Shown here in pieces: positions 1 through 64,000 of a DNA stretch of 64,000 bases. The stretch's first letter is position 1, and each line of letters opens with the position of its first letter. Origin of the DNA: Thalia democratica (Eukaryota); the NCBI GenBank assembly GCA_965202585.1, contig OZ241829.1, positions 77,872,001-77,936,000 of the forward strand. The letters are read 5' to 3'. A model generated the notes under the pieces. It worked only from the letters and a program-made list of their open reading frames with translations. It was not told where the DNA came from and made no database searches. The position numbers and the translations under genes were made by a program.

Positions 1-1895
1 AGTACAAGTTATATTTAGCTTCTAAATGACTTACTCTCTATCTTCTCTTTATGAATTATTTGACTAAAATTTGGTTAACAATTGTTGTGGTTTAACCTTG
101 TTGTGTTTTAACTAAAAAGTTTAAATCGCTCTCGGAATAGTTTAAAACTTTCATAAAAACAATTTAAAAATATAACTCTTGATTTAAGAGTGTACTAAAG
201 GAAATATGCATAATAAATAATACTGAATGAAAGTATAAATTAAACTATTTATTTAACTAGTTAGTAAATATTAGTTACTCCTAGTTCAAAAGCTTTAAAA
301 ACTAAAATTTAATAGCTGTTAAAACCAATTAATCCATTTCGAAATTGTAAACGAACTTATATCAGTAATAGCACATAGTGTATTAAACCAAAAAGAACTT
401 TATTGAAAAACATCAATCATTAAATTTTAAAATTAGGTATCTTTAAATTATTGCTATGTTTCATTATTAAAAATATTCTAGTTAATTTTCAGTAAAAGCA
501 AATAACTTGAACAAAGTTTAACTAAAAACTAGTCAATTATCAGGTAATTTTAAATTGTTGTAAATGTTAGATATAAGTTTAGCTACTTAGGTATGAACCC
601 AATTAATTAACTTCATATTTGGGGAAGAAAAAAAGACTTTATATATTGCTAAACAATTTTTCATTAGCTTATTTTTTTAAAATAAACTATTTTAGTTATA
701 TTATACTTCATTTGTTAATCTGTTTTATATTATCAATTTTTAATCGGTATACTATAAATTTCTAAAACAGTATAAACTTGAGACAGTCCAAAACTTTATA
801 TTAACCTACAATGTATTGATATAAATTACTAAAGTTGAACTTTCTTCTTTCGATTTTCTAAACAAATAAAACATTTATTTTCTAGTACAGCCACCCTTTT
901 AAGATAATATTTAGAGTTTAAAAAAATAAAATAGCAGCTTATTTTTATCATAAGTAAACCAACAAGCTTAATTAAAGAAATGTGTTTTTTAATTGATTAT
1001 TGTAATATTTTTGAATGCGTGTTAAAGTAATTGTAAATAAGTTGTAAGCCTAAAATCATTGCTGTATTGTTAAAAACAGTGACTTTATTTTCAATTTATC
1101 ACTTTTAACTAAAAAAAAAAACTTATTTCAATTTGTGTAAATGATTTAGATATTTGATGATAAAATTAAACCTTTTTTTGTTTAAAATAGTTAAAACTTA
1201 AAAGACTTCTATATTAAAAGATTTTATGATAGTAAACTAACTTTGTAATAACTGTATAGCAACGTCTGTCATCCTTAGTCATTTTAACTACTGTAAACTT
1301 AATTGAATGATTTCATTTACTCAAAAGAAATACTTTAAAGTATAAAACCTAAAAAATACATGATTATTGATTTTTAATGAAATCAAATAAATAATTATTT
1401 GTTTTTATAAGTTTTACTCCTTTAATTACTTAAATCCTTTCATACATACTAACTATTATTTTTTAATATATAATACTGATAATAGTCTTTAAATTTTAAA
1501 TTTTAAGGTTAAAAGTTAGGACTAAACTTAACTTACTGTTTAGTCAACTAAACAATTTAACTTGTTTTTATAGTGAATGTTATGTATTTAAAGTTTTTTC
1601 TGCTTCGTTAATAAGTAATTCAAGTAAACAGTACTTTTTTTTTGAAGTCTTCAAAATTTCTATGAATTTCTAAAATTTTTAAAGGTAATTTTTTAAGTTC
1701 AAACAAAAAGTTTGTTAATACTAATATACTAACTCACAAGTTTAATCAAATATAATAAAATATATAACTTTCCCTAACTATATTTTTAATTTTAGGCTTG
1801 CGTATTACTTAATAATTACTTATTTGAAAAATAAGATAGACATATTTTTTTACTGAAATTTATTTAAAATTTATCATATTTTGTTTAAGCCTCTG

Positions 1896-1902
1896 TTTTT
1901 AG
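1896..1902 (+). promoter_or_regulatory. 3' splice (or trans-splice) acceptor upstream of K1
   Basis: T-rich tract plus TTTTTAG|AC, conserved at the same position before most paralogs. Confidence 0.65.
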
Positions 1903-1923
1903 ACTTACTTTTTCTATTGCAAA

Positions 1924-2895
1924 ATGTCTATGATGTGTAAAATTAATAAGTCAATTCCTTTTCAAGTACCAGCAGTTTTGTACGAAAACAGATATTGTAA
2001 CCAAGAAGGCTTCAGTATATTGATTTGTGGCGGAAAAGACAAAAACGGAAATATGACAAACGAAGTTTTAGAACTGAAAACACCTAGCTTTAAAGTGAAC
2101 AAGTTTCCGTCAATGGTAAAAATGCATTTCTGCTTAGATTTAGTTGCTATTAAATCTGATATACTTGCTATTGGTGATAGAATAAATTTTGATGAAAGTT
2201 CAAATAACTTAGTTGTGTCAACTGAAATTTATTCTGAAAAAACTAAAACTTGGACTCATCAATACATGCAAATGAAAGAACGGTCTTGTTGTTTTATTAT
2301 TTTATTCATGAATAAATTATATTTAATTAGAAGGTGGATTATAAAAAGGGATAAAAGTCTTAGTATGTGTTATACCCTTGATATCAATAGTTATACATGG
2401 AATGAAATAGCGTATTTAAATGTAGCGAGAGATTGTGCTGCTTGTACAGTTTTTGAAGGTAAAATTGTTGTTACTGGAGGTTATAACAATGATCATGGTG
2501 AGTTGAAATCAGTAGAAGCATATGATCATCATGAAAATAAATGGACTTATTTACCTTTAATGATTGAAGAAAGACGCAATCATGCTGCAGTTAGTAGGGG
2601 TAATAAAATGTTTGTTATTGGTGGATATTATAATTCAAATTGTGAAGCATTTGACAGTTATTCGAGAAAATTTACAAAAATTAATTCGGAAATAAAAGTT
2701 TCTAGTATAAAAGGTTGGTATTTTCAAGCATTTAGTATTGGCAGAAACATTGTGGTATTTCAAGATTTTTCAGAATTCCTCACAGAAACAGTTGTTTATT
2801 CATACGATGTTGATAAAGCAAAATGGTCAAATATTCAGTGTGATTTTACTAAAAACCTGTTTCATTCAAATTTTTTGAAGTACTTCTACTATTAG
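1924..2895 (+). CDS. K1: stand-alone six-bladed Kelch beta-propeller protein, 323 aa, intact, no BTB/BACK
   Basis: Uninterrupted ORF with six Kelch blades (FSILICGG, SDILAIG, KLYLIRR, KIVVTGG...SVEAYD...KWTYL, KMFVIGG...CEAFD, NIVVFQ...YD...W) and a C-terminal closing strand (FLKYFY). AAAATG start; acceptor TTTTTAG|AC 21 nt upstream. Confidence 0.9.
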   Translation: MSMMCKINKSIPFQVPAVLYENRYCNQEGFSILICGGKDKNGNMTNEVLELKTPSFKVNKFPSMVKMHFCLDLVAIKSDILAIGDRINFDESSNNLVVSTEIYSEKTKTWTHQYMQMKERSCCFIILFMNKLYLIRRWIIKRDKSLSMCYTLDINSYTWNEIAYLNVARDCAACTVFEGKIVVTGGYNNDHGELKSVEAYDHHENKWTYLPLMIEERRNHAAVSRGNKMFVIGGYYNSNCEAFDSYSRKFTKINSEIKVSSIKGWYFQAFSIGRNIVVFQDFSEFLTETVVYSYDVDKAKWSNIQCDFTKNLFHSNFLKYFYY

Positions 2896-3378
2896 AATCT
2901 ATTTTTACAAGTGTAAAAAATTACGAAGAAAAAATTTGAAGATGGTTTCATTTTGTTTGAGTTCTACTTTGATAGTTATATTTACATTTTAGTTTTAGAT
3001 CACTTTTTAGTTTTTGTGTTAATGATTACAACAAGATAATTTTTGATTGTAATAAAGTTCTAGTTTGTGTTATAATAAAGCATATATACTTAATAGATTA
3101 TTACTAGATCTTAATTGTGTTTGGTGTGTATTGTTGTATTGTTTATGGTGATGTAAACAAATAAAAAAATATGTATAAATATTCAAATATTTTTTATTAC
3201 ATGTTAAAATGTTTTTGTAGAGCATAAGCCAAATTAAGTTTGATTTTGAGGCAAAAAAAAATTGCCTATTATATAAAATTTGTTAAAAAAAGTTTAGTAG
3301 TTAAACTTAAAAAAAATTATTCTGAAGGGAATTTTATTGAGAAAGCTTAAACATAAATACAAAGTGTTTATTTTTATA

Positions 3379-3700
3379 ATGATATGAAAAAAACAAATCA
3401 ATTACTTTTCAAGTACCAACAGTTTTATATAAAAACAGATATTGTGGACAAAAAAGCTTAAGTATTTTAATTTGCGTAATAAAAAACGTTAATTGAATAG
3501 TGTTAAATTTGTGTAGGGAACTAAATAAGTTGATAATTTAAAAACGAAGTTTTAGAATTTGAAATTATTAGCTTCAAACTTAAAAGCTTTATACAAACGG
3601 TAAAACCCCATTACAATTTCTACTTAGCTACCATCAAGTCTGATATACTTGCTATTGGTGATAGAGTAGAATTAAATGAGAGTTGAGATGACATAAAACT
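3379..3700 (+). pseudogene. K1b: degenerate 5' fragment of a Kelch paralog
   Basis: TTTTCAAGTACCAACAGTTTTATATAAAAACAGATATTG and TCTGATATACTTGCTATTGGTGATAGA match the K1 5' region. Multiple indels and stops; truncated. Confidence 0.8.
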
Positions 3701-4229
3701 TAGGATTTTATTATATAAATGAAAAGCTTTATATTGAAATTATTTAAACTAAATTTCAGATTTTAGTTAAAGGGTTCATATTTGTTCATCTCTATTAGTT
3801 GTGTACAATTTATCATTTTTAATGACCCATTTGAGTCTTAAAATTATTGAAAGTTACCACTAATTTATTAGAAGTGGTTTTAGTAAGGTGAGGGGGCGTT
3901 TTTATTTCTTTAGCTTTGAATTAGCTAGTTACGGGGCGATGTTTAATAAACGAGGACATTTTTTTATATGCCAAATTGCGTTAAAAAATAGTTTGCAAAA
4001 CCTAAATAAATTAGTAAAAATAATATATAATAACGTATAAAACCGTAAATTTTTAACATTTACTCACAAAAGCTTAAACAAGCTTTACAAACTTATTATA
4101 AAAACTGGAAAATGAAAGATTAAAAGAATAAAGTTTAACAGAATTTGCCTGTAAGCCAGAACTAGAAGTTGACATCATTATTATATAATTTCAATTAATT
4201 ATAAAAAAAAACATTTTCAAGTTTTTAGA

Positions 4230-5136
4230 CAAAACTTACTATGTTTGCTCTAAAAAAAAAAGTATTTTGATCTTTGGAGAAATAGAAAAAAACGGAACAA
4301 TTACGAACGAAGTCTTATAATTAGAAACTTCTAGTTTTAAAGTGAACAAATTCCCTTCAATGGTAAAACCTCATTTTCGATTCTCTTCAGCTACCATCAA
4401 ATTTAATATTCTAGCTGTTGGTTATAGTAAAGAACTAAATGAGTTTTTAGATGATTCATTTTTATATCTTGAACTTTATTCAGATAAAACTAAATCATGG
4501 ACTCATCAATATCTTCAAATGAATTAAAGGTCTTGTCATTGTTTTAATCCATTCATGGGTAAATTGTATTTAATTGGAGGATTTATTAAAAGAAGTGAAA
4601 AGTATCTTAGTTCGTGTTATACCTATGTTATCAATAGTAATATATGGAATGATATAGCAGTTTTAACCGAAGCAAGATATTGTGCTGCTTGTACACTTTT
4701 TGAAGGTAAAAATGTTACTGGAGGTTATAATAATGATCATAGAGAATTGAAATCAGTAGAAGGATATGATTATTATGAAAAAAAATGGACTTATTTACCT
4801 AATATGATTGAAGAAAGAAGTAATCATGCTGCAGTTAGTATGGGTAATAAAATGTTTGTCATTGGTGGAGAGGAAACAACAAATTGTGAAGTATTTGACA
4901 ATTGTTCGAGAAAGTTCACAAAATTTTTTTCAGAAATTAAAGTTCCTTTTCTACCATTGTGCATTTTTTATGCATTTGACATCGGAAATAATATTGTGGT
5001 GTTCCAAAATTTTAAAGGAAGCTTTGAAGAAACATATATCTACTTATACGACGTTGTAAAAGAAAAATGGTTAAATGTTCAGTGTGATTTTTTTTAAAAT
5101 ATGTTTGATTCAATTTTTGTTAAGTATTACAACTAG
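4230..5136 (+). pseudogene. K2: Kelch paralog pseudogene
   Basis: Acceptor TTTTTAGAC is kept but the start region is deleted. In-frame TAA at 4525, small deletion in KIVVTGG (KNVTGG), frameshift in the poly-T near 5095. ORFs 4342-4527 and 4555-5097 are Kelch-like. Confidence 0.88.
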
Positions 5137-5329
5137 TTATTACAAACCATAGGAAGAGCTGTATATCAATAACAGTAAAAGTTTAGTAAGTTTACTACAT
5201 TTTGTTTGAGTTATACTTTAAAACTACCTTTTTTCATATCTAGTTGAAAAGTTTTTGTTTTTTTAGCTTCACTCAACTTATGTTCATTAAAAAAAGTTGG
5301 AAAAATAAGTATTACATTGTTTAAACAGG

Positions 5330-7130
5330 ATAGTAATAAACAAAACAATTTATAAACAACAACAAAATGATAAGTATTTATATAACTTACTTTGTAAACA
5401 ACTTTTATTAGATTAATCATTTTTTAACTTATTTTAAAATTTTTATAACTTAGTTGTATTCAATATAACCAAGTTTAGTTTGATTCAAAGGGTACGGTAT
5501 ATGTAAAATTTTAAACCTTGCCGTAGTTGAACTCTAAAATGTTAATTTGAGTTATTTATTATAAACTAACTTATATTTTTTTTTCAACAAACAGCTTATA
5601 AAGAATATATTATGACATATATTTAATAAATAAGTTATGATACAGATTTGTGAAGTATATTAAAATTTCTTAATAGTAATTTGTAAGTGGTTTTCTTAAT
5701 TATAATATACAGTGTTTGTATTAAGTACACGCACATATTAGAAAAAATTAGAAATATATTTATCTGAAATTTAAATTAACTTAACTTTATTAAATACATA
5801 ACTGTTCACTTATTGCATTCATTGTGTAGATTAATCGGTAAAAGAAAAGGAAGGCTGTAAACCGAATTAAATGTAAAACTATCAATTTAAATAAAAAATA
5901 TTTTTCGTTTACAGTATTGAAAATTCACAAATAACTCACAAAAAAATAAATCTTACAAAATTGAAAATTTCAGTTTACTACAGTAAAAAAATAATTATTT
6001 TTTTTATAAAAATTTTTAAAACTTTAGGGGTTAAGATAGAAAAGGTAAAACGAAAGAGAAAAAAATCTTTGTTAAGCGTATTTGTTGAAAAATATAATAC
6101 ACAACTAAAAAAAATACATCCAGATTGAACTGTCATGCAAAAATAAAGTTAAAAAAAAATAAAATTGTACAGCATATATACTTTTCACACACAAAAAGAA
6201 TTTCAATTAAGAATAAAATATATGTTTTAGTACTTCTAGTTATCTATGTACAATGCATGTTACCTATGATGACATATCATAGAGGTGTTGAAAGTTGCAT
6301 AAGTTTTTAAACAAAAAAAAAAGGTTTGTGCAAGTTTTGATTCGTCATTAATTGCTATTAATATACTAACTAAACTGTCGTTGCTTATGAAGAAGTTATT
6401 CAGAAATTACAAGTGGTCAGAATTTTACCAAAATCAGTTTGCTAAGTTTTTTGAAATATATTTTATAGTCATGGTTAACGTAATGTTTAAATGTAATTAA
6501 AATGCTGTTTTAGCATATAAGATAAGAACATAATTATTATTTTTGATTTACAACTTTATATCTACTAAGTTTAAAGAACAAATTAATAGTAGTTTTTTGG
6601 TGTGCTTAAAGTTAAGTAGAGGTATGCATTTTATAAGCTGTAAAGATATGTGTTTTCAGATGTAAAAAAAAATTGTTGAATAAGTTTGTCTGTAAATTAA
6701 TTCAGTAACACATGAAGTAAGTATTTCTTTTAATATGTTAAAATTACCAATACATCGGGACATAACAAAGGTTTAAAATGTACACACTCGCGTAAGGTAC
6801 GCATGCAAAAAGATAACAAATGTGATCATAAGCTGTTTGTAAAAAATACAAATAAAGTTAAAGAGCTTAAAACTAGTTTTTTATAAATTATGCACAAAAA
6901 ATACAGATTTATAAAAGTTGAGCAACTCTTTAATAAAGTAAAAAACAGTATTATGATAAAAAAAAGTTAATTTCATTTGTATTTGATGTGAAAAATATAA
7001 AATTTGCTCAAATCTGAAAGATATCTTTTTATTGCTTCAAGGTTCGTACCTATTCTATTTTCCTACTTAATATTTGTAGGATTTTCATTTAAAAAATGTA
7101 TAATGTATATAAAATCAGTATTATGGATTA
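5330..7130. repeat. Element X copy 1 (unclassified ~1.8-kb dispersed repeat)
   Basis: Shares motifs ATCGTTGCTTATGAAGAA, GGTATGCATTTTATAAGCTGTAAAGA..GTGTTTTCAGATGTAAAA, TGTGATCATAA, GAGCAACTCTT and GCTTCAAGGTTCGTACC with copies at 40270, 45570 and 59360. Confidence 0.85.
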
Positions 7131-8543
7131 GCAAATGTTATTCTGATTTAATAAATGTTAAAATAATAGTAAAAATATTCAATAGATAATATTTTACGTC
7201 AATGTTTAAAAGTAGGTTTATCTTTTACATATTACCAGGTAGTCAATTTTAATATTCAAGTGTTGATATAACTTATAGTTTTGTTCAAGTCCTTATAATA
7301 ATATTTGAATTAATATTTTAAAGAAAATTTTATAATACAAAGTTGTTGTATTCTACCAATTTTTTGTTAGTATCTCTGAAAACAAATGCTATTTTCTTTT
7401 TTTTTCTCTATTGTTTGTATAGATACTTTAAAGTTTATGCTTAATGTTTATAGTTTAAGTTAAAAAAAGTTTGCTTCATCTTTAAAGTTTAAATTATTAA
7501 AGTTTTGCGTCAAAAAAAAGTTTATATTTCAGATTATTTGACAGAAAACTTAAAAAAAAAACGTTCTTTTTGACAGTTACAACACTAATTTATATAACAA
7601 ATAGGCTTAATTTGCATTAATTTTTTTATACACATTCATAATGAGCAAATTAAAATTATATATAACTATTTACTTAGTTAAATAGCTAGAATTTATGGTT
7701 CATGTCGTCATATATATAAATGTACAGTTATTAAATTTTCGAACACTTTTTAAAATATTGTTTTTTTAAATGAATGAACTGAAAATGATTTCATTAACTT
7801 GACATAAAGACTTTTTTCTGAAAATTGATGTTCAACTTTTATTTATTACAAGATTTTGATTTCTTTTAGTGTGATGTTCGAGTGAAGAACATCCTTAAAT
7901 TTAAGAGTAGTATTTTCAAGAAGTTATTTTGGATGGGCCATTGCATTGAAAAATAAAAATGTTTAGAGAAGCGTTAAAAAGAAAACTGCTTGAAAAATCC
8001 TAGACTTTTTAAGATCAGTTTTTTGTTTAGTTGTCTCAATACTTGTAATGTTTATGTAGTTGGTATTCCTTAAAGCACAAAGTATCGTGTAAATAATTTT
8101 AAAAGTTTAAATAGTACTTGTGTTGTTTGAACTTTTAAATTTTTTGTTAAAGCATTCCATTCATTTTTTTTGTTCATATCATAATAAGCTGAAAGCTGTT
8201 TTGAATTTATCAGTTAAGTTTTACTTATCTGTTAATCTAGCATTGTAAAATTTTTTATTCAATTTTTGAAGTATTATTTTGTATCCAAAATAAATTGACA
8301 GCCCTGTTTCTAAAGTGTATAAACCAGAGGTTAACTGAGAACTAAAAGTAATTTAAAAAAGTTAAAAAGAGCTACAGATAAATTATTTGTGATATTTATT
8401 AAACGAAATAGAACACCATAAAAACAAAATTAAACCTAGTATCACGATAAACATAATAATCTAAAAAACACACAAAACAATATTTTACATATATGATAAA
8501 ATAAACACATGTCTAATACAAAAATAATTAAAATCTTTTAAAG

Positions 8544-10028
8544 TCAAAGTAGATTTTTTGCAGAAATCGCATCATTTTCATTTTTATCGATAAACATCTT
8601 TAAGCTTTCTATAGTATCATCGACTAAATTAATGACATTTGGGTCAATTAACCGAAGTTCATTCAGTGTGTCAAAGATATTTTTTGAAGTTTCATTTAAC
8701 AAATTCAATTTTTTATCAATATCTTTTTTGATAACTTTTAGCTTTTCTTTTTTAATGTTCTCACAAGCTAATGTATCATTCAACTTAATAAATAAAGACT
8801 CAAATTGCTCTGCAATTGTACATATACTAGCATAAAGGTTGCCGATCAAGTTAAAAGTTTCAAAATTCAAAGGAATTTCAAATTTTAGCTCCGAATCGAC
8901 AAGATCACTATCAATCAGCTCTAGCTTTGTTTGCACCCATATGTCTTTTTCAATCATACACATCACTTTAATTAACTCATTGCTGCTAGACTCAATGTTC
9001 CGCAGCCTTTTGTCAACTGCGTTAAACATATCTTTGAACGTTCTACCTGATTTGTTGCTGTTTTGTGTCTTTTTAAATAGATCATACTCTCTTTTTACTA
9101 GAGGTTTAAGAATTTTAATGGAGCTTAAATATTCTGAACAAGCTCTTCTAACATCAATGTTTTTGCTGCTCGCATATTCAACGGGCTTACATTTATTCTT
9201 ATCATCCCTACCTATATTTTTTGTCACTACGTTTACATTCTCTATCATAATTGATACATCTGACTTTTCTATTGTGTTTGCTTCAAGCGTTGGCTTAATA
9301 TCTTTCTCTACAAGTGACACATTTTCTTTATGTCTTTCAAGAACTTTTTCTTCAGTTTTACTTGCACATCTATGACTGGTTGAATGTTTGTTCACATCAA
9401 TAGTCATTTCAGAAACTAACTCCAATGTATTACTTTTGTTTGTGTTTTCTTCAGGTGTTGAGATATTATCTAGCTTTTTAGATGGCGTTGACTCATCATT
9501 TTTTTCAAAACGTGTTATTTCAGTCTTACTACCGCATTTATGGCTGGTTACAAGTTGTTTTCCACCACTAGGCATATCAGGAACTAACTCCAAGTTATCA
9601 GTTTTGTTGTCAAAGCTTACTTTTGCACCACCAAAGTTCTTGTCAAAAGTTTGTTTTGCTTTAACTTTTGTTGAAGCTAACTCGACACCTACTACCTCTA
9701 ATTTGTCACTTTTACTATTGTTTGCTGCATTTTTAACAACCATTTTTGTTCGTAGATGCTTTTTGTTTATTAGTTTATTATTTGAAGGTTCTGAAACAAA
9801 TGGAGTAGTTCTTTTGTCATTTACACTGCTGAACGAACAATAAAGATTGGTTTTAGAAGTCTTTTTGCTTTTTACATCACAACTAACATTTTCTTTATTA
9901 CCCGGACAAACTTGCTTGTATTTCTTAGTAGAAAAATAATGTGAAGCACCAACTACTACAGACAGACCAGTAAAACCAAGAAACATTTTACTCATACTAA
10001 CATCAATTTTCAATGAAACTTTTATCAT
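8544..10028 (-). CDS. Orphan ~494-aa protein: N-terminal hydrophobic anchor, K/S/T/N/E-rich linker with a 56-aa duplication, C-terminal helical/coiled-coil region
   Basis: 1.58-kb stop-free ORF in DNA where chance ORFs are under 100 aa. Acceptor TTTTTACATAG|GATCTGTAAAAATG lies 11 nt before Met32 (10028), so the ORF-track start at 10121 is probably too early. No family recognised. Confidence 0.75.
   Translation of the reverse strand: MIKVSLKIDVSMSKMFLGFTGLSVVVGASHYFSTKKYKQVCPGNKENVSCDVKSKKTSKTNLYCSFSSVNDKRTTPFVSEPSNNKLINKKHLRTKMVVKNAANNSKSDKLEVVGVELASTKVKAKQTFDKNFGGAKVSFDNKTDNLELVPDMPSGGKQLVTSHKCGSKTEITRFEKNDESTPSKKLDNISTPEENTNKSNTLELVSEMTIDVNKHSTSHRCASKTEEKVLERHKENVSLVEKDIKPTLEANTIEKSDVSIMIENVNVVTKNIGRDDKNKCKPVEYASSKNIDVRRACSEYLSSIKILKPLVKREYDLFKKTQNSNKSGRTFKDMFNAVDKRLRNIESSSNELIKVMCMIEKDIWVQTKLELIDSDLVDSELKFEIPLNFETFNLIGNLYASICTIAEQFESLFIKLNDTLACENIKKEKLKVIKKDIDKKLNLLNETSKNIFDTLNELRLIDPNVINLVDDTIESLKMFIDKNENDAISAKNLL
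9273..9608 (-). repeat. Internal 2 x 56-codon tandem duplication in the orphan ORF
   Basis: NKTDNLELVPDM...TSHKCGSKTE...EENT (aa 172-227) vs NKSNTLELVSEM...TSHRCASKTE...EANT (aa 228-283). Confidence 0.8.
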
Positions 10029-11399
10029 TTTTACAGATCCTATGTAAAAAATACTTAAGTTTATGTTCAAACTAACAGTCAAGATTTCTATTATTATAAA
10101 TAATAAAACACAATTAAGCATTTTGATAGTACAAACCTTCTTTTTAAAATCTTAGCTTAAACTCAAAATATAAAATAGCATAAAAACTATATTAAAAAAA
10201 TCTTATTAAATTTAAATTACTTTGAGAAAATTAAAATTTCACATAACGGTTAATCAGAACACTATAACTCTTTAAAAGTATTGTATAAAAAACAAATTTT
10301 AAATCTAATCATTTCACATAGAAACGTTTTTATTTACTTGTTGTTTTTTGTTGAAATCAAAATCAAAACTAACAAAACTTTTTAGTTCAATACTTCAAAA
10401 TTTTATAAAAATTTAAAAAGTAGTCTGTTTATAATGTACTAGTTGTAATTTTTTTAAACATTAATTAGTAAATTCAAGGCATAGTGTTGAAAATAACACA
10501 ATATCAAATAATCAGTAATCATAAAAAATATTTTGATATGATTACATATCACAACATTTATTTCAGTAAAACTTAAAAGTATCATATGAAGAAAACCAAA
10601 ATAATAAGTTGTGCAAAATAGCTAGATACAAAATTTAAATATTTTTAGCTCACCAATGCTTGATAAATATATGCAATTACAAACCAAAAGTGTTAGTATA
10701 ATATTTGTTTAAGCAAACTGCTGTAATTAAATGTTAATAACATTATTTTTATAGTTTTCAAAATTAACACCAAACAGTAATAAAATTTTGAGCCAAGCAT
10801 AAACTTTAAGCTTTAAATTTTCAATAATGGTATATTAAAAATTAAGCACTAGTGACTTAACCAATATTTTTTTAATATATTTTAAGTAAGATATTTTCTT
10901 TGTTAGCTCAAATTGATTACTAGTTACCAATAGAAAATTTTTACAACTTACAAAATCTGTTCTACATATCCCTGTAGAAAAAGCTGTACACTGTTGATAA
11001 AAAACTTATTAGTTGTACTTATTAGATAATTAGTTGTGTACGGGTCAAATAATTGATAATATAAAACAGATTAACAACAGAAGTATAATAAAGCTTTAAA
11101 AGTTTATTTTTGAAAAAATGTATGTTTACAAAAAATCATTTAGCAATTTTTTTTTATTTGATTCTTCTCTAAACAAGAAGTTAATTAATTGGTTTTATAT
11201 ATAAATACTTCATTAATTATATCTAATAACTTTAAAACTTGAAGATTACTTGACTATTGACTATTTTAGATTAAAGTTTTAAAGGATTGTCACTATTTCA
11301 TTCTAATAATTTATAAAATTATTTGACTACAACTTAAATAAGTTGATATCTTGACGAAAATATATTTTGGTTTAACGAGCGTTAACTTAGCTCGATTAG

Positions 11400-11630
11400 C
11401 ATTTTTTAATCTAACTGTTAGTTCGTTTTTTAGGGATTTAATGTTCAAATAATGATAACTTTTGATACCGTTTTCGTCCTTATTAGGACTTATCAGTCAG
11501 TAACAACCGAAACTTGTGGTCTGATGATCGATTTGGCGTGATCAAACCGTGATAACTTAAGCTTGTCTCACGGCAAACGTAAGTCCAAGCTTCTGCTCTA
11601 CAGACGCCGATGTTTTTGTTGACCAAATTT
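11400..11630. mobile_element. GC-richer island carrying the hammerhead; probable Penelope-like pseudo-LTR or retrozyme remnant (paralog 41860-42070)
   Basis: Minimal hammerheads with short stem I and a near-palindromic stem III are an established hallmark of Penelope-like elements. No RT or GIY-YIG frame could be read nearby. Confidence 0.45.
11463..11499 (-). ncRNA. Minimal type I hammerhead ribozyme motif, copy 1 (core G8 changed to A, probably inactive)
   Basis: Minus strand TGA-CTGATAA-GTCCT-AATA-AGGAC-GAAA-ACGG-TA-TCA; paralog of the canonical copy at 41909-41945. Confidence 0.65.
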
Positions 11631-11809
11631 ATTTATAATTGAGTAGATCATTTTACACATATACTTAACATGTAAACCAACTAAATCTATTTCTTTAACT
11701 ATTAATTCATACTTTACATTAAACACCAATAAAAAGTTTTCGTTTCATTAAAAACTATTAATTTTTATACGAAAGCAAAAAGATGATTGGTTCAATTAAT
11801 GTTTAATAC

Positions 11810-12170
11810 GGAAACGGGTCACTTTTGCACGAGCGTCACTTTTGCACGAAGTCACTTTTGCACAAGGGGACACTTTTGCACGAGGGTCACTTTTGCACGA
11901 AGGGTCACTTTTGCACGAGGAACACTTTTGCACGGCGACTCTTGTCACTTTAGCACGAGGGGACACTTTTGTACGACGTCACTTTTGCACGCAGGGTCAC
12001 TTTTGCACGAGGGGACACTTTTGCACGGCGACTCTTTTGCACGACTGTCACTTTTGCACGAGGGGATACTTTTGCACGGCGACACTTTTGCACGGAGGGT
12101 CACTTTTGCACGGCGACTCTTTTGCACGGAGGGTCACTTTTGCACGAGGTGACACTTTTGCACGGCGACA
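11810..12170 (+). repeat. Left arm: about 20 units of (GT/A)CACTTTTGCACG plus a 2-5 nt spacer
   Basis: Read directly; units about 16-19 bp. Confidence 0.95.
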
Positions 12171-12876
12171 TTTTTTTTTTAATTATTTTTTTTTTCTTTT
12201 AAACTTAAATAATATTCGCTTTTAAACGCAAGTTGTTTTGAATAAATAAAATGTGGTAGTTTTTTAATGAAATATTAATTTAAAGTTTTTATTTGAATTT
12301 TTACGTAGAACAATGTAACAACGTACCACAATTCATTAATTTATATTTATTAGCTTAATTTAAATAAACTAGTTGAATACATATTTTTAATTTTGAATAA
12401 AAACAACTTTGAATACATTAAATCAAAATAATCTGAATTTTGTTACTTTTTAAACAGAAAAATAAACTTAATTTTGTAATGCTTTAAAACACGAATATTG
12501 TGTATTATTTTTATGATAACCTATAAATCTTATATCAAATTATGTTTTTATTTTGTTTTAATAAATAAACTATATGTGTTATTATATTTTTTCTTTATGT
12601 GTCTTCCAGTTTAAGTGGTCTAGGTTTTGATGCCTAGGTTTATCATATGAACGATAAACTTGTAAAATATATAAAAAGGCCTCGTTGTTGATTAATACAT
12701 TAAAACTCAAAATAAACAAGAACAACTTACTTACACTTACACTTACATATTTTTTATCCTAGTTTCTAATTAAAATAATTTTATTGTCCCTGGTATGAAT
12801 CTTTTATAAATAATTTTATGTTATCTTTTCGTTAGTTTGTTTCTAACATTAACATTTAATGTTTAAGGTTTTAGAT

Positions 12877-15800
12877 CAGGGGTCGGCAGGCAGTTGGCGG
12901 TCGCGGGCCAAATTTCAAGTTTACAAAGTCTTCGAGGGCCGCAGTTTTAGTTTTAGTGACATTTGAACAATCTTTTGGTTTTAGTTTTAGTCAAACTAGA
13001 GAAAAGTTTTACTTTTATTCACCTTATCATTTTAAATAACTTTTAGCTATACATAGAATGACTATTTAAATTAAATTAAATAAACTTAGAACAAAATTTA
13101 CATTGACTAATATACTTAAGTGTTAATAAACTATGTACTTTCATAAGAACTTACTATGTTAAATTTAATACTTTTGTTATTTTACATACAATTTAACTCT
13201 CTATAAAAACCAAACTTGAAAGACAATTTATTAGTTACTTTTATATAATTGTTATATTATCAACCCCTTTTTTCATATTTCTAAGAATATTAACTTCAAA
13301 AAAAAGTTTTTGCGTGTTAGACAGTTTACATTTTAGTAATTTTAGTAAAATTTAGTAATTAGTTAATTTAATAAAATTAATACCTGTTTGTATTATAGAA
13401 AGCTAGATCAAATTCTTTAACATAACTAATTCTCGAGTACTTAAATAAAATATCTTATTTGTAACTAGTCTTTTAAATGGTTGTCACTTAAAAAGCAAAA
13501 ATGTCTGAGTTGTATCAAACCAGCCAAAGTTCATTAAAAGTTTAAAAATCAAGTAAATCGTTGTAAATTAAGCTTAAGTACCTAGTAAAAGTATCATCAT
13601 TAAAAAGTACACAAAGTGTAAAAAAAACAAGAAAAAACTACAATTAGTAAACTACACTACAGTCATAAAAACTATTCAGGGAATTCCAAGATTTATTTAA
13701 AGTGTTTGAAATAAAAGTTTCACACACACCTGAGTTTTCAAGCTTTTAAATAGCCTGTTTGTGTAGCAACCCAGTTAAAACAAAGTTCACAACATAAAGA
13801 AATAACGAAACTTATTAACAGTAAACAAATTACAAGCCAAAAAAATATAAGTCAGCTGGAATGAACAATTAACTTTCTTAAAAATTTTTAACAAAAGTAT
13901 AAAACTTAATCGAGTCATTAGCGAAGAGAAAAACCTCTTTTTTATTAAGAATTACAGCAATTCTTTATCTGCAATAAGAATTTAAAAATATTAGTTGTAA
14001 AATAAAAGACGAGCAACAAAAAAAAAACGTTAGTTAGGAGTTATTGCGAGAAACGATAAAAAAACAAATCACCAAAGTCAGTTCCAACAAAGCACGTGAT
14101 TATCTTCAGTAACTACAGAATTATCAGAAAAAAAAGTTGTTAAGGCAAGTTATAAAGTAGCAAAATTTATTATTATTAATGAGATACCGTTTATAATTGA
14201 TTACTTTTTTAAAGAGTTTTTGTTGGCAGTAATAAAAAACTTTTGTTTATTTCTTCAATGACAACAAAAAGTCCTATTTAGGAAATGTATTAAGGTTATA
14301 AAGTCACATAAATCAAATTATGACTTAAATCAATATTTTAAGATAATAGCACTGATAGAAAAACTATTGCTCATCTGAGAATTTTTATTAGAGATGTTTT
14401 TTTAACTTTGACACTTTAGTATAATTTCTTGGTTTAGTTCAAACACGAAGCACAACAATCGGTGAAGTTTTACAAGTAAAGGTGCAATGCACCAAAAGTT
14501 TTTAGAAGTACAATTCCTTCTTTTATTTTTAGTGTAAAGTTTAATTAAAGTTTAAAAAGTGTCTTATAAAGTATATCAATATTAAAAAACACTGTTAAGC
14601 TATTTTAGTATATTTTTTAATAAAAAAATGTTTATTTGCTAAATTTTTTGTGTCAAATCGAAATTTTACTACTTTACATGTAAAAATTGTTTGAAACTCC
14701 AGGCTTTTTCAAAAATTCTCAAACTCAAGTTTTTTTCCAAAATCCAAAGCTTTAACTTGATATATTATAACATATATTATAACTGAAACTAACAATTTGG
14801 ATTGAGCAAAACTTGCATCATAAGTTTAATTTGCCACTCTTTTAAGCAAAAAAGCCAGCCTGAATTAACAAAAACATTCCTGATATTTTTGTACACAAAA
14901 AACAATTCTAGCCAAAAACTTATAAAATGACTTAGTTGGCCTGAGATTAAAAGTCTTCAAATAGTGATAGTCTGAGTGTGTGTCAATGTTTTTAAACTAT
15001 CGCTAAGTCTAGTTTATATTAAATAGGTAGCTCCAAAAAACAGCAAATGTGTGTATTGATATGCAAAGCATAAAAGTTAACTTAGTTTGACAAAATCAAT
15101 GTTTGAAAAATGAAAATGTATACCTAACAAAAACTATATTAGTTTATATCATATATATTGTTTTAATTGTGTCTGTACAAATTTAGATATTACATATAGA
15201 AAAACCAAACTTAGAAAATTATGCATGAACTAAACTTAAACTAACTAAAGTATTTTATAAAAAGTGGTTTAAAATATGAGCATGTTTTCAAGTTGGTGTG
15301 CATACAAATTAGTTCAAGTGCAAAGAAAACTTCTAAAAAATTAAAATGTGTCAAAACAAAACTTAGATAAACCTTTTTTTCTTTACTATGTTATTTTATA
15401 TATTTTTACACTAAAACATAACATTTACAAATAAAAAATATATAAAAGAAACTTAGGTATAAAAAATATTGGAAAGAATATCTAAGCTATAAAGAAATGA
15501 CACTTTAGTTAATTACTGTGCATTACTTTTGTACAAAATGGAAAACATTTGCATTTAGTTTATTTGATAAATAAGTATAATATAACTAACATATTAAATT
15601 CAAGCACTCTTTTTTCAGATAATTACTTGCTGTTGTAAAATAGAAGTTATTATGAAACTTAGAAAAATATCCTGTTAGAATGCTAATCTGTCTTTTTCAC
15701 ATTTTTAAATTAAAGTAGTAACTTCTTCTAATTTTTTTTAAATGTTATACAGAGACTTTAAGCAAACTAAACAAATTAAATCGAATTACCGAAAAAAATT

Positions 15801-15967
15801 TTACTTGAATTATATTTTTGCTCAGCGGGCCACTTTTACATGCTCGCGGGCCACAAAATTTTCTTTCGCGGGCCGCATTCCATTCAAAAAAATAACGTGC
15901 TCGCGGGCCGCAGATTTACCCTTCGCGGGCCGCAATTGGCCCGCGGGCCGCAGTTTGCCGACCCCTG
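12877..15967 (-). mobile_element. Buster/Charlie-type hAT transposon (3091 bp, decayed), nested in the Mutator/Foldback-like element
   Basis: TIR CAGGGGTCGGCA...TGCCGACCCCTG. Perfect 8-bp TSD TTTTAGAT (12869-12876 and 15968-15975) fits NNNTANNN. Subterminal CGCGGGCCG repeats. Only scattered minus-strand transposase-like remnants (e.g. FSDEQ*, FELNQEI). Confidence 0.9.
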
Positions 15968-16076
15968 TTTTAGATCTTTCATTATTTGCCTTTAATATAG
16001 GTGTATTATAAAATTTTAGTTTTCAGTTTCTTTTTATGTTACAAACTTGGTAATAGCTAAACAACTTTTAATCGGC

Positions 16077-16543
16077 CTGCATGCAAAATTGATTTTTCGT
16101 GCAAAAAATTCATCGTGCCAAAATGTCGCTGTGCAAAAATTTCATCGTAAAAATGTGACGTTGTGCAACAATGCTGGTGTAGAAAATTGTCATCGTAAAA
16201 AAAATTTGCCGTGAAAAAGTGTCTCCTCGTGCAAAAGTGACCCTCCGTACAAAAGAGTCGCCGTGCAAAAGTGTCCTCTCGTGCAAAAGTGACCCTCCGT
16301 GCAAAAGTGACCCTGCGTGCAAAAATGTCCCCTCGTGCAAAAGTGACAGTCGTGCAAAAGAGTCGCCGTGCAAAACTGTCCCCTCGTGCAAAAGTGACCC
16401 TGCGTGCAAAAGTGACGTCGCGCAAAAGAGTCGCCGTGCAAAAGTGTCCCCTCGTGCAAAAGTGACCCTCGTGCAAAAGTGTCCCCTCGTGTAAAAGTGA
16501 CGCTCGTGCAAAAGTGACGCTCGTGCAAAAGTGACACCCACCC
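16077..16543 (-). repeat. Right arm: inverted array of the same unit, degenerating inward
   Basis: CGTGCAAAAGTGAC units; order of spacer variants largely shared with the left arm. Confidence 0.95.
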
Positions 16544-17420
16544 GTTTAATACATATAGTTGTTATATTAGCACACAAACATCAGTCTATTGTAATTTATT
16601 AATAGAAACATGTAGAAAATACTCAGATGCTAATGTTAAACTTATTAATATATTTTCACTGCATATCTTCAAAAACGTTACTGCAGAAAGAATTAAAACA
16701 TCAACTTAAAACACTTAAAACACTTAAAACCACAAAAAATATCTTTATGCTAATTTGTCATTAGAGAATTTAACAAAAGTTGAAAAACAATCATCGCAAA
16801 AACATTTATAAACTAACTATAAAACATGCCATTATAAAAGTTAGTTAATTAAACAAATAAAAACACTTTCTACACAAAATCTTTTTGTCTACAATGTTTC
16901 GGTTTGTTCAAAAACATTATTAGCCTATAAACTCGCTAGGTCATAATAATCTATAACATAATATAGTAAAATTCTTTGTAAAGTTGCTTAAAATAACAGA
17001 CAAAGTAAAACTTGAAGCACAAATGATATGATTTAAAAATTTAACAATTAATTAAGTTTTATTTAATGATATATTTTAACTTTTATCCTGAGCTGAAAAA
17101 ATAATTTGCAATCTTATTTGGATAGGCTAAATTGACTCAGTTAATAAACAACAAAATGATACAGATTTTTAATTATAAGTTTAATAAAGTATCTGCAACA
17201 TAGTTGTTAACATATTAAAATATCATTAAAAGCGTTTTGACAAGTTTGAATTTAGAAGATTCTTATCAAAAATATCAAATAATATTTATTAACAGTTAAT
17301 TTCGACTTGTATTTTTCTACACGAATTGCGTTTTTAAATGATACATTGTATCGTTATGTTTTAAATGTGTCTAGTTTAATTTTAGTTTCTGTTTTTAGAC
17401 AAAAAATTATTTCTGGCAAA

Positions 17421-18389
17421 ATGTCTATGGTGTATGAAAACAGCAATTCAATTTCTTTTCATGTACCGAATGTTTTGTACGAAAACAGATATTGCAACAA
17501 AGAAGGCTTCAGTATCTTAGTTTGTGGAGGAAAAGACAGAAACAAAGATATGACAAACGAAGTTTTAGAGTTGGAGATACCTAGTTTTAAAGTGAATAAA
17601 TTTCCCTCAATGGTTAAACCACATTTATTTTTCGGTTTATCTACTATCAAGTCTGATATATTTGCTATTGGTAATACTAAAAAATTAAAAAAGTTTTTAG
17701 GTGAATCATATCTATTTATAGAAGTTTATTCTCGAAAAACTAAAACTTGGACTCATAAGTATGTCAAAAATGATAAAAAGCTACATAGTATTAATTCATT
17801 TAGTTGTATAAGTTCATTTATGTGTAAGTTGTATTTAATTGGTGATTGGAACAGTAGTTTGTGCTACAGTTACGATATTAATAAGCTTACATGGAACAAA
17901 ATAACTAATTTAAATGCAGCAAGAAGTAGTGCTAGATGTACAGTTTTTGAAGGTAAAATTGTTGTTACTGGAGGCTACTACTATCCACAAGGAGAATTGA
18001 AATCAGTAGAAGCATATGATTATTATGAAAGCAAATGGACCTATTTACCTGATATGATTGAAAAAAGATGTAATCACGCTGCAGTTAGTATGGGTAATAA
18101 AATGTTTGTTATTGGTGGAGGATATACTACAAGTTGTGAAGTTTTTGATAGTTTTTCAAGAAACTTTACAAATATTTGTTCAGAAATTTATCCTGATGAA
18201 GAAAAATGTTGGTTTGATGCATTAAACATTGGGAACTATATAGTAGTGTTTCAAATTTTAGTAAACTATATAAGCGAAACAGTTGTTTACTTGTATGATG
18301 TTGATAAAGCAAAATGGTTAAATGTTCAGTGTGATTTTACTAAAAACAAATTTGACCCCAGATATGTTAAGTACTACACCTTACTTTAA
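17421..18389 (+). CDS. K3: stand-alone Kelch beta-propeller protein, 322 aa, intact
   Basis: Six blades, no stops. ATG homologous to K1; acceptor TTTTTAG|AC (17397-17398) 22 nt upstream. Confidence 0.9.
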   Translation: MSMVYENSNSISFHVPNVLYENRYCNKEGFSILVCGGKDRNKDMTNEVLELEIPSFKVNKFPSMVKPHLFFGLSTIKSDIFAIGNTKKLKKFLGESYLFIEVYSRKTKTWTHKYVKNDKKLHSINSFSCISSFMCKLYLIGDWNSSLCYSYDINKLTWNKITNLNAARSSARCTVFEGKIVVTGGYYYPQGELKSVEAYDYYESKWTYLPDMIEKRCNHAAVSMGNKMFVIGGGYTTSCEVFDSFSRNFTNICSEIYPDEEKCWFDALNIGNYIVVFQILVNYISETVVYLYDVDKAKWLNVQCDFTKNKFDPRYVKYYTLL

Positions 18390-18789
18390 GAAACTATATG
18401 AATGCGTGTTAAACAATAAAAATGAGAGTTGTTTAAAGTTAATTTTATTTTTGTTGTTATTTTATTTAAATTTTATCTTAAATCACTATGTTACTTTAAT
18501 GTTCGTTGAAAAATTATTATTATTTATGACTTTGTTAGAAATTTTGTTACAATAAAGCATTTATAAAGGAAGAATTGGTATATGGAATTAACATTTTATT
18601 TTAGTGTTCAAAGAGTGAAATTTTATAGCTAACAATTTTGTAATATACTATATATTTATGTTAATCTTAAGTTATTTTTAACAAGTGTATTGTATAAATT
18701 ATTGTATCATGTAAATTTGTAAATGTAAGTTTCTCATCACATTATTTTTTCATAATTTGCAATGTTTATTTTTTATAAAAGATTGTCTG

Positions 18790-19125
18790 CCAATACTTTA
18801 TCCTTTTCACAAAAAACTCAATAACTAAATTAAAAATAGGCCAAAACTTGACAGTTTTCTTTTGATAACCATCTCACTTTTGAATGAATTATCAACTTAT
18901 CAAAAACTTCATCATTGTAATTGCATAGCAGTTCAAACAGACGACTTTGTAAAGCATGACCCTTTCTTTGGCAGCTTTGGACGAAGTTGTCAAACTTTAT
19001 GCAACTAAGTGTTGGAGATGTATAACGCAATGAATAGTAAACATATCATGGTTTAACTCTACGTAATATATGATTAATCCACGATACTTTCTTATCATAG
19101 ACGGAGAACCATCTGTTGCAACTCT
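18790..19125 (-). mobile_element. hAT (Buster, ZBED8/SCAND3-like) transposase fragment
   Basis: Minus-strand motifs VATDGSPSM and HALQSRLFELLC...LIIHSKVRWLSK match TDGAPAM and LLHTEVRWLSKG; frameshifted. Confidence 0.85.
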
Positions 19126-19534
19126 TATAGATGTTTTAAAAGTACTAAGTTTTAAAATGTATTAAAATAGCTTCAAGTCTAATTAGTTCCAATGTATTTG
19201 AACATTGTAGCATTACTCTGAAATAAGATAATGCAAAATTTTTTCCACAACTTGGATTATTCACAAGGTGTTCTGCTATCGCAGATTATTTTATTGTCTT
19301 TTTGACTAATTGATTAATTATTTTTAACATATTTATATTTATGTGTTTTAATTTTTTACAAAAACATTTTTGTTATAATCCATTTAATTTTTTGTTAATT
19401 TGATTTCTCAAATGTCGTTTAATCCTTAATTTTTCTTTGTTGGACAAATTTGACTCTTTGGAGGCTTAAATTAGTAAGAAGGCGAAAAAGTAAATGTTAA
19501 ATCAACTAGTCAAAAGGCGATATTTAATGAATCT

Positions 19535-19864
19535 AATGTCAAGAGACGATTTTTTTTTAATTCATTCCAAGAGGGCATTTGTAAAATTGAGTTCGGGATA
19601 CCCTAACTGGGTCGAAAAGATATAAAAAAGTATAAGACTATGACTTAACAACTGTTTTCTTATAATGGAAGTCACTTCAAATTATTTGTTTTCAAATTTC
19701 GATTAATCAGTCATTTCTCTTTCATGGGTAATTTTGGCTATTTGGAGACTTAAATAAGTCAAGATACACTTTTTTATACTAAGAGGCCATTTATGAAAAT
19801 GAATTCGGGAAACCCTAGTTGAGTCAAAAAAATATAAAAAAAAAGTATAAGACTATAACTTGAC
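19535..19864. repeat. Degenerate direct repeat, about 210-220 bp period
   Basis: AAGAGGGCATTT..GAGTTCGGGATACCCTA..AAAGTATAAGACTATGACTT (19568) vs AAGAGGCCATTT..GAATTCGGGAAACCCTA..AAAGTATAAGACTATAACTT (19781). Confidence 0.75.
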
Positions 19865-20644
19865 GATAGTATTTTATAAAGGCTCGATCACGCTTTGCTA
19901 GACTGTAATGTAAATTAGAAGGTAAAAATATTAAAATCATACAATTTGGTTTCTAGGCAATGTTTCTATGTGACGTCATTAAGATATTTACAACTTTATT
20001 ATATTTTTAACAAAAAAAAAATAAATTGATCATTTTTTTTTTCTAAATTTTAAAACTTAAGGTATTAAAACCAGGTATTAAAAAATACTGTGTAGGTGTC
20101 AAAAATACTAGAAGCGACACTTTTGCGCGAAGACAATTTTCCACGAGTAAATGTTTATAATTCAAGTAGTTAATTTTTTCTTCTTTTATTATTTTCTTAA
20201 CAAATCACTATTAGCCCTAAGCCATACCCTTGATCGGTATTTTTTTTTAATCACAGTTACCCTTAATTTACCCTTTGGTAATTTTTTCATTTTTCTTGTT
20301 GTTATTTTTGTTTTTTATACATTTGATTTTGATTTTTTTTATTAACACCCTTACCGTTAGTGACTTTTTGTTGTCAATTGTTATCTTATTTTAATACTTT
20401 TTTTTTTATCACAAATACCCTAGTTCTTACCATAGGTTTATAATTTTTTATCTTAATTTTGTTTTTATTTTCGTTAATTTTTTTATTTTAGTGAAAAAAG
20501 ACCATTCATTCATAGTTGACCCGTATCTAAGTATATTATCTGTGCTCATGAAAAATTATTTAAATATTTTCAGTTGGTTAGTATTTACAAATAACAGTCA
20601 GTGAAATGTTATTTATTTTTTTATTTACCATATACGTTCTACAC

Positions 20645-21600
20645 TAGGGATCGAAAGGCAGCTGGTTTTCGCGGGCCAAACTTCTAGTTTTAAAATTTTC
20701 GCAGGCAGAAGTTTTAGTTTTAGTGATATTTTAATAAGCTATTGGTTTTAGTTTTAGTCACGCTAGATTTTATACTCATAAAAATTTTAAGTTGAAATGT
20801 TACTAGATGACATAAAATTTAAAAGTAAATACAAGACTTTTTATATATGAATTGAACATTACTATTAGACGAAATTAAAACTTTCAAACTAAATTATAAA
20901 AAGTAAATACTTGATGAAACAACTGAAATTTTCAATAGATTTGACTTTAAAACAACGTTAAATATTCTATTGTCTAAATTTCTTAGTATAAACTAAAAAA
21001 TATTCACACTATTTTATCCAAACAAAACAAGTTCATTCGAATTTAATGACAATAATTTGTAAAGTAATCAAAACATTGTAAACTGTCGTAATGTTTACAC
21101 AATACATATTTTGTGTTCATGGAAATTTAGTTGGATGAAAAAAGGAATATTAAAACAGTCTTATATTAGTCTACGAAAGCTAGACAATAAACGTGTTTTT
21201 TCCCTTATAAGGCAATCCTTAACCTTTAAAATAAAACCTTGTTTTGTAATTATAGAAGCTTTAATAATTTTAAAATAGTCACTAATGTAGTTGTTTTTGT
21301 AATTTAATAGCCGTAAATTGCTAGGTACAAGTAAAATATAAAATTTTTATGTATAAAAAAAAGATTTACCTCTACTTAATCCACTTGGTAAAAATTACCA
21401 GAACCACGTATCATAAAAAAACCATTTAAGTGTAGCAATTATCTTTTAGAATTACAAGAATCTACCAAACCAAAGGTTTTTATTTTACGTCTTTGTATTT
21501 TTAGTTAATTTTCTGATAGTTTACTAAGTTATGAACCTACGTAAATGCAAGAATAAATAACTTCAAATCAAAAAACTAATAAAAATATATTCAAAACAAC
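20645..21600. mobile_element. Older, truncated copy of the 12877 hAT element
   Basis: TAGGGATCGAAAGGCAGCTGG..CGCGGGCCAAA..GTTTTAGTTTTAGTGA..TTGGTTTTAGTTTTAGTCA parallels the left end at 12877-13000. Right boundary uncertain. Confidence 0.7.
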
Positions 21601-23358
21601 GCAAAAAAATAGCTTTCAAGTTACCCTTATTGTTAAACGTATTTTTTTTGCTTACGTTTTTTGTCTAAGCTCACCATAATATTTGCAAAATTAAAAAAAT
21701 TGAGAATATATTTTGATATTTTTTTTTCAATTTAAGATGTGAGTAAACTATTTACTAAACGATCAAAAACAGCTCAAACAGTTTCAATGTGGTGTACCAA
21801 AAAACCTTAAAGCTAACCATTGATAACTTGTAAAAAATTAAGCCTTTCCCTGTTTTAAAAAGATTCTTACAAAGCTTCTGCTTCCCTTGCAGTACATTGG
21901 TACAATTTAGGTCTAATCATAAGAGTAGCTGTGACTATTAAATTGTCTGTAATTTAATCTTTAAAGCTGTACTGGTCAAAGATACTGTTTTTTTTTTTTT
22001 TAAAGCGCGGAACTTTTATATTTCAGTGTAAATCTGTGTATTTCTAATATAATTATCAAGTAAGTTTTAAAACATCAAAGTTTCTAATTGAAAAAATAAT
22101 GTATACATATTTAAACTTGAAAATACAATAATTCAAATTGAAAACTTTATAAGCAGAAAACATTAACTTTTAGTATTGTATATTTTTAGACTGTACATAT
22201 TAAGTTTATATTTTGTATTAGAAAAAATATCTAAACAAAATTTTTAGCGACATACAATTATTTTTATGGCAACGGGTCAAAATTACAGAGATGGTCAATT
22301 TCGCACGACCCAAAAGGATCATTTTTGCAAGAGAGTAATAACACATATTAAAAAAATATATTAAAAAAATGCTGTCAGTATTTGATTAAACCATATAACA
22401 TTATAACAAATTGCTAACTAAAATAATAAAAGTTTCATCGAAATATTATGTTTGTATGGGCAAAATACTTTTTGGTTTTGCTTGTCTGTCTGTTGCAGCC
22501 ATTGCTTTATTTTCTTAAAATAAAAATAAATCACCAAGAAAAAGGTAAGTCAAGAAAAATGCGATTAGAAATATTTTGTCAGAAGTAAAAAATTTGTAGA
22601 AAATGCTAAGGTCTTACTTACTTACAATTAAAGTTAGTACTTACAATTAAAGTTAGACATCACTTCAACTAGGTTATTAGGTTAAATTTGTATAGAAAAA
22701 AACTAATTAAAAGTGAAAACGACTTGAATAAAAGTTTAGAATGGTTAAAAACTGTTTTTTATTGAATTGTCTTGAATTTTCAGAATTTTTTTTATTATGT
22801 TAATATAGTGCAGAAATAGAGCAAATGTTAATATTAAGTAAAACTTAAGTTAATTGTATAAAAGTTTTCGGTATTAAATAGTATCATAAACTATAAATCA
22901 TTTTGTATTACTATAAATATCTTAATGACGTCACCGAAAAACATTAGGTTTTCAAATTATAATTTTTTATAAAAAATTATCACATGTCTTTATGTTAGTT
23001 TTATCACTAAATTGACTGCATTTTGTAATCAATAATTTATTTAAGGTTAAAATATGTTATTTGGAGTATAAGTTTTTTGTGTAAACTAAATTATAAAATA
23101 TTTTAAAATTATACTTGTTTATGTTAAATACAACATCTGGTTACCAAATTTGAGTCAAATGTATAAAAAAAAAATTATAGTTATAAACTGTAAACAATTT
23201 TCACTTATTAATATGTTATGTTAAAATTGCATATCTTGATAATAATTGCTTTTTAAAAAGCTTTAAACTTTTTACTGAAACATTTTATGATTTTGTTTTT
23301 ATTCTCATAATTTGCATTATTTTTTCTGTGTTTAGACTAAAATTTTATTTCTAGCAAA

Positions 23359-24318
23359 ATGTGTCAGATGCATGAAAAAAACAAGTCAATTCCTTTTCAT
23401 GTGCAAAAATATTTGTATGAAAACAGATATTTTAACCAAGAATGCTTCAGTATTTTGATTTGTGGAGGAAAAGACAAAAATAGAAAAATTACAAACGAAG
23501 CTATAGAGTTTGAAATACCTAGAATGAATGTTAATGAATTTCCTTCAATGGTAGAACCGCATTATTATTTTTACTTAGCTACTATTAAATCTGATATTAT
23601 AGCTTTTGGTAATTGTCCAGAACTAAATTGCTTTTTCAATATGTGCCATTTATTTCTTGAAATTTATTCTGGAATAACTAAAACTTGGACATATCATATT
23701 GTTAGAAAGAAAAACGGTATTGTTATTGTGTTAGTTCATTCATGAGTGAATTTTATTTAACAGGAGGGCGGGTTGGATGCAGTGCGAAGTGTTAGTTGGT
23801 CTCACAGATACGACATCAGAAGAAGAATATGGAATGAAGTAGCAGATTTAAATGTAGCAAGAGATTGTGCTAAGTGTACAGTTTTTGATGGTAAAATTGT
23901 TGTTACTGGAAGTATTGAAAGTTAGTCAACATTAAAATCAGTAGAGGTTATGACTATCATGAAAACAAATGGACATTTGTATCTGATATGATCGAAAAAA
24001 ATTGTAATCATGCTGCAGTTAGTATGTGTTATAAAATGTTTGTTATTGGTGGATACTATAATACAAGTTGTGAAGTATTTGATAGTTTATCAAGAAAATT
24101 CACAAAAGTTAACTCAGAAGTTAAAGTTCGTAACTCAGAAAAACAGTACTTTAATGCTTTCAGCATCGGCAATAATATTGTGATATATCAAGGTTTAAAA
24201 AAGTCTCTTACAGAAACAGTTGTTTACTTATACGATGTTGAAAAAAAAAAGGCTAAACACTCACTATGGTTTAACTAAAAGCTTGTTTGATTTAAGTTAT
24301 GTGAAGTACTTTACCTAA
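23359..24318 (+). pseudogene. K4: Kelch paralog pseudogene
   Basis: Full-length homology with frameshifts near 23715 and 23945, TAG near 23922 and a poly-A shift near 24245. Acceptor TTTAG|AC 23 nt upstream. Confidence 0.9.
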
Positions 24319-24379
24319 TTTCATGATCGACTCAAGCTTATGTCGTAGAAAACTTTATTTTTTGAACACAACTTCCTTG

Positions 24380-24760
24380 TTTAAGTTTCAATTTTACATT
24401 GAAATAAATCATGTAAAACAGAAAAATTATTGAGATGTTAACTTAATTTTTGAAATATGATTAAACTAACTTATGATATAAATAAAGATTTTTTTTTTCA
24501 GATCATTCAATTTTTAAATTAAGTTTTAAAAGTGTTAAAACAATTTGTTTCATATAAGTAAATAATATCGAATACGAAGGAGGAACTTTTTATAAAGCAA
24601 AATTATAAGTTAAAGCTTTTTGTTGGAGCTTAAAACTTGTTTGAATTAAAAAAAAAATGCATCAAAAAAGAAGACATTAGTTTAAAACATATGTCTATAA
24701 TAAGGCATAACACAACTTTTCTAAATCTAAACTTAATAAGTAAAATTTTAAAGTAGTTTT
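24380..24760. repeat. ~370-bp dispersed repeat (second copy 47760-48140)
   Basis: GTTTCAATTTTAC(A/T)TTGAAATAAA(T/G)CATGTAAAACAGAAAAATTATT and AATACGAAGGA(G/T)GAACTTTTTATAAAGCAAAA are shared. Confidence 0.8.
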
Positions 24761-26442
24761 ATAATTCTGTTGACAATTTCTTGATACACATATCTATATA
24801 TTTTATAATTTTATTTAAAACTCTTCTAAAACTTTTAGATATATGATATATCAAAAACAGTTCAAAAATTTAATGTTTTCTACATCGATAAACTAAATTT
24901 TTTTTTTTTTTTTAATTTTTGATTATTATTTCGATTAGTTTTAACTAAAGTAAAAAAGAACCTAGAGAAAAAAATCAAAATATGCTTAAAAAAACAGTTT
25001 TACTTTAAAATATGATTTAATAAAAAGATATTATATAAAAAAAAGTTAGCACACATATATAACTCATTTTTTCAGTTATTAAATAGGCACGCTTTGCTTT
25101 ACAAAATTAAATGAAAACAAAAAGTATTAAATCAAATTGACGTATTGTTATGTATATAATTTATAATCTATAGTTTGTAAGTGTCGTCAGTAGAACACTT
25201 AAAACTTTGTATTAAAAAAAATTGTTAAGTGTTTTTTTATTCAGTAAAGGTTAAGTTTGTAGCTAGTAATTTATTATAAATATATAAAACTTCGTATGTA
25301 TTTTTTTATAACTAAAAAGCTGTGAGGTTTTCAGTATTTTTTTGTTAAACTAATTACTAAAACATTAATAAGGAATAGCATTTACGAAATAATTAAACTT
25401 TATGAAACTATAAAGTTTTTTAAGTTATTAATATAATGAAGTGTTCGAATTATGGTGTAATACAAGTAGTTAAACTGTTTTTATACTACAGAGCTACAAC
25501 TGCATTTTTATTTTATTTTTCAAAAGTTAAAGTTTTATAAAATTATAATTTTACTTAATCAAAAACCGTATTATGTTTAAAAAGAATCATTAGGTCATAT
25601 TCAGAGGTTGAGTGCCGAATTTGAATGTGGATTTTAGGTTTACTATAGGTGTATTGAGTTTTACTGTTATATAAAAAATATCTAAATATTTACTTTAAGT
25701 AAATGTTTTAAAATATACAACAAATATACAACTAATATCAGAATTTTATTTTTTAATTACAAAGCAGATAGTATAAATATACAATTACAATGTTGGAGCT
25801 AATCAAAAATTATGAAAACAATTTGTATTGATTCTATAACTGTATCAGTTTTTTCAGCTAATTTTATAATAATTAAAAAGTTATGCTTCAACTACTTTAA
25901 GTATTCTGCTGCAACTTAATTCGCGTCAGTATGTTTTGAAAACAGTCAGGTTATAAAACATAAAATGTAACAAACTCTTAAGCCAACCATATACTACAAC
26001 ATATATAAAAAAGTTCAAAAAACGACAATAACAACGCTAAAAATGTTTGGTCCAAGTACCTGGTGCGCAAAAAACCATTTAGTTATCGAGTCATACACCA
26101 TGTATAGATTTAAACATATTGTCCTTATTCCAAATACTACATTGTTTCTTTAAATTAATATTTTTTAATCAAATAGGACTTATTTTAATGCTAACTTATG
26201 TTTACGTCTTAACTACGTGGTCTCCAGTAACTTACTAAACTAATTGCTTTACTTACGACTAGCCTACAGTAATAAAGTTACAAAACTCATTCCTAAGTCA
26301 AAAATAAAACACACTTTGGATCAATGCAGTTAATTTATTCAAATTAGTAATTATTAGTCCTAAAGAAAGAAGCTTTTAAATCACGACGCAAATAAAATCT
26401 ATAAAAAGTATTAGCAATCGTATAGTTTAACGAAATACTAAC

Positions 26443-26475
26443 TATGTAGACGATTTCTTGATTCTTGCACCTAGT
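26443..26475 (+). mobile_element. Possible remnant of a non-LTR reverse transcriptase (YVDDFLILAPS)
   Basis: Single motif resembling YxDD inside a slightly GC-richer, stop-ridden region (25950-26600). Confidence 0.3.
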
Positions 26476-27836
26476 TAATGAAACGTCGAATTTATCTGAT
26501 CATCGTAATTTGAAAACTGAAAGTAGCTTAACGCGGAATAATTAACTAACCGCGTATTTGAAAGACAATCGCCGATATATACGCATCGAAATGAAATTAA
26601 CTCCTTTAAATAAACAATGTTGTTTTGTAAATTGGTAAAACTGTTTTACAAAATATTATTGAATGTTTTTATTGTTACAAAAGTTCCATATTTATTCACA
26701 CGCTTTAAAATTATAATATGAAGTGTTGATTTCTGAGTTTTTGACTTTTAACCTTCGTTTCAAGTTTAAATCTTGAAAGTGAATAGTTTGATGCAACACA
26801 GGCTGACTTTTTTTTCAAAACGGAGAAAACCAAATATTTTTTTTAAATAGCTTATTAAGTATTAAAATAACCTTTGTTTTTAAATCAAGCTTTTTGAACT
26901 TAAAATAGTAATATATATCTTACGTAACTGAATTAAATAACGGAAAATTAAAATTTTATAAATTAATTTCAATGTGAAAGTATAACTTTCATCACTTTTG
27001 TAGAACACAAACATTAAATAAGGTTGCTATTATACAAATATACAATAGTGACCGATGATTAACATTTAATCTCTAATTTTTTTAGGGGTATTATGATAAT
27101 TTGGAGTTGCTTGCAAATGACTACGTCAAATTGCCAACATCAAATTTTCAAGTCAGAAAAAAAATGTGAACTTTATAAAACCCAAGTAGAAGAAAGGTAA
27201 ATCAATTCTTTAATTTGATTTTATGTAGCGTTATTGTTGTTGTAATTTAATTTTAGTGTTGCTTATGTTGTCATTTTTATATTATAAACAAAAAAGTACA
27301 GCCTATTTGAGTTCACTAACAATCTTATAATAAATGTAATAAAATAATTACTAACAATCTTAATTAATAAATTAAGAAAATTTAGAAAAAAATACAACTA
27401 TATTTATTATGTCATAAGTGTTTTAAATATGATATTAAACTTATATCACTTGTTTTGATAAAAACCAAGAAAAAGTCTGAAAAAACTGTCGGCCGCAAAA
27501 AATTTAATCTTGAAATTTGGTCAATAATGTTTTACTTTTGCTTCATAAAAAGTTTATCATTTACCACAAATTTTATTCGGTTTTATTTCTACCAAAAGCT
27601 TATATATGTTTTTAACACTAATCTGGTGAGCTTACATTAAACTTTATCCTTAAACGATTGATTACAAACTAAAAACTAACTACATTTTGTCAGTCTTTCA
27701 ATAAAATAAGAAAAACAAAATCATAAAAGCAAAAATTAAAAATATTGTCATAAAAATAGGTTAAAGTTTCTAACTCAAACAATATGAATATAGCTGTGTT
27801 ATTTTTTATTAATCGTGTTTCTATATTTTCTACGAA

Positions 27837-28802
27837 TTAGATAGAGTACTTTACAAAACTTGAACCAAACATGTTTTTAGTAAAACTACACTGAACATTT
27901 ATCCATTTTTCTTTATCAACATCATACAAGTAAACAATTGTTTCGGTCAGATAGCTTTTGAAATTTTGAAATATCACAATGCTATTTCCGATGGTAAATG
28001 CAGAAAAATAGCGTATTATTGAATCAGAAAATTTAATTTCTGAATTAACTTTAGTAAATTGTCTTGAAAAGTTATCAAATACTTCACAAGTTGTAGTATA
28101 TGCTCGACCATTAACAAGCATTTTATTACCCATACTAACTGCGGCATGATAATGTCTTTTTTCAATCATTTCAGGTAAATAAGTCCATTAGTCTTCATGA
28201 TAATCATATGCTTCTACTGATTTCAATTGACACCAACGACCTATACCTCCAGTAACAACAATTTTACCTTCAAAAACTGTACATTCAGCATAGTCTCTTG
28301 CCACATTTAAACTCGCTATATCTTTCCATGAATTACTGTTGATGTCGTAAGTGTAACACGAACAAAGATTTTTATCAATGTTTTTAAACCACGGTCCGAC
28401 TAAATATAATCTACTTAAGAATAAACTAACATAATAACAAGAATATTCATTCATTTGCATATATTGATGAATCCAAGTTGTAGTTTTTTCAGAATAAATT
28501 TCAACAGATACAACTGAATTTATTAACTTTACACTTAACTCTACTCTATCACCAATAGCAAGTATATTAGAATTGATATTAACTAAATCTAAGTAGCTAT
28601 GCGGTTCTACCATTGATGGAAATTTACTCACTTTAAAACTAGGTATTTCCATTTTAAAAACTTCGTTTGTAATTTTTCCATTTTTCCTTCTTCCTCTACA
28701 AACTAAAATACTGAATACTTCTTGTTTACAATACCTGTTTTCATACAAAACTTTCGGTACATGAAAAGGAACTGACTTGCTTTCTTCATGCATCATAGAC
28801 AT
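27837..28802 (-). pseudogene. K5: Kelch paralog, full length, with one in-frame nonsense codon
   Basis: ORFs 28188-28802 and 27837-28169 are in the same frame, joined by HED-TAA-WTYLPEM (paralogs have Lys AAA/AAG). Acceptor GTCAG|AC 22 nt upstream. Confidence 0.88.
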
Positions 28803-28932
28803 TTTACAAAAAATAAAAATCCGTCTGACAACAAAATCTAAAATAAAACTAAAGACACAAAAAACAACACTATAAAACGTTTCAATAAAAAAAGAATTAT
28901 TGTAAAGATAGAATATCAGTCAATAAATAATG

Positions 28933-29738
28933 CAGACCTCTCGCTTATTTACGCACCTTGTGTCCACAGAAAAATTGCGTAAAGATACGTGAGGTACCAA
29001 ATATGCTTACTATAATGTTTGTATTTTGATATTGCTTCTAGTTAAAAGGAAACTGGGGACTTTCCCACTTTTAACAATTTGTTTGCTTTATTTATATATA
29101 TGAAAACAAAAGATAAAACTATAGATATATTAAAAAAAATGTTTTAAATTTATGTAAAATAATAATACTTCTAGAAAAATTTTACTAATTTTCATAATAA
29201 GTAGATTTTGCTTTATCTCAATTTATATTTGACATATTTGATACTTCTATTCTACATAGCAAACTCAATTTATAATTAAGCATTTGATTACAGTAAAGAA
29301 ATGGTGTGGTGTCTATGTTAAAATGTATTCTATAGTCTTTTACGAAAATATAATTTTTGTGCTGTAATGAATTTCTTCTTTTGAACAAAAATAAAAAAAT
29401 ATAAGAACAATATTTTATAAAAGTTTTTTATGTTACTAAAACTTTTTTAATTTGTTCTTTGCCCACATAAGGATAAACTTGTCTTATACTGTATTAAAGA
29501 TATATAAACTAATTGTTTATAAATATGTCAAGTAACATGAGTTTACAAAGTCCAAAGATATAGAGAGGTTAGTTAGCATTTAAAAGCATATTTTAAACTA
29601 AAAATATATAATAAACTTATTTTGTGCAGTATTATGAAAATAAGAATTTCTAATTTTTAAACTTTTTAGAATTCTAAAATGCGTAACTAAACGAGAGTGC
29701 GTAACGTCGCGAGTGCGTAAAGATGTGAGAGGTGACTA
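28933..29738. mobile_element. pogo/Tigger-like MITE (GCGTAA family), about 800 bp
   Basis: Imperfect inverted ends CAGACCTCTCGC..TTTACGCAC and GTGCGTAAAG..GAGAGGTGACTA|TA. Internal segments match the short copies at 35860 and 37810. Confidence 0.55.
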
Positions 29739-29984
29739 TAATTAACTACTTAATAAGTACTTTATATACTAGAAATTTTCAATTTATAATTTTTCAAATG
29801 AAATATTTTCAATTAATACTACTGATTGAAATTATAATGTATTTTCCAAAATTTTCCAACAATTAATACAAACAAGGGACGTATCTAGATCAAAAAATTT
29901 ACGAATTTGCAAAAAATTAAAACATCTGAAATGACGCGTGATAACGTCCTAGCGGGAACACAGCAATATAAACTGGGTAACTGT

Positions 29985-30100
29985 CAAATTTGCGCGAGCG
30001 TAAAAATTGTACGAGGGAAAAAAACTGCACGAGAGCACAAAATTGCACAAAGATAAGACTTCTTAAACATACTTTTGCACGAGAGCAAATTTTTGCACTG
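29985..30100. repeat. Degenerate TTTTGCACG-family remnant
   Basis: AAAACTGCACGAGAGC and ACTTTTGCACGAGAGC; similar remnants near 20116, 22300 and 49360. Confidence 0.55.
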
Positions 30101-33100
30101 AATTTTTTTATCTGTTTTTTTAGTAGTTTTTTAATTAGTTTTAATACATTTTTTAAATTATTTTCTTTTGCTATCACTTTTTAAATATTTAGATCCCGTT
30201 TTGACTTATATAGCAAAGACAAAGTCAGACTCAGTCACTAACGATGTATCAAACAAGATTGGAAATAAAATATATTTGAATAATACTTCTAAAGGAAAAC
30301 GAATTATGTCAGGTTAAAAAAACACATTTAAAACTAGAAGTACAAACTTTAAATTATCACAAAACGTTCTTAGTGATATAAATGAATGGGAAATATATGG
30401 GATATTATAGGATAAATATACATATTTGAGAACAAGGTTAGAAAACTAAACTAAGTGAAAAGAAAAAGTTAGGCACAGAATTAAGCTTTAAGTCAATTAA
30501 AACAGAAAAGCAGTTGAACAAACACTTATCGAAAAACCCTGAAAAAAACAACACAGTAGCAAAAAGTTAAAAGGTAAAAATTTAATTGGAAAAAGTATGC
30601 CTGTCACTTCAGAAAGAAATAAAAATCTAGTATAGAATGTTTAGAATTATTATTATACATTCAAGAAATATTAACTCTTGCAGAAGGTGATTACGATTGC
30701 TTTAAAAGTACACGTTATAAATGAAATCGAATGCTACGTGATACGATATACGACAAAATTAACGGAAGGCTTTAGCAATTATCATCTAAGAAGAGTTTTA
30801 TATACTGTTACACATTTAATTTATTTTTTTTTTTATCTTAGAAAAATTGAGTCAATGTTTAAAAAGCAACGTTGATACGTATTTAAACTTTATATTTAAA
30901 TTACAGTTTGACTTGATAAAAATTAGGATAAGATTTATGATACAAAGCTTTTATAGTATAGTATTGAGTTTTTTAAATTTAATTTCTCATATTTTGTTTT
31001 TGTTTTTCAAAAAAAAAACTTATTTAAACTTATAAACAACATAAACAAGTATAAGAAGATATTTTTTAAGTAAATACTTTAAATTTACTATAAATAGTGA
31101 TTCAATAAGTATTTTTATATAATTAGATTATATTTCAATTTATTTGTTACAATAAACCTTAAACAAAAATTTGAACTACTAAAACAACTTAAAATTGTGG
31201 TTTTAAGAAAGTGTGAACAGCTGTGAGAAGCATTGTGTATTTATATTTTAGATAAATAAATACTTTTAGTTTAGTTGAGCTCGTTTAATTTTATCAGTAG
31301 TCAATTAAAAACAATAACGAAAATTATTAAAGCCTTTATCTTACGATTACAAAATTACAAGATTTTATCTAGCTTTCTACTAATTATAGAATTGTGTTAA
31401 AAACAAAAATTATTTTCACATTAAAACAAATTTGTCGTTTTGATATTTTTAACTCAGCATTTTACTTTGTAATTAAAAAAGATCAATTAAAGTTGTAAAA
31501 TAAATAACTTTTAATTATTCATTGTTGACTGGTGATAGTAGCCGAACTTCGATCATAAAAATACTCCTAGGTGCTAAATATGACTTACATTACTATAACA
31601 ACGATAAAAGGTCTGTATTTCGAAATACAAAGAAATGACTTTGTAATTTGTATCATAAACAGTGTTCTATTTACCTACAAAACTTTAAATACAAAGTATT
31701 AAGTTGTAAAACTTTGTATAAGCTATTCATTGATTCGCACTAACTTAAAGTATTATTTTTAATTATTAGAACACTATTTTATATGTGTATAAATGATTAT
31801 ATTCATAACTAAAACAAAAAATTCTGTATTTTTATTTTATTTTTTGTTGAATAAAAACGTTTTCTACTAGAACAATTACTATTAAACTTTTTAAGAATTA
31901 TTTCTACTAAAACGTTTAATGTAAAGTTTTACTATTTTAAGTAGTTCTAAATTTACAATAGCTTTATAATTATTTGTGTTTTGAAACATCTTATTAAGAT
32001 TAAACAAGTTTGTTTAGATTTTTGATAATGTTATAAAACGATTTTTACAAAAGTATTTAACGAATTTTTTTATTGTACTCTAATAAGTGTAACAACTAAC
32101 TATTATTTTTATTATTTGATAATATTTATAATTTTTTTTAGTTTCTATATGCAAAGCAAACATAGTAAACTTTAAATCATTTATGAGTTTTTATATCATG
32201 AATGTTTTACTGTAAAAACTCGTTATTTTTAGAAGAAAATTGGTGTTCAATAGAAATTATAACTAAATAAATTTTATCTGCATTCAAGCAAAAACAGTAA
32301 TAAAAAAATTTGCTTATATCCTAGCATAACACTTTGACAAAGTTTTCTTCAGTATAAGAATAAAAATTACTTTTATATATTCTATATTTATACTTATATA
32401 AAAAAGAAATTTTTGATAGTTTAAATTTTGGTTTTTATTTTGTAATTTTCAAAAATAAAAGTTGAAGTTTTAAAATTTATAATTATTAACCATTAATTAT
32501 TATTGAATACTAGTAATTGAACTCTGACCACAAAATTTGTAACTCTTTAGCGTCATAAGTGACGTAAATTACTACTAAAACAAAAAAAGACTCTATTTAC
32601 AAATCACGAGCAATGTTTTATAGTCAGTAACAGATACAAATCTGTAGTTATCTGTAAAATTTCTAATAATTTAAGATTTAGAGCATTGTATAAAGTTGTT
32701 AGCGAGTTGCAAGTAAAATAAAACTTAAGTTTTTTATTTATATAAATGTATTAGTGAATATGTTTTTTAGTTAATAGAAACATAAAAATTTTAAAACTTA
32801 TTGTAAACCATAACTAGCTTTTAGACATAATAAGGAAAGTATACCTGTTATTGCTGTAACATAAATGTTTCCAACATTTTTTAAAGGAAATAAAAATATA
32901 TTGTGCTATAACAAATCATTTTAATGCTAGATATTTAAGATTTGTAAATACAATGTAACTATTAGGAGTATTTAGAAAACTTTTGAATTTGAAAAATTGA
33001 TGTTACCCGAAAGTTTTCAAGTTATAGCAGTATTACTAATTAACATAGGTTAGTGTTATACTCGGATATAAAAGTTAAAGTCTTTACCAATCAATACACA

Positions 33101-34070
33101 GTTGATTTTTAGAAAACAGAAACTAGTTGTAAGTACTGCTGACCAAGGTTGTCGTAGTTTAAGAATTCTCATAACAAATATAGCAAATACGTAAACATTT
33201 TTGTTTTCAAATTTAAACGTCATTCTTGCATGTTTGTATGGCGATTAGCCAGTACGACAACTATGATGCACCTAATTTTAATATAAAGCAATAGATCAAT
33301 AAAAAGTCCGGAAAGATATGATTTATTTGTTATAAGAAGTAGTATAAAACTTGAACCATCTTTGATTGGTGCATAAATATATTTTAGAGCTCTAATGAAC
33401 TTTTTATCACTTTTTCACAACTCTTGAACCTTTTATGTTTAATCAAAAATTAAATCTAGCTTATTTGTGGTACTGGTTTAAATATTTTAAAACATATGAA
33501 CTTTTAAATCATTAAAATATTAAAGGTAGAAAAAAGTACATATCCATAAAGATAGACTATCAAGCTATGCTATTACTTTAAAAATTAAAAATAAAATTTT
33601 TCAATTAAAGTATTACTACTGTCAAACTTTAATTAGTTAGGATTAATATTAGCAATAGATGGTAAAAAAAAATATTTTATTAAAAGAATGAGTTTTAGTT
33701 TAGCCGATGCTTATCAGCTTCAAATTGAAAAAATCTTATAAAGTATTCGGACGATCTACTGTAAAGAGCAAACAGCTTGCTTATATGCATCGTCGAGTAT
33801 TTTTTTCTGTTGGAAATTACTATATGACGTCACTATGAACTTCAAATGTATTTTTAGCTCAATTTGAAATATTAATTTTTCTAAATCCATAATTTTCTAA
33901 GTAAAGAAAGAGATTTTTTTATGTTATTTATAATATTATTTTTTTTAAGTTAAGATTTGAATAATTAAAAATAGAACTCAGATATAGTAAGTTAGGGACA
34001 AGGATATAAATAGAAAAATGTCTTTGTAAAGTTAGCTGATTCAGCAAATCAGAATAACCTTTAACTATAC

Positions 34071-34366
34071 TAAAGGTCGGCAGCCTTTTGTAATTAGCAG
34101 GCTTAATTTAGAAAAAGTTATTCGCGGGCCGAACTATCTAAAAAATAATTTTCGAGGCCGCAATTATTCGAAAATAACTAAAGTATTATAATAAAATTAA
34201 TATTTTAAACCAAAACATCACAAAATAAATATTAAAGTAGCACTAATTAAGAGCCTAATTGTAAATTTTTATTCGAAAATTTTTTTTATGTTAAAATAAA
34301 AAAAAATAGCTAAAAACTTCCTTGCGGGCTGCATTTTGACCGCGGACCGCAGTTTGCCGACCCCTG
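34071..34366. mobile_element. Buster-type hAT MITE, 296 bp
   Basis: Ends TAAAGGTCGGCA...TGCCGACCCCTG; perfect TSD AACTATAC (34063-34070 and 34367-34374). Empty site CTTTAACTATACTTTCC near 36638. Confidence 0.9.
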
Positions 34367-35859
34367 AACTATACTTTCCGTATTTTTGTAATAAATTCTA
34401 AATTTATTTAAATTTAATGAACTCTTAAGTTGTGACTCTTTAGCGCTGTAAATATTGAAGAACACTATAGCGACGAAAAACGGTTTAAAAAAACAAATAA
34501 ATTACTTTATAATCTGATTCAGAAGCTAATTTGTTTTTTATTACAAACTTTTTATTACCAAGTATTTAATTTATTAATCTTTGTAAAGGTTCTCAAATAA
34601 AAAAAATATATTAATTAAACTAGGATTCTATCTTAATTTAAAAAGTTTACTTAACTAGCTTACTATAATATAACAATGTAAGCATATCTTTATTGATGAA
34701 AAATAAATAGTTTTGACGTTTTTGTAAAGTCAAGAAAATTATATGTGTTTTAAGAAATAAATAAAATGCTAGTTACTTAAACTTAGTCATTATAATATCA
34801 TAGTAAAAGTATTAAAAAAAGGATTGATACATTGAAGTTAACTGAACAAATGCGAAAGTTTAAGAAATATTGCAGATTAACTAGAAATAATATTGTACCC
34901 AAAATACTTCAATTGCACTTTTAAGCAATCACTGTACAGTTGATTTACTGTGCTACAAAATAAAAAAAGTAATCTTTACGGTGTTCAGTTGTGCAAACTA
35001 GTTTACATACAAATTATTTCACTGTGCACAGAAAATTTTGTAAATGAAAAGTATTTTCAAAATGACATTTGTTTTGTTTTTATCTATTATAAAAAGCATA
35101 TTATAATTTAACTTACCTACATCTTAACATATTTTTTGTATATTAAGACACTTAAATCATGAATATAATAAATAGTTTTATAATCATTTATACTTTTTGT
35201 AGTCTAGTGTGCACAGAATTTAGATTTCATTATTTTGATGTACATAAATTGTAAAAGGACTAGCCCATTAAATTATAGTTTATTAAACAAACGAAAAAAA
35301 CGAAAATTTGCTCGATAATTTTTCATTTAAGGACTTGAGTACACAAAAAAACCTCTCGGTTATTAAGTTGCGTACCTAACTTTAATCACAAATAAATTGA
35401 TCTAAAACTCAACAAAAAATTTAGCAGTTTAAATTAAACATTAAAACGTAAAAATTTATGAAAATGAAACTATTAAACTTTCGACATTAAATGTTTTCTT
35501 AAACAATTTTTTTTTTTGATTTATAGTGTCTAACATTAAAATTTAAACTATTTCATGAAATTTTTTACTAATACATAAACAAAGTAAAAACAAAAAAAGT
35601 ACATTTTACAATTTTTTACAAACTAGACTGTACCATTGCTATTGAAATCAAAACAATATACTTTAAAATAAACAAATACCTATTTTTGGAATTGAATAAC
35701 TTTAATGTATTTTATCAAAGAAATAAAAACACCTTAAGAAATAGATAGAAAATATAAGTCTAGTAGGTTTTGATGTTTTTAAATTACCTAAAGTCGTGTA
35801 AAACTTAAATCATTTGTGATTAAGTGACTATTATATTTTGATATTTAAAAATTTTGTCA

Positions 35860-36036
35860 CTTTTTTTTGAATCTACGCACATTGTTTCTACGGCAAAAGT
35901 GCGTAACTTATCAAGAGAACGTAACTAAACGAGATGTTTTATTGTTGCTTTTGTAGAATTTTAGAGGTGTTTGCGTAGTTTTTTTAGAATTCTAAATGCG
36001 TACCAAACGAGTGCGTAATTTCGCGAGTGGTGACTG
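35860..36036. mobile_element. Short pogo-like MITE copy
   Basis: ACGGCAAAAGTGCGTAACT...GAGTGCGTAATTTCGCGAGTGGTGACTG|TA. Confidence 0.55.
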
Positions 36037-37809
36037 TACTTTTTAATGCTTTTTCACAACTTTTAAAACTTAGTTTAGTTGAAATCTAATGGTAATTTGT
36101 AATTATGTTTTAGGTACAAGATTTTTTTTAAATATCTTACAAAAAACATAAGTTTTAAAATTTTTTCTGAATATAAATTGGTACTGTCAACCTTCAATCA
36201 GTTAGGTGTAATATTAAAATTAGATGCTTACTACTTTAATATGTTATTTTAAAAGTATGAGTTTCAATTTAGCCAATGCTTATTGGCTTCAAATTGAATA
36301 ACGTTTTAGAAAAATGAAGAAAGTTTAACCATGATAGCAAACAGCTTGTTTATATTCATCGTTGAGTAATTTTTTCTGTTTAAAATTACTACATGACGTC
36401 AATATGAACTTTAAAGGTTTTTAAGCTCTTTTTTGAAACTTATTTTTTAAAACAGATGAATTTTTGCCGAGTGAGAAAAGCTTTTTTTTTGTAATTTATA
36501 ATTTTGGTTATTAAAATTTTAGTTTGGGACTAATTTAAAAAAAGTTTAGGTATGGTAAGCAATGGATAAGGGTACAATTGAAAAAAAAATTGATAAAGTT
36601 TGCTGAGTCAGCAAGTATGCAAATCAGATTGACCTTTAACTATACTTTCCAATATTTTTAAATAATGTAAATGTTTTAAAGTATACAAGTTACACACGTA
36701 GTACAACGATAATTTTTTCTTTTCTGCTGTTTTAGAGTTATCATTATTAACATATAACTAACAACAAATATTTTATTTTTTGTATGTATGTATTGCATGT
36801 GCATTACAAATTTTCTTTTATATTAATTACTTCTTTTTGAGACTTGCAATTTCTTTGACAATCTTTTTAAATACTACAATATTTTAAAATATCTTTCATG
36901 ACATGAACATACTAATATGATTTTGTTACGATTAACATCTACTATGCAACGTAAAGCTATCAAATCATTAAATTTTTAAAGCTTCTTTGATTAAAAATGC
37001 AAGGTTTCATGTTGTAGATTAGGGAACAAATAAAGGCTTGTATAGATATATGATGTCTTTTTTATGCAACCTAGACCGAAGTTTGGCACAGTTGACCTTA
37101 CTGCCTCCTTGGAATGTAGTAAAGCTGTAAAGGGGTCAAAGCGGGTTGTGACTAGTTAAGGGATCATAATATGAAACTTACCATAGATATTCTGATTTTG
37201 ATAAAAATGAACATACAAAAGTTTAAGGCGCATTTAAGGAAAGCATTTTTGAGAAATTTTATAGGAGGGGCCATTTGCAGTTTTATTATTTCCTCAAATG
37301 GGTGTTAACAAATGCTTGGACTTAAACTTTTGAAAACCACTGTGCTTTAGTATAATTGTCTCAATAATCTTTTGTTCATCTAGTTGAAGTTCATTAAAGT
37401 ACAATATATTGTGTGAGTAGTTGCAACAATTTAGAAAGTAATTAATTTGTTTAAAAGTGTGCAACTTTTGTTATTTAATTCCAACTACGTTATTAATATC
37501 TATATCCCTAAAAAAGTAAGTTTAAAGCAATCGTTAATTATTTGGAATATAAAATTTTGAAACATATTTAGCGCTAGTTTAAAGTAATACTCTAAATAAA
37601 CTTCAAAGGGTCTAAGTAATGTCTAATTTTTTTCTAACTTTAAAATTTTAAGAACGACCTGCAATCAAGGATTATTGAGAATTACTTAAATGTTTATACA
37701 AGAGGTCAAATTATGTCAATTTTTAAAGTTATCTATTATTTTTTAATTATTTTACCAAAAAGTTGTAATAAAACTTTGTTAAACAGTTACAAACTAAGTA
37801 TAATTAATA

Positions 37810-37953
37810 AAGGGTCCATAATGTGTCCACGGCAAAAGTGCGTAACTAATCTAAAGGCTTTTTGTTGCATTTGTAGGTGTTTGAGTATGTTTTGTGTTTT
37901 TAGAATTCTAAATGCGTAACCAAACGAGTGCGTAATTTCGCGATTAGTAACTG
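37810..37953. mobile_element. Short pogo-like MITE copy
   Basis: CCACGGCAAAAGTGCGTAACT...GAGTGCGTAATTTCGCGATTAGTAACTG|TA. Confidence 0.55.
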
Positions 37954-38333
37954 TACTCTAAATGTTTTTTCACAACTCTCAGAACTCAGTTTTTGAAATT
38001 TTAAAGGTATACTATAATTTGTTTTTAGGTACAAGGTTTAAAAATATTTGATATCTTACAAAACACATAAGTTTAAAAACAAATTAGAATCAATATGTGC
38101 TACTGTTAAGCTTCAAGTAGTTACTTTTTATATTTTTAGTAGGTACTAAACAACTTTTTTTAATTCAAGTTTTAGTATAGCCGATATTTATCAGCTTTAA
38201 AATAAAGAAATTTAAGCGCAATATGACTTCAAGTTAAATATAATTAGCAAGAAGATTATTTGTATGCGTTATTGGGTTTTTTCTGTTAGAAAACAACATA
38301 TGACGTCACTAAAAGCTTCAATTGCATTTTGAC

Positions 38334-40059
38334 TAGTGATGTACCGGACTCACTATCCGGGTCCGGGTCCGGCCGGATATTGCCATTTTTGTCTGATATC
38401 GGATCCGGCCGGATTCTAATTTGAAAAAAAAAGTCCGGGTCCGGTTCCGGCTGGATTCTAATTTGAAAAAAATATCCGGATCCGGGTCCGGCCAGACCCG
38501 GATCTAGTTAGTAAAAAAGATCATACTGAAAAGTATTTTTTCAAAAACAAACCAAGTGTAGATTAATAAGAGTCATTTTCGTCAGGTAAAATTAAACACC
38601 TACCATGATTGGCTCATTTTGTACACGTGACTAATTTACATTTGTTTACGTTTTAAACAAGAAATAAACATTTCATGAAATTAACTGTTTACATATGTGG
38701 TAAAATTGAAAACTTTGGAATGAATACTTGCATTATTTATTTTTTAAAGTTGAGAATGCTTAGAGTTAATACGGTTGAATGTACGAGCCAATGAGATTCA
38801 TATGACGAAATGTTTCAAACTAAATACTGTAGCAACAAAACATCAGAACATGACAGGCAATTTATATGTAAGCAGTTAGTTAGTTTGGTGTGTAGCTTCA
38901 AGCAACAAAATATCTTGAACGTTTTTGTGAATGCTTATTGTAAGTAGTGCTTTGTTTAAAAAGTGAATATTTCAACAGGTGTTTAATTGTTTAAACATTT
39001 AAGCCAGGTTTATAGTTTAATAGTTTATTAAAAATTTTACTGTTTCCTGTTTACTAAAAGTTTTATTTAATTTTTAGTTTTTTTTAAGTCTTTTGATATA
39101 GATTTAAATAGCTTCCAGTTTTTAAAGTGTTACCAAAGTAATTAATAATTTTGTATATGCTAGTATTTCTTGTTGTGTTTTATATAAAAGATTCATCACT
39201 CAAAACTGTCGTGTCTGATTATAGAAAGTAGTCTCAGTTAGAATTGAGTATTTGTTAAATATTAATTTAATAAGGTAGGATTTATTTACGATGGGTAGTA
39301 CTAATAAGTTAAGTGTACCACAATCAGTACACAATTTTACTACTAAATTGTCAACCTTTGCTAGCTGTTCTACTGATTATTAGATTTAAATTAAAGTAAT
39401 TTTTTCAGTTTTTAAAAACCTCATTCTGACTCAGGCTTGTTTATACTCACTCTAGCTAGTTTTATTGACTTAAACAGTGGCAACCCTGCTAGTTTGAAAA
39501 TTTTTGGGAACTTTAGAAATTCTTGGACTGCCTCAGGCTAGTGTAGTTTTTTATAAAAACTCAGGCTAGTTTTCCTTCAGATTTTGAATGAGTTTGAGCT
39601 AATCCAGTTATCAATATTTTGTAATTTTCTGGTGTATTTTGTTCAAGAACTTGATTTCAGATTTTCAATTGTAAATAACACCTAAATTTGTAAACCTTGT
39701 GGCTAGCTGTTCTACTTATTATTAGATTAAAATTCTTTTTTTTTCAGTTTTTATAAACCTCATTCTGACTCAGGCTAGTTTATTCTAGTGATGAACCGGA
39801 CTCACTATCCGGGTCCGGGTCCGGCCGGATATTGCCATTTTTGTCTGATATCCGGATCCGGCCGGATTCTAATTTGAAAAAAAAGTCCGGATCCGGTTCC
39901 GGCCGGACTCTAATTTTAAAAAAAAGTCCGGGTCCGGTTCCGGCGGGATTCTAATTTGAAAAAAAAGTCCGGATCCGGTTACGGCCGGATTCTAATTTGA
40001 AAAATAAGTCCGGATCCGGGTCCGGCCGGACCCGAAATTGTGGTTCCGGTACATCACTA
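38334..40059. mobile_element. Composite hAT element (1726 bp) with an extra internal left end at 39786
   Basis: Perfect 15-bp TIR TAGTGATGTACCGGA/TCCGGTACATCACTA. TSD ATTTTGAC/ATTTTGAG (7/8). Subterminal CCGGATCCGG..TCTAATTTGAAAAAAAAGT repeats. Flanks rejoin to match tandem units 1 and 2. Confidence 0.88.
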
Positions 40060-40269
40060 ATTTTGAGCTCTTATTTTTTATGTGTTTATAACTTGCTGAG
40101 TAAGCAAAAAAGCTTTTTTTTAAATGTTGTTTTTAATAATAACTATTAAAACTTAAGTTGTTGCAATTATTATTTTCTATTATGTTTAGGTATGGTAAGT
40201 TAAGGATTATGTTTATTAAAAAAAATTTAGAAAATAAGCTTTATGTTTTATATAAAGTATAGTAATAAA

Positions 40270-41795
40270 CGAAACAATAACACAACAACTTAACAACAAA
40301 CAACTTACTTTGTAAAGATTTTATATCAGATTACTCAAATTTTAACTTGAGTTAAAATGTTTTTAACTTAGTTGAGTACAATAAACCAATAAAACAATGT
40401 CAATTTGTGTTATTTATTAAAATTATTAAAAAGAATATGTTATGACAAATATTAAATAAATAAGTTATGATACAAATTTGTGAAATATATTCAAATTTTA
40501 AATAGTAAATTGTAAGTGGTTTTCTTAATTATATTTAACAGTGTTTGTATAAAGTACACGCACATATTAGAAATAGTTACAAACAGTTTTTCTGAAATTT
40601 AAATTAATTAAACTTTATTAATTAAATAACTGTTCACTTATTGCATTATAAGTTTAAGTTAATCGGTTAAAGAAAAGGAAATAAAATCAGAAAAAAAAAT
40701 TAAAACTATCAAGTTAAATTAAAAATATTTTAGGTTTACAGTCTTGAAAATTCACAAATAACTCACAAAAAATCAAAGATGTTACGAAAATTAAAAATTT
40801 ATGTTGATACAAGGGAAAAATAGTAACTTTTTAAAGGAATTTATAAAACTTTAGGGTTTAAGATATAAACGGGGAGATGAAAAAAAAAATCTTTATCAAA
40901 CGTATTTATTGAAAAAAAATTTTAGATAACAAAACATATACTTTCAGATTGAACTGTCATGCAAAAATAAAGCAAATTTATACAAATGTAAAACTTATAT
41001 ACTTTTAAACACACAAAAAGAATGTCAAGGAAGATTGAAATATATGTAGAAGTTATTCTAGTTATCTATGAACAATGCATGCTATCTAGGATGTCATCAT
41101 AGAGATATTTAAGTGTTCGTAAATTTTAAAACAAAAATATATTTTTGCAAATTTCGAAACGTCATAATTGCTAACAATAAACTAACTAAACTATCGTTGC
41201 TTATGAAGAAGTTATTTATAAATTACAACTGGTCAAAATTTAACCTAAATCGGTTTGTCAAGTTTTTTGAAACATATTTTATAGCCATGGTTGAGGTAAT
41301 GTTTAAATTTAATTAAAATGCTGCTTTAGCATACAAATAAGAAAATAATAATTATTTTTGATTTACAATTTTATATCTACTAAGTTAAAAGAACAAAATT
41401 ATAGCAGTTTGTTGGTGTGCTTAAATTAAAGTAAAGGTATGCATTTTATAAGCTTTAAAGATGTGTGTTTTCAGATGTAAAAAATAATATTGATGTATAA
41501 GTTTGTCTGTAAATTAATTCAGTGACACACGGAGTAAAAATTTCTTTTAGTATGTTAAAATTACTAATTTATCAGGACATAAGAAAGGTACGTAACTTAA
41601 AAGGTATACACTTGCGTAAGTTATGCACGAAAATAGAGAACAAATGTGATCATAATCTGTTTGAAAAAAATACAAAAAAAGTTAAAGAGTTTAAAACTAG
41701 TTTAATATAAATTATGTACAAAAAATACAGATTTATAAAAGTTGAGCAACTCTTTAATAAAGTAAAAAACAGTATTTTGATAAAAAAATGTTAAT
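40270..41795. repeat. Element X copy 2 (3'-truncated by a deletion)
   Basis: Colinear with 5330-6975. Confidence 0.88.
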
Positions 41796-41908
41796 GTCAA
41801 AATTACTTGACTTTTTTATTATTAGAATTATTATTCTTATTACCATTTTTTGATCTATTTATTAGTTCGTTTTTTTAAGGGATCTCTTGTTCGAATAATG
41901 ATAACTTT

Positions 41909-41945
41909 TGAGACCGTTTTCGTCCTTATAAGGACTCATCAGTCA
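41909..41945 (-). ncRNA. Minimal type I hammerhead ribozyme motif with canonical core
   Basis: Minus strand TGA-CTGATGA-GTCCT-TATA-AGGAC-GAAA-ACGG-TC-TCA: conserved CUGAUGA and GAAA, 5-bp stem II, 3-bp stem I, GUC site (cleavage predicted between 41912 and 41911). Stem III A-ACGG-U is one base from the palindrome ACCGGU. Confidence 0.8.
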
Positions 41946-43927
41946 GTCACAACCGAAACTTGTGGTCTGATGATCGAATTGTCATGATCAAACCTTCCGT
42001 TAAACTTAAGCTTGTCACGGCAAACGTAAGTCCAAGCTTCTGCTCTGCAGACGCCAATGTTTTTGTTGACCAAATGTATTTATAATTAAGTAGATCTTTT
42101 TACACATATACTTAACATGTAAACCAACTAAATCTATTTCTTTAATTATTAATTCATACTTCACATTAAACAACAATAAAAAGTTTTCGTTTCATTAAAT
42201 CTATTAATTTTTATAAGAAAGCAAAAATTCAAATTAGATGATTGGTTAAATTAATTTTTAATACATTTATTTCTTATATTAGTACACAAACATCATTCTA
42301 TTGTAACTTATTAATCGAAACATGTAAAAAGTACTCAGATGCTATCGTTAAACTTTTTAATCTATTTTCACTGCATATCTTCAAAAACGTTACTGCAGAA
42401 AGAATTAAAACATAGTTTGTCACTAAAAACCACAAATAAAATAATTTTATGCTATTTTGTCCTTAGAGAATTTAACAAAAGTAGAAAAAAATCATCGCAA
42501 AAACATTTTTAAACTAACTATAAAACATGCAATTAAAAAATGTTAGTTAATTAAACAGATAAAAACACTTTATACACAAAATCTTTTTGTTTACATTGTT
42601 TCGGTTTATTAAAAAAAAAAATATTAGCCTATAATCTCGCTAGGTCATATTAATCTATAACATAATATAGTAATGTTTTTTGTAAAATTGCTTAAAATAA
42701 TAGACAAAGTAAAACTTGAAGCACAAATGATATGATTTAAAAATTTAACAATTAATTAAGTTTTATTTAAGGACATGTTTTAACTTTTATCCTGAGCTGA
42801 AAAAATAATGTTCAATCTTATTTTGATAGGCTAAATTGACTCAGTTAATAAATAACAAAATGATACAGATTTTTAATTATAATAAAGTATCTGCAAAATA
42901 GTTGTTAACATATTGAAATATCATTAAAAGCGTTTTGACAAGTTTGATTTTAAATAATTTCAAAAATCAAACAACTAAATTTTTTCAGTTTACCACACTT
43001 TAATATTTTTTTTTCTATTAAATCAGCTAATTGTTCTTTTATTTATAACAATTAATTTTACTTAAAAAATTCCTCATAACTTCTAAATAGATTTTTTGTG
43101 GTAAATCTTATTTTAGAATAAGTCTATTTATTAGATATTTCTAGCTAAAAAATTATTTGTTTATAATAACTACTTTTTAGTCAAATAAAAAAAATACATT
43201 ATATTTTCAATGAGTATTATTTGTATAGTATATTTAACTTTTATTATACTTAAAAATACACAGTACTGTTTTTTTAAATATATTTAGTTTTTGCCTAGAC
43301 TCAATAGTATATATAATAAAACAAATTTTCTAAATGTTTAAACATATAAACTATTACAAAATTTCAATTCAACGAAATACTTATTGAAAATTGTTTAATA
43401 TTAACTAACTGTTAGTTTTAAAATGCATAACTCTAAAATTATCAAACAATTATAAGAACAAAAAACGAGTTTATTAAATTATATTTTTTTTGTAATATAT
43501 TAAGTTATAATAAATCTAATTATTTAGATTTGTAAAACTATTAAATTTAAAGTAATTTATAGCTCATATTAATCAAATGAACAGATAAAAGAAAATTTTC
43601 AATGAGTATCATTTGTTTAGCGTACGTTACTTTTATTTTTCTTAAAGATAAACAATACTGTTTTTCATAGTGTATTTGTTTTCTGTATTAAATTTAAGGG
43701 ATATAAAGAAGAATTTACAATTTTTTAAGATTTAACAAACTGTTTCCAAAGTTCAAATTTATAAGAATCTTATCAAAAGTATAAAATAATATTTATTAAC
43801 AGCTAATTTTGACTTGTATTTTTCAAAACGAATTGTGTTTTTAAGTGATACACTATATCGTTATGTTTTAAATGTGTCCAGTTTAATTTTAGTTTCTGTT
43901 TTTAGACAAAAAATTATTTCTGGCAAA

Positions 43928-44751
43928 ATGTCTATGATGCATGAAAACAGCAACTTAATTCCTTTTCAAGCACCAAATGTTTTGTACGGTAATAGAAATT
44001 GCAACCAAGAAGGCTTTAGTATTTTGATTTGTGGAGGAAAAGATAAAATAGAAAAAATTACAAACGAAATTTTAGAAATGGAAATTCCTAGTTTTAAAGT
44101 GAATACATTTTCTTTAATGGTAGAACCACATGTAATTTTCGATTTAATTAATATCAAATCTGATATACTTGCTATTGGTGAAACTAAAAAATTAAAAGAG
44201 TTTTTAGATGAACCATATCTGTTTCTAGAAGTTTATTCTGCAAAAACTAAAACTTGGACTCATAAGTATGTCAAAGTTGATAAAAAGCTACACAGTATGT
44301 TTATTTGTATAAGTTCATTTATGAGTAAGTTGTATTTTATTGGTGGTTGGAACAGTAATTTGTGCTATAGTTACGATATTAATAAATTTGAATGGAACAA
44401 AATAACTAGTTTAAATGCAGCAAGAAGTAGTGCTAAATGTATAGCTTTTGAAGGTAAAATTGTTCTTACTGGAGGGCATAACTATGATCAAGGAGAATTG
44501 AAATCAGTAGAAGCATATGACTATCATGAAGACAAGTGGACTTATTTACCTGATATGATTGAAAAAAAATTAATCATTCTGCATTTAGCATTGATAACAA
44601 TATTTTGGTTTTTAAAACTTTGAAATATTATTTAACAGAAACAATAGTTTACTTATACGATGTTGATAAAGCAAAATGGTTAAATATTCAGTTTGATTTT
44701 ACTAAACACATGCTTAGACCAGATTATGTTAAGTACTACACCTTACATTAA
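43928..44751 (+). pseudogene. K6: Kelch paralog of K3 with a -1 frameshift and deletion of one blade
   Basis: Open to MIEKK, 1-nt loss near 44570, then AAT CAT TCT GCA TTT AGC joins blade 5 to blade 6 (46 codons missing vs K3). The rest is open to KYYTLH*. Confidence 0.88.
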
Positions 44752-45569
44752 GAAACTTTAGCATCGCGTGTTTAACATTATAAGGGAAAGTTCTATAAGT
44801 TTATTTCATTTCTTTTTTTTATTATGTTTCACACTTTGTTTTAAATAACTTTGTTACTTTTATGTTTGTTATAGACTGTTTTATTTAATAACTTTGTTGG
44901 AATTTTTGTTACAATAAAGCATTTATAAAAGAAGAACTGGCGTATGAAAATAACATTTTATTTAAGTGTTAAAAGAGTGTTATTTTATAACTAACAATCT
45001 TAAAATATAGTATATATTTATGTTGATCTTAAGTAACTTCTAATGACTGTTGTAAAAATTATTGTATGATGTAAGTATGTAAATGTAAGTTTCTTATCAC
45101 ATTATTTTTTCAGAAATATTAAAAGAATAATTAGTTTTTTAAGTGCAATAACCCAAACGTAAGTAAGTAAAATTTATCAACCAAGTGAAAAATTTTAAAA
45201 ATAAATACATCTATTTAATATAACGAACTTGTTAAATATATGTTATCAAAAAAGGTAAATCATTATAAAGGTATTGATTTTAATACTTTATAGCATTTTT
45301 ACAAATTTTAAATTTAATGCATTATTTTTAATTCAATTTGAGTCTTTTTTAACCGCATATGTTTAGGAATTTAAAAATGCTTTTATTTTTTAATTGTAGT
45401 GATTTATTCAAAAATTTAAATCGTAAGCTCTCAAAATGTGTAAAAACAGTAAAACTTTTAGGTTAAATATCGGTTTTAAATTTTTCAGATATAATTTATA
45501 TTACAAAATTTCCACAGACACAATGATATTTTGCATCAAACTAAATATTTTTTTGCAAGTTTAGAATCA

Positions 45570-46370
45570 TAACTTAATGAAATCAAAAAGGTTTAATGTA
45601 AGTAAACTATCGATGCTCATGAAGAAGTTACTAAGAATTTACATTTGGTGAGAATTTCACCAACAACAGTTTGCAATGATATTAAACATAAATTTTAAAC
45701 TATGACTGACGTACGGTTTAATTGCAATTAAACTATGCTGTTTAAGCATATAAGGTCAGAAAATGAATATTATCTTTAATTTTCATTTCTTATTCTACTT
45801 AATTTTATAGAATAAAAGTTTAGCAACTGTTTGGTTTACTTAACTTTACATAGGGGTATGCGTTTCATAAACTGTAAAGATATGTTCTTTAAGTTGTAAG
45901 TACAAATAGTTTTTATCAATGTATAAGTTTGTCTGTTTATTAATTCACTTAAACACACAGAATAAGTATTTCTTTATAGATTTTAAAATTATTTAAATAG
46001 TGGGGACGTAGGATAGGTTCACACTTTTTAAGGTATGCACTTTCGTAAAGAACGCACTATAATAGGAAAATAAATGTGATCATAAATTTATTAAAAAACA
46101 AGCGAATGAAGTTAAAAGAGCTTAAAAAATTGTTTATATTAGTCTATGCTCAAAAATACAGAGGTATAAAAATCGATTAACTATTAAATAAACTAAACAA
46201 AACAGTATTTTCAATAAAAATAAGTTGATGTCAGCTATATGTGATCTGAAAAATATAAAAGTTGTTCAAATTTGTAAGACACTTTTTTTCTGCGTCAAGG
46301 TTCGTACCTTATCAATTTTCTTATTATACTTCTATTATTTCTACCTACTAAACGTCGTTAGGAAATTATT
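45570..46370. repeat. Element X copy 3 (3' half)
   Basis: ATCGATGCTCATGAAGAAGTT, GGTATGCGTTTCATAAACTGTAAAGAT, TGTGATCATAA and CAAGGTTCGTACCTT. Confidence 0.82.
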
Positions 46371-49300
46371 TATCTTTGCTTCACATGTAACCGTATTTTT
46401 ATTGTTAAAACATTTTTTCTTAAACCGGAAAAGTCTTTTCCATAATACAAGTTGGTAGAGGTCATTATCTAGACTTGACATTAACCAATTCAATGATGTT
46501 TTTTCTGATAAGCGAATCTGATTATAATATAAATTTCTGTAGGCTACTGTGTTGGGAGTACTGAACCAGGTAAATCATAAACAAAAAGTGTTATATTTGT
46601 CTTTTTTTAAACTCATTCAAGTCCCTAGCAAGTTGGCTGCTACTAGGCCTAAAATAAACTATGTCTATAATAACTAGTAAACTTTGTTCGTGTACTAAAC
46701 CTGAAGTCTTAATGAAATTATTGACTAGATTTTGGTCATCATCTACTAAACGTAGAAATTTTTAACGAAGGTAGCTGCTCAGATGCCGGAGTCATCATAA
46801 AAAGTTTTACGATATGTGCTTGGTTATATTGCAACGAAAGCCTGGCGGTTAACTGACGTAACGCACTAATATAACGCAATTCTAAGATAGTTCTTACGCT
46901 TGTGTTGTACTGATCTCGTTAATTAATAAATTAGGTATGTAAAGTGATGAATAAACTTATATTATTGTTCTGATAGGTTATAAGTGTTGATTGAACCTAC
47001 AATATTGTTTATGCAAATTTGATTATAAATCTGTTGGATAGTTTAAGCTATTTTTTTATTGAAGTAGGTTTATAATGTTATCAGAATGCTTAAACTACTG
47101 GTATAACTAAAATGTCTTTAAGTTTAAAGTATATTTACAATGAATAAATGTGCAAAAAATTGCAAACCGTACTAGCAAAATAATACAAAATAAAATAGTT
47201 CAGCTCAACAGCTTAAGTTCTGTACAATCGAAACATCGTTACTAGCGAGAGTATAAACGTGAAACCTAAAAACGTAAAAACTCGGCAGAAAATAAAAAAA
47301 TGCTAAAGCAAAGGTAAAGTAAAAACAAACTAAGCTAAGACCAAAAGTCAAACTTAAGATGATTGCCTATAGAAATGATTTAGAGAAGAAAATAAAAGAA
47401 GATTAGTTTCTATCGCTAACCGTAGCAGAGCAGTAGAAATGTATATTAATAGTTAGTAAAAATTATTGCAATTAATTGCTTAAATTAAAAAAATATTGTA
47501 TCTTTACATAATCTTAATAAGCTCCTATGTTTTTTTCGCAACTAATTGAAATATTTCTTCAGAAGTTTTTATTTAGAAATCAAATTTTCAATTTTAATTT
47601 TTTCCGTAAAAAAAGTTTATTCTTTTCAACAAACTTTATTTGGTTGTATGAAATATATTTTGAGTTTAGCTAAAGATTTTAAATTTACTTATTTTTAAAT
47701 CGTTTAAATAGCATTGTTATTTAGGCATTTTAATTTTCTTATTTTGTTAATTTTCTTATTTAAGTTTCAATTTTACTTTGAAATAAAGCATGTAAAACAG
47801 AAAAATTATTGGAGATGTCAAATCAGTTTTAAAATATGATTAAACTAACTAATGAAGTAACTAAAGATTTTTATTCAGATCACTCTATTTTTAAACTAAG
47901 TTTTAAATGTGTTAATGATAGATGTTTTCAGTATAAGTAAATAATATTCAATACGAAGGATGAACTTTTTATAAAGCAAAAATGTAAGTAAAATCTTTTC
48001 GTTTAAGTTGTAAACCTGTTTGATTCTCTAAAAATTATTGCATCTAAAAATGAAGACTTCAATATAAAATAAATGTTATATAATACGGCTTTAATATTAA
48101 TTATCTTAAATCTAAACTTACAAGTAAAATATTAAAATACTTTTTCTTATTACCTTTATGTGTATTAAGCTAGCAATAATTAAAAAATGTTACCACTGAA
48201 AAAAAAAATTACGGAATTTATACAATAATCCTATTGTAAATTAAAAAACATAAGTTAAAATTTAAAACTTGTAAACTACTTTCTACGCTTGCTAACAAGT
48301 TGACTTATATCTATTAATAAGTAAACTTTTTAAATGCTTTAAACTGTTAATAGTATACAATGCTTAATTTTAACAATTTATGCTACTAAGATTATAATCT
48401 AGATTTTTTCCGTAATTAAACCAAAGTACGTAAGTTCATCTGATTTTACTTAAAAGTCCATTTTATTTAAACGAAAATAAAAAAGTTCAATATATCTTCA
48501 TAGCTTGTAAATTAATTACTGCTTGATTGTTCAAAACTAATGAAATGTGATTTTTAAATCCTGAGTTTTATAACCCAAAATAGTATTATTTTTTTCTTGA
48601 ATTCTTTTAACTTTTCTTCAAGTTTGTAAAACTTTTTCACATTGTAGATGCATAATGTCTAGTCTTAAAAACTAAAGCTTTATAACTATATTTAAATACG
48701 ACAGTCAAGATTACTGGTGGATCAAAGTGAAAATTGGTCAAAAATCAGACTTTCCGTTCTCTACTTTTCTAACATAAATGAAAAGTGTAAACTAGAGGTC
48801 ATTAATTTAAACCAGAGTGTATTTCCGAGAAAATGTTGGTCGAAGGGTCGCATAATGCTTAAAAAGTGTTTCTTACGGACCAGGATTCAAAATTACAGTT
48901 GTTATCTTAATTAATAAACAGTATAACAAAAAAAAAAGCACTAAAGCAGTTTAAATTGCTATTTATCAAAGTAGAACCAAACTTGTTAGTTTTTACTGCG
49001 AAAAACTTCAATTTATTGTTTATTTAAATTTTTATTTATCTATCTAAAAACTACCTCGCAAGTCGATTATTATTTTAAGTGCCAAATTTAGCCCGCGGAC
49101 CGAAGCTTGTCAAAGCTTTGATTTTTCAGCATTAAACACAGTAATATTTAGTAAACTTAGTACTTTATGTAAAAAACACACACTGCATTTTTACATTTAA
49201 ACAAATATAACAACTGTAATTTCACAAAACATTAATGTTTTTAAGTTTTAATCTACTGGTGAGATTTATATTGCTGCAGTTTACTACATCTCGTAGTTAT

Positions 49301-49960
49301 GAACATTTATTTTTTATATATTTTCAACTTTTTTGTTTTTCACTATCGTTTAAAAATTACCCTTCGTGCAAAATTATCTTCGTACAATTTGGTTTTTGTG
49401 CAATTTTGTCTTCTTGCACTTTTAATTCGTTCTGATATTTTGCATATGTCGCAAATTTTGACGCATAATTAAACTCTTATTAGAAAAATTTCGAGTTAAA
49501 TTGTCAACAAAATCAATCAAATATATGAAGCATCTAATAAATTTATTTAAAAAATTTTCCGGTTACATGACAACTTTGATACCGACAATTCAAATTATTA
49601 AAAATAATATTTATGATACAGTGACTTAAAAAGTAACGAATTGGCAACGAACTTTATTTGGTTATACAGAACTTATTTTAAGTTTAGTTGAAAATTTGAG
49701 TAATCCAATAAAATTTTTACTAATTGAAAATAAATAGCATAAGCTGTTTTTTTTTATACTATTCTTTACAAACCAAAAAGAAGTTAATTATTAACAAACA
49801 CATTTTTTTTATTAAACATAAGCGAAGCAAAGCAAACAAAGCAAAAATATAAACGAAACAATTTATAGTTAAAATATAAACCCAAACGAGTTAAAAGTTT
49901 TAACTCATTAAACGTTATTTATCCAATATTTTGTCCATGTGTTCCTAATGTTTCGGAGAA

Positions 49961-50915
49961 CTAAGTGTAGTACTTAACAAAATTAGATTGAAAAATATAT
50001 TCAGTAAAATCTCTGTGAATGTACAACCACTTTTCTTTTATAACATCGTATAAGTAAACAACAGTTTCTGTGTAAGTTTCGTGAAATACAACAATATTTT
50101 TGCCAATACTAACTGAATTAAAGTTCATTTTTTGGAAATCTGGTAAAATATCTGAAGTAATTTTTGTGAAAATTCGGGAACTACTATCAAATACTTCACA
50201 ATTTGTAGTTTTGTATCCACCAACAACAAACATTTTGTTACCCATACTAACTGCAGCATGATTACTTCTTTCTTCAATCATATCAGGTAAAAAATTTCTA
50301 TTTGTTTTCATGATAATCATATGCCTCTACTGATTTCAGTTGAGACCAATTATTTTCACCTGCAGTAACAACAATATTACCTTCAAAAACTGTACAGGCA
50401 GCACAATCTCTTGCTTCATTTAAATCTGCTATTTTATTCCATATATTACTATTGATATCATAGGTATAACATGAACCAAGAGTTTTATCACTGCATATAT
50501 ATATACACAAATTAAATACAGTTTATTCATAAACGAAGTAATACAATAACAAGATTTATCTTTCATTTCCACATACTGATGATTCCATGTTTTAGTTTTT
50601 CTTGAGAAAATTTCAACAGATAAAAATGAATCATCTAAACTTTCATTTAATTTTGTTGTGTTATCAATAGCAATTACATCAGACTTAATAGTAATTAAGT
50701 CCAAGTAGTAATACGGTTTTACCATTGAAGGAAATTTGTTCACTTTAAAACTAGGTTTTTTTTCTTTCTAAAACTTCTTTTGTCATATATCCATCTTCAT
50801 CTGCTCTTCCACAAATCAAAATACTGAAGCCTTCTTGGTTACAATATCTGTTTTCATACAAAACATTTGGTACTTGAAAAGGATTTGAGTTGCTTTTCTC
50901 ATGCATCATAGACAT
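49961..50915 (-). pseudogene. K7: Kelch paralog pseudogene
   Basis: Full-length homology. Frameshifts near 50760, at a (TA)n tract near 50500 and near 50295; TGG changed to TAG at 50298. Acceptor TTTTTAG|AC 21 nt upstream. Confidence 0.9.
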
Positions 50916-52888
50916 TTCTCAAAAGATTAAAACAGTCTAAAAATAAGAAAACAATTAAGGTGGACAAATTTTAAAAAACAAAATGTAAAATTTTTTAGTA
51001 GAAAATAAAGAGATTTAAGAACAAATAATCAGTGGACAAAATCAGTATAGAATATTTAAAATAATGATAAGAATATACTAAGTACAAGTTATAATTAGCT
51101 TCTAAATATTAAGTACTTTATGTATTTGACTAAAATATGGTTAACAATTGTTATGTTTTAACCTTGAAAAGTTTAAATCGCTCTTGAAATAGTTTAAAAG
51201 CTTCATAAAAATAATTTCTAAATAAAATTGTTGAACTAGAAAGTAATAAAAGACATCATGCATAATAAATAATACTGAATGAAAGTATAAGTTAAACTAT
51301 CTATTTAACTAATTAGTAAATATTAGTTACTCCTAGTTCATAAGCTTTAAAAATTAAGATATAATAAGTGTTAAAACCAATTAATCTATTTCTAAATTTT
51401 AAACGAACTTATATCAGTAATAGCATATAGTATATTAAACCAAAAAGAACTTTACTCAAAAACAACAATCATTAAATTTTTAAATTTGGTATCTTTAAAG
51501 AATTGCTATGTTTATTTATTATAATATTGTTAAAACTTAAATTAAGTTGTTAAAACTCTTAGATTTAAAATGTAGCTATTTAGTTATGAACCCAAATAAT
51601 TAACTTTCTTTTTTGTGAAGTAAAAAAACTATATTTATTACTAAATAATTTTTGTCAGCTAGATTTTTCAAAAATAAACTTTTTCAGCTATCTTATACTT
51701 TATTTGTTAATCTGTTTTATATTATCAATTATTAATCAGTATACTATTAATTTCTAAAACAGTATAAACGTGAGACAGTCCAAAACTTTATACTAACTTT
51801 CAATGTATTGGTATGAATTACCAAAGTAGAACTTTCTTTTTTTCGCTTTTCAAACCAATTAAAAAATTTATCTTTTAGTACAACCACCTCTTTAAGATAA
51901 TGTTAAATACTTAAAAAATATCATACGAGATACCATATAAGGTTATTTTTGTCATTAGTAAACCAACAAGCTCAATTAGAGAAATGTATTTGTTAAGTAA
52001 TTAATTAATGTAATATTTTTGAATGTGTACTGAAGTATTTGTAAAGAAGTTGTTATACAAATCATTACTGTATTGTTAAAAACAGTAACTAACTAAATCT
52101 TTAAGTTATCACTTTTAACTAATAAAGATCTTATTTCAATTTGTTTAAGTGATTTATATATTTGTTGAAAAAATACACGTTTTTTAGTTTAAATTAGTTA
52201 AAACTTTAAAGAATACTGAACTATAATAATAAACTAACTTTATAATATATGTATCATCATTGGTCATTTTAACTATTGTGAACTTAGTTGAATAATTTCA
52301 TTTACTAAAAAGAAATCGTTTCAAATATACAGAACTAAAAAATTAATGATTATTGATTTTCCAAAAAACTAAATAAATAATTATTTTGTTTTAATTAATT
52401 TTACAGTTCAAATTATTTAAATCAATTAACACTTACTAAATAAATTTATTTCAATATTTAATACTGGTGATAGTCTTTATATTCAAATTTTTAAGGTTAC
52501 AAGTTAATATAAAACTTTACTTATTTTTTAGTCAACTAAACAACTTAACTTATATTCACAGTGTTTAAAACCTATTCTTTTTTCTTCAAGATAATTCACA
52601 CTTTTTTGAAGTCTTCATGATTTTTATTAAATTCAAAAATGTTTGAAGATAATTTTTTAGGTTCCAACACAACATTTGTTTCTACTAATCTAATTATTCA
52701 CAACTTTAATGAAATATAATAAAATATATAATTTTCTCTAACAATATTGTTATTTTTAGCTTGCGTATTTTTTTAATAAATGCTTATTAGAAAATTAAGT
52801 TAAACATATTTTTTTAATAAAATTTTATTTAAAATTTATCAAATTTTATTACAGTTTTTGTTTTTAGACTCACTTCTTCTCTTGCAAA

Positions 52889-53854
52889 GTGTCTATGATG
52901 TGTGAAAATAAAAAGTCAATTTATTTTCAAGTACCAAAAGTTTTATACGAAAACAGATATTGTAACCAAGAAGGCTTCAGTATTTTGATTTGTGGCAGAA
53001 AAAACAAAAATGGAAATACGACAAACGAAGTTTTAGAACTAAAAATACCTAGTTTTAAAGTGAACAAGTTTCCTTCAATGGTAAAAACGCATCTCTGCTT
53101 AGATTTAGTTAATATTAAATCTGATATACTTGCTGTTGGAGATAGAGTACATTTAGATGAAAGTTTAGATAACTCAGTCGTGTCAAATGAAATTTATTCT
53201 GAAAAAACTAAAACATGGACTCATCAATACATGCAAATGAAAGAACGGTCTTGTGATTGTATTATTTCATTCATGAATAAACTATATTTAATCAGAGGTT
53301 GGATTGTAAAAAGTGATAAAAGTCTTAGTTCGTGTTATACCTTTGATATCAATGGTAATGTATGGAATGAAATAGCGTATTTAAGTGAAGCAAGAAATTT
53401 AGCTGCATGTACAGTTTTTCAAGGTAAACTTGTTGTTACTGGAGGTGAAAATAATTGTTCTCAATTGAAATCAGTAGAAGCATATGATCATCATGAAAAT
53501 AAATGGATATATTTACCTGATTTGATTGAAGAAAGATTTTTTCATACTGCAGTTAGCATGGGTAATAAAATGTTTGTTATTGGTGGAAATTTTACTACAA
53601 GCTGTGAAGTATTTGATAGTTGTTTAAGAAAGTTTACAAAAATTAGATCAGAAATTAAACTTTCTGATTGGGAAATATGCCAGTTTTCTGCATTTAGCAT
53701 CGGAAATAGCATTGTGGTATTTCAAAATTTCGATAGTTATCTGACAGAAACAATTATTTACTTGTATGATGTTGATAAAGAAAAATGGTTAAACGTTCAG
53801 TGTGATTTTACTAAAAACATGTCAGATTCACATTTTGTAAAGTATTACACTTAA
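52889..53854 (+). CDS. K8: stand-alone Kelch beta-propeller protein, intact (first ATG changed to GTG; likely start ATG at 52895)
   Basis: Six blades, no stops; closest to K1. GTG TCT ATG ATG. Acceptor at 52866-52867. Confidence 0.88.
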   Translation: MSMMCENKKSIYFQVPKVLYENRYCNQEGFSILICGRKNKNGNTTNEVLELKIPSFKVNKFPSMVKTHLCLDLVNIKSDILAVGDRVHLDESLDNSVVSNEIYSEKTKTWTHQYMQMKERSCDCIISFMNKLYLIRGWIVKSDKSLSSCYTFDINGNVWNEIAYLSEARNLAACTVFQGKLVVTGGENNCSQLKSVEAYDHHENKWIYLPDLIEERFFHTAVSMGNKMFVIGGNFTTSCEVFDSCLRKFTKIRSEIKLSDWEICQFSAFSIGNSIVVFQNFDSYLTETIIYLYDVDKEKWLNVQCDFTKNMSDSHFVKYYT

Positions 53855-56662
53855 TTGTCAGAAACTATAGAAACACGTTTAATAAAGTAATAATTAAAGC
53901 TATTTTTATTTTGTTTGATATAAACTTTAAACAATTTTCGTGACTATTTTTTCGATTTTAGCTTTAGTTGACTTAGTTTCTTTTATTTTACTGAAGATTA
54001 GTTTATTAAAAAACATTAAGTTTTGTTTTAATAAAGCATATTTTATAAAAGTGTGATTAGTTTATATTAACTTTATAGTTGGTTCTCAGAGCAATAATTT
54101 ATAATTTGGTAAATGTTAGCTTATCAAATTAATTTTTGATAATGATTTATTAAAAGTATATTTAGATGTAAATACAACTCAAACCAAATGAAGTTTGTGG
54201 TAAAAGAAATTTTCCATAAAAAAAACTAAAATGTTTTTGGAATGAATTTTAAGCTACAAAAATTTTCGAGGCCTATAGTTAGATAGATTGTTACTTAGTT
54301 TTAACTTCACATGTAGGATTTAAACTTAATACCAATTATTTAGTCGTAAGTTTTTAACATTGACTAAAATACTTATGTCATAATACATACAGTTACGATA
54401 TTTTTAAAATTTTTTAATTTACAACTTTTTTTTATCACTTTCATTGTAGGAAAAGTGAAATTCCAGCATCAATGGTGCTACAGAAAATTATATTTAAAAA
54501 AATAGTTTTTATTTCTTCTACTTCGATTTCATAAAGTGCACTTTTCAATCTTTCAGTCTTTTTATATATCGTTAATTTGTCGTAGTCATTTACTAGCACC
54601 CTCATTTTATCATGACATCTGTAAGAAATTCAGAGCTCAAAAAATATAACAAAGTATAGTAAATATTTTTAAATTTTTATTGAGTCACATTTTACCAATT
54701 TTTTTGACTATTTTATTTTTAGATAATTTAATTTCACTTACATTTATAAACTACCATTTTGTTTTTAAATAAGCCTGTTAGTTTAAGAATATATAAAAAA
54801 TATTATCAGATACTAGCTTGTTATTTTAGTATTCAAAGAGTTTTATCGAGTAATTTAGTAGTTATTTGGTAATGTAAATAATATAAGTTTCTCATAGATT
54901 ATTGTTTTATTAATAGTATTATTAAAAGTTATTTTAATTTTTTTAAATTCAACTTAAACTAAATAATACTTGTAGTAAATGATATAATATTGTAACGTAA
55001 AAGTTTCGTCTTTAAACCTAAAATTTTAAAGAAATCAATCAGAAAAATAAAGACTTTTGATTTGTTTTTAAATATGTATGATAAAACCCTTAAGGATAGT
55101 CTATTTAAGTCTGCTTAAAACATCAATAGACAAATTCTTATAAAAGCATAAAAAAAAAGAATACATTACAGTCCACTATTAAGCTTGTCACAACTAAATG
55201 TGTTTAAATTTAGTCTAATACATATCCGAAAAACTTGAACACTTAAAAATTACTTTCAGAAACACCATTAAAGTCAATTCTTTCATTATGTAAGATAAGT
55301 TTTAAGTATTTAAACGTATCTTTTTTTAGCTCAAAAAATAATAACGAACTAATAACTATTTAAATGATTTGAATCACCCTAAAACATTTTTGAATATTAT
55401 TTTGACTTGGTCTTCAGGAATGGAATTTAAAGTATTAAAAAATTTTCAAAAGTTTCGTTTCTAATAAGGATTGAAAATAAAAAAGATCTGAACTGAAAAG
55501 GTTCCTTGTAATATAATAAAAATAAGTTGCAAATTAATAAATAAATTAAATACTTTGCAAAACGTTGTGAGTGTTTACGTAATATTATTTTTTATTCAGA
55601 TATTTAATATAAATATTAAGTACTTGGTTACTTGTAAATTTAAAGCTAATTAAAAAGAAAGTATTACGATATCTATTTATTAAATTAATTAATATTTCAA
55701 TACAAGTTAGACAATAACAAAAACTATTTATTGTTTAATTGAAATTTAAACTTAAATAAACAAAACACGTTACAAAAATTGTTTAAACTTTGCGGTATAC
55801 TAAAATCATAAAACATACTCAAATAAATAGTTAATAACCACTAAATTTATTTTCTATCAGTAAATTAAAACTTTCTAACTACTGTACTGAAGGTAAACCA
55901 AAACGTAGCTAAGTTAGTATTAACTTTTATCTTTTGTTTACGTATTTTAAGCAAATCTGAAGTAGATATAAAGTTCTGTATCAAAAGTAATATCAAAATA
56001 AAAGTCAAATAGCACTTAATGGTTTTTAATTGTTACATATTTAATTTTGCTTAAGTATTTTTTCCAAAACACTGATCTAAAAAATTAAAATTTAATTGCA
56101 TACATCAATAAAACAATGCCTTATGGAGTTTATGAAAGTACTTTTATAATTTTAAAACAGTTAGGTTTGTTATAATTCAATAGGTGTATTTAGTTTGTAA
56201 ACTTTTACATTTACTTTCTGAAATTTTTACTTTTTACGTAGTACATTTGGTTTATGTTGTATTAAGAAAAAATTAAGAATTCTTTTTATCATGCTATAAA
56301 ATATTCTAATAAGAAACTAATGTTAGTTATGTCATACATTACTTTATCCAATACAATTATTTGCAATAACTTGAGATTAACAATAATTAAGTATTATATT
56401 ACGAAGTTCTAACAAGTTAACTTTTAATGACATTTTTTCTTTACTTTTGCTTTATTGTAACAAAGACTCAAATGTAGTTAATAACATAAGTTTTGTTTAA
56501 TAAATAGGAAACGATATAATTAAACTTAATATTGTCAGTAAAACAAATAAGTATACTCAATTAAACGAATACGGTGTCAAAGTTTAACTCAAATGAAATA
56601 AAACAAACTTTACTAAATTTAATTTGACAGTGTTGTACGCACGTTTCATTATTTTCTCACAG

Positions 56663-57616
56663 TTAGACATAGTATTTAACAAAATTTAATTCGAACCTAT
56701 CTTCAGTAAAATCACACTTAACATTCAGCCATTTTTCTTTTTCAACATCGTATAAGTAAACAAGTGTTTCTTGTTGAAAGTATTTCTTAAGTCTTTGAAA
56801 CACCACAATATTGTTTCCGATGCTAAATGCAGTAAAACAGAAATGATAACGAGACGGTTTTATTTCTGAAGCAATTTTTGTAAACTTTCTTGAAAAACTA
56901 TCAAATATCTCATAATTTGTATTTTTAAAACCACCAATGACAAACAATTTGTTACCCATACTAACTGCCGCATGATGACTTCTTTTTTCGATCATATCAG
57001 GTAAATATGTCCATTTGTTTTCATGATAATCATATACTTCTACTGATTTTACTGTCGACCAAATATTAACACCTCCAGTAACAACAATTTTACCTTCAAA
57101 GACTGTACATCTACCACAATCTCTTGCTATATTTAAATTTGCTACTTTGTTCCATGTATCACTATTGATATCATAGGCATAACATAAACTAAAACTTTCA
57201 TCACTGCTTTCTCCGATCAAATACAATTTACTCATGAATGAACAAACACAATAGCAAACATTTGTTTCAATTTTTATATACTTATAAGTCCATATTTTCT
57301 TTTTATCAGAATAAATTTCAAGAAATAGAAATGGCTCATTTGAATCATCGAATTCTTCACTACTACCAACACCAAATATATCAGATTTGATATTAACTAA
57401 ATTTAAGTAGCAATGCGGTTCTACCATATGAGGAAATATGTTTACTGTAAAACTAGGTATTTCCATTTCAAAAACATCGTTTGTAAATTTTTCATTTTTG
57501 TCTTCTCCTCCACAAGCCAAAACACTGAAGCCTTTTTGGTTACAATATCTGTTTTCATACAAAACTTTTTGTACTTGAAAAGGAATTGAGTTGCTTTTTT
57601 TATACATCGTAGACAT
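56663..57616 (-). CDS. K9: stand-alone Kelch beta-propeller protein, 317 aa, intact
   Basis: Six blades, no stops. In-frame TAA immediately before the ATG. Family acceptor mutated (TTTTTAA|AC); alternative TTTTCCAG| lies 4 nt upstream of the ATG. Confidence 0.9.
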   Translation of the reverse strand: MSTMYKKSNSIPFQVQKVLYENRYCNQKGFSVLACGGEDKNEKFTNDVFEMEIPSFTVNIFPHMVEPHCYLNLVNIKSDIFGVGSSEEFDDSNEPFLFLEIYSDKKKIWTYKYIKIETNVCYCVCSFMSKLYLIGESSDESFSLCYAYDINSDTWNKVANLNIARDCGRCTVFEGKIVVTGGVNIWSTVKSVEVYDYHENKWTYLPDMIEKRSHHAAVSMGNKLFVIGGFKNTNYEIFDSFSRKFTKIASEIKPSRYHFCFTAFSIGNNIVVFQRLKKYFQQETLVYLYDVEKEKWLNVKCDFTEDRFELNFVKYYV

Positions 57617-57824
57617 TTAGCTGGAAAATAAACTTTAGTTTAAAAACAAAAATTAAAATAAAACTAGACACATTAAGAACAGAACTATATAATGATCAGT
57701 TTAAAAATAAATTATAGATTGAAAGAAATATATATTTTCTAAAGCAAACTAGTAGCAGTTTTCAACGATTATTTTACAACTTGATGAAAAATCTATGGTT
57801 TTTCAAATGTTGTCAAAACGTTTG

Positions 57825-58522
57825 AATTCCTCAAAATGACCAGGAGCATTCTCCATAAGGAGGATCACCGGAAGTGAGGTGCGTTTCCTTACTTAGAAAA
57901 GAACTGCTCTTTGAACCACTTCCAGCAGATTTCTTTGTCGACCCAAGCTCTTTTTTGGGACATGTACTTTAAAGGCCATCGTCTCCCCTTAATGCATGCT
58001 GGATCTTTTAACTTACCAATCATTGAGCATTGCAATTATTGGCTTCCTGTTGCATTCGAGCAAACAATCAAAGAAATTCTCTCTTTTGCCTTTTTGCGAC
58101 CACGTGCTGTTTAAACATCTTCATAAGGCAAAATGTAGGTGTAGTTTGGAATCATTCTAAAGAAGATTCCAGTTTCATTAATGTTATAAATTCTGTCAGC
58201 ATCATATGTTTTGATTCCATCATACATCTTGTTCAATTGTTTGAGCAAAGCTGGGTCTTCTTTGTTCACTTCACCACCTTCACCGTGAAGGTAAACTCCT
58301 TTAAGCTTTTTCCTGTCGCGAAATCTGGAAAGCCACATCCAAATGTTATTTAAAATAAAAAGACTTGTTTGTTCGGCTTAATTATTTGATGGTTAGTTGT
58401 AAGAAAGAAAACAAACAACTAAATTTCATATTCTACTATGTCGTCAAAAAGTACGCACTACCCGTGCTAAGTACGCACTTTTTGGTCGGGTTCAATTTGC
58501 GTACTTAAGCGGTAGTCTACTG
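57825..58522 (-). mobile_element. pogo/Tigger (CENP-B/DDE_1) transposon remnant
   Basis: WLSRFRDR..LHGE, IYNINETGIFF, KERISLIVCSNATGS, IGK..P, QKRAWVD..W and LLMENAPGH, with stops and a frameshift; two catalytic Asp positions altered. One TIR CAGTAGACTACCGCTTAAGTACGC ends at 58522. Confidence 0.9.
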
Positions 58523-59359
58523 CATATAATTTTTCTTGATCTTTTTTCCAGTTAAGTGAACTAAAAAATTCAATATTAGTTGCATACAATAATTAATCAA
58601 TGCCTTATGGAATTTATGAAATTCATTTATAAATATAAATCAGTTATATTAAGTTGCTAACATTTTGAATTAAATCACTAAGAATAACTAAAATGTAAAA
58701 CGGTAGCGTTAATGAGAAATGAAAAAAGCAAATAAAAAAACTTGAACTTTTTTAAAATTTATATTTAAGCAGCAAAGTACTATTATAGTTTTTAAGTTAA
58801 TTTCTGCGATAGAAAACATTCTTATTTCTACAAGATATTAAATAATATCTATATTGAATTTTTAGCTTGAAAAACATACTAAAAAAGCTAATAAATGTAA
58901 AACTAAATAATTTAAATTGTCTATTTTACTTTTATATTTTACTTTACTTTATATATTTTTTACATAAAAAAATGTCATCAAAGTTCTTTAAATTGCTTTA
59001 AAATTGTATTATTAAGATCTTCTTTCATATTAAGTTTACTTAAGCTACGTTTTGTTAACTTTAACAACTAAAAGTATTTTAATTTAATTATATTTTAACT
59101 GATAGTTATAACAAAAGTTTTAATTGTAACTCTTAGATAATTAACAATTCAACGTTGTGTCGACGTCAACAAATGAAACAAAAATGATTGTTTTAAAAAT
59201 AATGATTCACAATTAACTTAAGTGTTTGTGAACCTAGCCGTAATAACTAACTTTATCATAACTTTAAGAAAAAAAGCCGTATTAGCAACAACTTTAAAAC
59301 AGCAGCAGTTTGTGGGTTTTTATTTTGTTAACTAATTGGAAACTTCTATTTCAAAAGTA

Positions 59360-60600
59360 TATTGCAAGTGGTTTTCTTAACTATTTTAAACAGTGTTTGT
59401 ATAATGTACACGCCCATATTTGAATAAACTAATAAAATAATTTGAACTAAAATATGTTTATCTAACATTTTAATTAACTTTACTTTAATAATTAAATAAC
59501 TGTTCCCTTAATGCATTTTAAATCTAATTTATCGGTAAAGAAAAGGAAGGCTGTAAACAGAAATAAAAAGTAATACTATCAAGTCAAATTACAAAACCAT
59601 AAGTTTTAGAGTCTTTTAAATCCACAAATAACTAACAAAAAAATCATTAATTTTACAGTAGTTGTAAACTTAAGTTTGGTACAAGGAAAAATAAATTTTA
59701 CTTTTTAGAATTAATAAAACTTCAGAAAGAAAAGGGGAGAAAAAAGAAAAAAATATTTGTAAACCGTATTATTGGAAAAAATTATAGATAACTAAAACAT
59801 ATAAATTCAGATTAAACTGTCTTGCAAATATTTAGCATTAAAAATACAATTGTACATACATAATTACTATCAATAAAATGTAAAAAAACTATCGTTGCTC
59901 ATGAAGAAATTGTTTAGAAATTACAACTGGTCAGAATTTTATTAATAACAATTTGTAAAGTTTTATTAAATATATGTTTTAAACCAGGGTGACGTAATGT
60001 TTAAATGTAATTACAATAATGATTAAACAAACAAGATCAAAAATAGTTACCATATAATCTACGTATTTATAACATTTTACATCTTTAGTTTTAGAGAATA
60101 AAATTTTAGCAGTTTTTTGGTTGGCATAATTTTAAGTAGATATATGCATTTTATAAGCTGTAAAGATTTGTGTTTTCAGATGTAAAAACAAATAGTGTTT
60201 ATAGTAGTACAAGTTAGTCTATTTTATTAATTCAGAAGCACACGCTGTAAGTGTCACTTTAATTATTGTAAAATTACTAATACGATAGGGGAAGGTACTT
60301 AGTTTATAATGCAAACACGCGTTAAGTAATATAGGAAAAATAGTAAAATGAATGTGATCATAAGTTTAGAGCTAAAATATAATTTTCATATTGTATATGC
60401 ACAAAAATCACAGATTTATATAAATCGAGCAACTCTTAAATAAACTATAAAAGACAGTATTTTCGATAAATATAAGTTGATATCAGCTATATTTGATATG
60501 AAAATAAAAAGTTTGTACAAATCTGTAAGACACTTTTTTTCTGCTTCAAGGTTCGTACCTTATCAATTTGCTTATTATACTTTTATCAATTATACCTAAA
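59360..60600. repeat. Element X copy 4
   Basis: Same motif series as copies 1-3; ends at the Gypsy boundary. Confidence 0.85.
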
Positions 60601-60950
60601 TAAATATATCTTTCATTGTTGAGTTTATTTACAAACTAATTAAAAGAATGATAAAATCTGTACAAGAAAACATAATGAAAGCTAGGTAAATACTTATACA
60701 TCTTCCCCCAGATATTATCACCAAGGAGATGTAACGACACGTCTAGCTAACAAAACAAATTATTTACAAAATTGCAAACTTAAATACCGTTTTCTGTGCT
60801 AACATCAACGAAACAACACTCAAAACGAAATTAATCACTAAAATGTTACAATAAACATAGTTACAATTTGTACAAAAACATTAATTTTAACAACAGTTTA
60901 AACAGGTTTGTATGTACCGCTTTCGGCATCATAAATCTTTCTCCGGGTTC

Positions 60951-62432
60951 TTACACGACCGGAACGACGCAGTTCATTTTCTGGAAATACTCCATCGTCA
61001 TTAAAATTTCTTTCAAATACTCTAGATTTATCATTAGGGTCCAAACGAGACAATACACCATTTTTCTAATTTGTAGAGTATTGGCTTTCATCAGTGCAAT
61101 TTGAGTCCTCAGGTAAAAGGAAGGTAGCTGGTTTCGCTTTGCAAATTTTGTCAAAGTTATCTCCAGCTTTGAAACGTATTCCTTTATGGAACGCACACAA
61201 TCAAAACTTTCCTTGAAATCTTTTCTCTCATAGTTGCCAGAAAAAACCAACTTCTGCGTTGGTATGTTTGCTTTTCTAAGATAAGGTATACTATTTTGAG
61301 ATTTGCAAACAGGAGGATTAAATTTTCTTAAAAACTTTCGATTTCGTACAGTTAAGCGACCTGATCCATCAATCTTGACAACATACTGATGATAGTCTTT
61401 TAGTTCTACTATTACACCACTTTTCCCCCACTTGTTAGGGAAGTTACCTGTTTCATTCTGTATCATGACATGATCACCGCAATTCAATGGTGGCAACAAT
61501 CTTGTGTGCTCACTTAAATTCTCGAGAGACTTAACATAATGAGACCTAAGAGCTTCTTCCTTTTCACTCCTTGCGCTACGCCAAATGTTTAAGATCTGCG
61601 GGTTATTGTAAGCCATAATACTCTTCCTGAGGTAAGGCAAGGAGTCCTTTAAATTTCTTCCAAGAAGGATCTGTGCAGGTGATAGTTTGCATCCTGGATC
61701 AGGCGTGTTTCTCTGCGTAAGTAAAGCTTGTATCATTTTGTCATTATTTAGTTCACCATTTGAACCATAATTATCCATTAACAATCGCCTAGAAGCTTTT
61801 ACTGCTAATTCCGCCCTACCGTTTGACACTGGATGATATGCAGATGACATACGATGGTGTATACCCCATCGTTTCAGAAAATCTTTGGTAACTTTTGCAG
61901 AAAACTCTGGACCTCCATCAGAAGATATTTCAACTGGAACACCAAAAGTCACAAAAATACGACGCAAAGCTTTACACAGCCCTTTTGAACCAGAATCATT
62001 TGTACCCAATTTGATTCTTTGTTGTTCTGTTCATCCTGAAAGTCTGTCGGCAGCTACAAAATAATACCAACCTTTGAACTGAAAATAATCACAAACAATT
62101 GACTCAAAAGGAACCTTTAGAATCAATGGTTCAATTGGAGGTAGGCGAGGATTGCTTGGTGCAATTAAGTTGCAACTATTGCAATTTTCCCGACAGCCTT
62201 GAATGTCATTTGTTATTCCCGGCCAATAAATAATAGATTTTGCTCGCTCGTTCATTGCAGTGACTCCTTGATGAGCAGAATGCAACACTCTTAAAACCTC
62301 CTTTCTTAATGATGGAGGAATAACAATTCTATACACATCATCCTTAAGTATACTGCTAGGTGATAGAAACTTATTATGATCAAGTTCTCGTTTACGATCA
62401 CCACACATAATGACCCCATCCATCATAAACAA
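60951..62432 (-). pseudogene. pol: Gypsy pol: integrase, split in two ORFs
   Basis: HHCC (HSAHQG..WPG..C..C), CDYF, SSDGGPEF, NGRAELAVK; break near 62020. Confidence 0.9.
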
Positions 62433-62943
62433 AAAAATAGCGAACTATCCAAAACTCATGCAATTCTAATGGTAGGTGGTCTTTGGTCTCTGGAAAACCA
62501 GCTTGAACATAATGAATAAGCTTCATCATTTGTTTATCTTTTAAAGTTTCTTCTTTAACTCGGTCAAAAGTCACAGCTTGGAAATTGTCACCTACTTGAT
62601 TACTTGCAATGATACACTCACTGTCTGGAAACGTATTCTTGCTAAAATTTCAGAAGCACTTATCTCAACTTCATCTTTTGTTTTATGTACGGTAACCACT
62701 GGATGACGTGACATTGCATCTGGAGCAAGGTGTAGTTTACCAGGTTTATGTAGAATCTTGAATCGCCATAAAAGACTTCTCTGCTTTAACCGGAAAAGGC
62801 GGTGGTTTGCAATTTCATCAAGTGTTCTGTCTCCAAATAATTAACCAGTGGTTTGTGATCAGTCAGAACCAACAAATTATCACATCCTTGTGTGAAATAC
62901 CGTGATTGTTCAAGTGCCCATACAATTGCAAGGCTTTTTCCCT

Positions 62944-63945
62944 CTACCGCAGCATACGTGATTCAGAAGGTCTAAGAAAGCGAGAGCCTGCATAAACAAT
63001 ACGCCATCCGGTTTGACAACATCCTAGCACAGCAGACTTACAAGAGCAATGTTTCTGCGACAAAAAGTAACCAATACCAGTTGTAGACCAGTCTGGCTGT
63101 ATACAAGTGGGCTTTCCCAAATCAAAAATTTGTATTCCCTTTGTTATGGCTGCAACTATAGCTTCTCTTGATTTGTAGAATGTATCATCTAGCTCATCAT
63201 TCCAGTAAAATTTAGTTTTTGGACTTAATAATGGCTTAAACACAATCATCAAAGAAGTCAATTGGTTGTAGTGTGAAACTTGGTGCACTAAACCAAACCA
63301 TGATCGCACATTTGTTATTGACTTTGGTATAGGAAAATCTCTAATAGCATTTATGAACTTTTCTTGTGGCTTAATTTCAGATTTCGTAATAGTAAAGCCA
63401 GCAAAGTCTATTTCTTTTTGTGCAAATTGAAACTTTTCAGGATTGAGTACAACTCTATATTTTCCCATTAAATCTAAATAGTCAATCATACGCCACCAAT
63501 GATCAGCCAACTTCTCATCCCATAAAACAGTGTAATCAACGCATTTTGTCTTTCTAGGTATATCTATTATGATTTCATCATACCTGCGCGTATATGCATC
63601 TCCACTTGCCAAATAACCTTGTGGTGCTACTTTGTAGTAGTACCTCCCCCATGGAGTGAGAAATGTTGTGTGATGATGACCTTCTGGACGAATTGGTACT
63701 AAATGAAACCCATTCCATGCATCGGTCACACTTTTCCAGGTGTTTGCAGGAATTTCACATACTTGAATGAATGGAGGCTTTACATGATGTGTTTCTCGTA
63801 CACAATACTTATTTAAAGGTGAAAGGTCAACAACTCTTCTACAGCTACCATCAGCTTTAGCAACCACAACCATACGATGTACCCAAGTAGACGGAACACC
63901 AACTGGAGTCTTACCAAGCACACCTAATCGAGTATCCCTATCCAA
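62944..63945 (-). pseudogene. pol: Gypsy pol: reverse transcriptase and start of RNase H
   Basis: RRVVDLSPLN, DAWNGFH, TPWGRY...PQG, CVDY (expected VDD), KFQFAQKEIDFAG and DWSTTGIG. Frameshifted after RFLRPSE. Confidence 0.9.
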
Positions 63946-64000
63946 AGTTTCTTTTACTTCATTTTCCCAATGTTTTGGAATTGGGGAAGCAGTTGATATT

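Follow-up and report, generated by a model that had tools for sequence, protein, structure and literature searches.

The 64-kb stretch of Thalia democratica DNA analysed here (the window) probably belongs to a lineage-specific tandem array of intron-free genes that encode a Kelch propeller and nothing else; with the variable upper faces of its propellers, the array is a putative germline-diversified recognition repertoire. Kelch propellers are familiar almost solely as the gripping ends of CUL3 adaptors, for which an animal has a few dozen conserved genes. Matches to the Kelch family in the window and in the genome were far beyond chance, and the loops corresponding to the gripping face were the fastest-evolving part of the propeller.

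Kelch-only copies in the window and in the genome

A preliminary description of the window had counted ten Kelch copies, namely four intact, one with a single stop, four pseudogenes and one fragment. A tblastn search with the intact copies returned the same inventory (Table 1). The loop strings that had been listed after VTGG, at ARxxAx and after VIGG, together with the RR and RG replacements in blade 3, were all readable in the window translations. The Kelch ORF of these copies is ~320 aa long. The copy at 52889 has GTG in place of the first ATG and carries ATG ATG at codons 3-4, yielding 319 aa from 52895. The pseudogene at 43928 shares 86-88% identity in its flanks with the block that surrounds the copy at 17421. 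Repeats are dense in this AT-rich region, which also contains retroelement remains and inverted satellite arrays, and a co-amplified orphan ORF had no match in a protein atlas search.

Table 1. Kelch copies and upstream acceptor-like motifs in the 64-kb window
Feature	Position	tblastn span	Strand	Evidence
TTTTTAG motif, 21 nt upstream of the first copy's ATG	1896..1902		+	
Intact Kelch-only gene, 323 aa, blade-3 GG replaced by RR	1924..2895	1924-2886	+	ORF, Pfam, tblastn
Fragment, residues 6-95, with frameshift and one stop	3386..3692		+	tblastn
Pseudogene, first ~30 codons absent (5'-truncated), 3 in-frame stops	4261..5130		+	tblastn
TTTTTAG motif of the copy at 17421	17392..17398		+	
Intact Kelch-only gene, 322 aa	17421..18389	17421-18380	+	ORF, Pfam, tblastn
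Pseudogene, 3 stops and frameshift	23368..24275		+	tblastn
Full-length copy (L022), single in-frame TAA after codon 204	27846..28802		-	ORF, tblastn
Pseudogene, ~45-codon deletion and frameshift	43928..44742		+	tblastn
Pseudogene, several frameshifts and 4 stops	49964..50915		-	tblastn
TTTTTAG motif of the copy at 52889	52861..52867		+	
Intact Kelch-only gene, 321 aa, blade-3 GG replaced by RG	52889..53854	52889-53851	+	ORF, Pfam, tblastn
Intact Kelch-only gene, 317 aa	56663..57616	57616-56669	-	ORF, Pfam, tblastn

The genome-wide count gave at least 124 near-full-length copies (E < 1e-115) among 5775 first-look candidates. Almost all of them lie in a tandem cluster of ~2 Mb on contig C5 (C5:77.25-79.25 Mb), with a few more on unplaced contigs. 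Stops were present in 44 of the 124 scored copies and absent from the other 80; in the window, six of ten copies are broken. Younger pairs have plain segmental blocks of 2-3 kb in common, and in older copies homology stops ~60-100 bp past the ORF, without flanking terminal repeats. The tandem cluster, recent duplicates with 96-97% identity and the many broken copies support the earlier suggestion of a birth-and-death family: the array grows by segmental duplication, and copies are lost when stops and frameshifts break them. The three thirds of the gene each favoured a tree of their own, by 190-420 lnL, which indicates rampant recombination between copies; heavy gene conversion homogenises the array in patches.

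Contigs of independent sequencing runs, carrying two organism labels, covered the unique flanks at ~2% divergence, and the array is therefore no assembly artefact. In these contigs, which are short unitigs, the genes were present, with very high summed depth over conserved Kelch blocks. Searches of sequencing runs for Kelch-only genes gave matches in DNA-like runs only and in no RNA run.

Predicted fold and selection on strands and loops

The Kelch family PF01344 matched all four intact copies at 67-75 bits (cut-off 20.1; E 3.5e-21), and PF24681 (cut-off 50; E 1e-34) scored 77.7-119.9 bits in three of them and 56.5 in the fourth. An AF2 model of the copy at 52889 (pLDDT 85.9, pTM 0.85) contains 24 strands in six blades, the C-terminal strand (residues 313-318) completing blade 1. 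Foldseek with this model retrieved the Kelch domains of KLHL20, KLHL17, KLHL12, KLHL3 and Keap1 (TM ~0.8 by target), which have the same six-blade fold and the same closure by a C-terminal strand. As modelled, the Kelch-only ORF by itself is a complete, closed six-blade propeller of the KLHL type. It has the GG, Y, W and R motifs in common with the KLHL (BTB-BACK-Kelch) adaptors, as well as variable BC and DA loops on the upper face. In solved structures of KLHL Kelch domains, these two loops shape the pocket that receives the substrate (PMC3597819).

We estimated selection by pairwise, sister-pair and marginal-likelihood methods, leaving out one copy with a mis-framed extraction (L092). NG86 dN/dS was 0.34-0.45 in strands, 0.44-0.76 in bottom loops and 0.79-1.20 in top loops. 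Across 14 independent pairs of sister copies, the value was 1.23 in top loops compared with 0.65 in strands (P=0.001), and the top-loop value was not significantly above 1 (P=0.08). Per-class omega from IQ-TREE was 0.50 for top loops, 0.28 for bottom loops, 0.39 for strands and 0.82 for the N-terminal tail; these values, with codon frequencies taken from few sites, may be early estimates, and their order of top, strand and bottom is in line with that of the other methods. Over all methods, the whole top-loop class ranged from 0.5 to 1.2 and was never significantly above 1, whereas strands and bottom loops lay below neutrality (omega 0.35-0.65, P<0.001). The strands are under purifying selection (dN/dS 0.35-0.65), and the BC and DA loops run at about 1. 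The preliminary description had anticipated a higher dN/dS on the top face than on the bottom face, and the BC and DA loops indeed showed a dN/dS roughly double that of bottom loops and strands.

Comparison of M2a with M1a yielded an LRT of 122.7 when one tree was used for the whole gene and of 35.5, 12.2 and 38.2 with segment-specific trees. These site-model tests are inflated because recombination is rampant, and control classes were positive by the same LRT (22.0 for strand-only codons; 15.9 for bottom loops plus N-terminal tail). For both reasons the single-tree value is not relied on alone. There were 14 sites with P>0.9, nine of them in BC or DA loops, two on adjoining strand edges, three in the N-terminal tail and none in AB or CD loops. 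In this mapping of site models onto the structure, which had been proposed earlier, sites with omega>1 fall almost entirely in or beside the BC and DA loops, in agreement with the claim that the variable loops are the ligand face. As evidence of positive selection, the enrichment is confounded by recombination and by the positive control classes.

In a cross-validation, when sites chosen in one clade were evaluated in another that was disjoint from it, omega was 3.19 (p=0.0026), compared with 0.5-0.69 for the other top-loop sites and 0.35 for the rest. The reverse cross-validation gave 1.04, which is not above 1. Positions 188 and 302 and their neighbours recurred in both clades. A discrete fast set of ~10-17 positions, spread over blades 4, 5, 6 and 1, lies in their BC and DA loops and evolves at omega about 1 to 3; in site models these positions gave omega 2-3, a result that disjoint clades replicated in part.

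The same data could describe a recently amplified, largely redundant or decaying array, in which the top loops are merely unconstrained (omega about 1) and in which gene conversion, misaligned loops and multi-nucleotide changes create the apparent sites with omega>1. The proportion of broken copies, a top-loop class that never significantly exceeds 1, the strong topology conflict between gene thirds, the positive control classes and the confinement of matches to DNA-like runs would all fit such decay. However, strands and bottom loops are clearly constrained, and ORFs of 320 codons are still open at dS ~0.5 in DNA of 25% GC, in which chance alone would make ~9% of codons stops. The high omega in the disjoint clade and the recurring positions also speak against decay, as does the ~320-aa architecture, which members of the Kelch-only clade retain at identities as low as 33%. 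We consider a decaying array unlikely and favour selection on a recognition face.

Adaptor domains and the gene start

Pfam searches of the four intact proteins found neither BTB (PF00651) nor BACK (PF07707), nor did they detect an F-box, a SOCS/BC box or any further adaptor domain. When the window was probed by tblastn with BTB-BACK-Kelch ORFs of the same genome, the best E outside the Kelch region was 0.15. Only 27 residues stand ahead of blade 1 in the AF2 model, and this N-terminal tail is too short to accommodate an F-box. The ORF ends 1-2 residues past the closing strand, too soon to include a C-terminal BC/Cul2 box of the kind that KLHDC2 has.

Few parts of the protein are as conserved as the N-terminal segment before blade 1 (entropy ~0), in which L17, Y18, N20, R21, Y22, C23 and Q25 are nearly invariant and which lies outside any blade in the model. 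Such conservation would be expected if the propellers were still ubiquitin-ligase receptors that use another mode of recruitment, the invariant N-terminal VLYENRYCNQEGF docking a BTB/BACK partner or another ligase and the ligands being degraded. The genome offers thousands of BACK-Kelch and BTB-Kelch candidates as possible partners. However, the segment has its homologue in the standard linker of BACK-Kelch proteins and may just pack on the propeller, and the domain searches and the C-terminal end of the ORF offer no adaptor for such a role. Docking to a ligase in trans seems to us distinctly improbable.

An acceptor-like TTTTTAG motif lies ~22 nt 5' of the ATG and is nearly invariant across 54 copies; in the copy at 57616 it is mutated to TTTTTAA, and CCAG is found 5 nt ahead of the ATG. 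A conserved polypyrimidine-AG acceptor ahead of every ATG could mean that the ORFs belong to ordinary BTB-BACK-Kelch genes as their 3' exons and are joined by cis-splicing to distant upstream exons. However, in-frame stops lie between acceptor and ATG in L021, L023, L080, L084, L063 and the window copy at 57616, in which a TAA immediately precedes the ATG. Because such stops follow the acceptor in several intact copies, no upstream coding exon could be joined. The spacing between acceptor and ATG also differs among copies by non-multiples of 3, and the window, with ten copies in both orientations, holds no BTB or BACK coding sequence. A spliced leader would account for the acceptor: a Ciona-type SL 16-mer with GT directly after it is present at 358 genomic sites, compared with none in a reversed control, and given these donor sites TTTTTAG is probably a trans-splice site. 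The SL count is also the positive evidence for a tunicate; a search for cellulose synthase (PF03552) as a tunicate marker, run exon by exon with a model of plant/bacterial type, found no match. Cis-splicing to distant exons is thus very unlikely. Kelch-only mRNAs would instead acquire the spliced leader at the conserved TTTTTAG; a search for SL-fused retrocopies of Kelch mRNAs, as proof of trans-splicing, found none. With the window probes empty, stops between acceptor and ATG and an ORF that is predicted to fold closed alone, the initial view of the propellers as BTB-less and stand-alone holds.

Relatives and possible role

The closest architecture in the same genome is that of BACK-Kelch ORFs (470-500 aa), which also occur in TARA marine metagenomes and are homologous over the propeller and linker. 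They are likewise intron-free and massively amplified (2640 first-look BACK candidates). The Kelch-only ORF matches the C-terminal ~310 residues of these relatives and starts within their linker: the alignment of the copy at 52895 with the BACK-Kelch protein P0081 begins at residue 2 of the copy and at residue 171 of P0081, past BACK. In contrast to the BACK-Kelch proteins, Kelch-only proteins have no N-terminal ~170 residues, and they form their own clade (0.997 local support, FastTree). Identity to the genome's BACK-Kelch genes is ~33% over the propeller and the preceding linker. The possibility of decoys, raised in the preliminary description, is weakened by this result, since an old clade with so little identity mimics no current adaptor.

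The best 120 of 208 matches (E <= 1e-15) in a database of 5.8 billion proteins all came from marine metagenome assemblies. A viral origin was rejected, as 2.9 million viral contigs contained no relative. More generally, selfish amplification as mobile-element or giant-virus cargo, to which the repeats and retroelement remains of the region and the Kelch families of poxviruses and giant viruses might point, is barely credible for copies that lack terminal repeats, duplicate as plain segmental blocks, are limited to one 2 Mb cluster and a few unplaced contigs, and have no viral relative. Full-text literature searches returned no Kelch-only or BACK-Kelch expansion described in tunicates or marine animals, and neither database nor literature searches provided a named precedent for a Kelch-only expansion.

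Among known systems, the KLHDC family also has a propeller without BTB. KLHDC2, KLHDC3 and KLHDC10 are encoded by conserved genes present in single copy, and each has a BC/Cul2 box at its C-terminus. In contrast, Kelch-only proteins stop after the last strand and are of KLHL type by sequence. They differ from the KLHL adaptors in being encoded by intron-free genes, in hundreds, in one tandem array. Cul3 binding requires BTB plus the 3-box (PMC3597819). Without BTB, 3-box and BACK, the established path to dimers and to CUL3 is closed to Kelch-only proteins, and we infer that they neither dimerise nor recruit CUL3 unaided.

Nematode F-box and MATH-BTB genes, grass MATH-BTB genes and plant F-box-Kelch genes are expanded adaptor families with tandem birth-and-death and with selection concentrated on the substrate-binding domain, read as conflict-driven recognition (PMC8120010; PMC4091423). 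The Kelch-only family resembles these families in its birth-and-death; unlike them, it has lost the cullin-recruiting F-box or BTB. Conflict-driven recognition by expanded, positively selected substrate-adaptor families was reportedly also the reading of Thomas in Genome Research in 2006.

In the reading we favour, Kelch-only proteins would be soluble cytosolic binding modules whose upper face holds changing ligands. Having no CUL3 route of their own, they would act by sequestering or masking a partner or by passing it to another protein. Since the gripping face evolves fastest, the family is a candidate diversified recognition set, and the array would constitute a germline-diversified repertoire with viral, transposon, microbial or self ligands as candidates. 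Expression, ligands and an immune role are inferred here. A bolder interpretation is that a chordate relative without adaptive immunity maintains hundreds of germline-encoded cytosolic propellers, with a positively selected face and shuffled by conversion, as a new binding-only class of recognition or restriction proteins freed from CUL3; we put this forward tentatively, as possible rather than probable.

The gripping end of a ligase has here been freed alone and amplified to hundreds, in a genome with thousands of BACK-Kelch candidates, and evolution is fastest exactly at the surface with which KLHL proteins contact their substrates. If expressed, the family would be a natural experiment on a ligase receptor without its ligase, through sequestration, masking or competition. 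In tunicates, of all invertebrates the group nearest to the vertebrates, it would also be a candidate for a new kind of diversified recognition family.

Duplication history of the Kelch-only family

Both the count of ten copies and all of the loop strings quoted in the preliminary description were confirmed as written, the strings being legible in the translations. Searching with the intact ORFs (tblastn), we recovered exactly ten members of a single ORF family (~320 aa) in the window, lying on both strands: four have open frames, another carries just a single TAA, four are pseudogenes disrupted by stops, frameshifts or the loss of ~45 codons, and the last is a fragment of 100 codons. The window (C5:77,872,001-77,936,000) has a GC content of 25% and is eukaryotic DNA. 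When the whole assembly (801.8 Mb) was searched in six frames, at least 124 of 5775 first-look candidates scored as near-full-length family matches (E < 1e-115). Of these 124, about 110 lie on C5, the contig of the window, at 77.25-79.25 Mb, and the others on small unplaced contigs, with one on C10; no internal stop is present in 80 of the 124. Three near-twins of the intact copy at 52889 are 97% identical to it, and the most divergent copies ~60%.

The Kelch array is real; its unique flanks are covered at ~2% divergence by contigs of independent runs carrying two organism labels and of a marine metagenome. Homology between older copies is limited to the ORF and ~60-100 bp on each side, whereas younger pairs share blocks of 2-3 kb, indicating that the array grew by segmental duplication. 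Retroposition or transposition as the route of growth was rejected from the same extents of flanking homology. The family undergoes the birth-and-death turnover proposed for it, by duplication, conversion and loss.

A second family, co-amplified within the same 2 Mb of C5, is represented in the window by an orphan ORF of 525 aa (see table), with a Lys/Asn/Ser-rich middle, a C-terminal third that looks helical and, by its likely true start (MFLGFTGLSVVVGASHYF), a hydrophobic stretch; its only Pfam match, to IFT20, was below threshold. Its ~17 copies at C5 77.2-79.1 Mb are 81-95% identical, many contain stops, and a few distant copies are found on C4. All of the C5 copies are on the minus strand and ~110 kb apart, which suggests additional large-unit duplications within the C5 cluster.

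Other elements are also present in the window. The paired inverted GGGTCACTTTTGCACGAG arrays look like subterminal repeats of a large DNA element, and the HFCTRVTFAR 'ORFs' in the ORF list are a product of these arrays. The retroelement remains have a GC content of 32-38% against 25% in their surroundings, and the 41-bp tandem repeat sits within a GC-richer stretch at 38-40 kb. Rfam searches of the whole window gave no match at or above a family's gathering score.

Features located in the window, with the evidence for each
Feature	Position	Strand	Evidence or description
Orphan ORF, 525 aa	8544-10121	-	ORF list, Pfam, genome search
17-18-bp repeat arrays (GGGTCACTTTTGCACGAG)	11816-12164 and 16208-16535		mutually inverted, ~4 kb apart
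41-bp GC-rich tandem repeat	39850-40030		4.4 copies, 90% matches
Hammerhead ribozyme HH9 match, sub-threshold	41879-41957	-	23.8 bits vs gathering score 52; E 0.0014 in a 501-nt search
Intact Kelch-only copy	57616-56663	-	CCAG 5 nt before ATG
Altered TTTTTAG of that copy	57640-57646	-	mutated to TTTTTAA
LTR-type retroelement pol remains, broken frames	60951-63945	-	RVT_1, RNase H-like, integrase zinc-binding, rve core

Propeller structure and selection on its faces

Kelch families scored above the Pfam cut-off, and no other Pfam family was found in the ORF. Among solved structures, the best sequence matches were designed Kelch proteins together with the Kelch domains of KLHL3, IVNS1ABP, KLHL2, KLHL12, KLHL17, KLHL20 and Keap1. 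An AlphaFold2 model of the copy at 52889, built from a 78-sequence alignment (pLDDT 85.9, pTM 0.85), has six blades and 24 strands, and in Foldseek it groups with KLHL Kelch domains at a target-normalised TM of ~0.8. Blade 1 is closed in the model by N-terminal strands B-D and a strand A formed by C-terminal residues 313-318. Only 27 residues precede it, of which 1-20 are predicted to be disordered, and the protein ends within 1-2 residues of the last strand. A hydrophobic N-terminus is absent, suggesting that the protein is soluble and cytosolic.

We aligned the codons of 54 distinct intact copies and took loop classes from the model strands, the assignment of BC and DA loops to the upper face and of AB and CD loops to the lower face being guaranteed by the meander topology. 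KLHL structures have their substrate pocket on the upper face (PMC3597819). Pairwise NG86 dN/dS was 0.34-0.45 in strands, 0.44-0.76 in bottom loops and 0.79-1.20 in top loops, reaching 1.49 in the BC loops of the youngest pairs. Across 14 phylogenetically independent sister pairs, omega was ~1.23 in top loops, 0.65 in strands (below 1, P = 0.0006) and 0.60 in bottom loops; top loops differed from strands (P = 0.001) and marginally from bottom loops (P = 0.064). Thus, the scaffold is clearly under constraint. This constraint is the only evidence for Kelch-only proteins being made and used. What each gene encodes is a complete KLHL-type propeller, constrained and standing alone.

For site models we used our own M1a/M2a codon-mixture implementation (fixed topology, F3x4 frequencies, marginal likelihood only). 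On a single tree M2a was preferred (LRT 122.7), with 7.6% of codons at omega 2.6, and of 17 sites with P > 0.9, 13 fell in BC/DA loops and none in AB/CD loops. Each third of the gene, however, is fitted better by a tree of its own, with a gain of 190-420 log-likelihood units over that for the whole gene; gene conversion or recombination is therefore rampant and can inflate such site tests. With segment-specific trees the LRTs were 35.5, 12.2 and 38.2, and the 14 sites with P > 0.9 comprised nine in BC/DA loops, two at adjacent strand edges, three in the disordered N-terminal tail and none in bottom loops. Top-loop codons alone gave an LRT of 30.8 (13% of sites), but M2a was also preferred in the control classes, namely strand-only codons (LRT 22.0; 2.8% of sites) and bottom loops with the N-terminal tail (15.9).

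The cleanest selection test was cross-validation across two disjoint clades. Sites chosen in the larger clade had an omega of 3.19 in the other (p = 0.0026 versus omega = 1), whereas sites chosen in the smaller clade had an omega of 1.04 in the larger; leftover top-loop sites gave 0.5-0.69 and all other sites 0.35. Positions 188 and 302 were common to both clades, as were the neighbouring positions 232/233, 258/259 and 261/262. The positions under selection in these models map to three BC loops (blades 4, 5 and 6), to the residue immediately past the blade-1 BC loop, and to DA loops 1-2, 4-5, 5-6 and 6-1, and Tyr, Trp and Phe are abundant alternatives there. The claim of variable binding-face loops held as to location, the variation being concentrated on the upper side of the propeller. 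In our view, constraint is at the least lacking on the ligand face, and diversifying selection probably acts on a discrete subset of its positions.

Absence of BTB and BACK, and a putative upstream acceptor

Using BTB- and BACK-bearing ORFs of this genome as tblastn probes (E <= 10), we found no match better than E 0.15 outside the Kelch part in the 64-kb window. In the copy at 52889, read from 52895, residue 2 pairs with residue 171 in a BACK-Kelch protein of 479 aa from a TARA metagenome, the point just past the BACK domain. The most conserved non-coding element in the 54 copies is TTTTTAG, ~22 nt 5' of the ATG, which resembles a 3' splice site. In several intact copies, in-frame stops separate this motif from the ATG (TAA immediately precedes the ATG of the copy at 57616), and the distance between the two varies by non-multiples of three, so that no coding exon could be joined at this acceptor. 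The BTB-free window, the start past BACK and the upstream stops bear out a stand-alone ORF. In the copy at 57616 the motif itself is mutated and a CCAG lies close to the ATG; a shift of the acceptor is possible.

A Ciona-type spliced-leader 16-mer followed by GT had 358 exact matches in the genome, compared with none for a reversed control. These are presumably SL RNA genes, and the acceptor is accordingly best read as a putative spliced-leader trans-splice site. Some of the 16-mer sites form regular arrays (every ~15 kb on C26; C4 at 80.16-80.42 Mb). A search for SL-fused retrocopies of Kelch mRNAs found none, and searches of sequencing runs matched the genes in DNA-like runs but in no RNA run.

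Origin, relatives and possible mode of action

In a Kelch-domain tree, the Kelch-only copies and TARA proteins of 300-330 aa form one clade (local support 0.997), separate from the genome's BACK-Kelch ORFs. TARA sequences are nested among the genome's subfamilies, indicating that the ~170 N-terminal residues were lost long ago. The architecture is kept in proteins down to 33% identity, which argues against simple decay and also against the earlier suggestion of decoys, in the sense of mimics of a current adaptor. In a profile search of 5.8 billion proteins, the best 120 of 208 matches at E <= 1e-15 all came from marine metagenome assemblies, with no relative from an annotated proteome among these 120, and no relative was found in 2.9 million viral contigs.

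The genome as a whole is extraordinary for the Kelch superfamily. There are 2640 BACK first-look candidates, and all 150 that were scored had E < 3e-20; the majority are intron-free BACK-Kelch ORFs of 470-500 aa in large arrays (for example C1:114.5-116.3 Mb, C1:89.0-89.4 Mb and C4:78.5-79.3 Mb). BTB matches number 134 genome-wide, many within ORFs of 480-610 aa. The short N-terminal part of the 470-aa BACK-Kelch ORFs resembles the last BTB-domain helices, and these ORFs may carry a truncated or divergent BTB.

Kelch-only genes would be trans-spliced and then translated, and their products would use the BC/DA pocket to bind ligands, in the manner of KLHL proteins. Without BTB and 3-box they would neither dimerise nor recruit CUL3, and so would work either via some partner or by ligand binding alone, whether through sequestering, masking or competing. 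Immunity, the control of transposons or viruses, and self-recognition are possible roles of the family. The near-invariant N-terminal VLYENRYCNQEGF segment, by homology an ordinary BACK-Kelch linker, is a candidate docking site.

Taken together, the structural and evolutionary parts of the preliminary description are supported. Propeller-only Kelch proteins are already known, as are positively selected adaptor expansions. Full-text literature searches returned no description of such a Kelch expansion, and as far as our searches reach, the family represents a previously undescribed, amplified and ligase-less repertoire of KLHL-type propellers with face-specific diversification.
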